Below, one piece after another: positions 1 to 64,000 of a stretch of DNA of 64,000 nucleotides. How positions within the stretch are numbered: position 1 is the first letter of the stretch; each line of letters starts with the position of its first letter. The translations under genes and the position numbers were made by a program. Origin of the DNA: Minisyncoccota bacterium (GTDB lineage: Bacteria; Patescibacteriota; Minisyncoccia; Phycocordibacterales; JACRKE01); the NCBI GenBank assembly GCA_041660505.1, contig JBAZWG010000001.1, positions 375,183-439,182 of the forward strand. Reading direction: 5' to 3'. Below the pieces are notes generated by a model that saw only the letters and a program-made list of their open reading frames with translations, made no database searches and was not told where the DNA came from.

Positions 1-159
1 CATATCTTGAAAACCAAAGCACGACTGAACAGCATTTTAGCCAAGAACACCGGCCAGTCCATCGCCCAGATTGAGAAAGACTCCGACAGAGACAACTTTA
101 TGTCCGCCGAAGAGGCCAAGAAGTACGGCCTGGTGGATGAAGTCCTGAAGCAGAAGTAA
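1..159 (+). CDS. clpP: ATP-dependent Clp protease proteolytic subunit, C-terminal fragment (gene starts upstream of the window)
   Basis: Frame 1 translates ...[38 protein letters not shown] and stops at 157-159. This matches the conserved ClpP C-terminus (…ILA.HTGQ..E.I..D..RD.F.SA.EA..YGLVD.). Confidence 0.85.
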
Positions 160-212
160 ACTTCCTATAATAAAAATCAACACCGAGTGTTGATAAATAA
201 GGGCATTACGGC

Positions 213-246
213 TAGCGGAGGTTGAACCTCCGCTAGTTTCGTTTAG
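213..246. terminator. Intrinsic terminator-like hairpin between convergent clpP and NYN genes
   Basis: gctagcggagg-ttgaa-cctccgctag followed by tttcgttt. Confidence 0.55.
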
Positions 247-263
247 TGACAGGGGCGGCTATT

Positions 264-857
264 TCAGTGAGGCATATCGAGCAGACTTGTCGGAAAGTAG
301 GGTAAAACGTCCTCATCTCTTAACAAGATCGTTTCATCGGAAGCCTTGGTTAAACCGAATGACTGCCCCTTTGACACGCCGACATATACAACCTTCTTAT
401 GTAAAGAACGCACCTCTTCAACCGCGGGAACCAAATCAGTATCCGAACTTAACAGATATGCAACATCATAGCTGTCATTAATCGCAAAGCGAATCATCTC
501 AACTGCAACGCGAACGTCAACACCTTTCTCATGAAAGCTCTTGTCTGGATGTTGTATAAGGTTTCCGAGCACGACCGCAATATTTTGTTGTTGTAATTTA
601 GCAAGTAATTTTTGTTGACTTGCATACAGTTTTTCAGATTTCTCTCTATTTTGTCCGTTTTGCCTCTTCACCGCACCGATATAATATCTCATGTCGACGA
701 GTACCTGATTCTTGATTAGATGTTCTGCAAATTTTTGATATTCAAAATCAAGCAAACTTACCAGCCCAATTTTACCAAAGGTAATATCCTTGAGTTTGTA
801 GTAAAAATTATTACCATCTATGAATATCAAGGCACGATTTTTGAGTGTATCTTTCAT
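264..857 (-). CDS. NYN/LabA-like (DUF88) domain protein, predicted RNase
   Basis: 197 aa ORF. LIFIDGNNFYY…VAYLLSSDTDLVPAVEEVRSLHKKVVYVGV is the typical NYN/LabA pattern. Confidence 0.8.
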   Translation of the reverse strand: MKDTLKNRALIFIDGNNFYYKLKDITFGKIGLVSLLDFEYQKFAEHLIKNQVLVDMRYYIGAVKRQNGQNREKSEKLYASQQKLLAKLQQQNIAVVLGNLIQHPDKSFHEKGVDVRVAVEMIRFAINDSYDVAYLLSSDTDLVPAVEEVRSLHKKVVYVGVSKGQSFGLTKASDETILLRDEDVLPYFPTSLLDMPH

Positions 858-1219
858 ATAACTAAAACTGCCGTCCTGGTTTTCACCAAGAAGGCAGTGG
901 GATTAACGTGACGCAAGTATAGCCTACGTAAACCCAAAAGTCAACTTGTCTGTTGATAACCCAGAACAGACTTATTCTATCATGAAAATTTATTCCTTTC
1001 TAGAAATATGTTCCCGATCACAATTTTACAATCCGCGCGAACTCTGGTATATTGAGTGTGTTCGATATTATAATTTATTTTCGCTTTATCGCTTCTCGCA
1101 GTTGCAAACAGACATGTGTACAAAAACTCTTATTTCTAGGCTTATTTTAGGAATACTGTCGAAACGACCAATACTGGTCGCATAGCTTGCAAAGGCTCGT
1201 GGCGTGAGGCGCACGCACT

Positions 1220-2812
1220 ATGTCAACCAAATTACTGTTACTCTTGCTCGGAGGGGGCGGAGCTGTTGGTATTCTCATCGGTTATCTCATTCGCTGGGCG
1301 GTTTCGCTCACCCAGAAGGCGTCTACGGAGCTCGCGGTTAAGCAAGCTTTGCTCGACGCGCAGAAGGACGCGCAGAAGATCATTGCTGACGCGCAAAAAA
1401 TAACGATTGAGGCAGAAAAGAAAGCAGAAGTAATCACGAACGACGCCAAGAAAATCGAGGCGGAGGCGAAGCGTGCCGAAGCCGATGTAAAACGAGCAGA
1501 GGCAGAAAGTAAGAATGAATTAAAGAAGCTCGAGGAGCGCTTGGTAAAGAAAGATGAGACCTTGGACAAACGCCAGTCTGATATCGATAAAGAAGCCGAA
1601 GCGATTAAAGAAAAAATTGTCGAGGTCAAGAATATCAAAGAGAACGTTAAGAAGCTTGAAGAAGACAAATTAAAAGAACTCGAGAAGGTAGCCAAACTTT
1701 CGCAAGAAGAGGCCAAAACGGTCATAATGCACGACATCGAGGCCAAGTATGAAGGCGACTTCCTCTCTCGAATGCAAAAATTGGAGCGTGACGGCAATGA
1801 ACGCTTGGACCATAAGGCCAAGGACTTGCTCGCGAATATCATCCAGCGTGTGGCATCTTCGACAGCATCAGACGTCATGACGACGACGGTGCAGATACCG
1901 TCTGATGACCTGAAGGGTAAGATAATTGGTAAAGAAGGACGCAATATCCGCGCCTTCGAACGTGCCGCAGGCGTTGACTTAATCATAGACGACACGCCGG
2001 GTACAATAGTTATCTCTAGCTTCGACCCTATTCGCCGAGCGATTGCAAAATATGCGCTTGAGGCTCTTATATTGGACGGCAGAATTCAACCGGCAAAGAT
2101 TGAGGAGCAAATCGAGAAATCGAAAGCGGAAGTTAATAAAATAATCAAAGAAAGCGGCGAGAAGGCAGCGTATGAAGCGGGTGTAATCAATCTCGACCAA
2201 AGGATCTTGCTTATCCTCGGCCGTTTGCACTTCCGCACAAGCTACGGTCAGAATGTTTTGACCCATTCGGTAGAAATGGCGCACATTGCGGCAATGTTGG
2301 CCGAAGAACTCGGAGGCGATGTAGCTATCGCCCGCGCCGGAGCCCTGCTCCACGACATCGGTAAGGCAGTTGATCATGAAGTGGTCGGCACGCACGTGGA
2401 GATTGGCCGCAGAATCTTGCAAAAGTTCGGCGCCGATGAGCGCATCATTAAGGCGATGCAGTCGCATCATGAAGAATACCCTTACGAGACAATAGAATCT
2501 ATCATTGTGCAGACGGCTGACGCTATCTCTGCCGGCCGCCCGGGTGCTCGCCGCGACAGCGTAGAGAACTACCTTAAGCGTTTGCACGACCTAGAAGACC
2601 TTGCAACGTCATTCAAGGGCGTAGAAAAGGCCTATGCCATCCAAGCTGGCCGCGAGGTACGCATCTTCGTCACCCCGGACCAAGTGAGCGATATTGAGGC
2701 TAAGACTATGGCCCGCGAGATCGCGACAAGAGTGGAACAAGAGCTCAAATACCCAGGAGAAATCAAGGTCAACGTTATCCGAGAGCTCCGCGCCGTCGAA
2801 TACGCAAGATAA
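1220..2812 (+). CDS. rny: Ribonuclease Y
   Basis: N-terminal TM segment, long coiled-coil, KH domain (GKIIGKEGRNIRAFERAAGVDLIIDDTPGTIV), HD domain (HSVEMAHIAAMLAEELG…LLHDIGKA). 530 aa. Confidence 0.95.
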   Translation: MSTKLLLLLLGGGGAVGILIGYLIRWAVSLTQKASTELAVKQALLDAQKDAQKIIADAQKITIEAEKKAEVITNDAKKIEAEAKRAEADVKRAEAESKNELKKLEERLVKKDETLDKRQSDIDKEAEAIKEKIVEVKNIKENVKKLEEDKLKELEKVAKLSQEEAKTVIMHDIEAKYEGDFLSRMQKLERDGNERLDHKAKDLLANIIQRVASSTASDVMTTTVQIPSDDLKGKIIGKEGRNIRAFERAAGVDLIIDDTPGTIVISSFDPIRRAIAKYALEALILDGRIQPAKIEEQIEKSKAEVNKIIKESGEKAAYEAGVINLDQRILLILGRLHFRTSYGQNVLTHSVEMAHIAAMLAEELGGDVAIARAGALLHDIGKAVDHEVVGTHVEIGRRILQKFGADERIIKAMQSHHEEYPYETIESIIVQTADAISAGRPGARRDSVENYLKRLHDLEDLATSFKGVEKAYAIQAGREVRIFVTPDQVSDIEAKTMAREIATRVEQELKYPGEIKVNVIRELRAVEYAR

Positions 2813-2989
2813 TTCAGAACAGAATTGAAGAATTTAGGAATCTGGGAATTTTAGGTCTTTAATTCCTTAATTCTCTAATTCCTAAATTCTGTCCAAGCTG
2901 TTCACAGCTTCCTTGCGCTAAAATATGGCTTAATATATACTGGCCTTAGCAATCTAAAGGTCGAAGACTCTATAAGTTAATTTATTTCT

Positions 2990-3262
2990 ATGAACAAAGT
3001 AGATTTAGTCGGTGTTGTTCACGAGAAATTGGGCGGGACGAAAGTCGCAGCAGAAGAAGCGGTCAATGCCCTCTTCGATGCGGTCGTTCACTCACTCAAG
3101 AAAGGTGATGAAGTTTCTATCGCCGGACTTGGTATCTTCTCGGTCAAACAGCGTGCAGCTCGTTCTGCCCGCAACCCTCGCACAGGCGCGATAGTTCAGG
3201 TGCCTGCGATGAAGATTCCTAAATTCCGCGCCGCAAAGGCTCTTAAAGAAGCCGTGCGATAG
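2990..3262 (+). CDS. hup: DNA-binding protein HU
   Basis: 90 aa. MNKVDLV…GFGSF…R.ARNPRTG is the canonical HU/IHF fold signature. Confidence 0.95.
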   Translation: MNKVDLVGVVHEKLGGTKVAAEEAVNALFDAVVHSLKKGDEVSIAGLGIFSVKQRAARSARNPRTGAIVQVPAMKIPKFRAAKALKEAVR

Positions 3263-3302
3263 CCGGAATCTGTTTTCGAAAATTGTTTTCCACTTACAAA
3301 AG

Positions 3303-3330
3303 TCCGCCGATGAGGCGGGTTTTTGTTTTT
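3303..3330 (+). terminator. Rho-independent terminator after hup
   Basis: ccgcc-gatga-ggcgg followed by gtttttgttttt. Confidence 0.65.
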
Positions 3331-3346
3331 ATGCTAAAATAAGTTT

Positions 3347-5017
3347 ATGTTTAGAACCGTATTTATTTCTTTACTCGTTGGTATTACCGGCGTTGCGGCC
3401 GCGTTCACGATACAACCCGCTTCTTCCGCACCACAACAGCTTGAGGCCCAAAAATCTGAATCTGTTACTGCTTCACCACATACGACACAGAATGCATTGT
3501 CGCAATTTCAGAGTGTGGCATGGAATACGCCTAACCGGCAAAATCAAAACGAACAGAATGTTTTTGATGCATTCTCGCCATTTATTCAAACCTTCTCAAA
3601 ATCTATTTCTTTATCTGATAAGTCGACCTCCACACTACAGCCAACTTCATTACCCAAAAATGTTCTAGCGATTGAACCGCTGGGCTCGCTCGCGCGTTAT
3701 ATGAACTCGCTCGCACCCGCGGGAAACGCGCCTTTTGCAAGCGCCTTGTCCGAAACACAGGTACGAAATACGTTGAACAGTGGCGGTATTTCTATCAATG
3801 CACAACCGCCACAAACAATCGTGGCGGGGCTTGGACAGCAGGCAGTTGACGGACTGTTGTATTTTCACAATCAAGCCGGATCCTTTACCGTTACCGGCGG
3901 GACCGAGGGCGGCCACCAGACTCACGGTACACAAAATACCTATACCGAAAACAACGTCGATATTGGAAAAGGGACGGGCCTCGATACGTTTATTGAAAAC
4001 AACAAGATAAGCACACGGCCTGGAACAAACGGCACAATATACAAACTAAAAGACGCAAATGGCCAAAATATCGAGTGTATGGACGAGGGCAATCACTGGC
4101 ACTGTATGTTCAACCCCGACGCTCGCGGGATAAATCAATCGACAGACCAGCCCGACGGCGACTCCGGAGACGGCGATGGAAGTGGTGAAAGCGGTTCTGG
4201 TGGCGGAACCAGTAGCGCCTATTGTGGTGATGATTACTGGTCAGATGAAGACATTTGTTGTTACAAGCATACTGGTCCTGCCGGCCCGCCCGGGCAATAT
4301 GATGGCGTGACGACGTGCAATGCTGGTTTTAAAATGGCTGGCGACCCACCTATCCCTACTCCGGTACCAAATTGCGGTCGTGACGGCAAACTCTGCGATC
4401 TGGAACTCACCTTGGCACAACCCGGAGGCAAACTTTTGTCCTGTTTATTCGCTGCCTGCCCGCCCAAGCGTAATGCTATCTGGGACCCGCAAACTAAACG
4501 CTGTGGCTGTGACGACGGAGGCAGTGGAATCGGGGTGGCCAGTGGCGGAGGTAGTGGAGATAACGGCACCGAGGCACCATCAACTTCTGCGACTGGAGAT
4601 CAACAAGGGAACACGGACAAATTGGCCGCACGGGGCGTAACATTGCAAAACGGCGTCCAAGTTGGCGGTCTAACCGACAACACCATGAATGGTATCGATA
4701 AATTTGCCGCAGACTATAAGGCGAATACCGGTAACACTCTGGAGATGAGCGCTGGCACCAACGGCACGCACGACGCGAATACACCAAGTGGCTTCACTCA
4801 TGCAAACGGCGGTAAGACCGACTTCAGTACCGGCGGGGATAACACCAACAGCGATCTTGCGCGTTATATTAAGAACCCCGATAACGGTTTCACCTTTGAC
4901 CACAACGCTTCTGACGGTCCGGTCTATCATGACGGAAACGGCAACATCTTTTATCTAGAAAATTCTGGCACTGCACCACACTTGGATGTCGCCTGGGCTG
5001 GGAACAATACAAGGTAG
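3347..5017 (+). CDS. Secreted hypothetical protein (signal peptide, Gly/Asn/Thr-rich, Cys-rich central segment)
   Basis: 556 aa ORF. N-terminal hydrophobic signal MFRTVFISLLVGITGVAAA. Low-complexity composition, no recognisable domain. Confidence 0.55.
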   Translation: MFRTVFISLLVGITGVAAAFTIQPASSAPQQLEAQKSESVTASPHTTQNALSQFQSVAWNTPNRQNQNEQNVFDAFSPFIQTFSKSISLSDKSTSTLQPTSLPKNVLAIEPLGSLARYMNSLAPAGNAPFASALSETQVRNTLNSGGISINAQPPQTIVAGLGQQAVDGLLYFHNQAGSFTVTGGTEGGHQTHGTQNTYTENNVDIGKGTGLDTFIENNKISTRPGTNGTIYKLKDANGQNIECMDEGNHWHCMFNPDARGINQSTDQPDGDSGDGDGSGESGSGGGTSSAYCGDDYWSDEDICCYKHTGPAGPPGQYDGVTTCNAGFKMAGDPPIPTPVPNCGRDGKLCDLELTLAQPGGKLLSCLFAACPPKRNAIWDPQTKRCGCDDGGSGIGVASGGGSGDNGTEAPSTSATGDQQGNTDKLAARGVTLQNGVQVGGLTDNTMNGIDKFAADYKANTGNTLEMSAGTNGTHDANTPSGFTHANGGKTDFSTGGDNTNSDLARYIKNPDNGFTFDHNASDGPVYHDGNGNIFYLENSGTAPHLDVAWAGNNTR

Positions 5018-5020
5018 CAC

Positions 5021-6196
5021 TTAATTATACACTCGCTTGATGAGCGGGTTGATGCGCGTTATTATTTCGTAATTTATCGTGCCGGCTTTTTCGGCTAGTT
5101 CGTCAGCGGTAATCGTCTGGCCAATTAATTCTACTTCGTCTCCTATTTTAATATTAGGAATATTGGTAACGTCTATCGATATTATATCCATCGAGACTCG
5201 GCCAATTACTTTCGCTCGTTTGCCGTTAATCGCCACAAATGCTTTTGATGACAGCGCTCGCGGATAGCCGTGCCAATAACCTATCGGGCAAACGGCAAGT
5301 TTGGTACCGGGCGGGACTGTCTCTGTATGGTCATAGCCTACACTGCCACCGTCTTTAAGCGTTTTAATTTCTGAAATAATCGTGTGCCACGAAAGCGCCG
5401 GCTTGAGTGTGATATTCGTGCCGATTGCATCCCGCACCGTCGGATCAGACCAGAGGCCGTACATGCTTATCCCGCTGCGGATCATATCGAGATGTGCATC
5501 GGAAAAAGTTAGAGTCGGCCCGGATGCCGACGCGTGTGTTATGGGCGTAAATCCGGCATTTTTAAATTGCGAAATAATTTCTGCAAAGATTTTCAGTGCC
5601 AAATCTACTTGTTCTGTCGTGCCATTGTGCCTGCCGAACGGGAAGTGCGTATAAACTCCCTCGACAATAACATTGGGTACTTCGTTTTTTAAATAGGCAA
5701 TAACTTGCGGAATTTCTTCCGGCAAGAATCCCTGCCGGTGCATCCCCGTATCTATTTTAAGGTGAGTTTTTAGTTTGTAGTTTTTAGTTTTTAGAATTTC
5801 TAAATGCTCAAGATGCGAAACGGTGATACTGACATCATTCTCGATTGCTTCAGTAATACGTGACGGCAATGTGTAGCCGAGAATTAAGATCGGTAGCGTA
5901 ATACCTTCTTCGCGCAAGCGCACCGCCTCGGTGATAGAGTCTACGCCTATCCAATCCGCGCCAAGGTCTTGCATTAATTTAGAATATTCCCAAAGCCCGT
6001 GTCCGTAGGCGTTAGATTTAGCGACAGCCATAAGCTTAATTTTGCCAACAAGGTCTCTCCTCGAGGAGGAGCTCTGCGACGGGAGAGGTGAGTCCTTGTT
6101 GTCGATAAGCTTACGAAACGTATCGTAGTTATGCCGAATGGCAGACGTATCCACCTCGACCCAGGTGCGCACGTCGGTTGGTTTGTTTGAGTTCAT
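5021..6196 (-). CDS. alr: Alanine racemase (carries an in-frame palindromic-element insertion)
   Basis: AVAKSNAYGHG PLP-binding motif and overall alr architecture. Insertion encodes KDSPLPSQSSSSRRDL. Confidence 0.9.
   Translation of the reverse strand: MNSNKPTDVRTWVEVDTSAIRHNYDTFRKLIDNKDSPLPSQSSSSRRDLVGKIKLMAVAKSNAYGHGLWEYSKLMQDLGADWIGVDSITEAVRLREEGITLPILILGYTLPSRITEAIENDVSITVSHLEHLEILKTKNYKLKTHLKIDTGMHRQGFLPEEIPQVIAYLKNEVPNVIVEGVYTHFPFGRHNGTTEQVDLALKIFAEIISQFKNAGFTPITHASASGPTLTFSDAHLDMIRSGISMYGLWSDPTVRDAIGTNITLKPALSWHTIISEIKTLKDGGSVGYDHTETVPPGTKLAVCPIGYWHGYPRALSSKAFVAINGKRAKVIGRVSMDIISIDVTNIPNIKIGDEVELIGQTITADELAEKAGTINYEIITRINPLIKRVYN
6050..6097. repeat. Family-1 palindromic element (GAGGAGAGACCTC / GAGGTSWSTCCTC arms), in-frame inside alr
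   Basis: aaggtctctcctc…gagaggtgagtcctt, an imperfect inverted repeat shared with 7 other copies. Confidence 0.8.
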
Positions 6197-6264
6197 ACCA
6201 ATAGTATAAGCATTTTTGCCATGAAACGCGAAATTTGATACTATGCAGTCTTGATTGATATTGC

Positions 6265-6335
6265 GCGGGCATAGTTTAGCGGTAAAATGTCAGTTTTCCA
6301 AACTGAGGTTCCGGGTTCGACTCCCGGTGCCCGCA
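6265..6335 (+). tRNA. tRNA-Trp (anticodon CCA)
   Basis: Cloverleaf by hand: acceptor GCGGGCA/TGCCCGC, anticodon loop TTCCAAA, T-loop GGTTCGACTCC. Confidence 0.85.
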
Positions 6336-7658
6336 TCAGGACTTCACCACTTCAATATCGGCGCCGATGGCGTTTAGTCTTGTCGCTATTTCTTCATAGC
6401 CTCTGTTTATGGAATAGACGTTTCTTAATATAGAAGTACCTTCGGCGGCCAGCATGGCGATGAGAATAATGACGGCGGGGCGCAGAGCCGGCGGGCAGAC
6501 CACTTGGCCGGCTTTTAATTTTGTTGGGCCGGTCACGAAGACGCGATGCGGGTCGGCAAGAGTGACCGACGCGCCAAGCTTGTTCAGCTCGGTAAAATAG
6601 ATAGCGCGGTTCTCCCACATCCAGTCATGAATTAATGTCTGGCCAGTGGCTTGCGTCGCGATAGGTACGAAGAACGGCAGGTTGTCGGAGTTGATGCCCG
6701 GATACGGCAAGGCGTGGAGCTTGTCGGCCGGTGCCTTTAATTTCGAAGGTAATATCGTGATATCGACGAGTTCGGTACGGCCGTTATAGGACTTATACTT
6801 TTTCGAAACTTTATATTTCAGTCCCATCTTCTCGAGTTTCAAGAGTTCTAGGGTAAGGAAATCTATTGGCGCTCGCGTGACAGTGAGCTTGGAGCCCGTC
6901 GTAATAGCCGCCGAGATGAACATCATTGCTTCTATCGGGTCCTCGCTGTTGTGATACTCGAGCGGTGCGTCGAATCCAGTAATGCCGTGCACGCGAAGCG
7001 TGGTGGCACCGATACCTTCAATCTTCACACCCATCTTCTCCAAGAAGAAGCAGATCTCCTGCACCTGATAATTCGGCGGGGCAAAGCGGATAGTCGTCAC
7101 ACCTTTGGCAAATGCGGCGGCCAAAAGCACATTTATGGCGCCGGTGTCGGACGCCTCGTACATCACCACCTCGCCGGCCTTAAGCCTCTTGGTCGTAACG
7201 GCGTAATGGTCGGCCTTGGTAACAATCTTCACGCCCAGGTTCTCAAGGCCATAACGATGCGCCGCGATTGTTCTGTTCCCCATTTTGCAACCGCCGGCGT
7301 GCGGGAGTTTGAAGAACTTCTCGCTATGCGCCAGCGCACCGATAAGCATGAGGCCCGAGCGCACACGCGCGGCAGCGGCGGCATCCAGCCCGTCCATCTT
7401 TAACACCGCCAGCGGGACAATCTCGAGCACGTTCTGCGCCTTCCACGTCGCTTTGACGTCAATGCTCTCAAGTATCTCGATTAATCGCTGGACCTCTTCT
7501 ATGCGCGAAATACCGCTAAGCGTCGTCTTATTTTTATTTAAAAGTGCGGCGCAAATCAATGCGACCGAGCCGTTTTTGGAAAAGTTGGTGGCAATCGAGC
7601 CCGAGAGTTTCTTGCCTCCTTTTATCTTAAAATCCAATGATTCGGGAAAAGCCGTCAT
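6336..7658 (-). CDS. murA: UDP-N-acetylglucosamine 1-carboxyvinyltransferase
   Basis: 440 aa EPSP-synthase-fold protein with MurA-type C-terminus (…RPAVIILIAMLAAEGTS…RGYEEIATRLNAIGADIE). Confidence 0.9.
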   Translation of the reverse strand: MTAFPESLDFKIKGGKKLSGSIATNFSKNGSVALICAALLNKNKTTLSGISRIEEVQRLIEILESIDVKATWKAQNVLEIVPLAVLKMDGLDAAAAARVRSGLMLIGALAHSEKFFKLPHAGGCKMGNRTIAAHRYGLENLGVKIVTKADHYAVTTKRLKAGEVVMYEASDTGAINVLLAAAFAKGVTTIRFAPPNYQVQEICFFLEKMGVKIEGIGATTLRVHGITGFDAPLEYHNSEDPIEAMMFISAAITTGSKLTVTRAPIDFLTLELLKLEKMGLKYKVSKKYKSYNGRTELVDITILPSKLKAPADKLHALPYPGINSDNLPFFVPIATQATGQTLIHDWMWENRAIYFTELNKLGASVTLADPHRVFVTGPTKLKAGQVVCPPALRPAVIILIAMLAAEGTSILRNVYSINRGYEEIATRLNAIGADIEVVKS

Positions 7659-7685
7659 AGGTTATGTATGATATACTAGTGAGAT

Positions 7686-8738
7686 ATGTTTCGCAACCGC
7701 GCTTTAATCATATTATTCATACTGTTTTCGACTTTCATCTTTATCTCTTCGCCGAGTAATTCCAACGCCTCAAATAATGTTCTGATACAGAAACAGATAA
7801 AGATCTTGCTTTTAAAAATCCAAATACTTAGATCAGAACTGGCGAAACTTAAGCTCGCTGAGGCAAAGGTGGCTCCGCTTGCGCAACTGGATATCGAGAC
7901 GCTTAATACTTCGGTGCGCAAGGCTGTAGTGAATATTCTCTGTGAGAATCAGAGCAATAGTCCTTTCAAATCGATAAGCGGGAGCGGTGTTATCATCGAT
8001 TCGCGCGGGGTTATCTTGACCAACGCCCATATCGGGCAATATTTTTTGGTAAAAGATTATCCCACACAAAATTCGATGTCCTGCGTTATCCGCACCGGCA
8101 GTCCGGCCTTGCCCGCCTATTACGCCCAGCTTATGTATTTGCCACCGATGTGGATACAGAATAATCCGACGACGATGAAAACTTCCGGTGCCACCGGTAC
8201 GGGCGAGAATGATTACGCTTTGCTCGCGATAACCGACTCCGCCAATACCACTCCGCTCCCCGCCTCATTCTCTTCTATCTCTATCGACGACACGTTCACT
8301 TCCCTCGCCGATAATTATCCAGCTTTGCTCGTGAGTTACCCGGGCGAACTTGTGGGCTCGTTTATAATAAAGAATTCTTTATCAATGAGTTCGGCCGTGT
8401 CCAATATTAAACAGGGTTATTACTTCGACGGCGATACTGACCATAACCTCGACCTCTTGGATGTTTCCGGCACGGTCATCTCTCAAGCGGGGTCATCGGG
8501 CGGCGCGGCAGTCTCTTTGCTCACAGGCAAACTCATCGGCCTAATCACGACAGCAACAGAAGCAAAAACCACGGACATCCGCGAGCTACGTGCTATTACT
8601 CTCGCTCACATAAACCGCAGTATTACTAAATACACCAGCCAGTCGCTCGATGCTTTCTTAACGCAAAGTCCAATAAGCGCCGCCGTAAACTTCGAGACGA
8701 GTACGGCCTCAACCGAGCGCGCAATACTTATTCAATAG
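7686..8738 (+). CDS. Secreted trypsin-like serine peptidase (S1 family)
   Basis: Signal peptide, GSGVIIDSRGVILTNAHI (His region), GSSGGAAV (catalytic Ser, GxSGG). Confidence 0.7.
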   Translation: MFRNRALIILFILFSTFIFISSPSNSNASNNVLIQKQIKILLLKIQILRSELAKLKLAEAKVAPLAQLDIETLNTSVRKAVVNILCENQSNSPFKSISGSGVIIDSRGVILTNAHIGQYFLVKDYPTQNSMSCVIRTGSPALPAYYAQLMYLPPMWIQNNPTTMKTSGATGTGENDYALLAITDSANTTPLPASFSSISIDDTFTSLADNYPALLVSYPGELVGSFIIKNSLSMSSAVSNIKQGYYFDGDTDHNLDLLDVSGTVISQAGSSGGAAVSLLTGKLIGLITTATEAKTTDIRELRAITLAHINRSITKYTSQSLDAFLTQSPISAAVNFETSTASTERAILIQ

Positions 8739-9807
8739 AAGGCTTCTCGAGCAAAGTTTGTTCTACGCCCACGGCTTCGCCCGTGATACGCAAGACATCT
8801 TTGTCTATTTTGCCGAATTCTTTTGTGGCAGAGTTATAGTGATTCACAGTGGTCGAGAGCGATGCGCCGAGCTTGTTATGGAACTCTCCGAAGGCCTGCA
8901 GATGCTTGCCGAGGTTCTGGACATTCTTGCCAATCTCTTTCGTCGCCTCTTCTATCTTGAATGCTCTGTAGCCAAGCAATACTGTCTGTAGATACGCGAG
9001 TAGTGTCGTCGGTGAGACTATTATCACTTTCTTCTCATTCGTCGCGTAATCTATCAGGCTCCGCGTATTCACTTTCAGCGCACCGACTTCATTCACTATC
9101 AGGTCATAATAAATCCCTTCGGCCGGGATGAACATAAAGGCGAACGGGAGCGTGCCTTCATCTGTGCGAATATATTTCGCCGTCTCATCTATCCTTTTCT
9201 TCAAATCATCTTTAAATACTTTGGCGAACTCTTCTTGTCTTATCGGGTCGCGCTCTTCGACGAGTCTCTGATAATTATCCAATGAGAATTTAGCATCTAT
9301 GGGTATCACTCCGTCTTTAGTAATTATCACGGCATCCACCGCTTCACCGTTCGGGAATGAATATTGGAGCTTGAAGACGCCCGGCGGCAACACGTTTTCC
9401 AGAATAAGCTCGAGGGAACGTTCACCCAGACTCCCGCGCTGTTTCTGGTGCGTCAGCACGCGCTCAAGCTTTTGTAATGCTTCTGTAATAGTCAAAACTT
9501 TTTTGCTCTGCTCTGTTGATTCCGTTACACCCTTCTGTACATCGAGTAGCTGTCGCGTAACTTGGCTGGTAATATTCTGCATCAGCTTTTGCGATTCTGA
9601 CATTTGGAACTGCAGGGAGTCGTTCATCCATTTCGACGACTCGCCCAGCTTCGCGTCCATAACTTTTGCAAGCTCCGCCACCTGTTGTTGGAGCATCAGC
9701 ATGCTGTTCATATCCTGCTGTGGCTCGGTCCGTTTCTTCATAACGAAATACGCCCCGGCAAACCCGAGGAGGAGAAAGACTATCCCGATCAATATGTACA
9801 ATGCCAT
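8728..9807 (-). CDS. rmuC: DNA recombination protein RmuC family
   Basis: N-terminal TM helix, long coiled coil, conserved RmuC C-terminal region. 359 aa. Confidence 0.7.
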   Translation of the reverse strand: MALYILIGIVFLLLGFAGAYFVMKKRTEPQQDMNSMLMLQQQVAELAKVMDAKLGESSKWMNDSLQFQMSESQKLMQNITSQVTRQLLDVQKGVTESTEQSKKVLTITEALQKLERVLTHQKQRGSLGERSLELILENVLPPGVFKLQYSFPNGEAVDAVIITKDGVIPIDAKFSLDNYQRLVEERDPIRQEEFAKVFKDDLKKRIDETAKYIRTDEGTLPFAFMFIPAEGIYYDLIVNEVGALKVNTRSLIDYATNEKKVIIVSPTTLLAYLQTVLLGYRAFKIEEATKEIGKNVQNLGKHLQAFGEFHNKLGASLSTTVNHYNSATKEFGKIDKDVLRITGEAVGVEQTLLEKPSIE

Positions 9808-9846
9808 ATATAGACTATTCTAGCACAAGTCGCTATACTATCCAGC

Positions 9847-10545
9847 ATGAAGAAACAAAATTTAGAGACGCACCAAATACTTATCATAAAGTTATTTTTT
9901 ATACTTTCGGTCATTGTCATTTTTGCCTTTACCGGCTGGGCGTATTGGCTCATGGTAAATGCGAACCGTGTTTCGCCCGTACCCGTTGTAACAGAAACCG
10001 TCACGCCAACACAACCGGATACAAAAGTAGAAATTCCCTCCTCGAGCGAGGTTACACTTTGCGGAATTGCCATTACTTTGCCGGAATTTTCAATCGGCTC
10101 GCTAGGAAAAGACTTGGATGGTTGCTTGTATCGTGATGACAAGTTAAGCATACAAGTAATAGACAAGGGCACTTCGACGCAAGACGCCTTCACTGCCTTC
10201 GACAGATATCTGAACACGCAACTTGCCAAAGAAATAATCTCTATCGCTCGAACAGATTCCGAATCTGATAATTTCATTCTCCGCACTTTCTATAATCAGT
10301 TAGAAAAGAATTCCGTAGCCTACACCGCCGAGCTTGGCCAAGATAAGCTTGGTGCTGGCGTTTACCAGACTGCAACTTATTTGGACGGACGTTATATTGT
10401 CTATCTCACATATCACCTCTTCGACCAATACGACAACGGTCAGCCATTCAGAACTTATACTAAAGAATACGTTTCCCGACCGGAAGTTCAATCGGTAATA
10501 AAAGAACTGAACGCGAGTACCAGAACGATACGCGTAGCGCAATAA
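9847..10545 (+). CDS. Hypothetical membrane-anchored protein
   Basis: 232 aa ORF with N-terminal TM helix (LIIKLFFILSVIVIFAFTGWAYWLMV). Confidence 0.5.
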   Translation: MKKQNLETHQILIIKLFFILSVIVIFAFTGWAYWLMVNANRVSPVPVVTETVTPTQPDTKVEIPSSSEVTLCGIAITLPEFSIGSLGKDLDGCLYRDDKLSIQVIDKGTSTQDAFTAFDRYLNTQLAKEIISIARTDSESDNFILRTFYNQLEKNSVAYTAELGQDKLGAGVYQTATYLDGRYIVYLTYHLFDQYDNGQPFRTYTKEYVSRPEVQSVIKELNASTRTIRVAQ

Positions 10546-10547
10546 AC

Positions 10548-11342
10548 ATGAACGAGCTATCTCCAGAATCGGCACACGACCAAGAGAGCGTCGAGAAAAA
10601 TGTGAAACAGATAGAGAGCCTTATCAGTATGATTATCGGCGTCGATATGAAGGAGCTGCAGGCGCTGGAAATAAATACCCTTGGCCACGAACTTTCCGAA
10701 ACCGAAAAACAATATAAAACAGACATTGTCGCTCATATAAAAGAGACTCGGTCGCTCGAGTTAACTTGTCGTAAACTTGTAGAAGACTTCCTGATAACCT
10801 TCCCCGTAGACCTAGGCTTCATTAATACAGTCAGACATATCATTTCACTCTCGGGCAAAGGTGATCCGACAGAGGATTTGGCAACGTATGTAAAAGATAA
10901 ACAAAAAGTCTGGAACAACAAACTTGATTTCGAACTTTCAGGTAAACAAACAATTACGGTTGATCTCGATGATAATAAAAAATTATTGGTAGAGAACAAC
11001 GGCAAATCGATCTTCTTTTCATGCGCTTTCGAACCGGCAATCTATAAACTTAATACCAAAGTCGGACCGAAGGAACCGATTAAAATAATGACTCGTAATT
11101 TGACAGACGCAGACTACGCGAAGATAGTCGAAACGATGAGGGGGCTCGAGGGATATATAGGTGGACTATTCAGAAATTATTGGGACTTATGTAAAAAAAC
11201 TGGTTCTGCCGACGCAGAAAAAGAAAAGAACGATATCGGTAAAGAAATATTACTGAAGACATGGAACACTCACGAGGCAGAGATAATCATAGCGAGCATG
11301 GAACTTTTGAGCCAGCACTTGTCAGAGCAGAGCCTGCATTAG
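10548..11342 (+). CDS. Hypothetical protein
   Basis: 264 aa ORF directly following the previous gene, no recognisable domain. Confidence 0.5.
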   Translation: MNELSPESAHDQESVEKNVKQIESLISMIIGVDMKELQALEINTLGHELSETEKQYKTDIVAHIKETRSLELTCRKLVEDFLITFPVDLGFINTVRHIISLSGKGDPTEDLATYVKDKQKVWNNKLDFELSGKQTITVDLDDNKKLLVENNGKSIFFSCAFEPAIYKLNTKVGPKEPIKIMTRNLTDADYAKIVETMRGLEGYIGGLFRNYWDLCKKTGSADAEKEKNDIGKEILLKTWNTHEAEIIIASMELLSQHLSEQSLH

Positions 11343-11353
11343 AACTTCGTTTG

Positions 11354-11424
11354 TGGACCTGGGGGGAATCGGACCCCCGCCTCAGCAATGCGAATGCTGC
11401 GTAATACCACTTTACTACAGGCCC
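11354..11424 (-). tRNA. tRNA-Ala (anticodon CGC)
   Basis: Reverse complement folds as a cloverleaf: acceptor GGGCCTG with G3:U70 (Ala identity pair), anticodon loop TTCGCAT, T-loop GGGGGTCCGATTCCCCC. Confidence 0.8.
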
Positions 11425-11511
11425 TAGCGTCCGTGTACTATACCGTGAAACTGGGCTGTATTCAAGCACACAGGGCAGTCTTCTGGGGCTCGCAGAAAAC
11501 TGCCCTGTGTG

Positions 11512-12756
11512 CTATGGCAGGAATTTCTTTTTTCGCAAAAGTTTGTGGTAGGCAATGGCGAAACGATGTGACTCGCTGTTGGCGAGGAGAATTGCATCGG
11601 ACTTGCCTAGTATATTTTTCTTCTCACCCAATATTTCTCGCGGCTTATGGCGTTCATCTTTTACTACGCTGACAACCGGAATAGTAAAACCTTTTTGTTC
11701 TAAAACTTCTTCAGCTGTATTTTTTTGCGGATAACCACCGTCGGTGACTATCAAATCCGGTAGTGGCCATTCGTCATGACCGAGCCTGCGCGTGAGCACC
11801 TCCTTCAAATTCGCAATGTCGTTCCCGCCCGACATTGCCTGCAGCTTCAGTCGCTGGCGGGCGGGCACACTGCCTTCGGCTAACTTTTTTATTTTGAATT
11901 TTCTGTAGCCAGACTTTTTTGCTATTCCGTTTTCAATGACGACCATGACGCCCACACTGTTTTTACCCGATAAGTGTGCAACGTCATACGCTTCTATTCT
12001 AAAATCAGAAGTATCGATATCTGTCTTAATCAAAGAAATATCGTGGATGTGTTGTAACGAAAAAATCTGTCGTTTTTTCTCTCCCGCCTTTTCAAAATCC
12101 TGCGCTTTTGAAAATTCAGCCATTTCTCGTTCGAGCAATTTAATAACTTTCTGTTTCTTACCTTCAAAAAAAAGTTTGATATTTCTGACGGTTTTCATGT
12201 ATTCCGTGCGCGTAACTTTACCAATACAAGTACCAGGACATACGCCCAATTCATAATCAAAACATGGACGCAATACTCCCCTCTCCTTCGGGGAGGGGTC
12301 GGGGGTGGGGTTGTGCGTATTAAAAGGAAATAATTTGCGAATTAATTCATACGCCGCGCGCAAACTTTGCGCACCGGGGAATGGCCCGTAGGTGCCCGCA
12401 CCGCGCGTGAGTAAAATTCTTGGGAACGGATCTCTTGTAATCGTCACATAAAGAAAGCTTTTATCATCTTTATCTTTTGTATTGTAAGGTGGCTGTAATT
12501 TCTTTATCATCTGCGCCTCGAGTATGAGCGCCTCAAGTACCGAATCTGTCTTCACATATCCGATAGTCGTCGCCTCGCCCACCATATTCACGATATGCGC
12601 ACCCCGCGTGTAACCAAGGTCGGATGAGAAATAACTCCGCACTCGTGAGCGCAGAGATGTCGCCTTGCCTACGTACAAAACCGTGGCACCTCGTTTGAAT
12701 AGGTACACCCCCGGCTCTCCGGGCAACTTAATATCCTTGAATTCTTGTATAGTCAT
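11512..12756 (-). CDS. uvrC: Excinuclease ABC subunit C-like (GIY-YIG N-terminus; carries family-2 element insertion)
   Basis: GIY-YIG motif (GVYLFK…LYVGKA…) and UvrC core; 414 aa, short for UvrC. Insertion encodes HNPTPDPSPKERG. Confidence 0.8.
   Translation of the reverse strand: MTIQEFKDIKLPGEPGVYLFKRGATVLYVGKATSLRSRVRSYFSSDLGYTRGAHIVNMVGEATTIGYVKTDSVLEALILEAQMIKKLQPPYNTKDKDDKSFLYVTITRDPFPRILLTRGAGTYGPFPGAQSLRAAYELIRKLFPFNTHNPTPDPSPKERGVLRPCFDYELGVCPGTCIGKVTRTEYMKTVRNIKLFFEGKKQKVIKLLEREMAEFSKAQDFEKAGEKKRQIFSLQHIHDISLIKTDIDTSDFRIEAYDVAHLSGKNSVGVMVVIENGIAKKSGYRKFKIKKLAEGSVPARQRLKLQAMSGGNDIANLKEVLTRRLGHDEWPLPDLIVTDGGYPQKNTAEEVLEQKGFTIPVVSVVKDERHKPREILGEKKNILGKSDAILLANSESHRFAIAYHKLLRKKKFLP
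12276..12313. repeat. Family-2 palindromic element (short form), in-frame inside uvrC
   Basis: cccctctcc-ttcg-gggagggg hairpin plus gggggtgggg tail. Same motif as 27412-27490 and 61900-61987. Confidence 0.7.
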
Positions 12757-12818
12757 CGTTGTTACAGTATCATATCTTTAGTTCCGATCAACAGGCCGAA
12801 TGAAAGGAGGTGAAATCC

Positions 12819-13007
12819 GTGGAGGATGTCATTATTGGCAAGGCCAAGCATCTCTGGAAGGATATCGGGAGCACCCGTCTCTCGAATCCGGAACTATCGG
12901 AGAAGGCCAGAGAGCTTCATGTTCGCCTGGCCGAAGACGGACATGTCGTTTCATTCCCGTTTGTCATGTCCGTTCTCTGCCTAGAATACTGGACAGAAAC
13001 GGGGTGA
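12819..13007 (+). CDS. Small hypothetical protein with perfect extended Shine-Dalgarno
   Basis: gaaaggaggtgaaatccGTG. SD is the full complement of the 16S 3' tail, GTG start, ~62 aa. Confidence 0.35.
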   Translation: MEDVIIGKAKHLWKDIGSTRLSNPELSEKARELHVRLAEDGHVVSFPFVMSVLCLEYWTETG

Positions 13008-13060
13008 CGGAATACCTGTTGAGCACGTCCCGACCCCAAAAAGGTCGGGCGCGCTTGTTA

Positions 13061-15634
13061 TTACTTCTTCAAATGTTTCTTTAAATATTTTCCGGTTTCG
13101 GATTTCGAATCGTTCGCAATGTCTTCTGGCGTGCCTTTGGCAATAACATGCCCGCCTTTGATACCGCCTTCTGGGCCAAGGTCGATGACCCAGTCTGCAG
13201 TCTTTATCACATCCAGGTTGTGTTCTATTACTACCACGGTGTTACCCCTGTCTACCAATCTGTTCAAGACTTTAAGCAAATTTTCGATATCGGCAAAGTG
13301 TAAACCGGTTGTCGGCTCATCAAGTAAGTATAAAGTCTTGGTCGTATCGCGCTTACCAAGTTCGGCCGAGAGCTTCACCCTTTGCGCTTCCCCACCGGAC
13401 AAGGTCGTAGCCGGCTGGCCGAGCTCGAGGTAGCCGAGGCCAACATCGTTCAAGATTTTTAATTTATCGTGCAACCATGGGATATCATCGAAGAACTTTT
13501 CCGCTTCTTCTATTGTCATCTTGAGTATCTGATAAATATTTTTCTTTTTATATTCTACTTCCAATGTTTCGCGATCGAAGCGCTTGCCTCGGCAAACGTC
13601 ACATTCTACATACACCGTAGGCAAGAAGTGCATCTCGATGGCGATAAGCCCGTGACCTTCACAGTTTTCGCAGCGTCCGCCGGGCACATTAAATGAGAAC
13701 CGGCCCGGCTTGTACCCACGCACGCGAGCGTCCTCTGTTGAGGCAAACATATCGCGAATGAATGTCCAAGCACCCACATAGGTGGCCGGGTTAGAACGTG
13801 GTGTCCTGCCTATCGCCGCTTGGTCGATAGTGATAACACGGTCGACGTATTCTGCACCAAGGAGCTCATGACATGGCTGTACTCCGACGCTTCGGTCGGA
13901 GCTGCTCGCGACGCTCGCGTGATATGGATCTTTCGAACGCATCATTTTATACAGCACATCGTATACAAGCGATGACTTGCCCGAGCCGGAGACGCCAGTC
14001 ACTGCCGTGATACGTCTTAACGGTATGTCTACATTTAAATTCTTTAAATTATTCGCCTTGGCTCCTCTAATTTTTAAATATGCGTGACCTTGTTTGATAT
14101 CACGGCGCTTGGGCACTTCTATCTTCATCTCTCCGCGCAAATATTTAAGTGTGGGCGAAGTTTGCTTTTTATCATCTATCAAGTCTGGCATCGGGCCTTC
14201 GGCAATTATCCTCCCACCGTGGATGCCGGCCGCTGGGCCAAAGTCGACTAAATGGTCAGACGACCAAATTGTATCTTCGTCATGCTCGACAACAATAATA
14301 GTGTTGCCAAGATCGCGCAGGTCGTGCAATGTTTTAATAAGCTTCGCATTATCGCGCTGGTGCAAACCTATGGTCGGCTCATCAAGCACGTATAAAGTGC
14401 CGGTTAATCGCGAGCCGACTTGTGAAGCAAGTCTTATTCTCTGCGCTTCCCCACCGGATAAACTGCCGGATTTTCTATCGAGCGTCAAATATTCCAACCC
14501 GACGTCTATCATAAATTTAAGTCTATTCTTGATTTCTTTTATCGGGACTTCTGTAATCTGCGTACCCTTCATGCCAGAGAAAAAAGTAAAAGCCGTATTA
14601 ATAGACATTTCAGAAATGCTCACAATATTTTTTTCTTTTATCAAAACATTCAGTGCCTCTTCGCGCAGGCGCTTGCCGTGACACTTGGGGCACACCTCAT
14701 CGCTCCAAACATCTTTGGTCCCCAAACCGTGGCAGACATCACAAGCGCCGTATGGACTATTGAAAGAAAAGAGGCGTGGCTCAATCTCGGGAAAAGTAAA
14801 ATTATCTTCCGGGCAGGTGAACTTTGACGACAAAAGTAACTCGGTCTTTCCCGTTACTATGTTTACCAGTTCATTTCCATATTTCAAAGCAGACTCAACC
14901 GCCTCAGATAATCTAAGTCTGTTTTCTTTATTACTAAAATCACTCATGGTCGGGATTTCGTCTACCACAAGCTCTATCGTGTGCGCTTTGTAACGAGACA
15001 AATTAATCCGTTCTTTAAGCGAATACCACTCGCCATCAACGCGCACCTCACGAAAGCCAGCATTTAGGAAATCGTAGAGCATCTGATAGTACTCCCCCTT
15101 GCGCCCGCGCACCGCCGGAGCCATAATCTTTATCGAATCGTAAGAATTTTTTACGAGTTGCTTGAGCGTTTTTGAGTTGTCCGAGGTCTCGCCTCGGACA
15201 TGAGAAAATTCGATAATCGCATCCACGATTTGCTCGTTTGTAAGCTTTTTAATCTCCCGACCACAGGTTGGGCAGAATGGCGTACCCGCACGTGCGAACA
15301 AGACGCGCAGATAGTCGTAAATTTCTGTTGTCGTCGCCACTGTGGAACGTGGATTGTGCGAATGGCTCTTCTGATCAATAGAAATAGACGGCGAGAGTCC
15401 ATCTATCTCATCAACGTCCGGCTTATCTAATTTCCCCAAGAATTGCCGCGCATAAGCAGAAAGAGACTCGATATATCGGCGCTGGCCCTCGGCAAATATG
15501 GTGTCGAAGGCGAGAGAAGACTTACCCGAGCCCGAAAGGCCGGTAAAAACGGTCATCTTCCCACGCGGTATCTCTAAATTCACATTCTTGAGATTATGCT
15601 CCCGCGCGCCTTTAATTATGATTTTGTCTTGCAT
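13061..15634 (-). CDS. uvrA: Excinuclease ABC subunit A
   Basis: 857 aa. Two ABC ATPase modules ([10 protein letters not shown]; [11 protein letters not shown]), zinc-finger Cys pairs, LSGGEAQR signatures. Confidence 0.95.
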
Positions 15635-15756
15635 ATACTTTTAACTTTAAAACTTTCTACTTTTTAACTAAAAACAGCCCCTGTTTTAGATCCCTAGGGG
15701 TATATTCACGCCAGACAGTATACCACACAATAACCGTTGACTAAAGCGTCCTTGGC

Positions 15757-16056
15757 TTGTACTATCAACTAATTACAGATCTATTCATTCACGTTTTTCG
15801 ACCAAAAAGGACGGTTCTGATGAGGGCAACTCTAACCGGAGTTTGTGCGCTGACGGCCATCACCCTCGGCGGCACACTGGCAATCGTGGCATACGCACTT
15901 GCCGCGACAGCGATACCGCTGCTTCAGGGCGACCATCTGGCGAGAGCCTACGACGAGTTGTCTCAATTTTTCCGGATAAGCGACAGCCTCATTGGTGTCG
16001 CACTCTGGATTCCGATTTGGTTCATTTTCGAGCAACTCAACCCCCGGCGCGAATGA
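15757..16056 (+). CDS. Small hypothetical membrane protein
   Basis: 99 aa ORF with hydrophobic segments; start uncertain (internal Met at ~15817). Confidence 0.3.
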   Translation: MYYQLITDLFIHVFRPKRTVLMRATLTGVCALTAITLGGTLAIVAYALAATAIPLLQGDHLARAYDELSQFFRISDSLIGVALWIPIWFIFEQLNPRRE

Positions 16057-16136
16057 ATTGAAAATAGCCCCCTGTCCGATTACAGCCTGAACTAGAGAGC
16101 CAGGTATGTCGTCGGCAGGGGGCTACGCGTTTCTTG

Positions 16137-16883
16137 CTATTCTGGAGTAAGACCCCAAAGAATGTCGAAGATAACCTTAAAGGCAGTGACTATTTCCGGA
16201 ATAGCAATAATAATAGCTACAGGATTTGTATGGCTCAAAACCAGCACTTTATCATCATGGATGTCCAAACTATCTTGGAATTGATATCCTTCCGGCAGGT
16301 AGCGTGATTCGCGCAATAGTTGCGGGTCGGCAGGGTCACCGCTACGTGAGTCGGCAGTCAGTAACAATTTCGTACTGATTCCCCGCGCACTGCGCTCATA
16401 ACGAAACTTAAGAAAAAAATCTGGGTCGATTGATTCCCATGTCATCGAGGAAATAATCCGATACCAGCGATCTTTTTTCGATTTTGTCTCATATTCATCC
16501 AAAAGTGATTCGTAGAAAGCTGTAATCTCCTTCTTCCCTTCCAGGTATCTGATTCCCAGCTTCTCGGTTTTAATTTTTTCCTGAGTCGGCAAGGTTGGAA
16601 TAAGAGTCTCGAATAGATTCAGCTTCCTGGAAAAAGCACGCGCCAACCACTCCGGCCGTTGGGCGGCATAATTTCGCTTCCCATTCTTAAAATAGACATT
16701 AACCACACCTTTTTCTGCTAATCCCTGCAAGATAGGGTAGATTGTCGTGCGCCTTAGGCCGATCTCTTTGGCCACCGCCGACGCCTGCGAGGCACCGAGT
16801 TTAAGAAGGGCCAAATAGGCCTGTGCCTCTTGCTCGCCCAACCCTAGATTCTTCAATGCCCTGGTTTGTTCGTGATAAGTCAT
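16137..16883 (-). CDS. TrmB-family transcriptional regulator (copy 1), divergent from the Cys-rich protein gene
   Basis: N-terminal wHTH LGLGEQEAQAYLALLKLGASQASAVAKEIGLRRTTIYPILQGLAEKGVV typical of TrmB, plus C-terminal TrmB-like domain. Confidence 0.8.
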   Translation of the reverse strand: MTYHEQTRALKNLGLGEQEAQAYLALLKLGASQASAVAKEIGLRRTTIYPILQGLAEKGVVNVYFKNGKRNYAAQRPEWLARAFSRKLNLFETLIPTLPTQEKIKTEKLGIRYLEGKKEITAFYESLLDEYETKSKKDRWYRIISSMTWESIDPDFFLKFRYERSARGISTKLLLTADSRSGDPADPQLLRESRYLPEGYQFQDSLDIHDDKVLVLSHTNPVAIIIAIPEIVTAFKVIFDILWGLTPE

Positions 16884-17012
16884 GGTTTAATAGTGTCAAA
16901 ATATTACTACACTTTTAATATTACCGATAATAGCTATATTTTACAAGTATATATTCAAGCATCATTGTTTACAGCTATTTACATAATATACATAATATAT
17001 AATACTAGCGGT

Positions 17013-18704
17013 ATGAATAAAGAAACTAAACAGTGTCAGAATTGCAAAAATAATTTTGCCATCGAACCCGAAGACTTTGCATTTTATGAAAAAATGCAGG
17101 TCCCGGCACCGACTTTCTGCCCTGAGTGCAGGATAATACGGCGATTCAGTTGGAGGAACGAGCGGTCATTGACGCGCAGACCTTGCGGTATTTGCAAGAA
17201 GCCGGTAGTTGCGATTTACTCGGAAACAAATCCTTTTCCCGTATATTGCCGAGATTGCTGGTGGTCGGACAAGTGGGATAGCAGTGACTATGGTCGGGAT
17301 TATGATTTTTCAAAACCATTTTTTTCTCAGTTCATGGAACTTTACAATCAAGTTCCGAAGGTGAACCTTTTCGGACAAAACAACGTGAACTCGGACTATT
17401 CCACCAATGTTTGGAATTGCAAAAATTGTTACCTGTGCACCTCAACGCTGAACTGTGAAGACATATTCTATTCTCGAGGGATGGATGCAAGCTTCTGGTG
17501 TGGCGATTGCCTGCATGTCTCAAAAGGTAATCATGCGTATGAATGCGTAGACTCCTCGAATGTTAATTCGAATTCGTTTCTCTCTGATTCATCCGATTGC
17601 GTTAATTCTCACTTTCTCTTTGACTCGCGCAATTGTTCGGACTGTTTCATGTCGGGTAACCTGCGTAACCGCCGCTTCGTGTTCCGTAATGAACAATGTT
17701 CCGAGGCAGACTACCGGGAGAAAATGGCGCAGATACAGATGAATAGCTACACGATGCTGCTGTCGCTCATTGAGGAATTTGAAAAGGTGAAACGGTCATC
17801 CATACACAGGTTTGCCAAGATACTAAAGAGTAACGACTGTACCGGCAATTCTATTTCTAATTCCCATAATGTAAAGGACAGTTTTTACATCGCCTCCGAC
17901 GGCGAGCACGTGAAGTATTGCTACCGTGGCCATCATATCACCGACGCGTATGACTCATCATTTGTCATCGAGGCCGAAATGGTGTATGAAAATTTGAACA
18001 TCGGCTACGGTGCTACTCGTTCCAAGTTCTGCACCAATATTACGTACAGCATACACGATGTGTCCTATTCCGATGCTTGCTATACCTCATCCGACCTATT
18101 CGGATGCGCAGGGCTGCGCGACAAGAAATACTGTATTCTCAATAAGCAGTATTCGAAAGAAGACTACGAGGCGCTCGTACCGAAAATTATTGAGCATATG
18201 AAGAGCACAGGTGAATATGGCGAATTTTTCCCCACCGCTCTTTCACCTTTTGCCTACAATGAAACGCTCGCACAAGAATATTACCCACTCTCAAAAGACG
18301 AGGTTTTGGCAAGAGGTTACCGGTGGAAAGAATCCGATGCCAAGAAATACGCGATAACCAAAGGTTCGAATGATCTGCCGAACGATATCAAAGATGTTCC
18401 GGATACGATAATCAAAGAGGTCATCATGTGTGCGCACAAGGACAAAGACTGCAACGAAATGTGCGCCACAGCATTTAGAATAATTCCGGCAGAATTAGAG
18501 TTGTATCGTAAAATGGGGTTACCGCTTCCTCGTCTCTGCCCCAACTGCCGCCATTTTGCCCGATTACAGAAAACCGTCCCGCTCAAACTCTGGAAACGGT
18601 CATGCATGAAACCGGGATGTATTAACGAATTTGAAACTTCATATGCACCTGATAAACCCGAGATCGTATATTGCGAATCTTGTTACCAGCAGGAAGTCAG
18701 CTAA
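17013..18704 (+). CDS. Large Cys-rich multi-zinc-ribbon protein, paralog A (unknown function)
   Basis: 563 aa from MNKETKQCQNC. CxxC-x17-CPxCR modules at both ends, central Cys/Asn/Ser repeat region. Clear paralog of 43573-45324. Confidence 0.75.
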   Translation: MNKETKQCQNCKNNFAIEPEDFAFYEKMQVPAPTFCPECRIIRRFSWRNERSLTRRPCGICKKPVVAIYSETNPFPVYCRDCWWSDKWDSSDYGRDYDFSKPFFSQFMELYNQVPKVNLFGQNNVNSDYSTNVWNCKNCYLCTSTLNCEDIFYSRGMDASFWCGDCLHVSKGNHAYECVDSSNVNSNSFLSDSSDCVNSHFLFDSRNCSDCFMSGNLRNRRFVFRNEQCSEADYREKMAQIQMNSYTMLLSLIEEFEKVKRSSIHRFAKILKSNDCTGNSISNSHNVKDSFYIASDGEHVKYCYRGHHITDAYDSSFVIEAEMVYENLNIGYGATRSKFCTNITYSIHDVSYSDACYTSSDLFGCAGLRDKKYCILNKQYSKEDYEALVPKIIEHMKSTGEYGEFFPTALSPFAYNETLAQEYYPLSKDEVLARGYRWKESDAKKYAITKGSNDLPNDIKDVPDTIIKEVIMCAHKDKDCNEMCATAFRIIPAELELYRKMGLPLPRLCPNCRHFARLQKTVPLKLWKRSCMKPGCINEFETSYAPDKPEIVYCESCYQQEVS

Positions 18705-20800
18705 ACTTTTTTATCTTTCTCCGCCTCCTTCCCCAGTTCATGCAGATCTTTCGTGAGCGTCTTTACTTCATCGCGCAGGAGCGCGGCGAGTTCAAAGTCT
18801 AGTTGTTTGGCCGCTTCTTTCATCTCTCTTTCTTTTTCTTTAATTAATTTCTCTAACGCTCTGGTTGTTTTTGGTACTGGCTTTAATTCCAGATTCAAAA
18901 CCTCTTCCGGCAAGATATCTTTTATCTCTTTGATAATAGTCTTGGGCGTGATGCCATGCTCTTTGTTATATGCGAGCTGTAAGGTACGGCGCTTGTTGGT
19001 CACGTCGAGCGCCTTCTGCATCGAGCCGGTCATAATGTCGCCGTAGAGAATGACTTGCCCCGACACATTGCGCGCCGCACGGCCGATAGTCTGAATGAGC
19101 GATGTTTCGCTTCGCAAGAATCCTTCTTTGTCGGCATCGAGTATCGCGACGAGAGAAACTTCCGGCAGGTCGAGACCCTCGCGAAGTAAGTTTACGCCCA
19201 CCAGCACGTCATACTTCCCTTTCCGGAATTCTGTAAGTATTTTTATTCTATCAAAAGTTTTTACATCGCTATGCAGATAGGCCGCTTTATATTTCTTCTC
19301 TTCCAAGTAGGCGCTCAAGTCCTCCGCCATCTTCTTGGTTAAGGTCGTTATCATTATTCTCTCTTTTTTCAGAATAACCGGATCAAGTCTTTTCTTTAAG
19401 TCCTCGATTTGTCCGCGCGCCGGAGACAAAATAATTTCGGGGTCAACCAGCCCAGTCGGTCGAATAATTTGTTCCGCGACCTGCGCGCTTTCCTTCAGCT
19501 CTTCTTCGCCCGGCGTAGCCGAGGTATATACCACTTGGCCGATCTTCGCCTCAAATTCTTCATAGCGCAAAGGCCGATTCTCGGCGGCAGAAGGAAGTCT
19601 GAAGCCGTACTCAATCAATGTCTTTTTGCGCGCCTGATCGCCAAAGTACATCCCGCGTATCTGGGGCAGTGTGATATGCGACTCGTCGATAATAGTGAGG
19701 AAGTCGGGAAACGGAGCGAGGCCATTCCCTCGTGAAGTTGACGAGGAGAGACCTCCTCCTGCCGCCCGATTGGCGGCTTGGGTCGTCGGAGGACTCACCT
19801 CATCAACTTGGGGAAAGTACGAGAGTAAGGAGTCAGGTGAGTCGCCTGGTTGCCTACCAGACAGATGCATCGAATAATTCTCGATACCACTGCAATATCC
19901 CACTTCACGGATCATCGCGAGGTCAAACTTGGTGCGACGTTCGATACGTTCTGCTTCGAGAAGTTTCCCTTCTTTTTCAAACTTTGCGAGCTGGGTTTTG
20001 AGTTCTGCCTGTATAGCTTTAATCGCACGCTCACGGTCAACACCTTCTGTAATGAAATGCTTAGCCGGCGCTATAGCCACAGTATCAACACTCGGTGTTG
20101 ATTTGGTCACGCCTTCCACGGGGTTAATCGCCAATATTTCAGAAATATAACCGTTCTGGACGCGCAAGTTATAAATAACCTCCTCATTCGCCGGCATTAT
20201 CTCCCATTGGTCACCACGGAGGCGGAATGTCCCGCGCGTTAGGTCTGCTGTCGTGCGCTTGAATTGGAGATTAATCAGTTTTTTTACTAAACTTGCGCGC
20301 TCTATCGCTAACCCAACATTAAAGAATAAAATATTCTCGCGATAGCGCTCCGGCGCACCGAGGCCGTAGATGCATGATACCGACGCCACTATTATCGTAT
20401 CTTTACGCGTAAGTAACGACATCGTCGCCGCGTGACGCAAACGGTCTATCTCCTCGTTAATCATCGCTTCTTTCTCTATATAAGTGTCAGTGATGGGCAT
20501 ATAAGCCTCGGGCTGGTAGTAGTCGTAATAGGAGACAAAGTAATGCACGGCGTTATTAGGGAATAATTCTCGAAATTCGTTACAGAGCTGAGCGGCGAGA
20601 GTCTTATTGTGCGCAATAACCAAGGTCGGCTTCCTCGCCTGTGCGATAACATTAGCCATTGTGAACGTCTTGCCACTACCGGTCACGCCGAGCAAGGTCT
20701 GCTTGGCCATACCCGCGTCTAAGCCAGCCACAAGCTTATTTATGGCCTTAGGCTGGTCGCCTGCCGGGGCATGTTTGGACTTAAGGTCGAAAATAGGCAT
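18701..20800 (-). CDS. uvrB: Excinuclease ABC subunit B (carries family-1 element insertion)
   Basis: 699 aa; helicase motifs GVTGSGKT, DESH, C-terminal UvrB/UvrC-interaction coiled coil. ~21 aa in-frame insert …SPPTTQAANRAAGGGLSSSTS… between YFP and DFL. Confidence 0.95.
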   Translation of the reverse strand: MPIFDLKSKHAPAGDQPKAINKLVAGLDAGMAKQTLLGVTGSGKTFTMANVIAQARKPTLVIAHNKTLAAQLCNEFRELFPNNAVHYFVSYYDYYQPEAYMPITDTYIEKEAMINEEIDRLRHAATMSLLTRKDTIIVASVSCIYGLGAPERYRENILFFNVGLAIERASLVKKLINLQFKRTTADLTRGTFRLRGDQWEIMPANEEVIYNLRVQNGYISEILAINPVEGVTKSTPSVDTVAIAPAKHFITEGVDRERAIKAIQAELKTQLAKFEKEGKLLEAERIERRTKFDLAMIREVGYCSGIENYSMHLSGRQPGDSPDSLLSYFPQVDEVSPPTTQAANRAAGGGLSSSTSRGNGLAPFPDFLTIIDESHITLPQIRGMYFGDQARKKTLIEYGFRLPSAAENRPLRYEEFEAKIGQVVYTSATPGEEELKESAQVAEQIIRPTGLVDPEIILSPARGQIEDLKKRLDPVILKKERIMITTLTKKMAEDLSAYLEEKKYKAAYLHSDVKTFDRIKILTEFRKGKYDVLVGVNLLREGLDLPEVSLVAILDADKEGFLRSETSLIQTIGRAARNVSGQVILYGDIMTGSMQKALDVTNKRRTLQLAYNKEHGITPKTIIKEIKDILPEEVLNLELKPVPKTTRALEKLIKEKEREMKEAAKQLDFELAALLRDEVKTLTKDLHELGKEAEKDKKV
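19743..19801. repeat. Family-1 palindromic element in-frame inside uvrB
   Basis: gaggagagacctcc-(31 nt)-ggaggactcacctc. Confidence 0.8.
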
Positions 20801-20822
20801 ACGTTTGCCTATTATAACACAG

Positions 20823-21224
20823 TTATTTTAAAGGGTGTTTTTCCTCGAGTTTCCTCTTTATTTCGTCAATTCCCTTCTGTATTAAATCTCCTTCAAGGTC
20901 TAGTACCGGCAAATCGATAAATTCGACTTTTTCCATACTGTCTTTCTTTGCAGGAGTGCTTTTTATTATTATGTGATATGAGGCGACGTTATTCACAAGG
21001 TAGGAAAGGGCTTTTTTCCTCAATTCTTCATCCGGCAAACTTCTCCCGCCTAGTAAATTTTGCACGACAAAATCAATCGCCTTGTCGCATAATTCCACGA
21101 TCATAGGCGTTACTTCATCTGCATCGAACGACCCCATCAGCCAATTAACTCGCTTGTTCAGCTTGCTTATTTTTTCATTCCAATCCGACTTATCTATTTC
21201 CGGTGATATCGCCTCTTCATTCAT
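20823..21224 (-). CDS. Hypothetical protein
   Basis: 133 aa ORF, no recognisable domain. Confidence 0.45.
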   Translation of the reverse strand: MNEEAISPEIDKSDWNEKISKLNKRVNWLMGSFDADEVTPMIVELCDKAIDFVVQNLLGGRSLPDEELRKKALSYLVNNVASYHIIIKSTPAKKDSMEKVEFIDLPVLDLEGDLIQKGIDEIKRKLEEKHPLK

Positions 21225-21252
21225 AATGTGTTACAGTGTAGCATACTTTTTG

Positions 21253-21323
21253 CGGGCTGTAGTATACCGGTAGTACGCGTCCATGGGGTGGATGTAGACC
21301 GGGTTCGATTCCCGGCAGCCCGA
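21253..21323 (+). tRNA. tRNA-Pro (anticodon GGG)
   Basis: Hand-folded cloverleaf: acceptor CGGGCTG/CAGCCCG, D-loop ACCGGTA, anticodon loop ATGGGGT, T-loop TTCGATT. Confidence 0.8.
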
Positions 21324-21337
21324 ACGAAAACAAAAAA

Positions 21338-21368
21338 CCGCTCATGATTTGAGCGGTTTTTTGTTTTT
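21338..21368. terminator. Bidirectional intrinsic terminator
   Basis: aaaaaa-ccgctca-tgattt-gagcgg-ttttttgttttt between tRNA-Pro(+) and the SIMPL gene(-). Confidence 0.7.
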
Positions 21369-21371
21369 AAT

Positions 21372-22160
21372 TTATCGTATCTCGTAGCGTAACGTTACGT
21401 CCACGACGATGTCCTGCGAACCCGCCTCGATAGTCGGTGACGGAGCAGACGCACCGCCAAAGCCAACTTCCGCCTTGCTCATCATCGGCGCGTAATCATA
21501 ATACGATCTGCCGCCGCCTTCATCCACGCCAAGCAATCGGCCGAGTGAGAATCCGCCGGCCTTAGCCATGGCCTGCGCTTTGACGCGGGCTTTCTCGATG
21601 GCCTCATCACGGGCAACGGTCTTAAGCGCATCGGGGTCCTCTACGGTAAAGGAGAGACCGGAAACATTGTTGGCGCCCAGATTAGCCACGCCTCCGAGTA
21701 GGTCGCTGATCTTACTGAAATCGCGCACCTTAACCGATACTGACTGCGATACTGTATAGCCGGTAATTTCAGAAGGTGGGCAGGGCTTGACGGCGCCCGA
21801 ACTGTCAACAGTGCGGTAACAATTATAGGTCGTGTATCGCGGCGAGATATTATACGAATCGGTCTTGATATCCTTAGCCTCGACATCATTGGTCTTCAAG
21901 AACGCGATTATCTTATTGCCTTTATCGGTATTGTCCTTCTGGAGTTTGGCGATATCTTTACCGCCTTCGTTTATTACAGAATATGAGAACTGCGCAATAT
22001 CGGGTATGGCCACCACTTTACCCTCGCCGCTCACGCTGACGGAATTCATCGCCGGCGCAATATAACGGAATGTCCCGGCGAAGCTGACGAGCCCATAGGC
22101 AAGCGCCAGTACCGCGACAATAGCGGAGATACCAAACCAATTTTTGATGTTGTTCGACAT
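21372..22160 (-). CDS. SIMPL-domain (DUF541) periplasmic protein
   Basis: N-terminal signal/TM, then a DUF541/SIMPL-like sequence pattern (…SVSGEGKV…KAQAMAKAGGFSLG…). Start taken at internal Met (MSNNIKNWF…). Confidence 0.75.
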   Translation of the reverse strand: MSNNIKNWFGISAIVAVLALAYGLVSFAGTFRYIAPAMNSVSVSGEGKVVAIPDIAQFSYSVINEGGKDIAKLQKDNTDKGNKIIAFLKTNDVEAKDIKTDSYNISPRYTTYNCYRTVDSSGAVKPCPPSEITGYTVSQSVSVKVRDFSKISDLLGGVANLGANNVSGLSFTVEDPDALKTVARDEAIEKARVKAQAMAKAGGFSLGRLLGVDEGGGRSYYDYAPMMSKAEVGFGGASAPSPTIEAGSQDIVVDVTLRYEIR

Positions 22161-22235
22161 AATATTATAGTTAATCTTAATGCCAAGAATATAGCACAAA
22201 GCAGTGTTTTATGATAGTATTCTGAAGATATATTA

Positions 22236-22306
22236 CGGGCTGTAGTATACCGGTAGTACGTGCGATTCGGGTTCGTAAAGACCGGGTTCGATTCCCGGCA
22301 GCCCGA
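22236..22306 (+). tRNA. tRNA-Pro (anticodon CGG)
   Basis: 5' 25 nt and 3' 28 nt identical to tRNA-Pro(GGG) at 21253; anticodon loop TTCGGGT. Confidence 0.8.
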
Positions 22307-22312
22307 CCAGGA

Positions 22313-22822
22313 TTAATGCCGAAACCCAATCTGCGGTTTTGGGCTCTCCTCTTCTTCCAGAAAACGCTTGAGCGCTTCGAACACAACGCGGAAGTTTTTG
22401 TCATATTTGGCCTCCATCGCTTCGATCTTTTCTTTCAGCTCGCGATAGCTCATGAGCATTTCGCGAAGCTGGGTGAACGTGCGAATGATCTGGATGTTAA
22501 CTTGCACGGCCCTCTTGCTTTTGAGCACCGAGGATAGCATGGCAACTCCTTGCTCGGTGAATGCATAGGGCAGGTATTTTCTGTGCTGGCCTTGCCCTTT
22601 CTTTAAGGTCACAATTTGTGATCTTAGACGTTCGTCCTCAAACTTCGATATCTGAAACATAAAATCTGCGGGAAATCTCTCAGAATTTCGTTTAACCGCT
22701 TGAGTGAGAGCTCGTATTTCCACTCCATACAATGCCGCTAAGTCACGATCAAGCATTACTTTATGGCCACGAAGTACAAAGATAGTTCTAACAATTCTTT
22801 CCGTGGGAATAAGCTTGAGCAT
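22313..22822 (-). CDS. ORF6N-domain protein (phage/mobile-element associated DNA-binding family)
   Basis: MLKLIPTERIVRTIFVLRGHKVMLDRDLAALYGVEIRALTQAVKRNSERFP…AFTEQGVAMLSSVLKSKRAVQVNIQIIRTF matches the ORF6N/KilA-N-like pattern. Start at internal ATG, overlapping the ABC exporter stop with GGAG at -9. Confidence 0.7.
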   Translation of the reverse strand: MLKLIPTERIVRTIFVLRGHKVMLDRDLAALYGVEIRALTQAVKRNSERFPADFMFQISKFEDERLRSQIVTLKKGQGQHRKYLPYAFTEQGVAMLSSVLKSKRAVQVNIQIIRTFTQLREMLMSYRELKEKIEAMEAKYDKNFRVVFEALKRFLEEEESPKPQIGFRH

Positions 22823-22823
22823 G

Positions 22824-24635
22824 TTATTTTTTCTCCTCTTCCACCTCATCCGGAATAAATCCGCCGGCTTGGAGCTTCCAGAGTTTCTTATACAAGCCTT
22901 GGCGTTTGCGAGTGAGTGACTCATGCGTGCCGTCTTCTACTATTTTACCATCGTCCATCACGATTATTCTGTCCATTTTTCGGATGGTGGAGAGGCGGTG
23001 AGCTATCACTATCGTCGTGTGGCCCTTCATTAGTTTATCTAGTGCGTCTTGAATGAGCATTTCAGAATGTGAGTCTAGTGATGACGTCGCTTCATCAAGC
23101 ACGAGTATCGGTGCGTTCTTCAACATCGCTCGGGCGATAGCCACGCGCTGGCGCTCCCCACCAGAGAGCTTGATACCGCGCTCACCCACAAAGGTGTCAT
23201 AACCGTCTGGTAATGCCGAAATAAATTCGTGGCAATGCGCCATCTTGGCCGCTTCATAAACTTCCTCATCGGTCGCATTCTGCTTGCCGTATCTGATATT
23301 CTCCATAAGTGTGCGGTGGAAGAGTATCGGGTCTTGCGGCACGAGGCTCACCGCGTTGCGCAGACTGTCTTGAGTCACTTTCTCGATATTCTGTCCGTCT
23401 ATCAAAATTTCTCCGCTTGTGACGTTGTAGAATCTAAAGAGTAATTTAACGAGAGTAGACTTCCCCGCTCCTGAAGGCCCGACGAGTGCCACCCTCTCCC
23501 CGGGCTTTATGGTGATATTAATATGGTCGAGCACCGATCGATTCTCGTGATAAAAGAAGACGGTGTCATTAAACTCTATTTTACCTTCATGTACTTTGAG
23601 ACCTTTCGCGTGAGGTGCGTCTTTTATCTCATGCGGTGTGTTGAGTATCCCCACCATTTCTTGAGCATCGGCGATAGAGTGATACGTCGCACGGATAGCT
23701 CGGCCGAAATTCCAGGTGTTATTGGTTACGCGCTGGAAATATGTTTGGGCCAGAATAAATGTGCCGATCGTAATAGAGCCGGTCTGCCAATATTTGATGC
23801 CATAGTAGAAAAGGAAGAATTCTATAATAAGAATCAGCCCTGATTGTACGGCCTCAATAACAGAGTCGATGTTCCAAGTAAAACGTGAAATATTGCACCA
23901 AGACTGATTGATTTTCTTAAACAAACCGAGCTCGAACAACGAACCGGAGAAGCTCTGGATAGTAGTATGGTTGGTGATAGCGTCGGCGAGCGATGCTGTG
24001 ACCTCCGAATCTTTTGCTGATTTCTCGGTATCGTATTTTATTTTTAAGAATGACGCCGAGAGTTGCATCAGCATTATGGCGAGAACACCTATACCGACCA
24101 CCGAGGCGAGCACCGTGTTGAAGTACCAGATACCGGTAAGCGTGCCGACTATCTGGATAAAGAGAGACAGGAAATCCCAAACTATGCGGTCGCCTACGTT
24201 GTCGTAAGAGTTGGCATAACGGTTAACTCTCTGTACCAACGACCCGGCAAAGTTGTCTGAGAAAAATCCGTAAGAGTGGTGCATTAAATACTCGAAGGCT
24301 TCATTACGCAAGTCGCGCATGACCCCGGATTGGAAATATACTTGGAGAAAGGTCGCTGTGCGCCAACCGAGCCAAGAAATAAGGTTTAGCCCCAATATAG
24401 TGAACACGATAGCCATGAGCTGTCCGACAAGATTCGGTTCCGATACCGATTTAGTTAGCAAATCAACAAACTCCTTGTAATACAGCACTATTACGAGGTT
24501 CACGATGTACGCTATTGTTGAAGCGGTGACTATACCCAGAGCCCACCATTTGCGTCGCATCGTCGCGCGCCAGTATCGGCTCAAAACCTGCCGGACGGTT
24601 GCTGTCGGCTTTTTATTTTTATCCGATTTTTCCAT
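22824..24635 (-). CDS. ABC transporter, fused permease/ATP-binding exporter (MsbA-like)
   Basis: 6-TM N-domain plus Walker A GPSGAGKST, signature LSGGERQRVAIARAML, Walker B ILVLDEATS. Confidence 0.9.
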   Translation of the reverse strand: MEKSDKNKKPTATVRQVLSRYWRATMRRKWWALGIVTASTIAYIVNLVIVLYYKEFVDLLTKSVSEPNLVGQLMAIVFTILGLNLISWLGWRTATFLQVYFQSGVMRDLRNEAFEYLMHHSYGFFSDNFAGSLVQRVNRYANSYDNVGDRIVWDFLSLFIQIVGTLTGIWYFNTVLASVVGIGVLAIMLMQLSASFLKIKYDTEKSAKDSEVTASLADAITNHTTIQSFSGSLFELGLFKKINQSWCNISRFTWNIDSVIEAVQSGLILIIEFFLFYYGIKYWQTGSITIGTFILAQTYFQRVTNNTWNFGRAIRATYHSIADAQEMVGILNTPHEIKDAPHAKGLKVHEGKIEFNDTVFFYHENRSVLDHINITIKPGERVALVGPSGAGKSTLVKLLFRFYNVTSGEILIDGQNIEKVTQDSLRNAVSLVPQDPILFHRTLMENIRYGKQNATDEEVYEAAKMAHCHEFISALPDGYDTFVGERGIKLSGGERQRVAIARAMLKNAPILVLDEATSSLDSHSEMLIQDALDKLMKGHTTIVIAHRLSTIRKMDRIIVMDDGKIVEDGTHESLTRKRQGLYKKLWKLQAGGFIPDEVEEEKK

Positions 24636-24657
24636 CGGAATATTATACTACGAAATT

Positions 24658-25530
24658 CTATCTCTCGTCACGTTCGTTATCGAAGATGAAAAGTAGTTTT
24701 TCTACTTCTGATTGTTCATTACCGGAGAGGGCTGTCGATTTTCGTGTAACATACGCCGCCAGGTCGTCTATGTGCGCGGAGGTAAATACTTCCAGCCCAT
24801 CTTTGTTATCAATAAGTTCATCTATGAGTCTGTGTTCAAATTTTTGTGCCGCTACTAAAATTTGTGCCAATTCAGGCGCTCTCGTTATCGGCCCGCGCAG
24901 GCGCACAATACGGATAATCTCGCAGAATGCCGCCGCCATCTCCCCCGCGCAATAGTATCTATCGTATGATTTGCGCTTCGTCCAGCGCACGATCTCTCTG
25001 AATGCTTTTTCTATTTCATCTTTTGTCACCGGTATCCGTTCCTTAGTCTCCAAGGGAGGCAGGTTGGGGAATCTGGTGTGCGCATGGGAGCGCGAGCCGG
25101 ACTCGGATGCTGCTATTCTTACAACATCCAGATCAGCGGTTAGTGGCTTTTTATATTGCGCTTGAATATTCGCGTATGAAACTAGGGGCGGAGTGATAGC
25201 GTTCTCCTCGACTTCCCGCCGACTAGGAGGTCCGCCAGTGAGGCGGGAGCTATCCCAGAGCAGGGCGAGCGCCACCATATGCTTGCACACTTCCCCACCC
25301 ACATACGGGCAATCACAAAGGTGCATCAGCTTGCCGGCGACGAATTGCAATTTAACTTTATAAGGCTTGGAGCCGAGAGCTAGACCATCAGCCTTGGTAT
25401 CAGAATATTCACGCAAGCGAACAGACCCCTTCTCAATACACGACTCCCCGCGGAGCCACACCTCTTCATAGGTAATCGGTAACAACATGTGGGCAACTGA
25501 TTTGGAGCTCATGTGGCTAGTATAGTACAC
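24658..25530 (-). CDS. SWIM zinc-finger domain protein
   Basis: CxCx(n)CxH motif (LCDCPYVGGEVCKHMVALAL) typical of SWIM. 290 aa. Confidence 0.65.
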   Translation of the reverse strand: MYYTSHMSSKSVAHMLLPITYEEVWLRGESCIEKGSVRLREYSDTKADGLALGSKPYKVKLQFVAGKLMHLCDCPYVGGEVCKHMVALALLWDSSRLTGGPPSRREVEENAITPPLVSYANIQAQYKKPLTADLDVVRIAASESGSRSHAHTRFPNLPPLETKERIPVTKDEIEKAFREIVRWTKRKSYDRYYCAGEMAAAFCEIIRIVRLRGPITRAPELAQILVAAQKFEHRLIDELIDNKDGLEVFTSAHIDDLAAYVTRKSTALSGNEQSEVEKLLFIFDNERDER

Positions 25531-25560
25531 TGTATTTACTTATCAACTTAATAGAAAAAT

Positions 25561-26841
25561 ATGATTGAAGGATTCAGTAAGTGGCTAGCGGGGTTAACCG
25601 TAGCGGCCAGCGCGCCATTCACAGCACAAGTATCACAGCCTTTAATGCCGCCGCCCACAGACGGTACGCTCCCCCCGCCGATGAATGAGCCCTTGCCTCC
25701 TAGGGATTCAACAGATGGTGGCGCCTTTATGCCGAACTCTCCCGACGGCGGGCAAAACTTCCAAATGCAACAGCCATTCCAAGGAACACAACAGTTCCAA
25801 CCAATGCAACCAGATCAATCTTTTCAACCTTCCCAGCCGAGACAGCCGATGATGCCTCAAGGTGGCTTCGATGACAGGTCCGGGAATCAAGGATTCCCCG
25901 GTGAACAATTTAATAATCAAGGCGGGCAAGGAGGACAAGGAGGAAATGAACGACAGATGCAGCCAAATCGACCTAAACCCAATATGGCACAAGCCTTCAA
26001 AGGCCCGGAGCAGATGATCAAACAGATGGAGACCAAAATAAAGAGCCTAAAAGCGAAGAATGTCTCCATCCCTGCCAACATCGAGCAGACAATATCGGAA
26101 GTTAAAGTTCTTATTGCTTCAGCAAAGGAGAGTTCTTCTAATGAAGATTCGGATCCGAGTGATGCAATGTCTGATGTTCAAGATAAAATGCAGGATCTGC
26201 AAGATGTGTTCCCTCAATTACAGATGCTCGGCGAGTGGCCAAGAATAGAGAAGCAAGCGACCAAACAGCTCGCCATGATGAAGAAGGAATTCGAACGCTC
26301 CAAGAAACAGGCGCTTAAGTCAAAAATCGACGTGAGCTCGATAGTGGCCAGAGTGGAGACGAGCTTAGCGGAAATAGAAAAGAGTATAGCCGACGCCAAG
26401 GCACAGGCCTCTGCGGGGAATATCGAGGATGCCATGGATTCCCTCCGCGATAGCGTCTTCGAAGCTTCCGATGATTTGCGTGACCAGTTCAGAATACTCG
26501 AGAGTATGGGTAATGTTGGCAGAATTTATACTCGCATATCTAAGGATATCGCTTCGTTCGAGAAGGAGGTGAAAAGATTGGCGAAGCAAAAAGATCCGGA
26601 GACCGGCGAGCTTCGCGACGTCAGCAAGCTTAATGAGCTTGTTGTGGAAGCCAAGAATTTCGTCGCCGATATTAAATCCAAGATAGATTCCAAGGCGGAG
26701 CCAGAAGAGATCTTCGATGCCTTGTCAGATGGCGAATCGCTCCAGAATGATATTATGGAAGAAATGTCGCACGTAAAGGGCCAAGACACCGCCATCGACA
26801 AGATGTTCAATCCGGCCTCCGGTTCACAGGGTAAGTTCTAG
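25561..26841 (+). CDS. Secreted Pro/Gln-rich coiled-coil hypothetical protein
   Basis: Signal peptide, P/Q-rich low complexity, C-terminal coiled coil. 426 aa. Confidence 0.55.
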   Translation: MIEGFSKWLAGLTVAASAPFTAQVSQPLMPPPTDGTLPPPMNEPLPPRDSTDGGAFMPNSPDGGQNFQMQQPFQGTQQFQPMQPDQSFQPSQPRQPMMPQGGFDDRSGNQGFPGEQFNNQGGQGGQGGNERQMQPNRPKPNMAQAFKGPEQMIKQMETKIKSLKAKNVSIPANIEQTISEVKVLIASAKESSSNEDSDPSDAMSDVQDKMQDLQDVFPQLQMLGEWPRIEKQATKQLAMMKKEFERSKKQALKSKIDVSSIVARVETSLAEIEKSIADAKAQASAGNIEDAMDSLRDSVFEASDDLRDQFRILESMGNVGRIYTRISKDIASFEKEVKRLAKQKDPETGELRDVSKLNELVVEAKNFVADIKSKIDSKAEPEEIFDALSDGESLQNDIMEEMSHVKGQDTAIDKMFNPASGSQGKF

Positions 26842-26862
26842 ATAATCAATACTTGAACGACA

Positions 26863-26899
26863 AAAAACCGTTCCGGCAAAGTGCCGGAACGGTTTTTTA
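26863..26899. terminator. Bidirectional intrinsic terminator
   Basis: aaaaaa-ccgttccggc-aaagt-gccggaacgg-tttttt. Confidence 0.75.
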
Positions 26900-27078
26900 A
26901 TGTCTTATGTTTATTCTAACGCGCGAAAATCAGCTACGCAACCTCGACAGAACGCTTGCGGACAAGCTTATGCGCAATGCCTTCTATCATCTCCAGCATG
27001 CGCTGTTTTAGAACCTCATTTTCAGAGTTCACCAAGCCCTCTTGCATGTGTTCTTGTGCCATACGTATGCTTTAATAA

Positions 27079-27324
27079 TTAGTTTTTATTGTCTTGTATA
27101 AGCTTCTCCCACTCTTTGTCCTCCTCGGCCTGATACTGCGCCACCTTTTTCTCCAAAAGCTGTGAAAATTCAACCACATCGGAATACGGGAGCTTGGTCA
27201 GCACGTCTTTCATGAGTTCTAGCTCGCTCTGATTCAAGAAATCGAGCGCCTCCATCCACAATTTCTTGTAGTTTTCCGAAAGCGGGCTGCCTCCGATTAA
27301 TTTTTCTACATCTTGTCGCAACAT
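27079..27324 (-). CDS. Small hypothetical protein
   Basis: 81 aa ORF, helical/acidic composition. Confidence 0.4.
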   Translation of the reverse strand: MLRQDVEKLIGGSPLSENYKKLWMEALDFLNQSELELMKDVLTKLPYSDVVEFSQLLEKKVAQYQAEEDKEWEKLIQDNKN

Positions 27325-27411
27325 GATTGTGAATTGTACGCGCCTAAAAATAAATACGCAAGGAAGTTACTCACAAAATGACAGTCCAGCACACGACCGC
27401 AGAACAATCAA

Positions 27412-27490
27412 CCTCACCCCTCCCCCTCTCCGAAAGAGAGGGGTTAAGAAATTCGTTCCCTCCCCTTCGGGGAGGGCTAGGGTGAGGTGG
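27412..27490. repeat. Family-2 nested palindromic element (full form), intergenic
   Basis: Outer IR cctcaccc/gggtgagg enclosing two hairpins ccccctctcc-gaaa-gagagggg and ccctcccc-ttcg-gggaggg. Confidence 0.75.
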
Positions 27491-27492
27491 TC

Positions 27493-28071
27493 TTACAATC
27501 TTTTCTTCGTCTGTCGAACGATAAGCTGTTCGATAAACACAAAGGCGAAGATAGCGATGAGGAAAATATAGCCCGCATTGCGCAGATACTGCTCGCCATC
27601 AGGTAGCCACGAGCCGGCACCGTAGCCTAATCCACCCACGATCAGCATCCAGACGAAGGTGGCGATGATATCGGCACGGAGCAATTCCGGATATGGTATC
27701 TTGAGCGATCCGGCGCGGAGGAGAATCGCATGGTGAAAGCCGTAAGCGAATTTAGAGAAGAAAATAGTATGAAAAGGACGCTCTTTAATATGATTATCAA
27801 AAGGGTGGGTCACCTTGCTCACCCATTTATTAAGCCTGTTGCCGGTCGCGTTGCGAATCCCCTTGCCGAATGAGTACCACACCGCATCGCCGAAGAGCAT
27901 GCAGATGAAGACGGTCATCGCCAAGTTGCCGAGATCGAGATAGCCCAAGCTTGCCACAAAGGCAGCGGTAAAGAGCACGATATCGCCCTCTACAAACATC
28001 CCCACACCCACAATAAAGTAAGCGATAGCCGGCGAAAGAGTAAGATATTGTAATAAAGTCAGATCACCCAT
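27493..28071 (-). CDS. DedA/VTT-family membrane protein
   Basis: 192 aa multi-TM protein with the FVEGD…DedA signature region. Confidence 0.75.
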   Translation of the reverse strand: MGDLTLLQYLTLSPAIAYFIVGVGMFVEGDIVLFTAAFVASLGYLDLGNLAMTVFICMLFGDAVWYSFGKGIRNATGNRLNKWVSKVTHPFDNHIKERPFHTIFFSKFAYGFHHAILLRAGSLKIPYPELLRADIIATFVWMLIVGGLGYGAGSWLPDGEQYLRNAGYIFLIAIFAFVFIEQLIVRQTKKRL

Positions 28072-28136
28072 AAGACACCCCTATTGTACCGCGTTTAGAA
28101 GCAAAAAGAGAAGCTTTCTGTCCACAGAGCGCACCC

Positions 28137-28176
28137 GAAGCTCGGCGTCTGGGAGTGCGACGCCGAGCTTCTTTTG
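28137..28176 (+). terminator. Terminator-like hairpin with no annotated upstream + strand gene
   Basis: gaagctcggcgtc-tgggagtgc-gacgccgagcttc followed by ttttgg. Possibly the 3' end of a small RNA. Confidence 0.4.
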
Positions 28177-28339
28177 GCGCGAACGAGACATATTCTTTCA
28201 TGAGAGAAGGAAAGTAAACCCCACCGCAACCTCCGTTGGTAAACGGCAGGGCGAGGAGAGAGCCCCGACTCGGCAGTACCGGTCGGGATAAATTCCTTCT
28301 CTCGTGAAAAGGCGCGTCGTGGAAAGGTGAGCGCGGGAA

Positions 28340-28375
28340 AAGGTTGAACCTTTTGAATCCCTAAGGTTCAACCTT
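28340..28375. repeat. Family-3 paired palindrome element (AAGGTTSAACCTT-N10-AAGGTTSAACCTT)
   Basis: aaggttgaacctt-ttgaatccct-aaggttcaacctt; same architecture at four other sites. Confidence 0.75.
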
Positions 28376-28789
28376 GAGGAGCGCTTTCTTTATCCAAGAC
28401 CCGCCCATGCATAGAAACTTCATTTTGAACCCGCGACAGAATGTCGTGAACTCAAAAATGGGGGCGAGCAGAAGATGTGCGGTCTTCGTACTCGCCCGAG
28501 TGCCCCGTAACGTGGTGCCTCCGGTTGATTTTCTCGCGCGTGTCGCGCATTGGTAAATCAACGTAAAACAATTAACTGAATTTTAAGAAGTTTCAGTAAA
28601 CTCTCGAGCAACTAACGTGTGCTCTGGTCTAAACGCTCTCTTGAATATGCATTACCCATGCACGCCTCAAGATGAGAAGGGTTTCCCGGGGCCTTTCGGC
28701 CACCAAACCGTTTTTAATTACGATTCGGCACTTCGACGACTGCTCACTTTCCGTGAGTTTGTCGCCGGACTCGCCAAGGAAAGGCGAGT

Positions 28790-29098
28790 TTATTCTCGCT
28801 CTTTTGCCACGAAGGTCCCGTCCTTTTGGACGTGAACTTCGTAAGAGTAACCCCCTTCAGGGTTACCCCGCTGGGTCGCATAACCCAGCTCAAAAGAGAA
28901 CGCCTGACCCAGGACATCGTACAACTCCCGGGTCAGACGTCGAACATCCTCCAGCTTCGAACCAGAGGACATTCCTACGCCGTTCTCTCCGACTTTATAT
29001 CGGGAGAGAACCTCACTCAGCTTTTCGGCCTGAGCTTCCGAAATTGAGTGGTGGACGTCTGTCCACCATTCAATTTCTATATCGTAGTCTGTCGACAT
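28790..29098 (-). CDS. Small hypothetical protein (GC-rich island)
   Basis: 102 aa ORF preceded by the perfect extended SD gaaaggaggtgaatcgagATG. Confidence 0.55.
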   Translation of the reverse strand: MSTDYDIEIEWWTDVHHSISEAQAEKLSEVLSRYKVGENGVGMSSGSKLEDVRRLTRELYDVLGQAFSFELGYATQRGNPEGGYSYEVHVQKDGTFVAKERE

Positions 29099-29403
29099 CT
29101 CGATTCACCTCCTTTCTGCCGATTTTTGCCCTGACCGCCGTCATGGCGAGTCAAGTCGGGCGCGGAGTCTCGGCACCGCAGTGATTGCTCACTAATAAAC
29201 CCGCAATCTTTCGGTTACGAACTTATTAGTGAGGGTGTCCAGCAAGATTGTGCAATCTTGCTGGACACCCTGATGAGCTGGATTTCCGCCAGCTCGCCGG
29301 CGGCAAGGTCTTCCTCTGTGCGAGAGGCAGGTTCTTGCGTCCCTGGCCGTTTATAAATCAAAACGACAAAAACTTTAGAAGCATAAACCTCCATTTCTGC
29401 AGG

Positions 29404-29438
29404 CAAGGTCTCTCCTCCAAGCGGGAGGTGAGTCCTTG
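29404..29438. repeat. Family-1 palindromic element (compact hairpin form), non-coding
   Basis: aaggtctctcctcc-aagcg-ggaggtgagtcctt. Confidence 0.75.
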
Positions 29439-29594
29439 CCTACCATTTGCTCCTACCACGCCGGAGCGTTAAGCGGTTTTGTGTAGGCACTCGCCCATGC
29501 GGATGGCTACCGCATTTCCCTGTGGTCTCGCTCGCGCATTACTGCGGAGTTCCCCACTCACCTCCGGGAACGAAGGGGGCTCACCAGCCAGGTC

Positions 29595-30017
29595 TCAACG
29601 TGCGCACATCGCGCACTTGCCCTGGTAGCCTGTGAGGTGGTGGTCGGGGCAATAAATATTGCCATACTCCGACCCGCACCCACAGCTCGGGCTGTCATGA
29701 GACCAGCCGGTGGGGAGCTTCTGCCCGCTCGACCTGCCGCCTGCCGCTTTTTCATCAGCGGTTTCGACGTGGTCGAGGACGTGAGCAGGAAGCTCCACCT
29801 CCTCGAGGCTCGCGCGCTCGAAAGCACGTCGGCAATCCTCTTCCGAACAGCGGAAGTAGGTGCTGACGCTCTTCTTGAGCTCGGCCGTCTTCAGAGACAG
29901 CGCGAGCTTGAGCGCCGCCAAGGTCTTGAACACCTCGGCGTGCGTAGCCTCGAAGCTCTTGAGCGCGGCCGTTGCTTCGGCCACCTCGCCCAAGAGCTCT
30001 TCGATTTTCTTCATCAT
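29595..30017 (-). CDS. Hypothetical protein with C-terminal Cys/His cluster (GC-rich island)
   Basis: 140 aa ORF, SD aaaggaggtgaatgATG, C-terminus CGCGSEYGNIYCPDHH…CAMC. Confidence 0.55.
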   Translation of the reverse strand: MMKKIEELLGEVAEATAALKSFEATHAEVFKTLAALKLALSLKTAELKKSVSTYFRCSEEDCRRAFERASLEEVELPAHVLDHVETADEKAAGGRSSGQKLPTGWSHDSPSCGCGSEYGNIYCPDHHLTGYQGKCAMCAR

Positions 30018-30131
30018 TCACCTCCTTTCGTGAAGATGCCATTTTTTCGGAACTAACGTGTCCGGGGCTCTGAACGCCTTTCTTTTTTCGATCGCGAAAA
30101 GAAAAGTAAAAAACGATCGGACGTTGCGGCC

Positions 30132-30779
30132 CTACCTCGTGGGGGTGGTCATCCTCACGAGGTAGTCGAGGTACTCCTCCGCCTTTGCGAGGCGAACGAG
30201 CACCTCTGCCCTACCGTTCACCCAGTCGACCCTTGCGGGCTCCTGGGTGAGTCGGTAGAGCACCCAGACGTCCCCGTCAAAGAGGATGGCCGCGGGGTTG
30301 AGCTTCTGCTCCAACCCCCGGATCCGCTCCTCGATCCGGAAGACGCGGCGCCGGAGCGCTTCGCCTTCCCGAATGGCTACCGCCTGTTCGGCGGTGAAGC
30401 GCGGGGGCAGGGCAATGCCCCACACCCGTGCCTCTGCCTCCAGGCGGCGCGCCTCGCGGAGGTAATCCACGAGGGCGCCGCCCTGGACCTCCAGCGGCTC
30501 CTGCTCCCCCGTTTGGGGGTTCAGAATCCGCTGGAACCGGCTGTCGACCCGGCGGCAGTCCCGGTAGTAATACCGGGACTGCCACCCAGGGTGGGCGAGG
30601 TCTAGATACCCTCGCCCCGGGTCAGCGGCCAGGAGCGCCGACGTCCTGGCCGTGAGGAGGATGAAGAGCTGCCGGAGCAACCCCTCATACCTCCTCGGGA
30701 TCCGCCTTTCGGCGCGTTTGCGCGCCAGCGGATCGTTCACGTCGATGGGATTCATAGTACCCATCCTTTCCAAGAGCAC
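30132..30779 (-). CDS. Hypothetical protein (GC-rich island)
   Basis: 215 aa ORF (GTG at 30779, or ATG at 30755 with a partial SD). GC-rich codon usage distinct from the flanks. Confidence 0.45.
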   Translation of the reverse strand: MLLERMGTMNPIDVNDPLARKRAERRIPRRYEGLLRQLFILLTARTSALLAADPGRGYLDLAHPGWQSRYYYRDCRRVDSRFQRILNPQTGEQEPLEVQGGALVDYLREARRLEAEARVWGIALPPRFTAEQAVAIREGEALRRRVFRIEERIRGLEQKLNPAAILFDGDVWVLYRLTQEPARVDWVNGRAEVLVRLAKAEEYLDYLVRMTTPTR

Positions 30780-31333
30780 GTTGCTCCTGAATTTAATCGC
30801 GAAAAAATAATTTTGATTCGTGTGTAAATTCAGAAGCCCTTCAGCTTTTTTGCGGAAAGCGGAAGGGTTCGTGCGAATTATGATATGTGTGCCGTATCAA
30901 AATTCTAATTGTGCCCAATCAGACGCCTGCATATCCGGGACTTTGGATGCTGGGGCAGGCCGCCGACTTGCCGGGGTAGATCGACCCGGCAGCGGCCGGG
31001 GAGTTTCCTGCGCGTTGGGCGCAGGTCTTCTCCCAGTAACTGGCCACGACCTCCTTGGTCGTGGCGATGGCCAATTTGACTTGATAGTCCAATATCCTTT
31101 TATCGAATAAATTTTCTGGTTTCATATATTTGTTATTTATTATTCTAATTCTTCCTTGTTCTCACCACAAGTTTTACTTGCGATGAGAATCAGGAGGAGG
31201 AGCGAGGATACTGTGCAGTATTTCGCTCCCCTCGTGAGTGCTTGTCCCCGTGCAGGGGACCTTTTTTGTGCTCGTTTCTTTTTTCCGAAAAAAGAAACGA
31301 TGCCGAAAGAAAAACTATTTAAGTTTGCGGGGG

Positions 31334-31666
31334 TTAGGCCCGCTTCAGCCCCTTGCAGCCGACGGGCTGGCCGTCGGCGCCCCTGACCAAGTCGCCCGGG
31401 GCGAACACGTCGCCCCGCCCGGCGACTGTCGGGTGAGCGGCCACCAGGCCGCTCACCACGTAACCCACCCCCTCCTCGGGGGCCGGGAGGCCAGTCACCT
31501 CCCCGTAGGAGGCACGGCAGGTGGGGAAGCCTGCCACCTCCTTGTCCGCCACGAAGGTGGCGGCGGTCCGGGCAACCTGCCCGGACGGGTCGATGGACCC
31601 GACCTGGGCGTTCCCGCCCAGGTCTAAAATGTTGATCCGGTGCGGGGTGAGGTTGACGAGACGCAT
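31334..31666 (-). CDS. Hypothetical protein (GC-rich island)
   Basis: 110 aa from MRLVNLTPHRINI…, SD ggaggaaagg 9 nt upstream of ATG. Confidence 0.5.
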   Translation of the reverse strand: MRLVNLTPHRINILDLGGNAQVGSIDPSGQVARTAATFVADKEVAGFPTCRASYGEVTGLPAPEEGVGYVVSGLVAAHPTVAGRGDVFAPGDLVRGADGQPVGCKGLKRA

Positions 31667-31838
31667 AATGCGTCCTTTCCTCCGATTTATGCCTCGGAGC
31701 ACGGCTTTGGATTCAAGACCACGTTGGGCCCTGAAATTTTCACTCGAATTTTCAAGTGGAAATTTCAGGGTAAAGGATATTTATAAGAACATTCTTCCGT
31801 GAACGTTTTCCTCACGACTAAAAACACAAGGTCGGTGT

Positions 31839-31903
31839 CCGAGGTCTCACCTCTGGCCTGTCTGCTTATTGCAGACTTGGGTTGGCCTGAGGAGAGACCT
31901 CGG
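31839..31903. repeat. Family-1 palindromic element (long-loop form), non-coding
   Basis: ccgaggtctcacctc-(35 nt)-gaggagagacctcgg. Confidence 0.75.
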
Positions 31904-32660
31904 ACGCGCAAACATTTTGCGTTCTTGGTCGTGAGGCTGAACATATGTTCAGCCTCCTTCTTTCCCTGTCGAACAACGCCTTGGCTATTTGCCTCGGACT
32001 TACTCGCTCGCAGGGTATTCTGTTGTCAAATAACCCGGTCGTTCTGTTGCATGCTATTACCCATACAACTTCAGATTCTCTTCGTTACTCCCCGCCTGCC
32101 ATCGCCTGAAGCTCAGGCTTTGGCGGGCAGGTCTCCTCAAAAGTTCTCTCCTCTTTTGGATTAACGATGCCGTTTGGTTCTCTCCTCACTTCTATCAGTG
32201 AGTGTCGGGGACGGAAGTTGGATGTCCTTCTGTCCCGACGCACTCATTGCTAGCGCATATACTGAATGTATCATTGCCTCCGCTTCTCTCTTTCTTAACC
32301 CTACTTGCCGGTTAGGGCGACCGTCCGGGGCTTTGGTATTGGCATACCTCGCCTTGTCCGGATCAGAGTTGAACGGTGTTACATTCTGTCGTATATGACC
32401 CTTGCGGGATTTTTGTAAAGACCTAATGCTTCCCTCTCCTCCTTGTCCGCCGGTGAGGCGGGTTATCTTATATAGAGAGAAGATTGTGTCCGACTTGCTG
32501 TCCGCTCCAATCTTCTATCTGTATTTTTTAACTGGCATAATCATACGCTAGCCTTGCCAGATTGTCAATACTATGTGATAGTTTATGGCATTTAGCGTCA
32601 TAAAGCCTTGATATTAGCCAAAATAGTGGCTTTATTGTGTTATCAGAGTGTCAAACTGTA

Positions 32661-32689
32661 TTGACAAGTAAAAGTCAAGATGATAGTAT
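32661..32689 (+). promoter_or_regulatory. Consensus sigma70-type promoter for TrmB-like gene 32759, with TGTCAA/TTGACA palindromes
   Basis: TTGACA-17 nt-TAGTAT. Upstream gtgtcaaactgtattgacaag and attgtcaatac inverted repeats overlap the -35. Confidence 0.6.
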
Positions 32690-32693
32690 GGCC

Positions 32694-32754
32694 GAGGAGA
32701 GACCTCTGGCTTGCCGTCTTATCGCCGGCTTTAATCAGCCCGAGGACTCACCTC
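32694..32754. repeat. Family-1 palindromic element forming the 5' UTR of the TrmB-like gene
   Basis: gaggagagacctc-(35 nt)-gaggactcacctc, starting ~5 nt after the -10 and ending 4 nt before the ATG. Confidence 0.75.
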
Positions 32755-32758
32755 ATCT

Positions 32759-33583
32759 ATGGGCGCAATATACAAAGAGAATCTGGTTCAGATAGGCTTA
32801 TCCGATAAGGAGGCGGTGGTCTATGAGGCCTTGCTCGGAGGTAAAGAGAACAGTATCGGCCAGTTATTGCATAAAATCCCCGAGATTAAGCGCCCCAATA
32901 TGTATGCCCTGCTCTATAGCCTTAAAGGCAAGGGGTTGGTGCAAGAGGTAGAGAAAAAGGGCAAAAAGGTCTTCACGCCGGAATCGCCCCAAAAGCTTGT
33001 CGACTTCGTCGATGCCAGAGGCTTCGAATATGAGCAAGCCAGGACAAATCTCGATTCCGCTCTCCCCTCTCTCATCTCGCAGTTCAATCTAGCCTCCGGC
33101 AAGCCGAACGTGCAGTTTTATGAGGGCGAGAAGGGTATGGAGAAAGTGGTCTTTGACTCGCTCACCTCAAAAACTGAAATACTTTCTTACGTCGACCACG
33201 AAGCGGTTGAGAAGTACTTCGCATCGTTCAACTCTCGCTATGTGGCCGAGCGCATAAAGAAAAATATTAAAAAGAAAATCATTGCGCTTGATACGCCCAG
33301 TATTCGCGAGGCGGCTAAGACGAGATATAATCCGGAATACACCGATGCCCGTGTTATCAGTGCCAGTAAATATGCGTTTGCGACAGTAATGCAAATCTAC
33401 GACGGCAAGGTGTCGTATCAAACATTAGACGAGAAGCAACTGGTCGGCGTAATAATTCAGGACGAGCGCATTTATAAAATGCATAAAGCTCTTTTCGAGT
33501 ACACGTGGGAGACGGCAGAGAATATTATGCCGCCTTCAACTCTTCCTGCTCTACCGACGCCTGATCTTCCCGCAGTAATGTAA
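32759..33583 (+). CDS. TrmB-family transcriptional regulator (copy 3)
   Basis: N-terminal wHTH IGLSDKEAVVYEALL…IPEIKRPNMYALLYSLKGKGLV plus C-terminal TrmB-like domain. 274 aa. Confidence 0.75.
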   Translation: MGAIYKENLVQIGLSDKEAVVYEALLGGKENSIGQLLHKIPEIKRPNMYALLYSLKGKGLVQEVEKKGKKVFTPESPQKLVDFVDARGFEYEQARTNLDSALPSLISQFNLASGKPNVQFYEGEKGMEKVVFDSLTSKTEILSYVDHEAVEKYFASFNSRYVAERIKKNIKKKIIALDTPSIREAAKTRYNPEYTDARVISASKYAFATVMQIYDGKVSYQTLDEKQLVGVIIQDERIYKMHKALFEYTWETAENIMPPSTLPALPTPDLPAVM

Positions 33584-35741
33584 AATATTCTTGTTTCCCG
33601 CGCAACGTCCGGCCGGTGGTCACGAATTTATTTTTGAGTGTATAATGCGCGAGCATTGGGCTGTCGACGGCAACTATCGCTTCTACCGGCGCGCGTCTCG
33701 CCTCTTGATCCAGAATAGTATCAAATAATGCGGTACCGAGAGAATATCCCTGCACGGATGGATCTGTAGAAAATGAACCGACGTAAGTGTGGCCGTTTTC
33801 GAGCGTCATAAATCGCACAAAGGCCACGACCTTGTCGCCCACTTTAAGCAAGTGGAAGCGCTGTTTTTCGTCTCGCAGAACTTCATCAAATTCGCGCAAA
33901 AGAACGTCTTTGGTCTCATTATCATATCGTCCGCGCGTGCGGTCGAAGATATCCCGCATTTGAGCACGTTCTGCATTGTTAAGTTCGCTTCCCAACTTCG
34001 TCTCAACGTGAGATGAAATAAGCTCATTGATGGGCAAATCGCCGGATTTCTTCGCCTCTTTGCAAACCGTAGCGAATAAGACTACATCTTTTTTAATACC
34101 GCGGAGTTCTTCTATTGCCTCGTGGCAGGTATGCATTATCTCTCCTTCTTTCACACCCTCCAGTTTTTTCACGGTATTATCGAGAAGCGCCTTGCATCTG
34201 GATAGCATTAAGCTGACTAATTCATCTTTTTGTTCCGGTGTTATTTCTTGACCAAAAGTAATCGCCACATAATCACTGAACTCATCTGATGCTCTAATAA
34301 TTTCTGCAGTCTTTGCAAAAATCACGCTCCCTAGTGCGGAAGGAACTTTTTCAGCTAGGTAAGTTATACTCTCTGTTGCGTCAGCGCCGACCGCATTAGT
34401 AAGAAAAGTTTTTAGAAAATTGACACCGTATTTTTCCGCACCTTGAACGATTTTCTCTTTCATTTCCGAATCTTTTTCTATCGTGTTGCCGAGCCATATC
34501 TGTTCACGCATATTTAATTTGTCGTGGATACCTATTCCGGTTCGCACAGATAATTCCAGAGAAAGATCTTTCACCTTCTTGCGGCTGGCGATTGCGAACT
34601 TTCTTTCTTCGCATTCTTTCGGGGTTTCTCCGGGCAGGCAAATTGATGTCGGCAATATCTGCTCGCCCTTTTTAAGCGAAAAGGAAACTCTGCTTCTGTC
34701 ATTTTTCATCTCAATCATTTTCCTAGCTATATCTTCTTCGTCTGCGAGCAACACTATATACTCTTCTGTTCCATCTTCGTTAAACAGCATGGCCATACCT
34801 TTTTCGAGCATTGTAGTCTTCCAGCCGGCGAACTCTCTCCCGAGAATATATTTAGCACCATTTATGTAGGCTACTCCATTTTTTGCGACTGTTTTCTCTT
34901 TACTTACCTCTGTGCCCGCTATATCTTTCATAACCCGAAAGTCTTCCGGCCTAAAAAGTCCTTTTTCAATCAATCTGGGACAATGGTCTCTTAGGAATCG
35001 CCACGGCGATTCTTCGAAAGTCCCGGAAGTGCCGCCTATCTGGCCGTATTTCCTTGTAAAGGCATAAGCAGAAAAAGGAATCCTCTCGCCATCCTGGATT
35101 ATTGTCAATCGCCCAGAATTGTCGCGTTCTGCAGCCAGCTCTCCAAATATTTTTTCTGTCAGAAACAGCTCGGCCAAACTTATGCTATTTCCGTCAGGCA
35201 GCACAATCTGATAATCCCATTTATGGTTGCCTCCAACATCCCACAGACCCAATTGAAAATCGGGGTAGTGCGCCTGAACATAGTCCGGATCTAGCGCATC
35301 TTTTATGGTCGGCGGTAGGTAAAAAAGCGGCCGTGACAAATCTGAAATGTCATTATCGTCTTCATCAAGCTCTTTTAAGTCAGCATAATTAACTACTTTT
35401 TCGCCCCTTAAATTTTCGAACAATTCGCTGCGGGACATCTCTCCTAGCTTTTCTACCCCCTTGGTATAATACTTGCTAAAAGCAAGGCGTCTTAATTTTT
35501 CCAAATTAACAACAGGTATCCCATCTATTTCTTGCCATATTCCCAATTGTTCCAATCGCTTTATGAGTTTATCTTTCATGGGGACCGCGACTTCCCTCCC
35601 AAGCGTCTTCTGTCCATGTTTTATCTCATAAGCTGTAGTCTTGCCTATATCATACTTCTCCATCAGATCTTTGGCTGACAAAGACCTGTCTTCTTCCGGG
35701 ATTTCTATTTTATTACTTTCTTCGCGACTGAATGATTCCAT
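33525..35741 (-). CDS. Large hypothetical protein with C-terminal GNAT-like acetyltransferase fold
   Basis: 738 aa. C-terminal ~150 aa resemble a GNAT fold (…VAFVRFMTLENGHTYVGSFSTDPSVQGYSLGTALFDTIL…). Convergent with and overlapping the TrmB-like gene. Confidence 0.55.
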   Translation of the reverse strand: MESFSREESNKIEIPEEDRSLSAKDLMEKYDIGKTTAYEIKHGQKTLGREVAVPMKDKLIKRLEQLGIWQEIDGIPVVNLEKLRRLAFSKYYTKGVEKLGEMSRSELFENLRGEKVVNYADLKELDEDDNDISDLSRPLFYLPPTIKDALDPDYVQAHYPDFQLGLWDVGGNHKWDYQIVLPDGNSISLAELFLTEKIFGELAAERDNSGRLTIIQDGERIPFSAYAFTRKYGQIGGTSGTFEESPWRFLRDHCPRLIEKGLFRPEDFRVMKDIAGTEVSKEKTVAKNGVAYINGAKYILGREFAGWKTTMLEKGMAMLFNEDGTEEYIVLLADEEDIARKMIEMKNDRSRVSFSLKKGEQILPTSICLPGETPKECEERKFAIASRKKVKDLSLELSVRTGIGIHDKLNMREQIWLGNTIEKDSEMKEKIVQGAEKYGVNFLKTFLTNAVGADATESITYLAEKVPSALGSVIFAKTAEIIRASDEFSDYVAITFGQEITPEQKDELVSLMLSRCKALLDNTVKKLEGVKEGEIMHTCHEAIEELRGIKKDVVLFATVCKEAKKSGDLPINELISSHVETKLGSELNNAERAQMRDIFDRTRGRYDNETKDVLLREFDEVLRDEKQRFHLLKVGDKVVAFVRFMTLENGHTYVGSFSTDPSVQGYSLGTALFDTILDQEARRAPVEAIVAVDSPMLAHYTLKNKFVTTGRTLRGKQEYFTLLREDQASVEQEELKAA

Positions 35742-35760
35742 GACGGAATGTTGAGTTAAG

Positions 35761-36009
35761 CTACTTTGACTTCCTCTCCCGCTTGCTGAAGTAGTAGATA
35801 TACAATATTTCTAAGATTCCCATCGTGTTGACGATAAGCAAGGCGACGAACCAGACTTTGTCATTCTTGTGCGCTGCCTTCCAGAGGGCAATACCCTTCA
35901 AGGCGATTACAGCGACGAAAGCCGCAGCCAATATTACCGTCACGGCAAGAACCTGCGGGTTACTCAAGTCCCAAGTACCCGTTCGAAAAATAGAGGCAAT
36001 TGATTGCAT
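35761..36009 (-). CDS. Small membrane protein, PLDc_N-like
   Basis: 82 aa, two TM helices, …VWFVALLIVNTMGILEILYIYYFSKRE resembles the PLD nuclease N-terminal domain family. Confidence 0.4.
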   Translation of the reverse strand: MQSIASIFRTGTWDLSNPQVLAVTVILAAAFVAVIALKGIALWKAAHKNDKVWFVALLIVNTMGILEILYIYYFSKRERKSK

Positions 36010-36033
36010 ATATTTTGATATTAGCTATTAAGG

Positions 36034-36105
36034 TCGGGGCGCCGGGAATCGGACCCGGTCTACATGCTCCCAAAGCACGCGTACTACCGGTATACTACGC
36101 CCCGA
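36034..36105 (-). tRNA. tRNA-Pro (anticodon TGG)
   Basis: Reverse complement: acceptor CGGGGCG/CGCCCCG, same D-arm as the other Pro tRNAs, anticodon loop TTTGGGA. Confidence 0.8.
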
Positions 36106-36142
36106 GTAGTTGAGCTACTTTAGCACAAATACATAAGAGACA

Positions 36143-36583
36143 CTAGCAGATATCAATGTCCTCTAGGATGCGGACGCGGCCTACATGCGCCTCCCTATCC
36201 ACTTCTACTGTTACCACGTCTAATTGCCAATCAGGCTCTTCGTCTTCGTCGTCTGGATATTTAGATAGTAAATAGACTTCTATCGTTCTGCGTAGCCTCT
36301 TGAGCTTCCAGGGGTGCACGTTCTCTTCGGCTTCATAGTCTTCGTCGTCTGGATCCGAGGAGAGACCTCCGCCTTTGCCGGAGGACTCTCCTCGGATTTT
36401 GTCGGCCGTCACCGATTTTACTTCGACAAAGTGCAAATTGCCGTCTTTTAGCGCGATAATGTCAATTTCACCATATTTCTTGCGGTAATTACGCTCTATT
36501 ACTGTATATCCATGGCGCTCCAGATAGGTCGTGGCGCAGTTCTCCCCTATTTGGCCGATAACTTGCTTGTCGGTTTGAGCCAT
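36143..36583 (-). CDS. yraN: YraN-family (UPF0102) endonuclease with in-frame family-1 element
   Basis: GENCATTYLERHGYTVIERNYR…GEIDIIALKDGNLHFVEVKS…. Insert encodes GESSGKGGGLSS. Confidence 0.8.
   Translation of the reverse strand: MAQTDKQVIGQIGENCATTYLERHGYTVIERNYRKKYGEIDIIALKDGNLHFVEVKSVTADKIRGESSGKGGGLSSDPDDEDYEAEENVHPWKLKRLRRTIEVYLLSKYPDDEDEEPDWQLDVVTVEVDREAHVGRVRILEDIDIC
36356..36395. repeat. Family-1 palindromic element in-frame inside yraN
   Basis: cgaggagagacctcc-gcctttgcc-ggaggactctcctcgg; near reverse-complement identical to the pcrA copy. Confidence 0.85.
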
Positions 36584-36720
36584 ATTTTATGGGTCAAGTC
36601 TTATATGCAATGTCTGTTATCCCCACTGTACACAGACTTATCCACAGTTTTCTGTGTGTAACGTTTATTTCTGTGGGCTGTCTTTATATTTAGAGACACA
36701 TTGGGTGTCTTAGACTTTGG

Positions 36721-36791
36721 TGCGGCCAGGGAGAATCGGACTCCCGCCTGCTCGTTGGCAACGAGCCGTCCTACCATTAAACTATGGCCGC
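36721..36791 (-). tRNA. tRNA-Gly (anticodon GCC)
   Basis: Reverse complement: acceptor GCGGCCA/TGGCCGC, anticodon loop TTGCCAA, T-loop GAGTCCGATTCTC. Confidence 0.8.
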
Positions 36792-36857
36792 TTTTTCAAT
36801 TATGCAATTCTACACTTTTTTTACTGAAACCTCAAGCACTTTTCTAAAAAACACTTG

Positions 36858-36929
36858 TGCACCCGGAGGGATTCGAACCCCCAAAGACAGCTTCGAAGGC
36901 TGTAGTGATATCCGTTTCACCACGGGTGC
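36858..36929 (-). tRNA. tRNA-Arg (anticodon TCG)
   Basis: Reverse complement: acceptor GCACCCG/CGGGTGC, anticodon stem ACAGC/GCTGT with loop CTTCGAA, short variable loop, T-loop GGGGGTTCGAATCCCTC. Confidence 0.75.
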
Positions 36930-37021
36930 TTAAACAAGAAGTATATATGGTATTCCGACTTTTTACCAGTGGATTAATTGGTATACGCACTTTACTTCAG
37001 ATTTTCTCTTGATATAATTAA

Positions 37022-39388
37022 TTGATGAGGCCCGGGCCGAAACCAAAGATATACATTTCTACTGAGTGGTCTAGCAACCTCGCTTATGCAGTTGGTCTTA
37101 TCACTGCTGATGGCTGTCTGTCAAAGGATGGCCGCCATATTGACTTTACATCAAAAGACCCAGATCAAATAGAAACCTTTATCAGGTGCCTCGGACTTCA
37201 CTCACTTGTTAGACCAAAGAAATCCGGTGCTGGAAGGTTTGCATTTCGAACCCAGTTTGGGAATGTATCGTTTTACAGATTTCTATTAGGCATTGGACTA
37301 ACGCCCGCAAAATCGAAAACTATTTCGAAACTTGAAATTCCCGACGAATATTTCTGGGATTTCATGCGTGGATATTTCGATGGTGACGGCACGAGCTTTT
37401 CGTATTTTGATCCGGTATTTCCTAAAAGCTATCGTTTTTATGTTGCTTTCGCTTCGGCAAGTGAGCCATATCTACTTTGGCTACAAGAGAAGGCATATAG
37501 GTCCGCAGGGTTAAAAGGCTACATTAACAGAGGCGTTAACCCTTCAAGCCTACAACTCAAGTATGCGAAGAAAGAAGCAATAGTCTTATGTCAAAAAATG
37601 TATTATGATGATAGCGCTCCCAGACTCCAAAGAAAATACGAGAAAATCTTGGATTCGATGAGCATTATTAACAGCAAACGCCGGGGTGGTGAAATTGGTA
37701 TACACGCAGCGTTCAGAACGCTGTGGGGGCAACCCCATGGAGGTTCAAGTCCTCTCTCCGGCACTTTTAACTCATTTCACGTGAAAAATAAGAAAGAATC
37801 TCCAGCTTACTATATCCCCTCCCATGTTCTGGGGGTTGTAACTACTTTACAAAAGGCCGGCTTCGAGGCATATCTCGTCGGTGGCTGTGTGCGCGATATA
37901 TTGATGGAGAACAAGCCAAAAGACTGGGATGTTACGACAAACGCCCGCCCGGAGCAGATCCAAGCCCTATTTAACGAGACTTTCTATGAAAACGAGTATG
38001 GCACGGTCGGCGTCGTGGTAGAAGACCTTTCACGTGAAAAGCTCAATATCGTTTCACAAGAAACGTTTGATGAGCTTTCACGTGAAAGCATGGAAGCCTT
38101 AGAGGTCGAACCTCGGGCTCCCAGAGGTTCGACCTCGGGCGCAGACCCAAGCCCGAAAGAGGTGATCGAGGTTACACCTTATAGGCTAGAAACCAAGTAT
38201 TCCAACTTTCGCCATCCGGACGCTGTCACCTTTAGCACCAGTCTGGGGGACGACCTGAAACGCCGGGATCTGACCATCAATGCCATCGCTTATGACCCCA
38301 ATAGCCCTAAAGGACAGTTTATAGACCCCTTTAACGGTCTAAAGGACATAAAGGACATGGTAATCCGCGCCGTAGGAGAGCCCTCGGACCGCTTCTGCGA
38401 GGATGCTTTGCGCATGATGCGTGCGGTGCGCCTGGCCGCCCAGCTCGGCTTTATGATTGACCCTGCGACCGAGCAAGCGATTGTTGCGAACAAGGCGCTT
38501 ATCACTAAGATAGCGGCCGAGCGTATCCATGACGAACTTATGAAGCTTTTAAATACCGAGTACGCGGTTGATGGCATTAGGTATCTAAAGATTACCGGCC
38601 TTCTTGAACTTATAATCCCTGAACTTCTTGAGGGGATAGGCATAGAGCAGAGAGGGGAGCATATCTATGACGTCTGGGAGCATAACCTCAAGTCGCTCGA
38701 ACACGCCGTCAAGAAGGGTTGGCCATTTCACGTGAGACTTGCAGTGCTGTTACACGACGTGGGCAAGCCGCGTACGCGCTTGCGCGATGAGGAGAGGCAA
38801 ATCTGGACATTCCATGGCCATGATGTGGTCGGTGGCAAGATGACCAAAAAGATACTTGAACGGCTCAAATTTTCACGTGAAATGATTGATAATATTTCTA
38901 AACTAGTGCGTTATCATCTTTTCTTCTCCGATACCGATAAAATCACGCTTTCTGCCGTACGCCGGATGATTCGCAACGTCGGCGCTGATTTGATATGGGA
39001 TTTAATGAAGGTGCGCCAGTGCGACAGAATAGGCACGGGCCGGCCCAAAGAAAGTCCTTATAGACTGCGCAAATACGAAGCGATGATAGAAGAGGCAATG
39101 CGCGATCCAATATCGGTGCAGATGTTAAAGATTGACGGCGCGAAGATAATGGAAATAGGGGAGATGGACCCCGGGCCGAAGATTGGCTGGGTGTTGCACG
39201 CCTTACTTGAGGAAGTACTAGAAGACCCGGCTAAGAATACGACAGAGTATCTGGAGACTCATACTAAAAAATTATTGGCACTTTCTGACAAGGAATTACA
39301 AGAACTCGGTGAAGCGGGAAAGGAGAAGAAGTCAGGGCTTGAAGAAGCGGCTATAGAAGAAATCAACAAGAGACACTACGTGAAGTAA
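37022..39388 (+). CDS. cca: CCA-adding enzyme (tRNA nucleotidyltransferase, HD domain) with an N-terminal LAGLIDADG homing-endonuclease-like domain and internal repeat-derived insert
   Basis: Residues ~1-210: two LAGLIDADG motifs (LAYAVGLITADGCL; FMRGYFDGDGTSF). Residues ~270-788: pol-beta nucleotidyltransferase (GGCVRDILM…DWDVTT), RRDLTINA, HD domain (LLHDVGKP). One continuous 788-aa ORF. Confidence 0.85.
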   Translation: MMRPGPKPKIYISTEWSSNLAYAVGLITADGCLSKDGRHIDFTSKDPDQIETFIRCLGLHSLVRPKKSGAGRFAFRTQFGNVSFYRFLLGIGLTPAKSKTISKLEIPDEYFWDFMRGYFDGDGTSFSYFDPVFPKSYRFYVAFASASEPYLLWLQEKAYRSAGLKGYINRGVNPSSLQLKYAKKEAIVLCQKMYYDDSAPRLQRKYEKILDSMSIINSKRRGGEIGIHAAFRTLWGQPHGGSSPLSGTFNSFHVKNKKESPAYYIPSHVLGVVTTLQKAGFEAYLVGGCVRDILMENKPKDWDVTTNARPEQIQALFNETFYENEYGTVGVVVEDLSREKLNIVSQETFDELSRESMEALEVEPRAPRGSTSGADPSPKEVIEVTPYRLETKYSNFRHPDAVTFSTSLGDDLKRRDLTINAIAYDPNSPKGQFIDPFNGLKDIKDMVIRAVGEPSDRFCEDALRMMRAVRLAAQLGFMIDPATEQAIVANKALITKIAAERIHDELMKLLNTEYAVDGIRYLKITGLLELIIPELLEGIGIEQRGEHIYDVWEHNLKSLEHAVKKGWPFHVRLAVLLHDVGKPRTRLRDEERQIWTFHGHDVVGGKMTKKILERLKFSREMIDNISKLVRYHLFFSDTDKITLSAVRRMIRNVGADLIWDLMKVRQCDRIGTGRPKESPYRLRKYEAMIEEAMRDPISVQMLKIDGAKIMEIGEMDPGPKIGWVLHALLEEVLEDPAKNTTEYLETHTKKLLALSDKELQELGEAGKEKKSGLEEAAIEEINKRHYVK
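37775..38902. repeat. Cluster of five TTTCACGTGAAA 12-bp palindromes inside the CCA gene
   Basis: Copies at 37775, 38028, 38076, 38726 (tttcacgtgaga) and 38891, in two different codon phases. Confidence 0.8.
38103..38140. repeat. Family-3 paired palindrome element, in-frame inside the CCA gene
   Basis: gaggtcgaacctcggg-ctccca-gaggttcgacctcggg, encoding LEVEPRAPRGSTSG. Confidence 0.7.
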
Positions 39389-39409
39389 GAAGTGCGTGAT
39401 ACAATAGCA

Positions 39410-39445
39410 AAGGTTCAACCTTAGGCATTCAAAAGGTTGAACCTT
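39410..39445. repeat. Family-3 paired palindrome element, intergenic
   Basis: aaggttcaacctt-aggcattcaa-aaggttgaacctt. Confidence 0.8.
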
Positions 39446-39453
39446 AAAATCGT

Positions 39454-40410
39454 ATGCTTACTGCCGACAAGTATATTGTGCGCGTCATAAACGATGCGCG
39501 ATTGCCCGACATTGAACTTTTTACCGATCCCGAACAGGGGATTGCTATTAGCGTAGAAGGAATTGCGATACCCACGGAACGCAACCGCGTAGCACGAAGC
39601 GCGAAAGAAATAATTCAACGCGCGCTAGGACTGCTCTCGCTCGATACGCCTAAGGCAATCGTCCACAACACTATCTCATTATTAAAACGCGAGCTCGCCG
39701 AACATTTTAGTAAAAAATCAGGTGTATCAAGCGCGCATACTGCCGTTATTAAATTTGCCTGGGATGAGGCACGCGGGCGAGTTGTGGCGATAGGCGAGAG
39801 CGATGGCGGTATAAAGAATTGCGCTTACAAAAAAGGGAAGTTTGGCCTCTTGGGTAAGGAATTATCGGCCGACCCCGGCGACATATTCATGCAATGTTCA
39901 CCGAGCATCTTATCCAACGTTGACGTGTCGGTAATGAAAGAGATTTTGTCTTTTCGCAAGCAACACGATTTGTCGCTTGAGCAAATTCGCCATTTACTCA
40001 TCGAATCCGCCCACAATAATCTCGAGAAGTTCCGCCACACCCCGCTCTATGACCCGCGCGACATGTCTGTTGTATTAATGGAATATGGTCCAGTTCGCGA
40101 ATTTGCCGGCAAGGTCTCTCCTCCCGAAAATATTTTCATGGGAGGTGAGACCTTAGAGAAGTCGCCGGCGAACCCTCTTCAGCAGTTTGGCTTCAGTGAT
40201 TTATTGTTACCCGAGGGCGCAACCAAGGACGACGCGCTCGTAAATTTACAGAAAGTTAGGAACAGGCTAGGGGAGTTAGGCTATGAAGCAAAGATAAAGC
40301 CGCACCACTATGCCGAATTACCCAAGCGTGGCGATCTGCAGAAAGTGGTCAAACGCGCACATGACATACTAGAAGCAGCAGAACTGCGCGAGTACCTAAA
40401 CAATATTTAG
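39454..40410 (+). CDS. Hypothetical protein with in-frame family-1 element
   Basis: 318 aa ORF; insert encodes AGKVSPPENIFMGGETLEKS. Confidence 0.5.
   Translation: MLTADKYIVRVINDARLPDIELFTDPEQGIAISVEGIAIPTERNRVARSAKEIIQRALGLLSLDTPKAIVHNTISLLKRELAEHFSKKSGVSSAHTAVIKFAWDEARGRVVAIGESDGGIKNCAYKKGKFGLLGKELSADPGDIFMQCSPSILSNVDVSVMKEILSFRKQHDLSLEQIRHLLIESAHNNLEKFRHTPLYDPRDMSVVLMEYGPVREFAGKVSPPENIFMGGETLEKSPANPLQQFGFSDLLLPEGATKDDALVNLQKVRNRLGELGYEAKIKPHHYAELPKRGDLQKVVKRAHDILEAAELREYLNNI
40111..40154. repeat. Family-1 palindromic element in-frame inside the hypothetical gene
   Basis: aaggtctctcctccc-gaaaatattttcat-gggaggtgagacctt. Confidence 0.8.
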
Positions 40411-40511
40411 CAAAAACAGAAAAGCTACCCTGGCAAAGGTCCTCGGATCTCCTCGCCAGGAGCGAAGTCAGGCTCGGCCAGACCATTTGCCATGGCACTT
40501 TTCCTTTTTTG

Positions 40512-41435
40512 CTACGACCTTGAGTGGAACGCTTTGTGCACCTCGCGCAACTGTTTATCAGTCACGTGAGTATAAATTTGGGTCGTTGAAATATTAGAGT
40601 GGCCGAGCATCGCCTGCACCGAACGTAAGTCTGCGCCATTACCGAGCAAGTCTGTAGCAAAGCTGTGGCGGATGACGTGGGGTGTAACTTTTTTAGAAAT
40701 TCCGGCTTTGATGGCGTAATGCTTGACGATGCGCTCAACCGAGCGAGAAGTGAGTGGTTCGGTGGAGATATTCACAGATTTTACTTTCAACTTTTTACTT
40801 TCAACTTTGCCAACTGCACTGTGAGACACGAACAGTGCGTCCCCGGCATCCCCGCGCTTATCAAGATAACTTTTCACTGCTTTTTTCGCCGCGTCGGTCA
40901 GGAACACCACGCGCACCTTGCCGCCCTTGCCTCTTATAGAAAATTCGTCGCGCTTCAGGTCTACTTTATCGATAGTCAGAGAACATAATTCAGAAACGCG
41001 CAGACCTGTCGAGAAAAGTAATTCTAGTATGGCCGTATCGCGCAAATTTTTAATATCCGTGCCCTGCGCCGACTTCATTAGTCGCTCAAGCTCGTCGTGA
41101 CTAATCAAATCCAGATGTCGTTCGCCGGTCTTAGCCAGTTCGATACGGTCTGGCGAGAGGGAAGCAATACTCTCCCGCACCATGTATTTCAAAAAAGAGC
41201 GTAAAGCGATAAGATGATAGTTCTGCGTGTTCTTCTGCAGATTTTTACGATTCAAAAAAAGTCTGTACTGCCTGACAATTTCATCAGTAATATCAGAGGG
41301 CACTTTAGCCTTCGAGAATTCAAAAAATGTCTTGAGATATCGATCATAATTCTCCACGGTCTTGAGCCCGCGCCCTTTCTCAATCTCCACATATTCAAGA
41401 AACCGTTGTTTCAAGTCAGGAATATTGTGCGACAT
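40512..41435 (-). CDS. Tyrosine site-specific recombinase XerC/XerD family
   Basis: N-terminal SAM-like domain and C-terminal catalytic box …HVIRHSFATDLLGNGADLRSVQAMLGHSNISTTQIYTHV (R…HxxR…Y). Confidence 0.85.
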   Translation of the reverse strand: MSHNIPDLKQRFLEYVEIEKGRGLKTVENYDRYLKTFFEFSKAKVPSDITDEIVRQYRLFLNRKNLQKNTQNYHLIALRSFLKYMVRESIASLSPDRIELAKTGERHLDLISHDELERLMKSAQGTDIKNLRDTAILELLFSTGLRVSELCSLTIDKVDLKRDEFSIRGKGGKVRVVFLTDAAKKAVKSYLDKRGDAGDALFVSHSAVGKVESKKLKVKSVNISTEPLTSRSVERIVKHYAIKAGISKKVTPHVIRHSFATDLLGNGADLRSVQAMLGHSNISTTQIYTHVTDKQLREVHKAFHSRS

Positions 41436-41707
41436 ATCTTAATTGTACTCTACCCTCGTCGTCAGCACAAATTAACACAGCCCGTTTCAATCAGAAATCG
41501 GGCTGTTGGTTGCGCACTTTCGTACTACTTTGGGCGGCACTAGCCCTAAACTCCTGGACATGGGGAAACCGACAGCTTCTCTTCACTCAAGAAGAGAAGT
41601 AAACTCCTCTAACTCTCCACAAGGATTCGCTGGCCATATTACTAACCAACGGTTACCGGTTTACAGTTACCATGAGTCACCATAGTCATCCCGTTATCAA
41701 ACGAGAC

Positions 41708-42208
41708 TCAACATGAACTGCTCGTTCTCTCGTCATCGTATTCCTGCATGGCGTCCTCGATTTCCATATCACACTCGGCCTTGAATTCGACCTGATTCGT
41801 GATTTTGGTAATCTCGGAGTAATCCATTGAGAGGAAATAGCGGTGTACGAAAGATTCGAGAAGCTCGTGCCGAAGCCTGCCCGGGTTATGCTCAGAGTTG
41901 AGCACCGGCCAAGATGGACGGTAGTACCTCTCCCAATCCCAGCTGCGGTTCTCGAATTCCAGAGCGAAAAGTCGGGCGAAGCCCTTCAATTCGACCCAGG
42001 AAATCGTGAAGTAGACGCTGCCGGTCTTGTTTGGGTCTACAACTACATTGTTGCACCCAACGTTGGGATCCATGAAGTAAACGGTAAGGCCCCACCAATG
42101 TTCGCTAAGGCAAAGCATCAAGGTCTTGAGAACCTCGTCTCGCCAGGCGCGCCGCTTGCGTTCCTGAAGCAGGTTTGCCTTGATTCGAAACAATTCCAAC
42201 TGGTCCAT
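41708..42208 (-). CDS. Hypothetical protein (GC-rich)
   Basis: 166 aa ORF with SD ggaggaggaaattcATG. Confidence 0.5.
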   Translation of the reverse strand: MDQLELFRIKANLLQERKRRAWRDEVLKTLMLCLSEHWWGLTVYFMDPNVGCNNVVVDPNKTGSVYFTISWVELKGFARLFALEFENRSWDWERYYRPSWPVLNSEHNPGRLRHELLESFVHRYFLSMDYSEITKITNQVEFKAECDMEIEDAMQEYDDERTSSSC

Positions 42209-42518
42209 GAATTTCCTCCTCCGGCCGGAGGCCGGGGTTTGGAGTCCAAAGTCTTTTCAGACTCCGTTGCCAAGAAAAAGCATATTTTTAGCCATGCCTT
42301 GGTAACGAAGTCTGGTAGTACGTTTTAAATGAACTTATTGGAATATATAATAACACTATATCAGTATATTTGTCAAGTATCAGTCGCCCACACCTCCTTT
42401 AAGTATCCTGGAAAATAAGCGTGGCGCAAGATTACCGGAAGTATTTGGCATAGTTTGCGTTCTTATAAGCTTTGGTGTATGATAACGTCATATTACAATA
42501 TCATATAATAAAAATACC

Positions 42519-42743
42519 ATGAGTACATTATCTGTTCCATTGACTCCGCAGCTTGAGGCGTTCATCAACAGTATGGTGAAGCAGGGCAAGGCTGAAAATA
42601 AGGCCCAGGTGGTGCGGCAGGCCATCGCGAAGATGGAGGAAGACGAGGAAACCAATGAGGTACTGCTCGCCTACCGCGAGATAGAAGAGGGTAGGGGCCT
42701 GCGTGGAGACCTACGCGAGATTGCGAAGAAATTCAAGAATTAG
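42519..42743 (+). CDS. Ribbon-helix-helix antitoxin (ParD/CopG-like)
   Basis: 74 aa; paired with and stop-start adjacent to the downstream RelE/ParE-like ORF. Confidence 0.55.
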   Translation: MSTLSVPLTPQLEAFINSMVKQGKAENKAQVVRQAIAKMEEDEETNEVLLAYREIEEGRGLRGDLREIAKKFKN

Positions 42744-42744
42744 T

Positions 42745-43002
42745 ATGGATATCCAATACGCGCCTAAGTTCATTCGCCAATTCAATAAATTAGATAAGCA
42801 CCTGCAAGCTGAGGTATACGAAAAAATAGAGGTTTTCAAATCCGGACAGAACACCGAATCACTAAGAATTCATAAACTGAATGGCAAACTAAAAAATGAA
42901 CTTGGTTTTTGGGTAAACTTCCGTATCAGAATTCGCTACGTTAAAAAGCCAGACGGAGGGTACTGGTTCCTCCGCGTTGGAGACCATAATATCTACGATT
43001 AA
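42745..43002 (+). CDS. RelE/ParE-family toxin
   Basis: ~85 aa from MDIQYAPKF…; C-terminal …NELGFWVNFRIRIRYVKKPDGGYWFLRVGDHNIYD matches the RelE/ParE pattern. Confidence 0.6.
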   Translation: MDIQYAPKFIRQFNKLDKHLQAEVYEKIEVFKSGQNTESLRIHKLNGKLKNELGFWVNFRIRIRYVKKPDGGYWFLRVGDHNIYD

Positions 43003-43011
43003 CTAAAATCA

Positions 43012-43038
43012 AAAACCGCCAATTTTTTGGTGGTTTTT
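43012..43038 (+). terminator. Rho-independent terminator after the TA pair
   Basis: aaaaaccgccaa-ttttt-tggtggtttttgtg. Confidence 0.7.
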
Positions 43039-43088
43039 GTGTTGCCCATGAGTCCTCCTTTCGAAATTTACTCCTGGGCGGGAAAGAA

Positions 43089-43472
43089 CTAGGCCTGCTC
43101 GTCGGCAGGCAGAGATTGGCCTCGTGTGAGCGGGCGACAGATGCCGAGCACAACCTTGACGCGTTCCGTTGTAGCGGCGAGAAGTGCCCGGAAGATGTAC
43201 TCGGCCACCCGCCAGTCAATCTGTTGGCCGTTGGCCCAAGCCCGGCAAGTAGCCTCTGCACTCTGTGCAGAGGCTACGTCGTACAGGTACTCGAGGCCTG
43301 GTTTCCCCGTTCGCTCGAGTTCGCGGGCAATATTAACCACGTCCTTGGAACTAGCGTCTGCCAAGACTGCGAGCAGACGCCTCCGTTCTTGGTCGTTTCT
43401 GATCAGAGTAAGGACGAGCGCAGCATAAGCCCGACGATCGTCCAAGTCCGGAATTATCGGCCGATAAACCAC
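43089..43472 (-). CDS. Hypothetical protein (GC-rich, GTG start)
   Basis: 127 aa ORF; acaaggaggtgaaagGTG extended SD. Confidence 0.45.
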   Translation of the reverse strand: MVYRPIIPDLDDRRAYAALVLTLIRNDQERRRLLAVLADASSKDVVNIARELERTGKPGLEYLYDVASAQSAEATCRAWANGQQIDWRVAEYIFRALLAATTERVKVVLGICRPLTRGQSLPADEQA

Positions 43473-43572
43473 CTTTCACCTCCTTGTAACCGTTACAAGC
43501 ACACCGTCTGTAATACTAGCATGCAAAAAAAGATTGACAATGAGCCCTGAAGAAAAAGCAAGGGTGTTTTAT

Positions 43573-45324
43573 CTACGCCACTTCGGCGTTGTAGCAGCTC
43601 TCGCAGTATACTATCTCCGGTTTATTGGGCGAATACGCTGTTCTGATATCCTTACCGCACTTCGCGCATTGCCTATCGTATAATTCCAGTTTACTGCGCT
43701 GTTCGAGGCGCTCGTAATGCCGACAGGCGGGGCAAAGATGCGGCACGGGTATATTATTATCGCGATAAAACTGCAGCTCCGCGGGAATAATTTTGAATGC
43801 GGTTGCGCATTGCTGCGAGCAGTTACCTGCATGTTCACAGCCGATAATCTCATTAAGTATCGTATCCGGGGTATCTTTGATTCTGTCAGGAATATTTTCT
43901 GGTTTGAGCGTAATGCTGAAACTTTTTTCTGCAGACTTGCGCCAGGCGAACTTCATTGCCGCCGCTTCTGCGGCGTTTAATGGAAAGTAGTCAAAGGCTA
44001 TTGTCTCGTTGTAAGCCCAAGGAGAGAACTCGGGCGGGAAGAACTCGCCATATGAATAGACGCGCCCTTTCGTATCTTGATACGGCACATCTTTCATATG
44101 CTGAATGATTTTCGGCACGAGCGCTTGATACTCCTCTCTACTATACTGCTTGTTCAGGATGCAATACTCCTTTTTGCGCAGGCCAACACAACCGAATAAA
44201 TTGGCCGAGCTGGAACAGAGCACAGAATACTCAATGTCATGCACACCTTCTTGAACATAAAGACAGAATTTAATACGGTTTGTATCGATACCGCAGGCGC
44301 AACATTCATAATCTAGTTGATTGTTGCCGCCCCAGATAGAGAAATCGTAGCAATCTTTACTGCCCGGAATCTCTTGCATATATTGGCAATAACGCAAATC
44401 TTCGCCCTCGCGGATCAAGAAACTATCTTTAACATTCTTACTGTGACTGATATAGCTGCCACTCACATCACTGTTGTGCGAGCCGACCAGATATTTGTTC
44501 GGGAACTTGAGCCAGAATTCATGTGCCTGCTTCTTTATCTTTTCTAAATTCTGATGCGAATTCCAATCAAGCTCTGCAAGTTTCTTAAAATACTCTTCTT
44601 TCGAATACGACTCGTTCCATATATGATATTTCTGATTGCGCAAACCGACACAGCCGACGCAGTCTGAACAGCCGACGCAATTTTTACTGAAGAGCATGTT
44701 TACGCAGCTTTCGCATTCGGCAGAGAAGAAAGTTTTTGCGCATGACGTGAGCCAGAAGCTTTCATAACATTGCTCTGATTTTCCTAAATGCGAAACATCT
44801 ACAGAATCTAGCGTATGCGTGAGCCCGTTTGAGTACATACAGTTTTCCGAATCACTGCAATTAAAAGCGAGATAGCAATTCTTTGGATTAGTAAAGTGAT
44901 TAACATAATCACTTCCAACACCGTTCACCACGTTCAAGTTCTTCATCGGCACATTCTTCCAAAGATCTCGCACCTGTTCCAAGAATGGCTTATTGAAGTC
45001 AATATCGACTCCATATTCCATCGGGTCCCAAGCGTCAGAAAGCCACACATCTTTCTCATACACTTTGTATCCTGACTCTTGCGAATACATCGAGAAGATA
45101 TCTTTGCCCGTAGCGGCACTTTTGATTTTATACAAATTTCGCTCGTTGCGAAAAGCAAAGCGGCGTTGGGCGCGACACAGAGAGCACCAAGTCGGCGGGG
45201 GAACATCTACCTTTGCGTAGAAAGTAAAATCTTGCACGTCTATAACAAAACTCTTTTTGCAACTCTGGCACACTTTTGTTTCACTGTTTGTTTGCGTATT
45301 CATATCAACATTCTGCATTACCAA
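43573..45324 (-). CDS. Large Cys-rich multi-zinc-ribbon protein, paralog B
   Basis: 583 aa; same terminal CxxC…CPxCR modules and central Cys-repeat region as 17013-18704. Confidence 0.75.
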   Translation of the reverse strand: MVMQNVDMNTQTNSETKVCQSCKKSFVIDVQDFTFYAKVDVPPPTWCSLCRAQRRFAFRNERNLYKIKSAATGKDIFSMYSQESGYKVYEKDVWLSDAWDPMEYGVDIDFNKPFLEQVRDLWKNVPMKNLNVVNGVGSDYVNHFTNPKNCYLAFNCSDSENCMYSNGLTHTLDSVDVSHLGKSEQCYESFWLTSCAKTFFSAECESCVNMLFSKNCVGCSDCVGCVGLRNQKYHIWNESYSKEEYFKKLAELDWNSHQNLEKIKKQAHEFWLKFPNKYLVGSHNSDVSGSYISHSKNVKDSFLIREGEDLRYCQYMQEIPGSKDCYDFSIWGGNNQLDYECCACGIDTNRIKFCLYVQEGVHDIEYSVLCSSSANLFGCVGLRKKEYCILNKQYSREEYQALVPKIIQHMKDVPYQDTKGRVYSYGEFFPPEFSPWAYNETIAFDYFPLNAAEAAAMKFAWRKSAEKSFSITLKPENIPDRIKDTPDTILNEIIGCEHAGNCSQQCATAFKIIPAELQFYRDNNIPVPHLCPACRHYERLEQRSKLELYDRQCAKCGKDIRTAYSPNKPEIVYCESCYNAEVA

Positions 45325-45355
45325 GCGTAATGAGTCAATTCTTGTCAGACAATTG

Positions 45356-45383
45356 TTGACAGAACACTGACAACGAGTATAAT
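45356..45383 (+). promoter_or_regulatory. Consensus sigma70-type promoter of TrmB-like gene copy 2 (apparently leaderless)
   Basis: TTGACA-16 nt-TATAAT with the ATG 7 nt after the -10. Imperfect palindrome tgtcagacaattgttgaca overlaps the -35. Confidence 0.6.
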
Positions 45384-45389
45384 ATCATT

Positions 45390-46148
45390 ATGATTAAGCC
45401 AATCTTAAGTAAGCTCGGTTTGAGTGAGAGCGAGATCGCTGTGTACAGTCAGGTGGTAAGGCATCGGCTTTGCACACCGGCACTGATTGCCCGCGAGACC
45501 AAGTTAAATAGACCGACGGTATACAACATCTGTAAGAAATTGGTCGCCCGCGGCCTACTTATTGAGGATTTGGGTGATAAGACCTTAAAATTACTGCCTA
45601 CAGCGCCAGATGAACTCGCTTCTATATTAAAACGGGACGAAGAGGAACTTAAAAATAAAGCACTGGTGCTGGAGCAATTGGGTAATGAGCTCGCGCTTAT
45701 GAAGAGCAGCAGGACGTACCCCGTGCCAAGAGTACGTTTTATAGAACAGGATCGGCTCAATGCGTATATGCATACACAAACGCCGACGTGGAACACGAGC
45801 ATCGGTAATTACGATAATATCTGGTGGGGATTCCAAGACCATACTTTTGTGGAGCAGTACAAAGAGTATATTTTGTGGTTCTGGAGGACAGCTGATGAGA
45901 GTATTAGCCTTAATTTACTTAGCAATAGCGCGCCAATAGAGGAGGAGATGAAAACAGAGAATTTCACACGTCGCCACATAAAGCCGTGGGACAAGGGCAT
46001 GATGTTTAGTGCCACGACATGGGTATTAGGCGACTATCTCGTTATGATTGTAACCGACAAAGAGCCGCATTACCTTGTAGAAATCCACGACGAACGCATG
46101 GCGGGGAACTTTCGCGAGTTGTTTAAGAACATTTGGGGATTGATTTAG
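45390..46148 (+). CDS. TrmB-family transcriptional regulator (copy 2), divergent from Cys-rich paralog B
   Basis: N-terminal wHTH LGLSESEIAVYSQVV…IARETKLNRPTVYNICKKLVARGLL. Confidence 0.75.
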   Translation: MIKPILSKLGLSESEIAVYSQVVRHRLCTPALIARETKLNRPTVYNICKKLVARGLLIEDLGDKTLKLLPTAPDELASILKRDEEELKNKALVLEQLGNELALMKSSRTYPVPRVRFIEQDRLNAYMHTQTPTWNTSIGNYDNIWWGFQDHTFVEQYKEYILWFWRTADESISLNLLSNSAPIEEEMKTENFTRRHIKPWDKGMMFSATTWVLGDYLVMIVTDKEPHYLVEIHDERMAGNFRELFKNIWGLI

Positions 46149-46246
46149 ACCAGAGGCTCACAGCTGTTTACCGAGTCGGCGTAGGGCCACGCTCGTACTC
46201 GAGTGGGGTAAAGACGCGAGGGAGACAGCTGTGAGCCTCTGGTCTT
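46149..46246. repeat. Large perfect inverted repeat (20-bp arms, 58-nt loop)
   Basis: gaccagaggctcacagctgt…acagctgtgagcctctggtc immediately after the TrmB-like stop codon. Confidence 0.7.
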
Positions 46247-46945
46247 GAGTAAAACAATAAAGGCTTGCGGGGGTTGGGAACTACCGTTTCATGGTACTTC
46301 ACACTCCCCACAAGCCTTTTGTTCTGCTTGCGCAGACGTTGTTCGTTAATCACGCTATCAAGCTTCCCTAACATTCCTTCGTCTTCACAAAACTCTTTCC
46401 GAACTCAAATCGTCGGAGAACGAGTTGTGATGTCCTTTAGCTCTGACCTATAAAAAATTGAGCTTGGACAACGACTTAGGCAACGTGTGCCTTATTCATG
46501 ATTACCGTGCAACGAACTATGACTGATAGAAGTATCTCATACCAGTTATAAAGGACAAGTGGATAACTTTTTATGTCCTACAGATATATCGCGTCAAGTA
46601 ACGCTAGACTAAAGCGTAGATATGTGCTTAAATGATGTCGGCAAAGTACCTCTCTCGAGCGACGGGCATGGCACTCCGTAACTGCCGTGGATGCGGTCAG
46701 GCTTGAATATCGGCCTATTTTGTCGAGATTCAGGCCACTATGTGCAAACCTCGAGCCGCATATCGAGGACCTGTTCTGTGGAGCACCCCAAAGCTCCGTC
46801 GGCCAAAAAGCCGAGCAGACCGGGCGCACAGGCGTCAAACAGAGAGGTGGGGCCAGTACGGCTGGGGAACATCGTGTTCCCCAGCCGTTTCCACTTCTAG
46901 CGCCCAAGAAAGCCTTATTTGCAAAATGCCTCTTTATATAGTACA

Positions 46946-47218
46946 ATGTTGCCCATGTTAACAAAAACTAAAAAAGCAAAGGTTATTAAGAAAGTTCAGT
47001 CACACGAGACCGACACAGGCTCGGCCGCTGTGCAGGTTGCCATTTTATCAGAACGCATTGTTGAGCTCACAACGCATTTGAAAAAGAACAAGAAGGACAA
47101 TCACTCGCGAAGAGGATTACTCCAGATGGTCGCCGATCGCCGTTCCCACCTCAAATATTTAGAAAAAAAGGACCCCAAGGTCCACAAGAAACTGGTAAAA
47201 GAGCTTTCGCTCGCCTAG
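46946..47218 (+). CDS. rpsO: 30S ribosomal protein S15
   Basis: …TGSAAVQVAILSERIVELTTHLKKNKKDNHSRRGLLQMVADRRSHLKYL is the S15 signature. Start ambiguous (ATG 46946 or 46955), no SD. Confidence 0.9.
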   Translation: MLPMLTKTKKAKVIKKVQSHETDTGSAAVQVAILSERIVELTTHLKKNKKDNHSRRGLLQMVADRRSHLKYLEKKDPKVHKKLVKELSLA

Positions 47219-47236
47219 TTTCTCTAACATTTTAAT

Positions 47237-47779
47237 ATGTCCATAATCAAACACAAAGCCCAGCGTGTCGGGGTGTTTATCGATACGCAAAATATGTATC
47301 ACAGCGCGCGCAACCTTTACAACGCGCGCCTAAACTTCGGTGCCGTGCTCGAAGACGCCGTCGCCGGACGCTTTCTTGTCCGCGCTATCGCTTACGTTAT
47401 TACCACAGAATCGGCCGAGGAACAGCCTTTCTTCGAAGCGTTGGTTAAGCTCGGTATCGAGACCAAGACCAAAGACCTCCAGATATTCTCGAGCGGTGCC
47501 AAGAAGGCCGACTGGGACGTCGGCATAGCCATGGACGCCGTAAAAATGGCTCCACGCCTAGACGCTATTATCTTGGTAGCAGGGGATGGCGACTTCGTCC
47601 CGATGGTGGAATATCTAAGGGCCGAGACCGGCGCCCAAGTAGAAGTGGTGGCCTTCGGCAAGACCACGTCCGGCAAACTCCGCGAGGCGGCCGACGACTT
47701 CATCGACCTCGGCGAGAATCCTGATCGTTATTTAATACGCCCAACTAACCGCAGAACATATGCAAAAAAAGGAGTATAA
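47237..47779 (+). CDS. NYN/LabA-like domain protein inserted between rpsO and pnp
   Basis: 180 aa; VGVFIDTQNMY…DAIILVAGDGDFVPMVEYLRAETGAQVEVVAF is the typical NYN pattern. Overlaps the pnp start by 20 nt. Confidence 0.8.
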   Translation: MSIIKHKAQRVGVFIDTQNMYHSARNLYNARLNFGAVLEDAVAGRFLVRAIAYVITTESAEEQPFFEALVKLGIETKTKDLQIFSSGAKKADWDVGIAMDAVKMAPRLDAIILVAGDGDFVPMVEYLRAETGAQVEVVAFGKTTSGKLREAADDFIDLGENPDRYLIRPTNRRTYAKKGV

Positions 47780-49871
47780 GCTTGAACTGGCCGGTAAAAG
47801 CATTACGGCAGAATTTAATGACCTGGCCAACCAGACGAACGGCTCTGTTATCGTCAGTATGGGTAACACCAGGGTGCTCGCGACAGTAGTAATGTCCAAG
47901 AAAGACCGCGAGGGTATCGACTTCTTCCCGCTCGTCGTTGATTATGAAGAGAAGTTCTACGCCGCCGGCAAGATCCTCGGCGGGCAGTTCATAAGACGCG
48001 AAGGCAGACCTTCCGACGAAGCGATTCTGACTGGCCGTGTTGTTGACCGCACCATTCGCCCGCTCTTCAACCAGAAGATGCGCAAAGAGGTGCAAGTGGT
48101 ACTGACCGCTCTGGCAGTGGATGATGACAACGACACCGATATTCCGGCAATCTTAGGCGCTTCGCTCGCGTTAGCCGTATCCGACATCCCGTGGGATGGA
48201 CCTGTCGGTGCCACGCGCGTCTGCGGTTATGCCGATGCGACACTTGAGCTTAATCCTGACCATGCCAAGCGTGAGACATCCGCCTTCGACATGGTTATCT
48301 GCGGTAAGGCCGAGACTATCAACATGATAGAAGCCGAGGCAAAGGAAATTCCGGAGACTGTGGCTGTGTCTGCGTTAAATCTGGCACTCGAAGCAATTTC
48401 TAAACTCGAAGCTTGGCAGAAGCAGATTGTGAGCGAGATTGGCAAGAAGAAAGTTTCTTTCACGTTTCCAGAAACACCGACAGAACTTACCGCACTTTTT
48501 AATTCAGAAATTAAATCCAAGATGCCCCTCGCCATATTCAGTGGCGCAGGACACGAGGGAATACACGGTATTCAAGACGAATGGATGAGTTTAGTGGCCG
48601 AGAAATTCCCGGAAGGTAATCACAAGACATTTGCCTCACACCTCTTCGAAGACACTATCAATGACTTGGTGCATGAAGAGGCTATCGCAAATAACAAAAG
48701 ACCCGATGGCCGTAAGATGGATGAGGTGCGTGAACTCTATGCGCAAGCAGGAGGAGTTTCACCTTTACTCCACGGCACCGGCATCTTCTATCGCGGGGGT
48801 ACGCACGTTTTGACCGCGCTCACTTTGGGCGGGCCTAAGGATTCACAAATTCTCGACGGTATGGAGGTAGAAGGCAAGAAGTACTTTATGCATCACTACA
48901 ACTTCCCGCCATTCTCGTCCGGCGAGACAGGCAGAATGGGTGGCATCAATCGTCGCGCGACCGGGCATGGTGCACTGGCCGAGAAGGCCCTTAAAGCGAC
49001 TCTGCCTTCACGCGATGTCTTCCCGTATACAATAAGACTCGTTTCGGAATCAATGGCATCGAATGGCTCGACCTCGCAAGCATCGATCTGCGCCTCGACC
49101 TTGGCCCTCATGGACGGCGGTGTACCCATCACTCGCCCGACGGCCGGTATCGCGATGGGGCTAATGTCATATCCTGATGGTAGATATAAAGTGCTGACAG
49201 ACATTCAAGGCCCGGAGGATCATCACGGTGATATGGACTTCAAAGTTGCCGGTACGACGGTCGGCGTCACGGCCATCCAGATGGACGTGAAAGTCGGCGG
49301 AATATCGGTAAAAGTTCTCTCCGAGGCCCTCGAACAAGGCAAGCAAGCGCGTTTACAAATAATTAGGACTATCGAAACAGCTATTCCGGCCCCGCGCGCA
49401 GACTTGGCACCAAATGCGCCAAGAATCGCTATTGTCAAAATCAATCCGGAGAAGATCGGCGCTCTTATCGGCCCCGGCGGCAAAGTCATTCAGGGTATTA
49501 CCGCCTCAACCGGCGCGGATATTAATGTGGAGCAGGACGGCTCGGTCTTCATCTTGGGTAAAAAGGAACAGGTTGAGCTCGCCAAGAAACTCGTTGACGG
49601 AATAACTCATGAATATAAGGCCGGGGAGAAATTCGAAGGCCCGATTGTGCGCATCATGGACTTCGGCTTCTTCGTTGAGCTCTCGCCGAACCAAGACGGC
49701 ATGGTACACGTATCGGAAATGGCCTCATTCAGGGTGAACAACATCCGTGACTATGTAAAAGAGGGGGACAGAGTGCCTGTCGTAGTAAAAGAAATAGACG
49801 AAAAAGGCAGAGTCAACCTCTCCATCAAACGCGCGAACCCGAATTTCTTTACGGAAAAGAAGTCTGCGTAA
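47760..49871 (+). CDS. pnp: Polyribonucleotide nucleotidyltransferase (PNPase)
   Basis: 703 aa; two RNase PH domains, KH (GKVIQGITASTGA) and S1 (FEGPIVRIMDFGFFVEL) domains. Confidence 0.95.
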   Translation: MQKKEYKLELAGKSITAEFNDLANQTNGSVIVSMGNTRVLATVVMSKKDREGIDFFPLVVDYEEKFYAAGKILGGQFIRREGRPSDEAILTGRVVDRTIRPLFNQKMRKEVQVVLTALAVDDDNDTDIPAILGASLALAVSDIPWDGPVGATRVCGYADATLELNPDHAKRETSAFDMVICGKAETINMIEAEAKEIPETVAVSALNLALEAISKLEAWQKQIVSEIGKKKVSFTFPETPTELTALFNSEIKSKMPLAIFSGAGHEGIHGIQDEWMSLVAEKFPEGNHKTFASHLFEDTINDLVHEEAIANNKRPDGRKMDEVRELYAQAGGVSPLLHGTGIFYRGGTHVLTALTLGGPKDSQILDGMEVEGKKYFMHHYNFPPFSSGETGRMGGINRRATGHGALAEKALKATLPSRDVFPYTIRLVSESMASNGSTSQASICASTLALMDGGVPITRPTAGIAMGLMSYPDGRYKVLTDIQGPEDHHGDMDFKVAGTTVGVTAIQMDVKVGGISVKVLSEALEQGKQARLQIIRTIETAIPAPRADLAPNAPRIAIVKINPEKIGALIGPGGKVIQGITASTGADINVEQDGSVFILGKKEQVELAKKLVDGITHEYKAGEKFEGPIVRIMDFGFFVELSPNQDGMVHVSEMASFRVNNIRDYVKEGDRVPVVVKEIDEKGRVNLSIKRANPNFFTEKKSA

Positions 49872-49995
49872 ATCGCATCGTCTCTAATTTTAGAAGCCGT
49901 GCTTCTGTGAGCCCGAAGCGCGGCTTCTGCGTTTTCGAGTCGTAAGTATTTTTGTCTCCTTGCGTCATAAGTAGGAATGTAGTAAAGTAGGAATT

Positions 49996-50286
49996 ATGAA
50001 AACATTCGAAAAAATTGTATATGCAAGTGAAAAAGGACAGATAACCCTGCCGGTAGCTTGGCGGTCACAAACGGGCACAAATATGTTTCGTATTAAGGCG
50101 CATACACCGGGAAATCTCGAGGTTGTACCCGTTCAGGACCAAGAAGACGAGGAAACTGGCTGGGTAACGGTCTTTAACAAAGATCGTGACAATAACGGCA
50201 AAGGGTTGCCTGCATCAGAATTTATTCGAGTGCTTCGTAAAATCAGGAAAGAAGAAGACGGCAGGAAATCAAAGAGAAAGAAATGA
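49996..50286 (+). CDS. AbrB/MazE-like antitoxin (putative)
   Basis: 96 aa; ITLPVAWRSQTG swapped-hairpin-like motif. Overlaps the downstream toxin by ATGA. Confidence 0.45.
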   Translation: MKTFEKIVYASEKGQITLPVAWRSQTGTNMFRIKAHTPGNLEVVPVQDQEDEETGWVTVFNKDRDNNGKGLPASEFIRVLRKIRKEEDGRKSKRKK

Positions 50287-50516
50287 AGTATTGGGAGAAA
50301 TTACTGCGCCGAGCCTCCAGATTTGATCGTAACCAGGTTGAAGCCGCAATCGAGATAATTCTGGCACGTAAATTTCCACCGAATACTCTCCCATTAAAAG
50401 GAATAGATCATTTTCGTACCCGAGTGGGGGACTGGCGGATTGAGTTTCATCACGTCGATAAGATTGTACTCATAGATAAAGTCGGCCGCCGAAACGAGAG
50501 GACTTACAAGCAATAA
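50283..50516 (+). CDS. RelE/ParE-family toxin
   Basis: 77 aa; …LKGIDHFRTRVGDWRIEFHHVDKIVLIDKVGRRNERTY matches the ParE/RelE C-terminal pattern. Confidence 0.6.
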   Translation: MKYWEKLLRRASRFDRNQVEAAIEIILARKFPPNTLPLKGIDHFRTRVGDWRIEFHHVDKIVLIDKVGRRNERTYKQ

Positions 50517-50518
50517 CT

Positions 50519-50555
50519 AAAAAACACCTTTCGACATGCTCAAGGTGTTTTTTAG
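50519..50555 (+). terminator. Rho-independent terminator
   Basis: aaaaacacctt-tcgacatgctca-aggtgttttttag. Confidence 0.7.
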
Positions 50556-50742
50556 TCTGGAGAGCGGAACGGAGTGTTCCTTGCGGCTGCTCTCATCAGC
50601 CGATTGGTTGCTTAGCTTGCGCTATGCATCGACGTTGTCGCGCTGATTGAATTCAACCTCCAATCAAGGAGAGTTAAGCAGATAACGACGCGATTAGCAA
50701 TGCACTGGGCGTTTTTGTGTTTCTTTTGTATACTAGAGGCAT

Positions 50743-51534
50743 ATGCCAGATCAAAATACAACTCCAACACCACAGCCAGAAGCCGCGCTTCAAATCCCCA
50801 CCGCGCCTGCCGGCGGGCAGGGAAGCACGGCTTCGAATGCAACACCCACGCCTATAATCGACCCGACGGTAAAAACTGCGGCGGTTTCGGCTTTGTCAGG
50901 ACTCGACAAAAAATCCTTCGCCGAGCAGATATTGGCACAGACCGAGAAGCTTGCCGAGCAAGTGGTGCAGAATCCGCCGGCATATGGCGCCGGTGGCGAT
51001 GCGCACTTGATTAAGGATGAAAAACTAAAGGAGTCGGCGATGCAAGCGTTAGAGGGAGACAAGTGGCACGAGAAACGACTCGAAGAGGAGGCGCGACAAA
51101 AACTAGAAGATCAAAAACAACAATTGCTTGTTGAAAAAGAATCAGCCAAAGCCGAGATAGAGAAACTTGATCGCGAGAAAGAGGTCTTCGAACTCCAGTG
51201 GGTGAACTTGAACGACCAGAAGGCGCCGATAGACGCTGAGCTCCAGACTATAATTAATGAAGAAACTCGCCTCGAGGGTGAGGAAAAAAAGAAAGAACAA
51301 GAAGAGATTGCGGCGGAGAAACCAGAAGACCGCAAGGTCATGGAAGAGGCTCGTTGGCAGATCCAACAAGAGCGTCATGCCACGGAAGAGAAAAAGTGGG
51401 CGACGCAGGACAAGGTGAGTACTCTTATGACCGCCATGCAAGCCTTAAGTACGAAATATCAGGAGATCTTGGCGCAAGAGGACATTCGTAAGCGCCGAAT
51501 CCAGGAGATAGATAACGATATCAAGAATCTTTAA
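50743..51534 (+). CDS. Coiled-coil hypothetical protein
   Basis: 263 aa, charged coiled-coil composition. Translationally coupled (TAATG) to the next gene. Confidence 0.5.
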   Translation: MPDQNTTPTPQPEAALQIPTAPAGGQGSTASNATPTPIIDPTVKTAAVSALSGLDKKSFAEQILAQTEKLAEQVVQNPPAYGAGGDAHLIKDEKLKESAMQALEGDKWHEKRLEEEARQKLEDQKQQLLVEKESAKAEIEKLDREKEVFELQWVNLNDQKAPIDAELQTIINEETRLEGEEKKKEQEEIAAEKPEDRKVMEEARWQIQQERHATEEKKWATQDKVSTLMTAMQALSTKYQEILAQEDIRKRRIQEIDNDIKNL

Positions 51535-52697
51535 TGCCTCCGCAAGACCAGACACAACCAATCGATTCAAGCGTTGAACTCGCCAAGAAACGAGCTATGG
51601 CCCAGATGGCGATGGAGGGCGAGGAACGCCGGCTGAAGCGCGAGCAAGAAGAAAAGTTCCGCAAAGAAAAAGAATTACTCGATCAGCGCAAACAAAACGA
51701 GAAGATCCGCATGCAGGGTGAAGCGGCTCGGCAAGAGATAGAGCGCCTCGCACAGATAAAGAGGCTTCGCGAGGATCGCGCCACGCACGTAGTGGAAGAA
51801 AAAATGGCGACAGCGGAGGTTCGCGAGAACCCGAACATAACCCTCTCGCCAATCCGCACGCTCAAATTCGACATGAGCACGATGATTAAAGACACCAAAG
51901 CATCGGTAGTATCGATGGCCATCAAAGAGGACGAGAAAAGACGAATGATGGAAACGGGTGTTATTCAGGAAAAGAAAAAGAATTATATTCTTATCGGTTT
52001 TTCAGTCATCTTGCTTATTGGCGGTCTGACAGCGCTCGGATTTTGGGCTTACGGTGCTTATAAAGCCAAACAGTTGGCGACTGTCCCAAACTCGGCAAAG
52101 ACTGTGGATTCGATAATTTTTGCCGAAGATTACACGGACATAGTAGTCACGAACGAGAACGCAATAACCTTGTCTGCCAAACTCCGTTCGGACGTGCCGA
52201 ACAACAATATACCGATAGGCAGTGTGAAATATTATCGTTTCATTGATAACGCCACCGGCCAAATACGTGTCTTAACCGCCGGCGAATGGCTGGCCAAGCT
52301 TAACGTTGCCGCGCCCGATACTTTGCTTCGCCTTATCGGCGACACCTTTATGTACGGAATATACTCCGGCGCCCAGAATAGCGGGTTCATTATTTTGCAA
52401 ACATCGTATTATGAAAAAGCCTTCGCCGGCATGCTCGCGTGGGAAGGTTCTTTGGCACATGATCTTTATCCGATTTTATCTGGCAGTCCGGTGACTCCGG
52501 AATTACAGAACACGAGATTCACCGACGTCAGCATTAAGAACATAGACGCTCGAGTCCTAAAAAACGCGAACGGCAAAACAGAATTGATTTATGCCTTCTT
52601 GCCGAACAGAACAACCGTCGTAATAGCCCATAATGAGGCAACAATACTCGAGGTGTTAACAAGGCTTACGACGCCAAAACCACAAGTGACAAAGTAA
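51534..52697 (+). CDS. Membrane-anchored hypothetical protein
   Basis: 387 aa; N-terminal coiled coil, one TM helix (ILIGFSVILLIGGLTALGFWAYGAY), extracytoplasmic domain. Confidence 0.5.
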   Translation: MPPQDQTQPIDSSVELAKKRAMAQMAMEGEERRLKREQEEKFRKEKELLDQRKQNEKIRMQGEAARQEIERLAQIKRLREDRATHVVEEKMATAEVRENPNITLSPIRTLKFDMSTMIKDTKASVVSMAIKEDEKRRMMETGVIQEKKKNYILIGFSVILLIGGLTALGFWAYGAYKAKQLATVPNSAKTVDSIIFAEDYTDIVVTNENAITLSAKLRSDVPNNNIPIGSVKYYRFIDNATGQIRVLTAGEWLAKLNVAAPDTLLRLIGDTFMYGIYSGAQNSGFIILQTSYYEKAFAGMLAWEGSLAHDLYPILSGSPVTPELQNTRFTDVSIKNIDARVLKNANGKTELIYAFLPNRTTVVIAHNEATILEVLTRLTTPKPQVTK

Positions 52698-52706
52698 AAA
52701 TAATCC

Positions 52707-54236
52707 ATGCTTGCGAAAGTCCATTCTGCACAAGTCACCGGCTTACGAGCAGATATAATTGATATTGAGGTTGATATTTCCAAATCGTTAAAGTCTTTCA
52801 CTATAGTCGGCTTGCCGGATAAGGCTGTAGAAGAAGCGAAGGACAGGATCTCGGCGGCAATAAAAAATTCCGGCTATCCGTCACCACACAAGGGCAATAA
52901 AAAAACCGTTGTTTCACTGGCGCCGGCGGACATAAAGAAAGAGGGACCGATCTTCGATCTCGGCATTGCCCTGGGCCACATGAAGGCATCGAAGACTATC
53001 GAGTTCGATGCGCGGGATAAAATCTTCGTCGGCGAGCTGTCGTTAAACGGCGACCTGCGCCCGGTGAAGGGGATACTAATGATCGCCCGCAAGGCTAAAG
53101 AAGAAAAGTTTAAAGAACTTTATGTGCCGGCAGATAATGCCAAAGAAGCGGCGCTTATCGAAGGCATAAACGTGTACGGGTGTAAAAATCTTAAGCAGAT
53201 AGTCACACACTTAACACCCGGCCCGAGCTTCAAAATAAAACCGAATCCGAAGACGGAGATAATATACGTAGAGCCAACTTACGTGACAGATATGGCGCAC
53301 ATTCATGGTCAGGAATCGGCTAAGCGCGGGCTCGAGATAGCCGCAGCCGGTGGCCACAACATCATCATGAGCGGTCCACCTGGGACAGGCAAGACGATGC
53401 TCGCCAAGGCTTTCGTTGGTATCCTCCCGCCACTCTTATTCGACGACGCGCTCGAAGTGACTGGTATATATTCTGTCGCGGGGCAATTGGATGAAGAATT
53501 AATGACCCATCCGCCTCTGCGCTCACCGCATCATACATCATCATATGTGTCCCTCGTCGGTGGCGGGACATTCCCCAAGCCGGGGGAGATTACGTTGGCT
53601 CATCGCGGAGTATTATTCCTTGATGAATTCCCCGAATTTGAAACTAGAGTTATCGAAGCATTACGTCAACCATTAGAAGACAGGGTCATTCACGTCTCGC
53701 GCATCAAAGGCACCGTCAAATTCCCGGCAAGCTTCATTCTTGTCGCGGCTATGAACCCATGCCCCTGCGGTAATAAGGGCTCGAAGAAGAAAGAATGTAT
53801 CTGCAACCAGTCTATGCTAATGAAATATTCTCGCAAAATATCCGGCCCCATAATTGACCGCATCGATTTATATTTAGAAGTTCCGCAGATAGAACATGCT
53901 AAACTCGCCGACACCGGCTATCACGGCGAGTCATCTAAGACGGTGCAAGCACGCGTAAAGAAGGCGAGAGAAAAGGCGCTCACGCGATTTAAGAATGCCG
54001 GGGTAAATATAAATATGAACAGCGAGATGAGCGGGGAACAGCTGAAGAAACTCGTGCCGTTAACCAAAGAATGCTCGCAAATACTCATTTCGTCTGCAGA
54101 GAGGTTGAACCTTTCCGCAAGGGCATATCATCGGGTTATCAAACTCGCGCGCACTATCGCCGACCTCGCCGATGCAGAAAGTGTCGCTGAAAATCATATC
54201 TTAGAAGCTTTACAGTACCGCCCCAAGGTTGCATAA
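52707..54236 (+). CDS. comM: YifB/ComM-family Mg-chelatase-like AAA+ ATPase
   Basis: 509 aa; N-terminal Lon-protease-like domain, Walker A GPPGTGKTMLA, ChlI/MCM-like core, characteristic C-terminus. Confidence 0.9.
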   Translation: MLAKVHSAQVTGLRADIIDIEVDISKSLKSFTIVGLPDKAVEEAKDRISAAIKNSGYPSPHKGNKKTVVSLAPADIKKEGPIFDLGIALGHMKASKTIEFDARDKIFVGELSLNGDLRPVKGILMIARKAKEEKFKELYVPADNAKEAALIEGINVYGCKNLKQIVTHLTPGPSFKIKPNPKTEIIYVEPTYVTDMAHIHGQESAKRGLEIAAAGGHNIIMSGPPGTGKTMLAKAFVGILPPLLFDDALEVTGIYSVAGQLDEELMTHPPLRSPHHTSSYVSLVGGGTFPKPGEITLAHRGVLFLDEFPEFETRVIEALRQPLEDRVIHVSRIKGTVKFPASFILVAAMNPCPCGNKGSKKKECICNQSMLMKYSRKISGPIIDRIDLYLEVPQIEHAKLADTGYHGESSKTVQARVKKAREKALTRFKNAGVNINMNSEMSGEQLKKLVPLTKECSQILISSAERLNLSARAYHRVIKLARTIADLADAESVAENHILEALQYRPKVA

Positions 54237-54322
54237 TTTCAGAAAAAGAGTATTATTTCCGACGGCAGAGTTTTCCGCTGCCTTACAGTCACTGGTCGCG
54301 ACGGACCTAAAGGAGGCCCGTT

Positions 54323-54898
54323 TTGCTTTCTGAAACCGAAAGAACTTTCATCAACAAGCTTCGCGAGGATGAGGTACTCCGAGATATTCGTCGCGATTTG
54401 TTGACGAACTTCTTTACTGAAGGAGCGCTTCTTGTAGCCTGCGGAGACTGCGAAAGATTCTGGGAGGCTATCGATTGGTTGCGAAACCATACCGACGGCC
54501 TACTTTCTCAGGACAAGTGGCGATTGCAGTTGTGCGTCTTCAACGGCGCACCGTTGCATCTTTCACGCAAAATGAGTTGGGAGCACAAGTTCATTCTGGA
54601 GCAATTTTCCCAGACGAACAGCTTCAAGAGCATTGAGCGTGTTATTGTCCACGGACATGGCCCTTGTAGCGCGGCAGGGCATATGGGGCTAACCCTCCCA
54701 CAGAATCTTGCGCTCACAATGCATGCCCGTGAGGTGATCGTTGACGTTTTCGGGCTCAAACCCGAAAACGTCATTGCCCTGTTCCATGCACATTACCGCG
54801 ACAAAATGCGGTTGTACAAAATCAAAAGGAGTGCATGGAAACGCGCAACAGAAGAGAACCATGATGTTCGGGTAGGGTTGCACACCCTATCGATATAG
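54323..54898 (+). CDS. Hypothetical protein
   Basis: 191 aa ORF. Preferred over the overlapping antisense 83-aa ORF because it is followed by a clean terminator. Confidence 0.45.
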   Translation: MLSETERTFINKLREDEVLRDIRRDLLTNFFTEGALLVACGDCERFWEAIDWLRNHTDGLLSQDKWRLQLCVFNGAPLHLSRKMSWEHKFILEQFSQTNSFKSIERVIVHGHGPCSAAGHMGLTLPQNLALTMHAREVIVDVFGLKPENVIALFHAHYRDKMRLYKIKRSAWKRATEENHDVRVGLHTLSI

Positions 54899-54915
54899 GT
54901 AGCGGAAAAACACGA

Positions 54916-54955
54916 CCCCCATCGCACACGCGGTGGGGGTCGGGGAGTTTTTAAT
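54916..54955 (+). terminator. Rho-independent terminator
   Basis: gaccccca-tcgcacacgcgg-tgggggtc then ggggagttttta. Confidence 0.65.
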
Positions 54956-54959
54956 TCTT

Positions 54960-54995
54960 AAGGTTCGACCTTAAGCATCCAAAAGGTCGAACCTT
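54960..54995. repeat. Family-3 paired palindrome element, intergenic
   Basis: aaggttcgacctt-aagcatccaa-aaggtcgaacctt. Confidence 0.8.
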
Positions 54996-55002
54996 TTAAA
55001 TT

Positions 55003-55836
55003 CTAAAACGGATTACGTGCGCCGCGGACTTCGAAGTGCAGGTGCGGACCGGTGGATTTGCCGGTATCGCCTAAGAGGCCAATGACTTGGCCTTGGGTAA
55101 CGTGTTCGCCTACGCCTACTGATGATTTAAGCAAGTGCCCGTATAAAGTCTGAGTACCATTAGTGTGCGCAATCACAATATAATTACCATATCCGCCATT
55201 ATAGCCACTGTTATTTTTACTTATCAGAACATCGCCCTCGGCGGCAGCAAGAACAGGTGAGCCTTCAGGCAGTACAAGATCGACGCCGTTATGGCCGTGA
55301 AGTCCTTGCGTGCGCCGATAGCCAGGCAGAGGGTTTGTATAAAAAGAATCTTTATTCGGCAAGATTTTTACTGATTTAGTGGACTTTTTTATCGGCTTGG
55401 CAACCGGCTCTTCGATTGATATCGGCAGGATGGTCAGATGCATGCCGTCTATAATCGGCTCGTTCTGTCCTAGGTCGTTGGCTTTACGAATAGTATATTC
55501 CGTCACGCCGTACATGTGCGCAATTTCTGATAGAGTTTCGCCCTTTCGTACAACATATACAGCAATCTGGTCGGCATTGGTGTCATCTTCATCATCAAAT
55601 CCACCGATACCGCGAGTTAGGGTCGGCTGGGGGAGGTATAGTGTCTGAGAATTAACACTACTCATCGCTCCACCGTCAGCATCCGCCAAGGCACTCCGAA
55701 CATAGTCGGCATTGCCGCTAAATAACGGCCTAGATACGAGATATAACAGAAAAAGAGCCCCGATGACGAGCCCTCGATTTTTCCACGTTTTTAGCTGTTG
55801 TTTCTTCGCTTTCCGCACAGGGATATAGTATAGCAA
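55003..55836 (-). CDS. LysM-domain M23 family metallopeptidase
   Basis: LysM (YVVRKGETLSEIAHMYGVTEYTIRKAN) plus M23 motifs (HNGVDL…; GHLLKSSVGVGEHVTQGQVIGLLGDTGKSTGPHLHFEVR). Confidence 0.85.
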   Translation of the reverse strand: MLYYIPVRKAKKQQLKTWKNRGLVIGALFLLYLVSRPLFSGNADYVRSALADADGGAMSSVNSQTLYLPQPTLTRGIGGFDDEDDTNADQIAVYVVRKGETLSEIAHMYGVTEYTIRKANDLGQNEPIIDGMHLTILPISIEEPVAKPIKKSTKSVKILPNKDSFYTNPLPGYRRTQGLHGHNGVDLVLPEGSPVLAAAEGDVLISKNNSGYNGGYGNYIVIAHTNGTQTLYGHLLKSSVGVGEHVTQGQVIGLLGDTGKSTGPHLHFEVRGARNPF

Positions 55837-55896
55837 AAAATCGACCCCCTTTCGAGTTTATCCACACGACATTACGCCTGTCAAGACACCCTTATT

Positions 55897-56235
55897 TTAG
55901 ATCAAGAATAGCTTTTTGAGACGCGATTTTACCTGCTTCATATGGTCCTCATCAATAATACCGATATCGCCAAGAATAATGCGCCGATCAAGCGTGGCGA
56001 GTTTGGCGACCCGAATGACTGAATCTGACTTTAGTCCGGTTCTTGCAAAATGCGGGTCGGTCCGTTTTATAAGAACATCCATTGGATCAGTACGCTCGGT
56101 GTTTGTTGAAATAAATGCCACGACAAAATCCTCGCTCGCTGAATGTTCCGCAATAACGACGGCGGGGCGCACCTTTGCTTCGGAAAGATCTGAATAGGGG
56201 AATGGCGTCAAAACAATTAGCCCTCGTTTAGACAT
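55897..56235 (-). CDS. MazF/PemK-family toxin (mRNA interferase)
   Basis: 112 aa; GLIVLTPFPYSDLSEAKVRPAVVI…VAFISTN is the PemK/MazF signature. Confidence 0.7.
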   Translation of the reverse strand: MSKRGLIVLTPFPYSDLSEAKVRPAVVIAEHSASEDFVVAFISTNTERTDPMDVLIKRTDPHFARTGLKSDSVIRVAKLATLDRRIILGDIGIIDEDHMKQVKSRLKKLFLI

Positions 56236-56479
56236 AGCGGTGCTTTAGGTCAGCCATAGAATATAGATCCGGCTCATCATAAAGAAAATCGAATGAGGGA
56301 GAGCTTGCATTAATCTTCGTAATCTCATTTACCTCTCGAGAGAACTCTCGCGGATATGGAATTAATAAGACTTCCGGCTCATTCCATCGGCCAATCGCCA
56401 CGGCTTCGCTTTTCTGCCGCACATGATCAATTAGATCGGAAAACTGTTTGCGTGCTTCAGTGGTTGATAGAGTTTTCAT
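56228..56479 (-). CDS. Putative Phd/YefM-like antitoxin
   Basis: 83 aa, overlaps the toxin start by 8 nt. N-terminus LSTTEARKQFSDLIDHVRQKSEAVAI matches the Phd/YefM pattern. Confidence 0.5.
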   Translation of the reverse strand: MKTLSTTEARKQFSDLIDHVRQKSEAVAIGRWNEPEVLLIPYPREFSREVNEITKINASSPSFDFLYDEPDLYSMADLKHRYV

Positions 56480-56521
56480 ATCACTATAATATCATTTTTG
56501 TACAATTTGTACAAATTCAAA

Positions 56522-58900
56522 TTATAAGCGTAATCTTGCCAAGATATCCGCTTCGACGTCTTCTAGATCTTTGCCGTAGACGAGGCGGGAGAGTTCTTTT
56601 AGCTTTTCGCGGACTTCCGCATTGCCGGGCGGGGGAGGGAGCAGGTGCATCGTGAACGGGCGAGACGGCTGGCCATTTATGAGCATCTTCACGTGGGCGA
56701 ATTTGTTCTCTATGCTAATTAAATCCTTTGCGGTGAAGATCGGGTCGAATTGTTTACCAAGCACTTCTGTATCCGGCACGCCGACGCGGCAGGCGATAAC
56801 GGAGCCGACGTTGCCGAAGACGGCATCGCGAATCTTCTCCGGCATCTGGGCGACGAACTGGTGAGCAATTATCATATCAAGGCGATATTTGCGCGCCTCG
56901 GAGAGAATGGTCGCGATGGAGTCGGTGGTAAAGTTCTGGAACTCGTCTATATATAGATAGAAATCGCGGCGATCTTCTTGGTTAATTATGTCAGAGCGCC
57001 CGAAGGCCGCCATCATCAGCTTGCCGACGATAATCATACCGAGAAGGTTGGCGTTTAACTCGCCGATTTTTGCCTTAGGCAGATTGATGAAGAGCATCTT
57101 GCCCTCGTCCATCAGCTTGCGGAAGTTGAAGGCCGACTTGGGCTGGCCAATAATCGGGCGGACGAAATCGTTCGAGAGGAAGTTACCGAACTTGGAGGTA
57201 ATCCAGACGGTCATATTAGCAAGCGAGTGTTCGCCGGAAGTTTTCGTCGCTTCGCGCTCCCAGAAGTCGATGACGGTCGGATTCTTTACGCGCGCAAGTT
57301 TGCGTTTGCGAAAGGCCTCATCGGTAAATATTCGAGGCACTTCTACGAGCGTGCACGGCTCGTTAACCGCGTCTTCCATGAGTAGGAGCAGAGCATTGCG
57401 CATGTATTGCTGGAACATCGGCCCCATACTCTGCGCGTCGAAGAGGCGGTCGAAGATGGACTGGATCTCGGATACGACGAAGCTCTTCTGTTCCGGATTA
57501 TCCAGGTCATATTCGAGCATGTTAAGGCCTAATGGGCGCGCGATATCTGATGGATCGAAGATGATAACGTCGTCTATCCTCTCCTTCGGCACAAGCGCCA
57601 ACATATCGTTAAAAAAGTCGGTGTTCGGATCAATAAGACAGAATCCTTTGCCGTTCACAATATCTTGCGCCACCATATGTTTCATCGTAAGCGTCTTACC
57701 GGTACCGGTCTGGCCGATAATATAGAGATGTCGGCGACGGTCGTCGTCGGTCATGCGGACATTCTTATGCTCGTCGCGATAAACACTCTCGCCTATAATA
57801 ATGCCTGCATCCGGCAAGCTCTCCGGCGGGGGAGCCTCGCGCGACGTGAGCCACTTGATGCGCGGAATGTCGGTCGAGGATGTTGGCAAGTGGAAGATGC
57901 TGGCAAGCTCCTCACTGCTTAAGATCATCGTCTGTCCGCCGTCGTACTCGCGAAAAGAATATTCATAGATTAAGCGTTTCAGATTCTTCGGCCTCACTGG
58001 CACAAGCTCGTTGCGCACCGGAGAAGAGAACTGTGAGAAAGAAGCGATAACGGAATTCAAAATACTTTCCGCTCTAGCCATGTCTGTTGCCGAGGCAAGT
58101 ACGCGGACGTTCACCGCAAAGAGCGGCTTAGAGACTTTCTCTTGTAGTGCCTTAATTGCGTCGTCGTCGGTAACTCTGTATGTTTCTTCTCTTTTTTCTT
58201 TTTTTGTATTCGTCGTCGGCTTAAGGACTTTATAAAGTTCTTTCGTCGTTATGAACTGCTTCTTCATCACGCGAGAGAACTTCTCGCCTTGCTTCAAGTT
58301 GCGGATAGCGTCCATTATTTTCTTCCTCGCCCTCTTATGCGCCGGCTGGAAGATAATCTGGAGCGAGACGCCTTCGCTCACATCGGCGAGCTTGGAGAAG
58401 TTGGAGAGTATCGGGGCGAATGTGTCTACCTGCGCCTCTTTATAAGTGCGAATTGGCGCCACATAACTCTGTTTCTGAGTAAAATAGGCCCCTACGGTCG
58501 CGCCATTCGGTTCGAAGATATTATAATCTGCGGTCTCTACAACCTGGCTGTCGGGGAAGAGCCCTTGGATCTGGCGTGAAGCAAACTCAACATAAGCCTC
58601 CGGCACGGCAATATAGAAGAAGATATCCTCGCCGATGCGATGTACGGATGTTTCGAAAACGACCGGTTGTTTAACCGATGTAAGTGCGGAGAAAATCTGC
58701 TCGGTCAACGCAACCTCTTTGGTAAAATCTATTTGCTCGTTTCTATTTGTGCCGAGCTCATCTTTACGTTTGGCAATTTTAATAATGAGTAGCTTTAGAT
58801 TAAGCGTATCCAGGCGCCCGACGCGGAAATGGTTGTACGCCATAATCCCGCCGACAATAATGATCGCGATAGTTATAAACGTAAAGCCAAGTAGATTCAT
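56522..58900 (-). CDS. VirD4/TraD/TraG-family type IV coupling protein-like ATPase
   Basis: 792 aa; N-terminal TM helix, Walker A GQTGTGKT, Walker B-like LYIDEFQNF, TraG-D_C-like C-terminal region. Confidence 0.65.
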   Translation of the reverse strand: MNLLGFTFITIAIIIVGGIMAYNHFRVGRLDTLNLKLLIIKIAKRKDELGTNRNEQIDFTKEVALTEQIFSALTSVKQPVVFETSVHRIGEDIFFYIAVPEAYVEFASRQIQGLFPDSQVVETADYNIFEPNGATVGAYFTQKQSYVAPIRTYKEAQVDTFAPILSNFSKLADVSEGVSLQIIFQPAHKRARKKIMDAIRNLKQGEKFSRVMKKQFITTKELYKVLKPTTNTKKEKREETYRVTDDDAIKALQEKVSKPLFAVNVRVLASATDMARAESILNSVIASFSQFSSPVRNELVPVRPKNLKRLIYEYSFREYDGGQTMILSSEELASIFHLPTSSTDIPRIKWLTSREAPPPESLPDAGIIIGESVYRDEHKNVRMTDDDRRRHLYIIGQTGTGKTLTMKHMVAQDIVNGKGFCLIDPNTDFFNDMLALVPKERIDDVIIFDPSDIARPLGLNMLEYDLDNPEQKSFVVSEIQSIFDRLFDAQSMGPMFQQYMRNALLLLMEDAVNEPCTLVEVPRIFTDEAFRKRKLARVKNPTVIDFWEREATKTSGEHSLANMTVWITSKFGNFLSNDFVRPIIGQPKSAFNFRKLMDEGKMLFINLPKAKIGELNANLLGMIIVGKLMMAAFGRSDIINQEDRRDFYLYIDEFQNFTTDSIATILSEARKYRLDMIIAHQFVAQMPEKIRDAVFGNVGSVIACRVGVPDTEVLGKQFDPIFTAKDLISIENKFAHVKMLINGQPSRPFTMHLLPPPPGNAEVREKLKELSRLVYGKDLEDVEADILARLRL

Positions 58901-58904
58901 AAAT

Positions 58905-59324
58905 TTATTTTACCAAACCTCGTGATTTCATCTCACTATAAAGTTTATCGGTAAGGGCGTCGTGGAAGACGTCGAGCAGGAAAGGGTCTTCTTCTATAAC
59001 CTGGCGCAGTGTGGCCTGGATGCCGTTATGGAACGCTTGCGCGACGTAGCCGTTAACTTTAGCGACCGTCGCATCATCCACAGTATCGAGATAACTTTTG
59101 CTACCGGCTTGGGCTTTCTTGACAGCGGCTTGCCCCGAGCTTGTCGAGGGGGCTGGCACTTGCGTAGTATCATCGGTTGTGGCAGATGGGGCACTCCTCG
59201 GTAGGAGCTCGCTGATTTTCTCGGTGAGCGCGGCATGCAACTGCTCTTTAGCGTCAGATGCCGGTCTCTCACTTGCAACCGCTTGTGTTAATGCCGCGAG
59301 TTCTGCGTCGAAATTTGAGTCCAT
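58905..59324 (-). CDS. Hypothetical protein upstream of the coupling-protein gene
   Basis: 139 aa ORF, 4 nt from the next gene, probably same operon. Confidence 0.45.
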   Translation of the reverse strand: MDSNFDAELAALTQAVASERPASDAKEQLHAALTEKISELLPRSAPSATTDDTTQVPAPSTSSGQAAVKKAQAGSKSYLDTVDDATVAKVNGYVAQAFHNGIQATLRQVIEEDPFLLDVFHDALTDKLYSEMKSRGLVK

Positions 59325-59338
59325 AAATTTTTTGATTT

Positions 59339-59374
59339 AAGGTTCAACCTTTTAGGTGCTTAAGGTTGAACCTT
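59339..59374. repeat. Family-3 paired palindrome element, intergenic (divergent promoter region)
   Basis: aaggttcaacctt-ttaggtgctt-aaggttgaacctt. Confidence 0.8.
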
Positions 59375-59409
59375 TGCCAGTATAACACGCTCATGACTCA
59401 CTTCGTAAT

Positions 59410-60048
59410 ATGAATAGTCCACAGCTTGTGCGAAAATTAATTGACTCTAAATACAAAAGAGAGGATAATGTATACATGCCCACCACACAGACAACAACAC
59501 CCCAAGATAAGTTCCCCGGCCTGATAGCGAAATTCCTGACGCCACCAGCAGAAAGTATCGAGACGGAGAGCTTTTCATCGCTCGAAGAAAAAGCAAAAGA
59601 AAAACAAACTGCCATTAAAGCGCTTAATGAGGCGATTACGACAGGCGAGCGCGACCTGAACAACAAAAGAGATCAGTTAAAAATCGCGAATGGAGAGCTA
59701 CAGAAGATCAATGACCGGATCGCCAGCGCAGCCGAAAAAGAAATGAAGGATTTACGGGACAAGCTCCATGAGATGGAGAAACGATATCCAAATTTGAAGC
59801 CGGAAACAAACACGGTTGTTGCACCGAAGGCTCCGGAAATAAAAGTTACTCCGGAAGTTATCCCAGACAACTTAGCGCTTGAGCCCGTAGTAAAACTCGT
59901 GAAAGCACCGGAACAAAAAGATACTCCGATCGCAATCAAAGTTGAGAAAAAAGTTGCAGCTCAAGTTCGCGCACCCGCAGAAACTAGTGATCCAGTAAAA
60001 GAAAAGCTTGTTGAGCTGGGTGAAGAATACTTCAAAAATGTAAATTAA
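59410..60048 (+). CDS. Coiled-coil hypothetical protein
   Basis: 212 aa, Lys/Glu-rich coiled-coil composition. Confidence 0.45.
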   Translation: MNSPQLVRKLIDSKYKREDNVYMPTTQTTTPQDKFPGLIAKFLTPPAESIETESFSSLEEKAKEKQTAIKALNEAITTGERDLNNKRDQLKIANGELQKINDRIASAAEKEMKDLRDKLHEMEKRYPNLKPETNTVVAPKAPEIKVTPEVIPDNLALEPVVKLVKAPEQKDTPIAIKVEKKVAAQVRAPAETSDPVKEKLVELGEEYFKNVN

Positions 60049-60049
60049 T

Positions 60050-60316
60050 ATGAGCAAGTACGCATTCTTAGACACACCATTAGGGGGAACGACAGGGGCA
60101 CAAATCCCGCCGTTAAAGCTTTGGACCGTCGGCACAATCATCGAGAAATCCGAGAATAAGGCTTACCAGACGCCCAAGAATCCAGTCTACGCACTCGGCC
60201 TATATCTCAAGAAGCGCTTCGGCAACAAGCCGGAGGTTATGAGCTTAACACTTGCTGACTGTGCGAAAAAGTATCCGGCAACTCCCGCTGATTTTGCAGG
60301 AGACAGTGTGGAATAA
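60050..60316 (+). CDS. Small hypothetical protein
   Basis: 88 aa ORF immediately after the previous stop. Confidence 0.4.
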   Translation: MSKYAFLDTPLGGTTGAQIPPLKLWTVGTIIEKSENKAYQTPKNPVYALGLYLKKRFGNKPEVMSLTLADCAKKYPATPADFAGDSVE

Positions 60317-60337
60317 ACAGTATGTTATACTGGCTGG

Positions 60338-62449
60338 ATGCAGAATAATCATCAAGAGTTGAATCCGGCACAAGCCGAGGTGGCCTCATATCTACGAGGG
60401 CCGCTTTTGATTGTGGCCGGCGCTGGCGCAGGCAAGACCAAAACCATTGCGCATCGCATTCTGAACCTTATACAGTCCGGCATACCAGCACACCAAATAC
60501 TGGCAATAACTTTTACCAACAAAGCGGCGAAAGAAATGCGGGACCGCGTCCTGCATCTTATTCAATCCGAATCAGCCAAACTTTCAACTCCCTTCGTTTC
60601 CACCTTCCACTCCCTCGGCGTTTATATAATAAAAGAACAAGCATACCGTCTTGGCCTCACGCGCTACTTCACCATTTATGATCAAGACGATTCTCTATCC
60701 GCTATCAAGCGCGCGCTAAAAAGCGAGGGGCTTGACCCGAAACAGTATGAACCAAAGCGCCTGCAGAACGCCATCTCGCGAGAGAAAAACAATCTGGTTA
60801 CGCATGACTTATATTCAGAACAACATTTGGGTGAATATTGGGGCGATATCGTAGCCAAAGTCTGGAAAGCGTATGAAAAGATTTTAGAAAAAGATAAAGC
60901 CCTCGACTTCGATGACTTGATTGTGAAAACAGTCTGGCTCTTTGAGAAATTTCCTGAAGTGCAAAAATATTATGCCAACAAATGGCACTATATACATATA
61001 GACGAGTATCAGGATACGAACGTGGCGCAGTATGCGCTATCGCACTTGCTCGCAAAATCACATAGGAATATCTGCGTGGTCGGAGACACCGATCAAGCCA
61101 TCTACGGTTGGCGCGGAGCAGATTATCAGAATATTCTCAAATTCGAGAGTGAGTATCCTGACGCGAAGGTAGTCTTGCTCGAGCAGAACTATCGCTCGAC
61201 ACAGACGATACTAGAAGCGGCGAACAGCATAATAAGCAAGAATACTTTACGCAAAGAGAAGAATTTATTTACGGCGAACGCCAAGGGCGAGCAAGTTACA
61301 ATCTACCAAGCGGGGGATGGCCCTCGCGAGGCTCATTGGGTAGCCAAGAAATGCGAGGAATTAATTAGAGGCCGAGGTGAGTCCTCCGGTAAAAGCGGAG
61401 GTCTCTCCTCGGCCACAACGGGCATAAACCCCAATAATATAGCCATATTGTACCGAATGAACTTCTTGTCGCGCTTGTTTGAAGAAGCTTTCCTGACGCG
61501 CGGAGTGCCATATCATTTGCTCGGCACAGCCTTCTACTCGCGCAAAGAGGTTAAAGATACCCTAGCCTATATCCGCCTTGCGCTTAATTCTGAAGACACG
61601 GCAAGTTTATTGCGTATTATAAATGTGCCGGCACGCGGGATAGGCGATGTAACAGCAGAAAAAATCGTAGTGGGCAAAGAAGATGAGCTCCCGGCAAGCA
61701 TGCGCGACAAACTTTCTAGCTTCCGCAGTATTCTTGCAGATATTAAAGCAAAGTGCTTGAGCGAGACACCGTCTAACGCCGTGCGCTATGCGATAAAGAG
61801 AAGCGGGATAGAAGCGATGTATGCTGATGGTAAAGAGGAAAGCGAAGAGAGACTGGAAAACGTACGCGAGCTCGCAACCCTTGCTACGAGATATGACAAC
61901 CTCACCCCCGGCCCCTCTCCGAAGGAGAGGGGAGAACTAAATGACGCCCCCTCCCTTTCGGGGAGGGGGATGGGGGGCGAGGTGACCGCGGGCATCGAAA
62001 AGTTTCTAGAAGACACAGCGTTGCTCTCCGATCAAGATTCTTTGATGAATAAAAAAGAAGGCGTGCGGATGATGACCGTGCACGCGGCGAAAGGTTTGGA
62101 ATTCGATTATGTATTTATCGTTGGACTCGAAGGCGACATCTTCCCGCACAGGAGGATGAACGATGACGCGAGCATCGAACAGGAAGAAGAAGAGCGAAGA
62201 TTATTTTATGTCGCGCTCACGCGCGCGAGGAAGAAAGTTTTCTTAACGCACTGTCTCATTCGCACCATCTTCGGCTCGCAGAAAATTCAGTCACCATCGG
62301 AATTTATTGGCGATATTCCGGAAGATTTAGCAATTACCGAAGGGGCAGAAAACGGCTATGCAGAGCCATTTTCCCTGCCTCGCCGACAGGCAGGTAGCAA
62401 TAGCGACGGCGAAGTGGTGATAGAATGGGATATATTTAAACGAAGATAA
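60338..62449 (+). CDS. pcrA: ATP-dependent DNA helicase PcrA/UvrD family, with two in-frame palindromic-element inserts
   Basis: Motifs Q, I (AGAGAGKT), II (DEYQDTN), III, IV, V, VI (VHAAKGLEFD). Inserts encode RGRGESSGKSGGLSSA and NLTPGPSPKERGELNDAPSLSGRGMGGEVT. Confidence 0.9.
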   Translation: MQNNHQELNPAQAEVASYLRGPLLIVAGAGAGKTKTIAHRILNLIQSGIPAHQILAITFTNKAAKEMRDRVLHLIQSESAKLSTPFVSTFHSLGVYIIKEQAYRLGLTRYFTIYDQDDSLSAIKRALKSEGLDPKQYEPKRLQNAISREKNNLVTHDLYSEQHLGEYWGDIVAKVWKAYEKILEKDKALDFDDLIVKTVWLFEKFPEVQKYYANKWHYIHIDEYQDTNVAQYALSHLLAKSHRNICVVGDTDQAIYGWRGADYQNILKFESEYPDAKVVLLEQNYRSTQTILEAANSIISKNTLRKEKNLFTANAKGEQVTIYQAGDGPREAHWVAKKCEELIRGRGESSGKSGGLSSATTGINPNNIAILYRMNFLSRLFEEAFLTRGVPYHLLGTAFYSRKEVKDTLAYIRLALNSEDTASLLRIINVPARGIGDVTAEKIVVGKEDELPASMRDKLSSFRSILADIKAKCLSETPSNAVRYAIKRSGIEAMYADGKEESEERLENVRELATLATRYDNLTPGPSPKERGELNDAPSLSGRGMGGEVTAGIEKFLEDTALLSDQDSLMNKKEGVRMMTVHAAKGLEFDYVFIVGLEGDIFPHRRMNDDASIEQEEEERRLFYVALTRARKKVFLTHCLIRTIFGSQKIQSPSEFIGDIPEDLAITEGAENGYAEPFSLPRRQAGSNSDGEVVIEWDIFKRR
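61372..61412. repeat. Family-1 palindromic element in-frame inside pcrA
   Basis: ccgaggtgagtcctcc-ggtaaaagc-ggaggtctctcctcgg. Confidence 0.85.
61900..61987. repeat. Family-2 nested palindromic element in-frame inside pcrA
   Basis: cctcacccc…cccctctcc-gaag-gagagggg…ccccctccc-tttc-gggaggggg…gaggtgacc. Confidence 0.8.
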
Positions 62450-62450
62450 A

Positions 62451-63523
62451 TTATCTTTTAAAGTTCTCCCAAAACATCACTAGCAATTTTTCGCGTAATT
62501 CGTACGCGTCAGCATGAGAGAGAACACCGAGATACGAGTTAAGCGACCCAAACAGTGCTTTCTCTGATAATATCCCGTCCTTGTATTCGGCAATTCTTTC
62601 TTCTAGCTTCCGGAATATCCGTCGCCTCGTTTTCGTTCGTAAGGTAATATGGTGTGGTCGTACGACGTAGCCTAGAAAGTCGACGCCTTGATGAAATGTA
62701 CGAAACTTTATCTTTTGTGGGTGCATTTGCAACTTCAACTTTTTGTTCAGAAAAACTTGCATTTTGTCTAGCAAATCCGCAAGATACGACTTGTCTGTTG
62801 AAACAATAATAAAATCATCGGTATAGCGCATATAATTCCTTACTTTAAGCTCATGTTTCATGAATTGATCGAACTCGTTCATATAGATATTAGCGAAAAG
62901 CTGGCTGGTGAGATTACCGATCGGCGCGCCTTTTCTACTCTCTCTCTCTCTCTCTCTCGATTACTGCTGACAGTATAACTTTCGATAAGATCTTCGAGGA
63001 GCCAGACGGCTTTTTCATCTTTAATCTTTTTCTGCAAAAGTCCGACCAGTATATCGTGGTCGATCGAGTCGAAGAACTTCTTAATATCGCACTTGAGCAC
63101 CCAGCACTGATGCGCGTTGTTTCTGCTCTCCCGCCGTAGTATCGTAGTGAGTTTCCCCACGGCTTTATGTGTTCCTTTACCAACCCTGCAGGAATATGAA
63201 GCGGGAATGAATGTCGGCTCGAAGATACTATTAAGAACTTGATATACAGCATGATGAAGGACGCGATCTCGAACGGTCGCCTTGTTAATATTACGAAGCT
63301 TGGGGTCGCGTATCCAAAAACTTTCGTATCTATCGTGCCGATATGTCTGATCACGAAGTTCACGATGTAAGGCAAAAATGTTCTGCTCCAGATTCTGCTC
63401 ATATTCAGACACGCCTTTCTTGTGTTTCTTGTCTGCCTTAAACTTGTCCCATGCAATAAACAAATTCTCGGGACTAATTATTAACTCAAAAATGTTTCTG
63501 CAAACTTTCATAAAATCATGCAA
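62451..63523 (-). CDS. Diversity-generating-retroelement reverse transcriptase (Brt-like), reading frame interrupted at a (GA)10 tract
   Basis: N part (63523-62879): NLFIAWDKF, …IPASYSCRVGKGTHKAV, LKCDIKKFFDSIDHDIL. C part (to 62451): GAPIGNLTSQLFANIYMNEFDQF (DGR-specific SQ motif 4), YMRYTDDFII (YxDD), FLGYVV. The two parts are joined in frame only if the dinucleotide tract has 11 rather than 10 units. Confidence 0.8.
62939..62958. repeat. (TC)10 / (GA)10 dinucleotide microsatellite inside the RT gene
   Basis: ttttctac(tc)10gattac; encodes (RE)n in the RT frame and sits in the loop between RT motifs 3 and 4. Confidence 0.95.
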
Positions 63524-63868
63524 GACTTAGAATTACCGATCTTCAAAAAAACGTACGATTTGTACAAGACGTTTTGTGAATTTCGCTCGCTTGTATCCAA
63601 GCAGTACAAACATACGATCTGCGAGAAAGTGGAGAATTACATTCTCGAAATCCTTGAACTAATTCTGCAAACAAACAACGTAAACAGGATTGAAAAGCTG
63701 GCACTCCTCGAGACCATGAGCCTCAAACTTAACATGCTTCGCATATTTATCAGACTAATGAAAGATACCCGTGCGATAGATATGAAAAAATATGTAGTAC
63801 TGCAAGCTGACATAGACGAGATCGGCCGTATGCTTGGCGGGTGGATCAAGTCGACGCGGGAAAAGTAG
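63518..63868 (+). CDS. avd: Avd-like accessory variability determinant (four-helix-bundle protein)
   Basis: 116 aa; C-terminus DEIGRMLGGWIKSTREK closely parallels Bordetella phage Avd (…AEVGRILGSWIARVNRK). Overall four-helix-bundle-protein pattern. Confidence 0.75.
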   Translation: MQDLELPIFKKTYDLYKTFCEFRSLVSKQYKHTICEKVENYILEILELILQTNNVNRIEKLALLETMSLKLNMLRIFIRLMKDTRAIDMKKYVVLQADIDEIGRMLGGWIKSTREK

Positions 63869-63904
63869 GAACTCCCGCGCAATGCGGGAGTTCCTTGGAC
63901 AGAG

Positions 63905-64000
63905 CTATGACTTCCGGGACGACGAGACTGCGATGTTGTTGTTGCGGTACTCGTCGGTGTCGTTGTTGACGTTCAGACCGTTCTCGTCGAAGTTGCCGAC
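63905..64000 (-). CDS. C-terminal end of a gene running off the window; AAC-codon-rich segment = candidate DGR variable repeat (or template repeat)
   Basis: Reverse frame: VGNFDENGLNVNNDTDEYRNNNIAVSSSRKS*, 8 AAC codons in 31. Followed by GC-rich hairpin ggaactcccgc-attgc-gcgggagttcc at 63868-63900. Confidence 0.5.
   Translation of the reverse strand, partial: VGNFDENGLNVNNDTDEYRNNNIAVSSSRKS

Follow-up and report, generated by a model that had tools for sequence, protein, structure and literature searches.

Two genes for large Cys-rich proteins lie in one stretch of a Minisyncoccota genome, each head-to-head with a gene for a TrmB-family regulator. This repeated arrangement raises the question of whether regulator and Cys-rich protein form a dedicated system, or whether local regulators have captured members of a family whose function lies elsewhere.

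Gene arrangement and the three TrmB-family regulators

In the window (the whole stretch of 64,000 nucleotides that was analysed), ORF calls and translations placed the five ORFs of the original prediction where it had put them, and identified two Cys-rich genes, both head-to-head with a TrmB-family gene. The first pair consists of trmB-A (16137..16883, minus strand), which encodes a wHTH regulator of 248 aa (Pfam PF01978, E 2e-16), and CYS-A (17013..18704, plus strand; 563 aa); the second consists of CYS-B (43573..45303, minus strand; 576 aa from the ATG at 45303) and trmB-B (45390..46148, plus strand; wHTH regulator of 252 aa, PF01978, E 4e-10). The intergenic regions (16884-17012 and 45304-45389) measure 129 and 86 nt, respectively, and each Cys-rich gene is a monocistronic unit divergent from its one-component regulator. 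When the 73 ORFs of the window were permuted, a TrmB gene was adjacent to both Cys-rich genes in 0.6% of the trials and head-to-head with both in 0.03%; the gene layout is non-random within the window.

A third regulator gene, trmB-C (32759..33583, plus strand; 274 aa, identified by Pfam), had been paired with a gene for a 738-aa protein (33525..35741, minus strand). The adjacency and the C-terminal GNAT domain (Acetyltransf_1, residues 595-688) were borne out, but the two genes are convergent, tail-to-tail, with a 59-nt overlap, and therefore have no common promoter; the 738-aa protein is not a member of the Cys-rich family.

All three regulators are TrmB-family proteins, as predicted, since their N-terminal winged helices score 59.9, 40.0 and 34.9 bits against PF01978 (cut-off 25.6). 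At E<=0.1, none of them had a Pfam match to the C-terminal sugar-binding domain of archaeal TrmB, and their scores against the NCBIfam TrmB/TrmBL1 equivalog models were 15-46 bits, compared with cut-offs of 500-650. Like TrmB and TrmBL1 of Thermococcales and Halobacteria, they have an N-terminal wHTH, genes beside their presumed targets and palindromic putative operators; unlike them, they are bacterial (Patescibacteria), have putative TGTC/GACA half-sites and are only about 250 aa long, against 338-349 profile positions in the characterised models.

The similarity between TrmB-A and TrmB-B is restricted to the HTH (31% identity over 52 residues); TrmB-A has its closer relative in TrmB-C (25% identity over 259 aa). 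TrmB-A has 41 homologs, all in Patescibacteria, and TrmB-B, with 286, belongs to a different lineage. In contrast, CYS-A and CYS-B align end to end with 42% identity (E 9e-155), which confirms that the Cys-rich proteins are paralogs. Because the two regulators are alike only in the HTH, the two loci did not arise by joint duplication of both genes, and the description of the two loci as a duplicated module does not hold. It is important to note that TrmB-like genes are dense in this lineage (three in 64 kb here, four in 10.7 kb in a related locus, L093), which raises the chance of adjacency.

Architecture and distribution of the Cys-rich family

The AlphaFold model of CYS-A (pLDDT 81.9, pTM 0.83) is a confident multidomain fold, and an identical 563-aa protein is already on record (P0124). 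Based on the model, the conserved Cys columns and hhalign comparisons, a double Zn module is predicted at residues 1-95, followed by a first beta-solenoid (residues ~115-225) and a helical linker, a second beta-solenoid (residues ~270-375), a conserved core (residues 376-470) and a C-terminal double Zn module (residues 471-563). Each predicted double Cys4 module combines a treble-clef-like finger with a CxxC-x17-CxxC ribbon; its Cys quartets (C8/C11/C36/C39 and C58/C61/C79/C82 at one end, C480/C484/C509/C512 and C531/C536/C554/C557 at the other) are conserved in 60-100% of 175 members. That both termini carry the same module, as had been proposed, is true at the family level (hhalign probability 99.6%, E 5e-24). 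The central Cys/Asn/Ser repeats are likewise real and correspond to two homologous narrow beta-solenoids (hhalign 99.9%, E 7e-36). As modelled, the architecture arose by internal duplication of a unit that combines a double Zn module with a narrow beta-solenoid. CYS-B does not have the second N-terminal Zn ribbon, and one Zn ribbon is missing from about 40% of family members; CYS-B keeps CxxCxxCxxC at the end of solenoid 1. Its ORF reaches upstream to a TTG at 45324 (583 aa), and the true start is probably the ATG at 45303, since homologs begin MxxETKxC and this codon follows the end of a promoter-like site by 7 nt.

The family comprises more than 7,100 clusters at 90% identity, all of them unnamed or 'hypothetical', and at least 2,238 clusters at 50% identity (E<=1e-30). 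It is confined to the ultra-small Patescibacteria, mainly Paceibacteria, and its length is constant (~545-600 aa). We consider this large, Patescibacteria-only and uncharacterised family more interesting than the regulator pairing itself. The proteins have a median of 34 Cys and 4-5 predicted conserved Cys4 sites, and a hydropathy scan predicted no membrane segment. Orthologs show ordinary purifying selection without a hypervariable surface, which argues against an arms-race effector role, and no anti-phage defence family in PADLOC matched CYS-A or CYS-B.

The original statement that no characterised domain is recognisable was essentially right: no Pfam match above threshold and no PDB relative was found for the family, and the sub-threshold matches are all to uncharacterised models. 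CYS-B scores 24.6 bits against zf_Tbcl_2 (PF23477; threshold 27), 16.5 against zf_Tbcl (PF13451; threshold 24) and 21.8 against TIGR04272 (threshold 36); CYS-A matches none of the three, and among 48 family members weak zf_Tbcl-type matches occur in 12 and 9, depending on the model. The Cys-rich termini resemble these families in F.I..E..FY.K...P.P..C..CR and in the C..C-x17-YC..C spacing, and have the four-Cys patterns of the zf_Tbcl/zf_Tbcl_2 fingers, CxxC-x17-CxxC and CxxC...CxxC plus a basic helix; unlike zf_Tbcl and zf_Tbcl_2, they fuse two finger types into one module that is duplicated at the ends. The only sequence-profile match in the PDB was to LIM domains of the CRP family and is not significant (E 0.03-1); these also have two consecutive zinc fingers of similar spacing, but they differ in ligand spacing and in a His that the N-terminal copy of the module does not have. 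The closest comparisons for the narrow solenoids include the spruce budworm antifreeze protein (PDB 1M8N) and the left-handed beta-helix acyltransferases; a significant superposition together with the repeat signature of beta-solenoid antifreeze proteins or of these acyltransferases was not found in the Cys-rich proteins.

In relatives, the Cys-rich genes mostly lie in tandem arrays, with as many as 10 copies on the same strand, and their 137 immediate neighbours are mostly housekeeping genes of mixed kinds. Neighbouring genes include uvrA, uvrB and uvrC (the window and 4 other loci) and CutA1 (4-5 loci), and small ArsR/SmtB-type HTH genes adjoin the arrays in L081-L083 and in four cluster-35 loci.

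Conservation of the TrmB pairing

Of 80 Cys-rich loci from different species, only 2 encode a TrmB-like protein at a distance of up to 10 kb from the Cys-rich gene, and TrmB is absent from the 137 immediate neighbours. This rarity means that TrmB regulation cannot be central to the function of the family. Within narrow lineages, the adjacency is conserved: a verified Cys-rich gene stands opposite three of four TrmB-A orthologs (50-67% identity), and a CYS-B ortholog (74-79% identity, L096-L098) opposite the TrmB-B orthologs (80-92% identity). Loss of the adjacency in relatives had been named as refuting the proposal, which on this measure survives for close orthologs and fails at the family level.

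The pairing persists in relatives whose outer flanks differ. The Cys-rich partners in the TrmB-A lineage belong to three paralog lineages; their identities, both among themselves and with CYS-A, are 33-38%, except in one orthologous pair (69%). The homolog closest to CYS-A, at 69% identity, belongs to an array of five copies that lies behind an ArsR-like gene, and has no TrmB neighbour. More distant orthologs of both regulators have transporters, an aminotransferase/methyltransferase operon or a cupin opposite; within the TrmB-B lineage, the switch of cargo falls between regulator identities of 66% and 80%.

Promoter-like and operator-like sites

Operators and promoters were predicted from consensus scans and phylogenetic footprints. 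In the trmB-A/CYS-A spacer, a first operator-like site of the TrmB-A lineage, GTGTAGTAATATTTTGACAC on the minus strand (16893..16912), lies 9 nt before the trmB-A start codon, and the motif TGTCGTAAAATTTTGACA occupies the same position in all eight orthologous loci compared. A second, TGTAAATAGCTGTAAACA on the minus strand (16966..16983), overlaps the -35 box of the promoter-like site of CYS-A (TTTACA, 17-nt spacer, CATAAT; 16968..16996, plus strand; 10/12 consensus matches); the orthologous loci keep this motif (TGTAAATA / CGTCAAT ... GACA) on the side of the divergent gene.

In the CYS-B/trmB-B spacer, the predicted trmB-B promoter (TTGACA, 16-nt spacer, TATAAT; 45356..45383, plus strand) matches the consensus at 12/12 positions and holds a conserved CTGACAAC box inside its spacer. 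The consensus scan placed the promoter-like site of CYS-B (TTGACT, 17-nt spacer, CAGAAT) at 45310..45338 on the minus strand; since it stops 7 nt short of the ATG, the transcript may be leaderless or nearly so. Between the divergent -35 boxes, and overlapping that of trmB-B, lies the palindrome TGTCAGACAATTGTTGACA (TGTCA-N9-TGACA; 45343..45361), which is conserved in L093-L095. The -35 box of CYS-B (GTCAAT on the plus strand) is kept in orthologous TrmB-B loci that have a transporter as the divergent gene. Upstream of trmB-C, a similar palindrome, TGTCAAACTGTATTGACA (TGTCA-N8-TGACA; 32649..32666), overlaps a TTGACA box. This TGTCA-palindrome pattern occurs twice in the window, against 0.08 expected, and only at TrmB promoters.

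Conserved TGTC-N-GACA palindromes accompany each of the three trmB promoters and adjoin the -35 boxes of the Cys-rich genes, and the footprints are kept in 8 loci of the TrmB-A lineage and 4 of the TrmB-B lineage, whatever the divergent gene. In each regulator lineage a distinct bidirectional promoter cassette is conserved, and its TGTC-N(8-10)-GACA-type palindromes lie over the regulator's own promoter and beside or over the divergent gene's -35 box. The proposal of an uncharacterised regulated system keeps the uncharacterised family, the pairing in close relatives and the palindromic operator-like sites over back-to-back promoters, and loses the family-wide partnership.

Association with VirD4/TrwB-like ATPases

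Of the 80 Cys-rich loci, 27 have a T4CP-like gene no more than 10 kb away and 20 have one directly adjacent; such genes form the top Pfam family among the immediate neighbours. The strength of this association is overstated, given that the loci were chosen for their Cys-rich genes and that many are of shared ancestry (grpE-dnaK-dnaJ context). The Cys-rich arrays are often operonic with orphan VirD4/TrwB-like ATPases that bear the same Zn ribbon. The long forms of these ATPases have a bona fide zf_Tbcl_2 domain (43-46 bits, gathering score 27) and a long C-terminal tail, low-complexity in appearance, and a hydropathy scan revealed no TM segment in the short and long forms checked. A same-strand Cys-rich gene is directly downstream of 11 of the 13 Zn-ribbon-bearing ATPase genes, with gaps of -1 to 83 nt. 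The sole T4CP-like gene of the window (56522..58900, minus strand; 792 aa; Pfam TrwB_AAD_bind, DUF87, TraG-D_C) is not adjacent to a Cys-rich gene: it encodes a membrane-anchored fused form without the Zn ribbon, 11 kb from CYS-B, and belongs by clustering to the commonest neighbour family of the arrays elsewhere.

Thousands of orphan VirD4-like genes with no assigned role have been reported in Patescibacteria, and the coupling-protein gene of known systems frequently neighbours substrate-processing genes (PMC12102498). The Paceibacteria genes recall such systems by their position directly upstream of Cys-rich arrays in the same orientation; unlike them, they are orphan, far from virB4, and no relaxase or known effector features accompany the association. 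Export in unfolded form is hard to reconcile with the 4-5 predicted structural Zn sites.

Regulation and possible function

The explanation we favour joins regulation by TrmB cassettes, swappable cargo and Cys-rich scaffolds that partner ATPases, and as a whole we give it about an even chance of being right. Each TrmB dimer would autoregulate and repress (less likely activate) the neighbouring Cys-rich gene, and a small-molecule ligand of its C-terminal domain would relieve this control; a nutrient signal is plausible, since orthologous cassettes drive amino-acid and purine uptake genes. The cargo would be interchangeable, and we infer that the TrmB regulators are generic local repressors that captured two Cys-rich paralogs in this lineage. 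The Cys-rich proteins would be zinc-stabilised rigid scaffolds acting as partners, adaptors or substrates of the orphan hexameric ATPases, with tandem arrays supplying different specificities; that they are partners or substrates is our best guess.

A more ambitious and rather improbable version is that family and Zn-ribbon ATPases constitute an undescribed Paceibacteria-specific machine. The hexameric ATPase would dock the rigid double-solenoid proteins through the shared zinc modules, drawing on arrays of up to 10 or more paralogs as a repertoire, and would translocate or remodel them or a macromolecule that they hold, for example in host-cell interaction; in the genome studied here, two paralogs would have been placed under nutrient-type TrmB switches. 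If true, this would explain thousands of Patescibacteria coupling-protein genes far from type IV secretion loci.

Several alternatives to the favoured explanation were weighed. The adjacency might have no regulatory meaning, being a leftover of rearrangement among multi-copy families, with each TrmB controlling itself or a distant target. The low family-level association, the density of TrmB-like genes, the cargo change in the TrmB-B lineage and the two genes inserted between a TrmB-B-type pair in L097 are in line with this. Three factors make it unlikely. First, the spacers are so short that the divergent promoters overlap the conserved palindromes. Second, the conserved -35 box of the divergent gene belongs to the TrmB-B cassette. 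Third, the pairing outlives changes in the outer flanks.

It is also conceivable, if distinctly unlikely, that the Cys-rich proteins bind DNA or RNA through basic terminal Zn modules on a rigid solenoid, and perhaps feed FtsK/TrwB-type ATPases. Each treble-clef module has an invariant Arg cluster after its second CxxC (CR..RR...RNER, CRH..R) and a net positive charge (+2 and +4), and the neighbours include ATPases with a TrwB-type 'DNA-binding domain' and the uvr genes; on the other hand, the proteins as a whole are slightly on the acidic side (median pI 6.4) with negatively charged solenoids, no significant structural match to any DNA- or RNA-binding protein was found, and the neighbourhoods are mostly mixed housekeeping genes.

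A role as metallothionein-like buffers of zinc or thiophilic metals, controlled by metal-sensing wHTH proteins (TrmB-like here, ArsR-like elsewhere), is very doubtful. The Cys4 sites, the CutA1 neighbours and the ArsR/SmtB-type genes beside some arrays, which recall SmtB-SmtA pairs, agree with it, as does the placing in the window of a wHTH regulator gene beside that of a Cys-rich, putatively metal-binding protein. Metallothioneins are small, contain roughly 30% Cys and have no stable fold without metal. CYS-A, in contrast, has only ~6% Cys in 563 aa, and, unlike the thiolate-cluster protein SmtA, the Cys-rich proteins are large, folded and multidomain, with quartets that look structural in the model (treble-clef and ribbon knuckles). 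Moreover, strongly conserved non-Cys surface and core motifs suggest a specific binding or catalytic role, and one Zn ribbon is dispensed with in CYS-B and many other members.

Finally, a dedicated two-gene system, duplicated as a unit and with a family-specific regulator, is largely refuted and has very little probability left: the doubly head-to-head layout (permutation p ~0.0003) and a third TrmB lineage divergent from an acylphosphatase and Cys-rich operon in L053 speak for it, but 78 of the 80 loci have no TrmB-like gene, the regulators are related only in the HTH, their orthologs face unrelated cargo and the nearest CYS-A homolog has no TrmB neighbour, and since the family occurs mostly as tandem arrays beside VirD4-like ATPases, the TrmB pairing is local wiring.

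A Patescibacteria-restricted family of Cys-rich proteins

The two large Cys-rich genes of the window, CYS-A and CYS-B, belong to an uncharacterised and very large protein family, restricted to Patescibacteria, whose members are multi-zinc double-solenoid proteins. This family and its link with a group of ATPases are the new elements in our study, and the arrangement with TrmB-family regulators is an ordinary local regulator-target layout. The five ORFs named in the original prediction were all present, at the same positions, in our ORF list and translations. CYS-A (17013-18704, + strand) translates into 563 aa; CYS-B (43573-45324, - strand) more likely encodes 576 aa, starting at the ATG at 45303, than 583 aa, because homologs have MxxETKxC at their start and this codon follows the end of a promoter-like site at a distance of 7 nt. 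Their proposed paralogy was borne out, with 42% identity over the whole length (E 9e-155). In the public annotation of this MAG, CYS-A is recorded as a 351-aa protein (P0004, MFA6006497.1) that starts at residue 213, so that window positions 17013-17648, with solenoid 1 and the Zn module of the N terminus, are missing; another assembly has the complete 563-aa form on record (P0124).

A search of 5.8 billion proteins identified more than 7,100 clusters of the family, all of them in Patescibacteria and throughout unnamed or labeled "hypothetical" or "zinc-binding domain-containing", and an exhaustive HMM search yielded 2,238 clusters at 50% identity (E<=1e-30), nearly all of 545-600 aa. As had been anticipated, the two window proteins belong to no characterised family by Pfam and NCBIfam, where every match fell below threshold, or by PADLOC, which had no match. 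Their weak sub-threshold matches were to the "probable treble clef" domains zf_Tbcl and zf_Tbcl_2 and to TIGR04272, which are themselves uncharacterised, and among the PHROGs there was one weak match, to phrog_15341, of unknown function (E 4e-4 to 4e-3). Membership in the LIM-like proteins, the sole sequence-profile match in the PDB, was rejected as non-significant. Full-text literature searches for the family, its domain accessions and TrmB in CPR found no description of it. The family thus has thousands of sequence clusters, no above-threshold Pfam match and no PDB relative.

The AlphaFold model, built from an input of 48 sequences, is confident (pLDDT 81.9, pTM 0.83). Among 175 full-length members there are four conserved Cys quartets, two per terminus, the second N-terminal one being present in ~60% of members and absent from CYS-B; solenoid 1 ends in a CxxCxxCxxC motif. 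The original prediction had described one module at both termini and a repeat region between them. In profile-profile alignment the double-Zn modules of the two ends are indeed homologs of each other (99.6%, E 5e-24), and the center resolves into two mutually homologous repeat regions (99.9%, E 7e-36). The protein is an inverted internal duplication, in the order Zn module - solenoid / solenoid - core - Zn module. A hydropathy scan found no hydrophobic segment. The treble-clef modules are basic and the solenoids are acidic (overall pI ~6.4), and the family has a median of 34 Cys per protein. Orthologs are under ordinary purifying selection, and their comparison, in which dS was saturated and dN alone was comparable, revealed no hypervariable solenoid surface, so a role of the solenoids in arms-race recognition was dropped as an idea.

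Genomic organization of the family

We surveyed 80 loci from different species-level genomes, each encoding a member of the family, with flanks of up to 10 kb per side (1.28 Mb in total), and searched their ORFs using the window proteins, together with HMMs from 160 TrmB homologs, as queries. The family forms tandem arrays on one strand, which consist of full-length paralogs with mutual identities of ~30-55%. The largest array has 10 copies in 21 kb (L026), where the family fills up to ~18 kb of the locus, followed by arrays of nine copies (L049), eight copies with one of them split (L035) and five copies in several other loci; L021, L024, L030 and L048 are among the further loci with arrays. 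In Patescibacteria the genome measures ~0.7-1 Mb, and the majority of lineage-specific genes lack an assigned function. For a genome of ~1 Mb, up to 10 copies amount to a striking investment, and since up to ~18 kb of a single locus is given over to it, the family must matter to patescibacterial biology.

Conservation of the TrmB pairing across relatives, on which the original prediction depended, was not found in this survey: a TrmB-like gene lies within 10 kb of a Cys-rich gene in only two of the 80 loci (L053 and L019), and none of 137 immediate neighbours carries a TrmB domain. The pairing is thus not a property of the Cys-rich family. At L053:12636-15639, the TrmB gene belongs to a third lineage, to which TrmB-C is closest, and is divergent from a unit of two genes, an acylphosphatase-like one and, after it, the Cys-rich one. 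The closest homolog of CYS-A (P0001, 69% identity) belongs to a five-copy array behind an 88-aa ArsR-type gene; ArsR/SmtB-type wHTH genes of 88-91 aa adjoin Cys-rich arrays in several genomes, this one included (for example L081:5665-5931, and L064:19830-20102 of cluster 35, which is also found in L002, L048 and L070).

Association with VirD4/TrwB-like ATPases

Neighbours were clustered around 191 phmmer hits, which comprised 188 Cys-rich genes and three long ATPases. The commonest neighbour of the Cys-rich genes is an ATPase resembling the VirD4/TrwB-type coupling proteins (T4CP-like), with the Pfam domains TrwB_AAD_bind, T4SS-DNA_transf, TraG-D_C and DUF87. It occurs within 10 kb in 27 of the 80 loci and is adjacent, always co-directionally, in 20; these counts refer to loci chosen around Cys-rich genes, and many of the loci share ancestry. 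In its long forms (612-754 aa), the ATPase domain is followed by a zf_Tbcl_2 zinc ribbon (43-46 bits, threshold 27) of the type that the Cys-rich proteins have at their termini, and it is through this ribbon that phmmer with a Cys-rich query reaches the three long ATPases. A custom HMM detected no C-terminal Zn module in non-family neighbours; after this negative search, Pfam and regular expressions located the module in the long T4CP-like ATPases. Thirteen ATPase genes bear the ribbon (L007:2130-4394, L021:16332-18434, L041:4560-6746 and 10 others), and in 11 of them a Cys-rich gene lies directly downstream, with gaps of -1 to 83 nt. The tail past the ribbon looks of low complexity and terminates in a conserved EVPEDVLRKILE motif.

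A recurrent gene order is grpE - CYS - CYS - (cutA) - paaX-like(-) - dnaK - x - T4CP - CYS - CYS - T4CP - dnaJ - CYS, where CYS is a family gene; Cys-rich and T4CP-like genes are interleaved with chaperone genes in many Paceibacteria (L043, L044, L021, L067, L054, L058 and others). A 2025 survey of type IV systems counted 5,713 VirD4-like genes in 2,918 patescibacterial genomes, of which 148 were near virB4, and left the role of these genes open (PMC12102498).

Our best mechanistic guess, held with low to moderate confidence, is that the Cys-rich proteins work with these orphan VirD4-like ATPases, a tie that offers a concrete, experimentally testable hypothesis. Of the rival functions, handling of nucleic acid is less likely, and buffering of metal less likely still.

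The only T4CP-like ATPase of the window (56522-58900, - strand) is a fused, membrane-anchored form without the ribbon, 11 kb from CYS-B. The N-terminal ~370 aa of this 792-aa protein, with one TM helix, are homologous to a separate membrane protein of 440-550 aa (L010:807-2156; L036:6466-7812), whose gene, in other genomes, stands two genes upstream of one for a short T4CP-like ATPase; in this short ATPase, hydropathy predicts no TM segment. The same machine therefore exists in a fused and a split form.

TrmB regulators and their partners

All three regulators of the window scored above the Pfam gathering threshold for the TrmB wHTH, in agreement with their original assignment. Within the window, the arrangement of TrmB and Cys-rich genes is beyond chance: when its 73 ORFs were permuted, 0.6% of trials placed both Cys-rich genes next to a TrmB gene and 0.03% placed both head-to-head with one. 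Both pairs are isolated head-to-head units between convergent genes, which is uvrB in the case of CYS-A. The third regulator gene, trmB-C (32759-33583, + strand), had been paired with a gene for a 738-aa GNAT-like protein; the C-terminal GNAT domain and the proximity of the two genes were confirmed, but they are convergent with a 59-nt overlap and therefore have no promoter in common.

The two pairs had been regarded as a duplicated module. TrmB-A (16137-16883, - strand) and TrmB-B (45390-46148, + strand) are 31% identical across 52 HTH residues and share nothing beyond them, and TrmB-C is closer to TrmB-A than TrmB-B is. As the two regulators are not paralogous outside the HTH, duplication of the pair as a unit is ruled out.

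Viewed from the regulator side, the pairing is kept in narrow lineages of TrmB-A and TrmB-B only, and distant orthologs have other partners. TrmB-A orthologs at 67%, 59% and 50% identity are divergent from one to three copies of verified Cys-rich genes (E<=1e-197), and those at 45-49% from a cupin gene or an aminotransferase/methyltransferase operon. For TrmB-B, the orthologs at 92% and 80% face a CYS-B ortholog (74-78% identical), and the one at 90% is also accompanied by such an ortholog (79% identical), with two genes inserted between the pair; the partner of the ortholog at 77% is not Cys-rich, and those at 66%, 58% and 51% are found with a periplasmic binding protein, an amino-acid ABC transporter and a xanthine/uracil permease. 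The Cys-rich genes beside TrmB-A orthologs belong to three paralog lineages, 33-38% identical mutually and to CYS-A, and those of L085 and L086 are of the same lineage (69% identical). Both differential loss from an ancestral array and repeated capture fit this mixture. Several TrmB-family genes occur within a few kb in some relatives (four in the 10.7 kb of L093, two each in L090, L091 and L092), which suggests that these regulators have expanded within the lineage, and in these loci RelB/YafQ-ParE toxin-antitoxin pairs are often directly downstream of a TrmB gene.

Promoter and operator-like footprints were obtained from aligned intergenic regions of orthologous TrmB-A and TrmB-B loci. An operator-like TGTCGTAAAATTTTGACA motif (window 16893-16912) precedes the trmB start by 5-12 nt in all eight loci of the TrmB-A lineage, and a second, related motif, located toward the divergent gene (16966-16983) and conserved in orthologous loci, overlaps the -35 box of the CYS-A promoter-like site (16968-16996). 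In the TrmB-B lineage the whole cassette is conserved and is the same whatever the divergent gene: the -35 box of that gene, the palindrome TGTCA-N9-TGACA (45343-45361), and the trmB -35 box, CTGACAAC box and -10 box. The trmB-B promoter has 12 of 12 consensus matches, and the CYS-B promoter-like site (45310-45338) abuts the palindrome. Exact TGTCA-N8/9-TGACA occurs twice in the 64 kb, at trmB-B and upstream of trmB-C, against 0.08 expected.

The TrmB cassettes would thus be self-contained, autoregulated bidirectional promoter units with exchangeable cargo, which in the window would be the two Cys-rich paralogs. Local control of CYS-A and CYS-B by TrmB is therefore likely, but TrmB is not thereby a partner specific to the family. 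Of the uncharacterised regulated system originally proposed, local regulation is likely and a dedicated duplicated system is not. The value of the regulator part is more modest: in this phylum, TrmB-like one-component regulators come with a conserved cassette of bidirectional promoter and operator, cargo-swapping cassettes can aid regulon prediction in uncultivated bacteria, and reporter and EMSA work can draw on CYS-A and CYS-B as two naturally "switchable" family members.

It was also observed that trmB-C has an unusually long 5' leader (~70 nt, GC-rich-looking; window 32667-32758) between a promoter-like site (TTGACA, 17-nt spacer, TAGTAT) and its start codon, unlike trmB-B, which appears leaderless or nearly so.

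Other features of the window

An 84-nt tRNA match (52.9 bits; 37680-37763, + strand) falls within a TTG-initiated ORF of 788 aa (37022-39388), and this part of the ORF is therefore probably spurious or an over-extension. Between 29400 and 31700 there is a GC-rich island (local GC 0.63-0.71 vs ~0.47 elsewhere) with three ORFs on the - strand (29595-30017, 30132-30779 and 31334-31702) that have GGAGG ribosome-binding sites and AT-rich, hairpin-like spacers. The island has no match in Pfam or Rfam, and tblastn found none in phage genomes, but the 122-aa protein encoded by 31334-31702 does match the phage families phrog_30542 and phrog_21731 (E 4e-20). Probably the island represents DNA of foreign or mobile origin, or else a chimera of the assembly.

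What the first reader, a model, noticed from the sequence alone, without database searches (positions are those of the whole stretch)
28080..32750. GC-rich island with extended-SD small ORFs, long hairpins and a shared upstream motif
Between the DedA gene and the third TrmB-like gene the composition shifts visibly toward G+C (by eye) and no conserved housekeeping gene is present. The small ORFs at 28790-29098, 29595-30017 and 31334-31666 carry near-perfect anti-16S Shine-Dalgarno sites (gaaaggaggtgaat…ATG), unlike most genes in the window. About 30 nt is repeated at 28609-28640 and 30049-30082 (aactaacgtgt…ctnaacgc). Read on the minus strand this gives gcgttYaga…acacgttagtt, 35-70 nt upstream of the minus-strand start codons at 28561 and 30017, and could be a promoter/operator. 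The same gcgtttaga string also appears on the + strand at 28089. The ~500-nt non-coding stretch 29100-29595 holds a perfect 20-bp palindrome (29231-29272) and an 11-bp-stem hairpin (29192-29240). It could be a foreign or phage-derived island or a cluster of structured RNAs. No integrase is adjacent
Basis: partly seen in the sequence, partly recalled or inferred. Interest (0 to 1): 0.6.

Follow-up and report, generated by a model that had tools for sequence, protein, structure and literature searches.

The report
Foreign island encoding Crn4 ring nuclease
A roughly 4-kb piece of foreign, phage-type DNA in the chromosome of a tiny CPR (Paceibacterota) bacterium carries an intact gene for a Crn4-type ring nuclease, an enzyme family that destroys the cyclic-oligoadenylate alarm signals of bacterial immunity, together with orphan genes and an unusual density of hairpins.

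Summary
GC reaches 0.58-0.71 at 29.0-31.7 kb against about 0.47 elsewhere. Genes B, C and E have GC3 of 0.77-0.90, against about 0.55 in host genes. A, B, C and E have strong Shine-Dalgarno sites, which 41 of 44 host genes lack. The repeated motif and the hairpins are real.

ORF E (31334-31666, minus strand) is a Crn4b-type ring nuclease. It matches PADLOC Unk_01 (E 5.7e-22) and PDB Crn4b. Its AlphaFold model has TM 0.75 to 9r7b, and the catalytic His and Arg are kept. The family is common in phages.

ORF D is a truncated gene remnant. This looks like cassette-type shuffling.

The whole island, and its two closest relatives, fold far better than shuffled controls (z about -4 to -6). Host-specific palindromic repeats have colonised it, so it is truly integrated.

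Best reading: a decaying remnant of a mobile accessory-gene array with anti-defence cargo. This is a new member of a known kind. The pervasive structure is unexplained.

The parts
28137..28610 (.). Non-coding, extremely structured end of the island. It holds a 13-bp hairpin (28137-28171) and a 17-bp long-range stem (28196-28212 / 28293-28309). Blocks conserved with L086 lie at 28193-28213, 28293-28316 and 28400-28412. A host REP-like palindrome pair (28340-28375) is inserted relative to L086.
   Evidence: The 526-nt stretch 28085-28610 has MFE -220 kcal/mol, z -8.5 (minus strand) and -9.6 (plus strand). blastn and alignment with L086. Copies of the 28340-28375 element lie at 39410, 54960 and 59339. 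No Rfam match.
28610..28636 (-). Copy 1 of the 27-nt motif GCGTTYAGA-N7-ACACGTTAGTT (minus-strand reading).
   Evidence: (family D9).
28790..29098 (-). ORF A, 102 aa, function unknown. It has a perfect SD site (GAAAGGAGGTGAAT), host-like GC3 (0.56) and an internal 16-17-bp hairpin at 29040-29077.
   Evidence: No family, phage or PDB match. Singleton cluster, NCBI WC764_02145.
29187..29441 (.). Hairpins in the 496-nt B-A spacer: a twin hairpin at 29187-29273, which includes the perfect 19-bp palindrome, and one copy of the host X/Y palindromic element at 29401-29441.
29595..30017 (-). ORF B, 140 aa (139 aa as annotated), function unknown. The N-terminal part is predicted helical and the C-terminus is rich in Cys/His. 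It has a perfect SD site and GC3 0.77.
   Evidence: No match in Pfam, PHROGs, NCBIfam, PADLOC, phages, IMG/VR or PDB.
30050..30117 (-). Conserved intergenic module: an A/T-rich palindrome plus copy 2 of the 27-nt motif (30051-30077). The RBS-proximal ATCTTCACGAAAGGAGG follows.
   Evidence: 94% identical over 68 nt to L086 1740-1807, and to L087, while the flanking genes are unrelated.
30132..30755 (-). ORF C, 207 aa, a true ORFan with a strong high-GC coding signature (GC1/2/3 = 0.71/0.46/0.86). It has an SD site and internal hairpins at 30490-30535 and 30551-30586.
   Evidence: Only a self hit among 5.8 billion clusters and among 1.84 billion representatives by full HMMER. AF2 single-sequence model unusable, pLDDT 41.
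30919..31125 (-). ORF D, 68 aa: a truncated N-terminal remnant of a 178-aa protein family. Homology is confined to nt 30960-31083.
   Evidence: 78% identity over 40 aa to residues 9-48 of P0066. DNA is 83% identical to L086 1214-1328, and the similarity stops there. No SD site.
31244..31300 (.). Terminator-like hairpins downstream of E: GTCCCCGTGCAGGGGAC followed by a T run on the + strand, and a 13-bp A/T-rich palindrome at 31272-31300.
31334..31666 (-). ORF E, 110 aa: a Crn4b-type ring nuclease homologue (NCBI WC764_02165). GC3 0.90.
   Evidence: PADLOC Unk_01 E 5.7e-22. PDB Crn4b 9r7b E 8.7e-10 and Crn4a 2.8e-6. AF2 pLDDT 97, and Foldseek TM 0.75 / rmsd 2.8 A to 9r7b, with only Crn4 entries significant. 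P8, H9 and R95 are invariant in 40 homologues.
31729..31957 (.). Structured region upstream of E: a 20-bp hairpin (31729-31770), then a compound 150-nt structure (31808-31957) built around an X/Y palindromic element (31837-31905) with a terminal hairpin (31933-31956).
   Evidence: The 150-nt structure folds to -85 kcal/mol, z -9.6 to -10.9.
31958..32758 (.). ORF-free spacer of uncertain ownership, with normal GC and normal folding. It has near-consensus divergent promoter-like sites at 32568-32540 (minus strand, TTGACA-17-TATGAT) and 32661-32689 (plus strand, TTGACA-17-TAGTAT). An X/Y element (32689-32755) lies in the leader of the TrmB-like gene.

Best explanation
The core of the finding (about 28.13-31.96 kb) is a horizontally acquired, partly decayed fragment of a mobile, phage-type accessory-gene array. 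It sits between dedA and a TrmB-like regulator gene in a Candidatus Paceibacterota chromosome.

The array consists of small co-directional genes on the minus strand. Each has its own strong Shine-Dalgarno site. The genes are separated by spacers that carry hairpins and a conserved 27-nt motif, which may be a promoter or operator.

One gene, E, encodes an intact Crn4b-type ring nuclease. By homology, fold and active-site residues, it should cut cyclic tetra- and tri-adenylate into linear products. That would switch off effectors of type III CRISPR, and possibly of cA3-based CBASS. On a mobile element this is anti-defence cargo.

The other genes (A, B, C) are orphans of unknown function, and D is a truncated remnant.

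Gene content is exchanged between related elements by recombination at the conserved intergenic modules. This is the logic of the promoter/stem-loop (PeSL) cassettes of T4-type phages.

Shown: foreign composition and translation signals; the family, fold and catalytic residues of E; the truncation of D; module conservation with unrelated flanking genes; host repeats inside the island.

Inferred: enzymatic activity, the anti-defence role, promoter function of the motif, and recombination as the shuffling mechanism.
For: Foreignness:
- GC3 is 0.77-0.90 in B, C and E, against about 0.55 in the host.
- A, B, C and E are SD-led, while 41 of 44 host genes lack an SD site.
- Genes of the related contigs L086, L002 and L003 are SD-led too.
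- E's GC3 is about 0.29 above the trend of 86 homologues against the GC of their surroundings.

Identity of E:
-.
- The family's properties come from PMC12830947: H15 and R112 are essential, Crn4b cleaves cA4 and cA3, and phage and plasmid orthologues were proposed as anti-CRISPRs.

Mobile context:
- 22 phage records and at least 85 IMG/VR contigs carry homologues.
- The closest homologues (57-64% identity) lie in arrays of small genes with no known family.

Mosaicism:
- D matches the first quarter of P0066.
- The 68-nt module downstream of P0066 in L086 is 94% identical to the C-B spacer.
- The RBS and start of B match the start of another L086 gene.
- Blocks of the terminal non-coding element are shared.
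- The genes in between are unrelated.

True integration:
- An independent Logan assembly is identical across the dedA junction.
- Two host-specific palindromic repeat families occur inside the island but not in L086, L002 or L003.
Against: - No integrase, tRNA target or flanking direct repeats were found, so the integration mechanism and exact borders are unknown.
- No phage hallmark gene lies in the island or in L086, L002 or L003, so 'phage' as opposed to plasmid or another element is not shown.
- No sister genome was available to show an empty site. The only relative found is too distant (42% DedA identity).
- E is intact although D has decayed, which could mean the host now uses it.
- Residue R92 of Crn4a, which contacts the ligand, is Gly in E and in most of its clade. 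Substrate range may therefore differ.
- The 27-mer does not fit a sigma-70 spacing (my reading).
- High GC3 could be intrinsic to this element type, for example linked to selection for structure, rather than a mark of a high-GC donor.
Confidence: 0.65

Rival explanations
1. E is a host housekeeping ring nuclease, as cellular Crn4 is. It would reset a cOA-signalling defence (type III CRISPR, CBASS or a Panoptes-like system) encoded elsewhere in the 719-kb genome. The island would then be a domesticated defence-related locus rather than selfish cargo.
For: Cellular Crn4 proteins have this role (PMC12830947). E is intact with all catalytic residues while its neighbour D has decayed. Host repeats inside the island show that it has been resident for some time. 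A divergent promoter pair links the region to a TrmB-like regulator.
Against: The Pfam scans of the larger window ORFs gave no cas, CD-NTase, mCpol, CARF or SAVED hit, and the 64-kb window has no CRISPR-like array. Codon usage is not ameliorated (GC3 0.90). The closest relatives lie in small-gene arrays, not CRISPR loci.
Confidence: 0.17
2. A, B, C and E together form a new defence or toxin-antitoxin-like system, in which E tunes a signal made or sensed by the orphan proteins.
For: The genes are co-directional and tightly grouped. A gives a weak PADLOC hit to a CARF-HEPN model (E 0.018). Ring nucleases usually sit next to cOA-dependent effectors (PMC12830947).
Against: None of 84 other loci that carry an E homologue has a homologue of A, B, C or D. 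C has no homologue anywhere. A has host-like composition while B, C and E do not, so the genes have different histories. The CARF hit is not significant.
Confidence: 0.06
3. The region is mainly a cluster of structured non-coding RNAs or ssDNA elements, and most ORFs other than E are incidental.
For: Folding z-scores of -4 to -11 run across the whole island, coding parts included. Hairpin density is 3.1 per kb against 0.37 per kb outside. The gene-sense strand folds slightly better than the antisense strand. Long palindromes lie inside A and C. Relatives carry self-cleaving ribozymes.
Against: C and B show a textbook GC1/GC2/GC3 coding pattern and have SD sites. No Rfam family and no hammerhead core was found. 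There are too few homologous sequences to test covariation.
Confidence: 0.08
4. The island is an assembly chimera that joins a high-GC organism's DNA to a CPR contig.
For: The composition changes abruptly. The source is a metagenome-assembled genome.
Against: A second assembly (Logan SRR18595301) is 100% identical over 9.8 kb across the left junction. Host-specific X/Y and AAGGTTSAACCTT palindromes occur inside the island, at 28340, 29401 and 31837. The intergenic GC is host-like.
Confidence: 0.03

Closest known systems
Crn4 ring nucleases, subgroup Crn4b (Unk01; Chi et al. 2025, PMC12830947; PDB 9r7b)
   Same: E shows significant sequence and profile similarity and has the same novel beta-rich fold (TM 0.75). 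The Thr/His/Arg triad is conserved (T7, H9, R95). E has the small size typical of Crn4b, without the ~10-residue insertion of Crn4a. Relatives occur on phages.
   Different: E is only about 32% identical to Crn4b. It is not next to any type III CRISPR locus or effector. The Crn4a R92-equivalent ligand-stacking Arg is Gly. E lies in a CPR genome inside a compositionally foreign island. Its activity is untested.
AcrIII-1 (DUF1874) viral ring nuclease anti-CRISPR (as discussed in PMC12830947)
   Same: The proposed role is the same: a small enzyme carried by a mobile element that degrades cA4 and so disarms type III CRISPR effectors. The chemistry also relies on a histidine as general acid.
   Different: The fold and family are unrelated. 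AcrIII-1 is specific for cA4.
PeSL (promoter-early stem-loop) cassettes of the hyperplastic regions of T4-type phages (PMC2839356, PMC4122927)
   Same: Small orphan genes are separated by short conserved composite regulatory or stem-loop motifs. The conserved motif marks the junction between otherwise unrelated genes in related elements.
   Different: The sequences differ and there is no T4-type context. Promoter and terminator activity of the module is unproven. Here the structure also pervades the coding regions.
Ribozyme-associated gene neighbourhoods in bacteria and phages (review PMC6765202)
   Same: The closest crn4 relatives sit next to a hammerhead III (L002) and a twister-P1 (L003) candidate in intergenic spacers on the sense strand. 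This fits the suggested processing of polycistronic transcripts near phage genes.
   Different: No known ribozyme class is detectable in the window's island itself, or in L086.

Membership tests
Crn4 ring nuclease (Crn4b) | Significant sequence or profile similarity to Crn4/Unk01 | tested here: met
   PADLOC Unk_01 (PDLC01138) E 5.7e-22 over residues 1-108. phmmer against PDB: Crn4b 9r7b E 8.7e-10, Crn4a 9sma E 2.8e-6.
Crn4 ring nuclease (Crn4b) | The Crn4 fold (paired beta strands with an extended beta hairpin and one short helix), unrelated to other folds | tested here: met
   AF2 model built on 40 homologues has pLDDT 97. Foldseek against PDB gives 9r7b at E 3.7e-10, TM 0.75/0.73, rmsd 2.8 A. 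Only Crn4 entries are significant.
Crn4 ring nuclease (Crn4b) | Catalytic His (H15 in Crn4a, H17 in Crn4b) and Arg (R112 / R103), plus the conserved Thr (T13) | tested here: met
   The alignment to 9r7b places T7, H9 and R95 at these positions. P8, H9 and R95 are invariant in 40 homologues. Their roles are taken from PMC12830947.
Crn4 ring nuclease (Crn4b) | Crn4b rather than Crn4a: smaller, lacking the ~10-residue hairpin insertion | tested here: met
   E is 110 aa. Its best sequence and structure match is Crn4b, while Crn4a aligns with gaps and rmsd 5.1 A.
Crn4 ring nuclease (Crn4b) | Ligand-contacting Ser-Arg pair (S91/R92 of Crn4a) | tested here: not met
   Ser is kept (S72), but the Arg is Gly in E and in most of its clade ('VSGLVA'). 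R92 was not shown to be essential.
Crn4 ring nuclease (Crn4b) | Location in a type III CRISPR locus or next to a cOA-activated effector (cellular members) | tested here: not met
   Pfam and PADLOC scans of window ORFs gave no cas, CARF, SAVED or cyclase hit, and no CRISPR-like array was found. This fits the phage- and plasmid-borne orthologues, which also lack such neighbours. The rest of the genome was not available.
Crn4 ring nuclease (Crn4b) | Homodimer that cleaves cA4 and cA3 to linear products with 2',3'-cyclic phosphate ends | not testable with these tools
   Needs protein biochemistry.
Integrated prophage / classical genomic island | Adjacent integrase, tRNA or other att target, flanking direct repeats | tested here: not met
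   There is no integrase within 8 kb. The recombinase at 40512-41435 is 65-82% identical (tblastx segments) to its counterpart in a distant relative, so I take it to be housekeeping. The nearest tRNAs are at 22.2 and 36.0 kb. No convincing flanking direct repeat was found.
Integrated prophage / classical genomic island | Composition and signals that deviate from the host | tested here: met
PeSL-type mobile regulatory cassettes | A short conserved intergenic motif forms the junction between unrelated genes in related elements | tested here: met
   68 nt are 94% identical between the window and L086, with unrelated genes on both sides. The RBS block is also shared.
PeSL-type mobile regulatory cassettes | The motif is a nested early promoter plus terminator stem-loop in a T4-type phage | tested here: inconclusive
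   The A/T-rich palindrome plus 27-mer is present, but the module as a whole does not fold better than shuffles (z -0.2). There is no sigma-70 spacing and no T4-type genes.
Known self-cleaving ribozymes (hammerhead, twister and others) | Match to the family covariance model, or a complete catalytic core | tested here: not met
   Island: no match at E<=10 on three sub-regions and no CUGANGA...GAAA core. Relatives: L002 1203-1257 has a complete hammerhead III core (E 3.6e-6), and L003 3391-3455 matches twister-P1 (E 1.2e-10).
Integron gene-cassette array | IntI integrase and attC sites with complementary R''/R' cores between promoterless ORFs | tested here: not met
   No integrase is present. 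The ends of the 27-mer are not complementary. The genes carry their own SD sites and long spacers.

The most novel reading that the evidence does not exclude
The island, L086 and L002 belong to an undescribed class of mobile accessory-gene arrays, possibly of phages or plasmids of CPR bacteria in groundwater. Their sense transcripts would be selected for pervasive folding along their whole length, coding regions included. The spacers would carry processing elements: hammerhead or twister ribozymes in some members, and in this island the conserved, unclassified structured element at 28.19-28.41 kb and the long perfect hairpins. Such folding could shield the transcripts from RNA-guided (type III CRISPR) targeting or from RNases. 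That would complement the ring nuclease carried by the same arrays.
Probability: 0.2. Interest if true: 0.75.

Novelty: new member of a known kind. Interest (0 to 1): 0.5.

Why it matters
Crn4 was described only in late 2025, and its phage- and plasmid-borne relatives are still only presumed to be anti-CRISPRs. This locus places an intact Crn4b-type gene in a CPR (Paceibacterota) genome, on a clearly foreign island. A full-text search found no paper that mentions ring nucleases together with Patescibacteria.

It gives a concrete, testable case of cyclic-oligoadenylate counter-defence in this lineage and its mobile elements. It also links crn4 genes to small-gene arrays that carry self-cleaving ribozymes. 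The biological role of such ribozymes in bacteria is still open (PMC6765202). If the genome-scale excess of RNA structure in these arrays is selected, that would be a new feature of DNA mobile elements.

Tried and rejected
1. Known RNA families: nothing in the island beyond generic hairpin noise, using Rfam at gathering and E-value thresholds and on three sub-regions at E<=10, plus ARAGORN and a hammerhead-core regex.

2. Function of A, B and C: nothing from Pfam, PHROGs, NCBIfam, PADLOC, PDB sequences, tblastn against phages, or IMG/VR scans. The AF2 model of C without an alignment was unusable (pLDDT 41), so no fold search was run on it.

3. I concatenated A+B+D into one query to save a capped search. 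It found the D relative but did not return even the self hits. It therefore cannot be used as evidence that A and B lack homologues.

4. I thought L003's 169-aa protein resembled P0066 by eye. BLASTP did not support this, so I dropped it.

5. Synteny and empty-site test: the DedA-based genome scan gave only one distant locus, with rearranged order and no island genes. This is not decisive.

6. Searches for the 27-mer and for the conserved non-coding blocks: nothing in IMG/VR. The single metagenome hit (L087) is the same element as L086.

7. The integron attC, retron, TnpB-omegaRNA and sigma-70 or ECF promoter readings of the motif or element were considered. None could be supported: there is no partner protein gene, and the spacing or complementarity does not fit.

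8. GC alone as the cause of the low folding energies is rejected. crn4-bearing viral contigs of GC 0.61-0.66 have mean z about -1.

Full report
SOURCE AND CONTEXT. The window comes from a 719-kb contig of a Candidatus Paceibacterota (CPR) metagenome-assembled genome (source name; locus tags WC764_02145 to 02165). The surrounding genes are ordinary: RNase Y, alanine racemase, an EPSP-synthase-family enzyme, RmuC, UvrA/B/C/D, PNPase, an ABC transporter, DedA, three TrmB-like regulators, a CCA-adding enzyme and a tyrosine recombinase. A Logan assembly of run SRR18595301 gives a 9.8-kb contig that is 100% identical to window 22280-32120.

GC rises to 0.58-0.60 in 1-kb windows and to 0.70-0.71 in 300-nt windows, against 0.41-0.53 elsewhere. 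The excess lies in third codon positions of three minus-strand ORFs: B 0.77, C 0.86 and E 0.90. Eleven host genes have GC3 of 0.44-0.63, and ORF A is host-like at 0.56.

The 14-mer GAAAGGAGGTGAAT occurs exactly twice in 64 kb, in front of A and B. Computed anti-SD duplex energies are -9.5 to -16 kcal/mol for A, B, C and E. Only 3 of 44 host genes reach -12. Many host genes carry a TATAAT-like box a few bases before the ATG, which suggests leaderless or short-leader mRNAs.

The repeated motif is a 27-mer at 28610-28636 and 30051-30077, 21/27 identical. The perfect 19-bp palindrome and its neighbouring hairpin are real (-50.8 kcal/mol, z -10.6).

Three details do not hold, or hold only in part. 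The 'gene' starting at 28561 has neither codon periodicity nor an SD site. The plus-strand gcgtttaga is a 9-mer expected by chance.

WHAT THE GENES ARE. E (31334-31666, 110 aa) is a Crn4b-type ring nuclease.
- It matches the PADLOC model 'Unk_01, unknown small protein sometimes fused to CARF' at E 5.7e-22.
- It matches the PDB chains of Crn4b (9r7b, E 8.7e-10) and Crn4a.
- An AlphaFold model built on 40 homologues has pLDDT 97.
- That model superposes on 9r7b with TM 0.75 and rmsd 2.8 A. Only Crn4 entries are significant.

The paper that defined the family (PMC12830947) reports the following. Crn4 is a homodimer with a novel fold. H15 and R112 are essential and T13 is conserved. Crn4b cleaves cA4 and cA3. 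Phage and plasmid orthologues may act as anti-CRISPRs. In E these residues are T7, H9 and R95. P8, H9 and R95 are invariant in the alignment of 40 homologues. One difference is that the Arg corresponding to Crn4a R92, which stacks on an adenine, is Gly in E and in most of its clade.

The family is widespread on viruses, with 22 INPHARED records and at least 85 IMG/VR contigs.

C (207 aa) has an SD site and a textbook high-GC coding signature. It has no homologue in 5.8 billion clusters or, by exhaustive HMMER, in 1.84 billion representatives.

A and B match nothing in any library searched. My chimeric query was flawed, so I do not claim that they are orphans in the large protein database.

D (68 aa) is 78% identical over 40 residues to the N-terminus of a 178-aa protein (P0066) and then diverges. 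It is a truncated remnant.

RELATION TO OTHER ELEMENTS. P0066 lies on a 6-kb groundwater contig (L086; L087 is the same element) that carries co-directional, SD-led genes of no known family. DNA comparison shows five shared blocks:
- the 5' quarter of the P0066 gene (83% identity);
- the RBS and start of another L086 gene, which matches the RBS and start of B;
- two blocks that form the arms of a 17-bp long-range stem in the non-coding segment 28193-28316.

In the alignment a short 13-nt block, ATGCATGGGCGGG (window 28400-28412), is also shared.

The genes between these blocks are unrelated. Relative to L086, 842 nt that contain C replace 411 nt of the P0066 gene, with one breakpoint inside that ORF and the other at the edge of the module.

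This pattern, a conserved regulatory spacer joining unrelated small genes, is what was described for the PeSL cassettes of the hyperplastic regions of T4-type phages (PMC4122927). I use that as a functional analogy, not as membership.

The closest E homologues (57-64% identity; L002, L003 and the contig of P0010) also lie in arrays of small unknown genes with repeated spacer modules. None of 84 loci that carry an E homologue has a relative of A, B, C or D.

FOREIGN BUT TRULY INTEGRATED. Across 86 loci, the GC3 of crn4 homologues tracks the GC of the surroundings (r 0.72). E lies about 0.29 above that trend and looks like genes from contexts of GC 0.64-0.71.

The island also contains repeats that are specific to this host genome. 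One is a pair of AAGGTTSAACCTT palindromes (28340-28375), which is an insertion relative to L086 and has copies at 39410, 54960 and 59339. The others are two copies of an 'X/Y' palindromic element (29401-29441 and 31837-31905); a third (32689-32755) lies in the adjacent spacer. These families are absent from L086, L002, L003 and L005. Together with the second assembly, this argues against a chimera and for some residence time.

No integrase, tRNA target or flanking repeat was found. The only related genome locus retrievable (42% DedA identity) is too distant and rearranged for an empty-site test, although it lacks the island genes.

PERVASIVE STRUCTURE (UNEXPLAINED). I folded 200-nt windows and compared them with dinucleotide shuffles.
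- The 64-kb window has mean z -0.9.
- Twenty of the 31 windows below -3.5 lie in 28.2-32.0 kb, which is 6% of the sequence.
- These include coding parts of A, C and E, with z down to -11.
- Hairpins with stems of 11 bp or more occur at 3.1 per kb in the island and 0.37 per kb outside.
- The 526-nt non-coding end (28085-28610) folds to -220 kcal/mol, z about -9.
- L086 and L002 show the same property over their whole length (mean z -3.9 and -4.0). L003 shows it only in part.
- crn4-bearing viral contigs of similar or higher GC do not show it, nor does a CPR chromosomal locus (mean z -0.1 to -2.2).
- In all three elements the gene-sense strand has the more negative z. The difference is about 0.8-0.9, with p 0.004-0.04 for each. 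The sense strand also has more G-U pairs.

This is modest but consistent evidence that the structure acts in the sense transcript. The z-scores rest on 16-30 shuffles per window and are approximate.

RIBOZYMES IN THE RELATIVES, NOT IN THE ISLAND. Rfam in E-value mode finds a twister-P1 match in L003 (3391-3455, E 1.2e-10), directly after the crn4 homologue. It also finds a hammerhead type III in L002 (1203-1257, E 3.6e-6), just before the crn4 homologue. The L002 sequence shows a complete core: GUC cleavage site, stem I, CUGAUGA, stem II, GAAA and stem III.

This fits the published notes that bacterial ribozymes cluster near each other, near certain genes and near phage genes, and that they may process polycistronic transcripts (PMC6765202). 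The island itself and L086 have no detectable member of any Rfam ribozyme class.

MECHANISM, WITH CONFIDENCE. The most likely reading (about 0.65) is as follows. A fragment of a mobile accessory-gene array was inserted between dedA and a TrmB-like gene and is decaying: D is truncated, the spacers are long and host repeats have invaded. Its genes are expressed from their own signals. E degrades cA4 and cA3 and so silences cOA-dependent effectors, which is an anti-defence function for the element that carried it.

The steps rank as follows.
- Shown: foreign composition and signals; E's family, fold and catalytic residues; D's truncation; module conservation with unrelated flanks; host repeats inside the island.
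- Inferred: enzymatic activity, biological role, promoter function of the 27-mer, and recombination at the modules.

The main rival (about 0.17) is that the host now uses E to reset a cOA system encoded outside the window. That cannot be judged without the rest of the genome.

VERDICT. The finding is real, and its 'foreign island' reading is right. Its content is a new member of a recently described family in an unusual host and context. The genome-scale folding and the conserved non-coding end remain unexplained and are the most novel aspect.

Noticed in passing
window 6052-6095, 19735-19810, 36352-36397, 40111-40154, 61370-61415 (plus 29401-29441, 31837-31905, 32689-32755): A dispersed palindromic element is built from two imperfectly complementary 11-mers, GAGGAGAGACC and GGACTCACCTC. 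The first has 17 hits against 0.8 expected in shuffles. Five copies lie inside intact ORFs (alanine racemase, UvrB, UPF0102/YraN, a 318-aa ORF and UvrD). In UvrB, the copy coincides with a 34-aa in-frame insertion (residues 332-365) relative to solved UvrB structures. This resembles the Rickettsia palindromic elements that insert into genes.
   Followed up: partly
window 28340-28375, 39410-39445, 54960-54995, 59339-59374 (related: 38102-38136, 212-236): A second host repeat is a pair of 13-nt palindromes, AAGGTT[C/G]AACCTT, 10 nt apart, forming a 36-nt hairpin. It lies mostly in intergenic spacers between genes. It may be a REP-like element, a terminator or an operator.
   Followed up: partly
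whole window, starts of 44 host ORFs: 41 of 44 host genes lack a strong Shine-Dalgarno site (anti-SD duplex weaker than -12 kcal/mol). Many have a TATAAT-like box within about 6-12 nt of the start codon. This suggests mostly leaderless or very-short-leader mRNAs in this Paceibacterota genome.
   Followed up: partly
L002 1203-1257 (+) and L003 3391-3455 (+): A hammerhead type III ribozyme with a complete core (E 3.6e-6), and a twister-P1 ribozyme candidate (E 1.2e-10). Both lie in intergenic spacers directly next to crn4-like genes in metagenomic small-gene arrays. Both score below Rfam's gathering thresholds.
   Followed up: partly
L003 3870-8370: Many copies of composite spacer modules lie between small unknown genes. 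They include CCCTTGAC-N~17-GTTAG promoter-like units, TAATGCCGGAATAA motifs and a 79-nt pre-gene leader repeated five times. A block at 1130-1450 holds AT-rich iteron-like repeats.
   Followed up: no
86 loci carrying crn4 homologues (L002-L090): crn4-like genes are systematically richer in GC than their surroundings, by about 0.09 on average. Part of this reflects their Gly/Ala/Pro/Arg/Val-rich composition. Their GC3 tracks the context GC (r 0.72). The window and L003 are the strongest upward outliers.
   Followed up: partly
window 31958-32540 (minus strand): An ORF-free, purine-rich stretch of about 580 nt lies downstream of the best promoter-like site in the region (TTGACA-17-TATGAT, 32568-32540). 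That site is divergent from the promoter of the TrmB-like gene. The stretch could be a long leader or a non-coding RNA running toward the island. There is no Rfam match.
   Followed up: no
window 28137-28176 and 31244-31268 (+ strand): Two hairpins followed by T runs read as intrinsic terminators on the plus strand, although no plus-strand gene lies upstream of either. They may be ends of antisense transcripts or bidirectional terminators.
   Followed up: no
window 37022-39388 (+): The CCA-adding / poly(A) polymerase-family gene encodes 788 aa and has a LAGLIDADG-like domain hit at its N-terminus (residues 20-88). This suggests a fused or inserted homing-endonuclease-type module.
   Followed up: no
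L090 634-10354: A 53%-identical crn4 homologue lies on a 16-kb contig with a TrmB-like regulator, a HEPN/nucleotidyltransferase pair and a DEAD-box helicase. This looks like a chromosomal context rather than a phage one, but it is not syntenic with the window.
   Followed up: partly

Follow-up and report, generated by a model that had tools for sequence, protein, structure and literature searches.

What are the paired palindromes that recur, at a fixed distance from each other, between the genes of a Patescibacteria genome? This question is raised by a stretch of 64 kb (the window hereafter, meaning the whole 64,000 nucleotides analysed) within a 719-kb contig. The window itself belongs to a Ca. 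Paceibacterota MAG. We consider it likely that its units form a selfish, minimal REPIN-like doublet family, whose cognate enzyme in related genomes is a RAYT-like HUH/Y1 transposase and which is probably mobilised as a single-stranded DNA hairpin.

The exact palindrome AAGGTTSAACCTT occurs six times in the window, for a chance expectation of 0 (100 shuffles of the window), and all six occurrences fall into three pairs at a 23-bp register (28340/28363, 39410/39433 and 59339/59362), with the layout AAGGTTSAACCTT-N10-AAGGTTSAACCTT. A fourth pair, 54960/54983, differs by a single base in each arm (AAGGTTCGACCTT / AAGGTCGAACCTT), and these changes are mutually compensating: A>G in arm 1 and T>C in arm 2 keep the 13-bp stem between the arms, while each arm loses its own palindromy. 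The AAGGTT-type pair at fixed register described by the initial annotation is therefore exact in three copies and present as a compensated variant in the fourth. Its two further statements, that the second palindrome is the exact reverse complement of the first and that the units can form hairpins, hold for every pair: the four intergenic doublets give a perfect 13-bp stem closed by a 10-nt loop, and single-strand DNA folding of the window copies yields -12.3 to -16.7 kcal/mol (z -3.8 to -6.7). Once oriented, their spacers are related (AGGCATTCAA, AAGCATCCAA and, as reverse complements, AGGGATTCAA and AAGCACCTAA).

A fifth doublet, at 38102, has the form GAGGTCGAACCTC-N9-GAGGTTCGACCTC with a 22-bp register; even when it was left out of the covariance model, the scan recovered it (20.4 bits, E about 8e-4). 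Compensated double changes are found in three of the window variants: the 28340 doublet differs from the others by a swap of both central bases, and the 54960 and 38102 doublets lose the symmetry within the arms and keep the pairing between them. The unit is best read as a minimal REPIN: two 13-nt REP cores, 9-10 nt apart, which pair to form a 13-bp hairpin when the nucleic acid is single-stranded. The covariance-model scan found five doublets in the 64 kb and no further ones, next to one or two candidate singlets. One of these, the palindrome at 212..236, scores weakly with the doublet model (E 1.6), and its architecture matches that of single units flanking RAYT-like genes in the related loci L036 and L051, which suggests that it may be a family member with a related core. 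The features are collected in the table below.

Doublets of the window and neighbouring features (positions in the window)
Feature	Position	Strand	Basis
Tentative single REP-like unit, 25-bp perfect palindrome CTAGCG-GAGGTTGAACCTC-CGCTAG	212..236	.	-13.2 kcal/mol
REP doublet, G..C class, spacer AGGGATTCAA on minus strand	28340..28375	-	exact pair, fold, covariance model
47-residue insertion, head domain of CCA-adding enzyme, relative to solved homologues	38021..38161	+	alignment to 1miv
Divergent intragenic REP doublet GAGGTCGAACCTC-GGGCTCCCA-GAGGTTCGACCTC	38102..38136	+	perfect 13-bp stem; -16.7 kcal/mol
Extended -10-like box (TGnTAnnnT) GCGTGATACAATAGCA, ends 4 nt before doublet	39394..39409	+	common to 59339 copy
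REP doublet (REPIN-like), C..G class, AAGGTTCAACCTT-AGGCATTCAA-AAGGTTGAACCTT	39410..39445	+	-12.6 kcal/mol, z -5.8; 54.4 bits with covariance model
Bidirectional intrinsic terminator, GC-rich 13-bp hairpin with T-runs on both strands (context only)	54913..54942	.	hairpin + T-run
REP doublet variant AAGGTTCGACCTT-AAGCATCCAA-AAGGTCGAACCTT	54960..54995	+	-13.3 kcal/mol, covariance model
REP doublet, C..G class, orientation from spacer AAGCACCTAA	59339..59374	-	exact pair, fold, covariance model
Extended -10-like box GCGTGTTATACTGGCA, ends 4 nt before doublet	59375..59390	-	common to 39410 copy

The family is spread over the Patescibacteria (Paceibacterota, Moranbacteria and related lineages). We found 68 copies of the exact doublet in 64 loci of other GTDB species genomes, almost all of them Patescibacteria, in a cross-lineage search that required the 13-mer itself, and one 1.3-Mb Moraniibacteriota genome holds at least 17 copies. 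The unit measures 35-52 bp. By context, 28 copies are intragenic, 31 tandem, 4 convergent, 5 divergent and 4 at locus edges, the intergenic ones lying mostly in short spacers between co-directional genes. Rfam gave no match in the window at gathering thresholds and none below threshold in 28000-32800, and no paper with the 13-mer in this context was found in the searchable library. In 67/68 independent copies the two central S bases can pair with each other (a fraction of 0.62 in shuffles). Pairing also extends to the immediate outer neighbours of the core and to the first three nucleotides of the spacer, in 62-79% of the copies; all four Watson-Crick pair types are used, and 0/1000 shuffles match this degree of pairing. 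Flanks and spacer covary and lengthen the hairpin. What is conserved is the hairpin, and not two protein sites.

Two protein sites are precisely what the initial annotation had proposed, with a dimer-of-dimers DNA-binding protein accounting for the 23-bp spacing. In such an arrangement, of the CIRCE/HrcA style, each 13-mer palindrome would be bound by a dimeric transcription factor. Every arm is indeed palindromic by itself, the 13-mer is conserved over lineages (in a search that required it), and the inverted repeat, the 9-10-nt spacer and the position of two window copies between a -10-like box and a start codon all recall CIRCE/HrcA operators. The 39410 doublet lies 21 nt past the stop of the CCA gene and 8 nt before the ATG of a 318-aa gene (39454); the 59339 doublet is set 14 nt ahead of the ATG of a 139-aa gene (59324, minus strand), itself followed by a VirD4/TraG-like gene, and a Logan contig bearing the 139-aa gene breaks off within this element. 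The surroundings of these two copies are alike (a 55-nt inverted match, 85% complementary), and their type of extended -10 box is also found upstream of tRNA genes and uvrD. Yet the doublets are not restricted to the promoters of a regulon. The 54960 doublet sits between convergent genes, 7 nt past the stop of an M23/LysM peptidase gene (minus strand), and the 28340 doublet in an ORF-free gap of roughly 600 nt; the four intergenic window copies comprise one tandem, one convergent and two divergent contexts; the genes downstream of them have no common function. Across genomes, -10 boxes beside the copies are not enriched (3 observed for about 2 expected). The compensated changes at 54960 and 38102 break arm symmetry and save inter-arm pairing, and the complementarity of the central bases is something that two independent dimer sites would not need. 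Since many copies moreover lie inside genes, as detailed below, operator sites are disfavoured, and we hold them to be very improbable.

The hairpins could instead be selected by the host at the RNA level, mainly to terminate transcription or to stabilise the 3' or 5' ends of mRNAs. They are stable, their intergenic copies favour short spacers of co-directional genes, and classical REPs play comparable secondary roles (PMC3733652). At 39410 and 59339 such an effect may also arise as a by-product of the reading favoured here: placed after an extended -10 box and ahead of a start codon, each hairpin could open the mRNA at its 5' end, that of the 318-aa gene in one case and that of the 139-aa/VirD4-like operon in the other, and might thereby alter mRNA stability or translation. 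According to the initial annotation, the copies mostly follow terminators, naming three cases, but this fails for two of them. The only real terminator adjoining any window copy is the one at 54913-54942, next to 54960; we found none between the CCA stop codon and 39410, and none around 28340, where the 28137 hairpin is about 170 nt off and has no T-run. A T-rich tail is present on only 11/144 strand-sides. A purely structural role would not fix the stem sequence over lineages, and it leaves unexplained both the in-frame copies and those that flank or lie within RAYT-like genes, so we regard a main function of this type as unlikely.

These in-frame copies are frequent. In other genomes, 27/68 copies are in frame within long ORFs of housekeeping genes, the hosts including MurD, PheT, ValS, ArgS, CysS, UvrA, UvrC, LepA, Fmt, TilS and others, and three different reading frames are used, giving KVQP..RLNL, RLNL..GSTF or GSTF..KVEP. 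Compared with solved structures of the CCA enzyme and LepA, they show up as insertions. In the window, a degenerate in-frame copy had been annotated in the CCA gene; it is real, but its position is 38102-38136, and not 38103-38140. It is translated as ..LEVEPRAPRGSTSG.. within the CCA-adding enzyme, whose residues 19-84 and 132-279 align to residues 7-72 and 77-221 of 1miv and whose PolyA_pol head domain is matched in two separate segments. The 47-residue insertion between them holds the intragenic doublet and two smaller palindromes. REPs are expected to be extragenic, which is true of 4/5 window copies but not of 38102 nor of the in-frame copies elsewhere; intragenic REPs are, however, on record for classical families too (PMC3733652).

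The initial annotation had likened the units to REP/BIME elements and suggested a search for a co-occurring RAYT-like transposase. Both are borne out. No RAYT-like gene was found by tblastn in the 64-kb window, but in related Patescibacteria the same core flanks and lies inside HUH Y1 genes. Such genes (RAYT-like, Y1_Tnp) are present in 8/64 motif-selected loci, with the core flanking them and/or inside; same-core flanking is seen in the related genomes L051, L036, L075, L135 and L136, and in the first two the core palindrome directly precedes the gene, recurs at or past its stop codon and is also present in frame within the coding sequence. We also ran the reverse test, fetching RAYT-like loci from metagenomes independently of the motif. 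Inside these genes or within 150 nt of them we counted 18 relaxed cores in 70.5 kb, versus 5 in 284 kb farther off. The arrangement that defines a REPtron, a gene flanked by its dispersed palindrome, is found in 58/71 loci, in which one palindromic match of at least 10 nt is common to the upstream and downstream flanks; these palindromes are mostly 20-27 nt long and lineage-specific. In 58/75 loci the palindrome is also found within the coding sequence, at +150..210 and/or +425..470. The particular core of the window occurs in only 11/80 of the metagenome loci. Some RAYT-like genes near family copies, as in L030, are flanked by a different palindrome. RAYT genes, unlike IS200, are characteristically single-copy in a genome; one MAG (MFRX) carries two divergent RAYT-like genes with different palindromes.

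The protein matches Pfam Y1_Tnp (PF01797) with 31-37 bits, above the gathering threshold of 23, and its HUH motif (NPNHYHF) and catalytic Y152 are invariant. Its sole NCBIfam match is REP_Tyr_transpos (NF047646), at 25-43 bits, far under the 80-bit cutoff of this equivalog model; some family members are already named RayT by JGI. The AlphaFold model (pLDDT 83.6) has 4er8_A, the E. coli RAYT bound to a REP hairpin, as its top Foldseek match (E 1.5e-5), followed at ranks 2-24 by the IS200/IS605 TnpA fold (IS608, ISDra2). The sequence-profile match to 4er8 is not significant (E 0.18).

The doublets could nevertheless be selfish palindromes that resemble the Rickettsia palindromic elements (RPE) and spread by recombination, gene conversion or another transposase, the RAYT link reflecting only an insertion preference or shared ancestry. 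Their in-frame intragenic habit, the lack of a RAYT gene in the window and the report of CGTC-type REPs devoid of a dedicated transposase (PMC3733652) would agree with this. But the flanking and internal palindrome varies with the lineage of the RAYT-like gene, which is the signature of cognate REPtrons and not of chance insertion, and the fold is nearest to the REP-bound RAYT. We consider a spread independent of the RAYT-like enzyme improbable.

For the REPIN-like family with a cognate RAYT, what is seen directly is the repetition, the hairpin-preserving compensation, the wide distribution, the in-frame copies and the physical and sequence-specific association with RAYT-like genes. Mobilisation would proceed by analogy with the TnpA enzymes of IS200/IS605 and of E. 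coli REPs (TnpA-REP): where DNA is single-stranded, as on the lagging-strand template, the RAYT-like enzyme would bind the hairpin, cleave it and rejoin it, copying the doublet to new sites. No polymorphism between empty and occupied sites was found. Doublets would persist where they are harmless, in short intergenic spacers or in protein surface loops, with the frame kept and no stop created. More tentatively, as a possibility that we find less probable than its contrary, Patescibacteria may hold a phylum-wide, vertically persistent REPIN-RAYT, in which the RAYT gene always carries its own hairpin in frame at two fixed positions and at both ends, specificity and repeat would be coupled by self-recognition or autoregulation, and the repeats would be a major source of the short insertions typical of CPR housekeeping proteins, among them the CCA enzyme, aminoacyl-tRNA synthetases and UvrABC.

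To our knowledge, nearly all work on REP and REPIN-RAYT systems concerns Proteobacteria, and we found no literature linking REP or RAYT to Patescibacteria in the searchable library. The kind itself is already known, and this member of it has some unusual traits. This is a compact version in streamlined genomes, where repeats are least expected, with a core common to class-level lineages and in-frame copies frequent in essential genes. It allows a recurrent 36-nt repeat, which interrupts assemblies and gives proteins extra 12-residue loops, to be annotated by rule, and it offers a possible explanation of some CPR-specific protein insertions and a large natural series of RAYT/palindrome pairs with co-varying specificity, useful for understanding how HUH enzymes read hairpins.

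How does the family compare with known systems? Like REPs, it consists of short hairpin-forming palindromes (20-40 bp in REPs; here 13-bp stems, dG -12 to -17 kcal/mol), dispersed in multiple copies. It bears no unpaired GTAG or CGTC tag of the corresponding REP superfamilies: the window copies are flanked by TAGCA, TTCTT, TCCTC and TGGCA, with no common tetranucleotide, and in L023/L051 CGTC is present yet paired in the stem. With the REPIN-RAYT of Pseudomonas and Enterobacteria (E. coli TnpA-REP, PDB 4ER8) it shares the inverted pair folding as one hairpin, the excess of doublets over singlets, the compensatory changes, seen in the window and in the 68-copy covariation, and the HUH/Y1 gene flanked by its palindromes (PMC3116915, PMC3337134). 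It differs from them in being far smaller (36 nt, with a 9-10-nt spacer), in its arms, each a perfect 13-nt palindrome, in its many intragenic copies, in its Patescibacteria host, in the cognate palindrome also lying in frame in the RAYT-like coding sequence, and in a protein that is only distantly related (under the NCBIfam cutoff, 12% identity to 4ER8). RPE and the intragenic REPs of Di Nocera et al. 2013 (PMC3733652) are likewise palindromic repeats that sit in frame within housekeeping genes and add residues to protein loops, with uvrA, uvrC and aminoacyl-tRNA synthetases as common targets. RPE-1, however, is about 100-150 bp long, is restricted to Rickettsia and has no sequence similarity to this family, while for the Patescibacteria repeat a candidate transposase can be identified. 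Finally, the IS200/IS605 TnpA enzymes have the same fold and HUH/Y1 chemistry and recognise ssDNA hairpins, but they belong to autonomous multi-copy insertion sequences with unlike left and right ends, whereas the gene here has identical short palindromes on either side, which are also scattered as non-autonomous copies.

The double palindromes that the initial annotation had read in four intergenic spacers are real. The window contains six occurrences of AAGGTTSAACCTT; each is one half of a pair in 23-bp register, which makes three exact pairs, and no occurrence is expected in dinucleotide-preserving shuffles of the window. The fourth pair carries a single substitution in each arm; the two are compensatory and leave the 13-bp stem between the arms perfect. 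Once oriented, the spacers of the four copies are related to one another (AGGCATTCAA, AAGCATCCAA, AGGGATTCAA, AAGCACCTAA), and their orientation assigns 39410 and 54960 to the plus strand, and 28340 and 59339 to the minus strand. The degenerate copy that had been noticed in the CCA-adding enzyme gene also holds as a doublet, but its position had to be corrected to the one in the table. A covariance model trained on the other copies recovers it with 20.4 bits (E about 8e-4), and the peptide of the enzyme is read through it (..LEVEPRAPRGSTSG..). A scan with the covariance model found no further doublet in the 64-kb window. Folded as single-stranded DNA, the units reach -12.3 to -16.7 kcal/mol (z -3.8 to -6.7), and they match no Rfam family at gathering thresholds. 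In an independent Logan assembly of the same organism (SRR18595301, locus L145), the contig ends within arm 1 of the doublet at 59339 (its positions 1-44 are window 59325-59368), which means that short-read assemblies are broken up by the repeat. A PhdYeFM/PemK toxin-antitoxin pair is also seen at this locus, downstream of the VirD4-like gene.

Coordinates of the doublets and of other features in the window
Feature	Position	Sequence	Remark
Intergenic doublet	28340/28363	AAGGTTSAACCTT arms	central bases of both arms swapped
Intergenic doublet	39410/39433	AAGGTTSAACCTT arms	
Intergenic doublet	54960/54983	AAGGTTCGACCTT, AAGGTCGAACCTT	
Intergenic doublet	59339/59362	AAGGTTSAACCTT arms	
Divergent doublet, CCA gene	38102-38136	GAGGTCGAACCTC-N9-GAGGTTCGACCTC	perfect 13-bp stem
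Small palindrome, CCA insertion	38050-38065	CGTTTCacaaGAAACG	
Small palindrome, CCA insertion	38072-38089	GCTTTCacgtGAAAGC	
Predicted tRNA-Leu(CAG) gene	37680-37764		within open frame 37022-39388
Terminator hairpin	54913-54942		T-runs on both strands
PhdYeFM/PemK pair	about 55897-56479		
Palindromic family	19741, 31839, 31887, 32692, 36355-36395, 44017, 61372-61412	CCGAGGAGAGACCTC..	includes 41-nt doublets, 93% complementary
Palindromic family	12276-12314, 27458, 61896-61978	CCCTCTCCTTCGGGGAGGGG..	
Palindromic family	174-195, 20083-20104	ATCAACACYSRGTGTTGAT	22 nt, 100% match
Perfect hairpins (examples)	29232-29271, 30554-30583, 31272-31300		

What is conserved is the hairpin of the doublet, and not two independent dimer sites. 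The copies at 54960 and 38102 lose the self-symmetry of their arms yet keep the pairing between them, and at 28340 both centres are swapped, which argues that the doublet hairpin is maintained. We searched GTDB, with each species represented by one genome, for the exact doublet, leaving S free at both centres and allowing any 10-nt spacer, and obtained 68 copies in 64 loci; the window's own exact copies are absent from these loci, so its source genome is not in that species set. The central bases, which were free in the search, are complementary in 67 of the 68 copies, against 0.62 in shuffles. Pairing extends to the three positions outside the core and to the first three of the spacer (62-79% of the copies, with all four Watson-Crick pair types, values reached by 0 of 1000 shuffles), and many copies are perfect 42-52-nt palindromes. 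The suggestion that the 23-bp spacing serves a dimer-of-dimers protein is not supported, given the inter-arm pairing that is kept without arm symmetry and the complementary centres. The hosts are almost all Patescibacteria (Moranbacteria/Moraniibacteriota, Paceibacterota, Taylor-, Vogel- and Liptonbacteria), and a single 1.3-Mb Moraniibacteriota genome holds at least 17 copies. An alignment of 72 copies separates 50 C..G from 17 G..C doublets, and reading the opposite strand does not interconvert these classes. The G..C doublets, which are often intragenic in the RLNL..GST frame and whose spacers are mostly non-palindromic, may be an older or protein-constrained subset.

Many copies lie inside genes: 27 of the 68 are found within long ORFs of unrelated housekeeping genes, including those of MurD, PheT, ValS, ArgS, CysS, UvrA, LepA, Fmt, TilS, YchF and MurB, as well as UvrC (two in one gene), an ELP3-like enzyme and an ABC ATPase. 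They are translated in three frames (KVQP..RLNL, RLNL..GSTF or GSTF..KVEP), which indicates that the repeat is a DNA element rather than a peptide motif, and the frames in use are those that escape the TGA found in one frame of the G-centred arm. The LepA copy corresponds to 9 additional loop residues with respect to solved structures, and the CCA-enzyme copy of the window falls in a stretch of 47 residues (38021-38161) that is inserted between positions 72 and 77 of the Bacillus enzyme 1MIV. Two more small palindromes are found in this insertion, which looks assembled from multiple hairpin units. Inserts at the same site of orthologous genes, differing in length, reading phase or palindrome family, are also seen in loci from other genomes (L003 and L039 for MurD, L017 and L030 for the ELP3-like enzyme, L023 and L055 for UvrC), which suggests either that the sites are hot spots for insertion or that the repeats turn over in place. 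The open frame around the CCA gene is unbroken through a LAGLIDADG_3-like domain (residues 20-88), the tRNA-Leu(CAG) gene and the CCA-adding enzyme, so that a homing-endonuclease-like ORF lies directly upstream of the tRNA and CCA genes. The stretch from the tRNA to the start of homology to the enzyme (about 37823) contains no ATG, and the start codon is likely a GTG near 37790.

The context of the copies is not regulatory. Among the 72 copies, 28 are intragenic, 31 co-directional, 4 convergent and 5 divergent, and 4 are at locus edges. Three window copies had been placed immediately after intrinsic terminators; this stands for 54960 only, since terminator scans found no such structure in the interval from the CCA stop codon to 39410, nor around 28340. 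With a terminator beside one copy only and a T-rich tail on just 11 of 144 strand-sides, we rejected the idea that the doublet is itself an intrinsic terminator. A heat-shock or other operator was rejected too: the promoter-proximal copies precede proteins of 318 and 139 aa without Pfam family and a VirD4/TraG-like ATPase, and neither a chaperone nor a common theme was found among these downstream genes. The distances from intergenic copies to downstream starts look short, but calling the longest ORF biases this measure. General adjacency to promoters is not supported either, as -10 boxes beside the copies are not enriched across genomes (3 observed for about 2 expected). The copies at 39410 and 59339 have 55 nt in common (85%), including GCGTGaTAcAaT.GCA, and may represent one duplicated unit. 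This sequence agrees with the extended -10 boxes upstream of the window tRNA genes and of uvrD; it stops 4 nt short of the element, and the start codons lie 8 nt (39410) and 14 nt (59339) beyond it. The mRNAs of the 39454 and 59324 genes would thus start with a 13-bp hairpin and have no Shine-Dalgarno sequence, and such a 5'-terminal stem-loop could, judging from this layout, stabilise the message or limit initiation. Since the boxes are not enriched, this is not a general property of the element. Promoters at window 60320-60340 and upstream of tRNA genes resemble extended -10 boxes (TGnTAnAnT); the uvrD box (TGTTATACT) ends 6 nt from the ATG at 60338, a distance which suggests a leaderless mRNA.

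The initial annotation had proposed looking for a RAYT-like transposase as a partner. By tblastn, none is encoded in the 64-kb window, and a cognate enzyme in the window's genome is putative. Three intragenic copies fall in one protein family with an ..AYCLNPNHYHF.. (HUH) motif, and genes for its relatives occur in 8 of the 64 loci selected by the motif. This family matches Pfam Y1_Tnp (IS200-like transposase) above threshold, and its sole NCBIfam match, the REP-associated tyrosine transposase model, is well under its cutoff. At 90% identity it forms at least 7,998 clusters, most of which come from Moranbacteria and Parcubacteria, and JGI names some members 'REP element-mobilizing transposase RayT'. 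A sequence-profile search ranks 4er8, the structure of E. coli RAYT in complex with a REP hairpin, first without significance (E 0.18), and because of this weak link we turned to structure prediction. The AlphaFold model (mean pLDDT 83.6) has 4er8_A as its best PDB match (E 1.5e-5, TM 0.66 on target), followed by IS608 and ISDra2 TnpA.

The association of the doublet with RAYT-like HUH genes is sequence-specific. For the reverse test, metagenome loci were fetched with a protein alignment lacking the motif-encoded segment (421 confirmed, 80 kept). The family-3 core is about 14-fold denser inside or within 150 nt of RAYT-like genes (18 in 70.5 kb vs 5 in 284 kb elsewhere), and just 11 of the 80 loci contain it. 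In 58 of 71 testable loci, the two flanks of the gene match over at least 10 nt, mostly as perfect 20-27-nt palindromes that differ between lineages (e.g. ACTTGGGAGTCGGACTCCCAAGT, CAGATAGAGGTTAAACCTCTATCTG), and in 58 of 75 loci the coding sequence contains the flanking palindrome as well, at +150..210 and/or +425..470. In locus L051, TTGACGAAGGTTGAACCTTCGTCAA precedes the gene, the same 25-27-nt palindrome directly follows the stop codon, and an in-frame doublet lies about 10 residues ahead of the HUH motif; in L036, the variant TATCGAGGTTSAACCTCGATA is found upstream, twice within the gene and spanning the stop codon. The internal palindromes stand in frame at two fixed places (L065-L144; also L028, L034, L036 and L051), with a sequence that varies with the lineage: the first is a loop that precedes the HUH motif and is poorly modelled, and the second follows the catalytic Tyr helix. 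A RAYT-like gene flanked by its own palindromes is the REPtron arrangement, to which the cognate copies within the gene are an unusual addition. On account of this RAYT link and of a density of about one copy per 13 kb, nearly always paired, we rejected the idea of a DNA-uptake sequence.

Some RAYT-like genes near family-3 copies carry a different palindrome (L030), which shows that these genomes harbour several REP families side by side. The three other palindromic families of the window are probably further REP-like families. The region 28000-32700 is GC-rich (0.55-0.58 vs about 0.48 outside it), is poor in long ORFs and contains many perfect 10-18-bp hairpins; Rfam gave nothing at E<=0.1 over 28-32.8 kb except a chance miRNA match.

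We thus have a repeated, hairpin-preserving 36-nt doublet that is wide in Patescibacteria and tolerated in frame in essential genes. From its copy number, its distribution and the REPtron architecture, we infer that it is mobile; no occupied-versus-empty site polymorphism was found. The biochemistry of TnpA-REP and of IS200/IS605 TnpA is established (PMC3479197 and the solved complexes among the fold matches), and by analogy a RAYT-like enzyme would recognise the hairpin on single-stranded DNA, then cleave and rejoin it. The doublet would be the non-autonomous unit being copied, as already proposed for REPINs (PMC3116915, PMC3337134). Selection would then purge harmful insertions and leave the copies that lie in short spacers between genes and in loops of proteins, where the reading frame survives an insert of 36 or 42 nt.

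Functionally, the element resembles a REPIN and its partner a RAYT. The doublet shares with REPs and REPINs the palindrome, the multiple copies, the inverted doublet, the compensatory maintenance and, in relatives, the REPtron; it differs from REPs in that the family is not strictly extragenic and in that the GTAG/CGTC tag is absent from the window copies. The protein has the Y1/HUH features and a RAYT as its best fold match, but it falls below the curated NCBIfam equivalog cutoff, and it is best called RAYT-like. The in-frame intragenic habit is not new in kind, because in-frame REPs within genes, those for uvrA and tRNA synthetases among them, have been described before, as have Rickettsia RPEs (PMC3733652). 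In the literature searched, no paper connecting REP or RAYT with Patescibacteria was found, and the 13-mer appeared in unrelated fungal papers only. The system is unusual for its minimal size, for arms that are palindromic in themselves, for a core common to class-level lineages and for the cognate copies inside the RAYT coding sequence.
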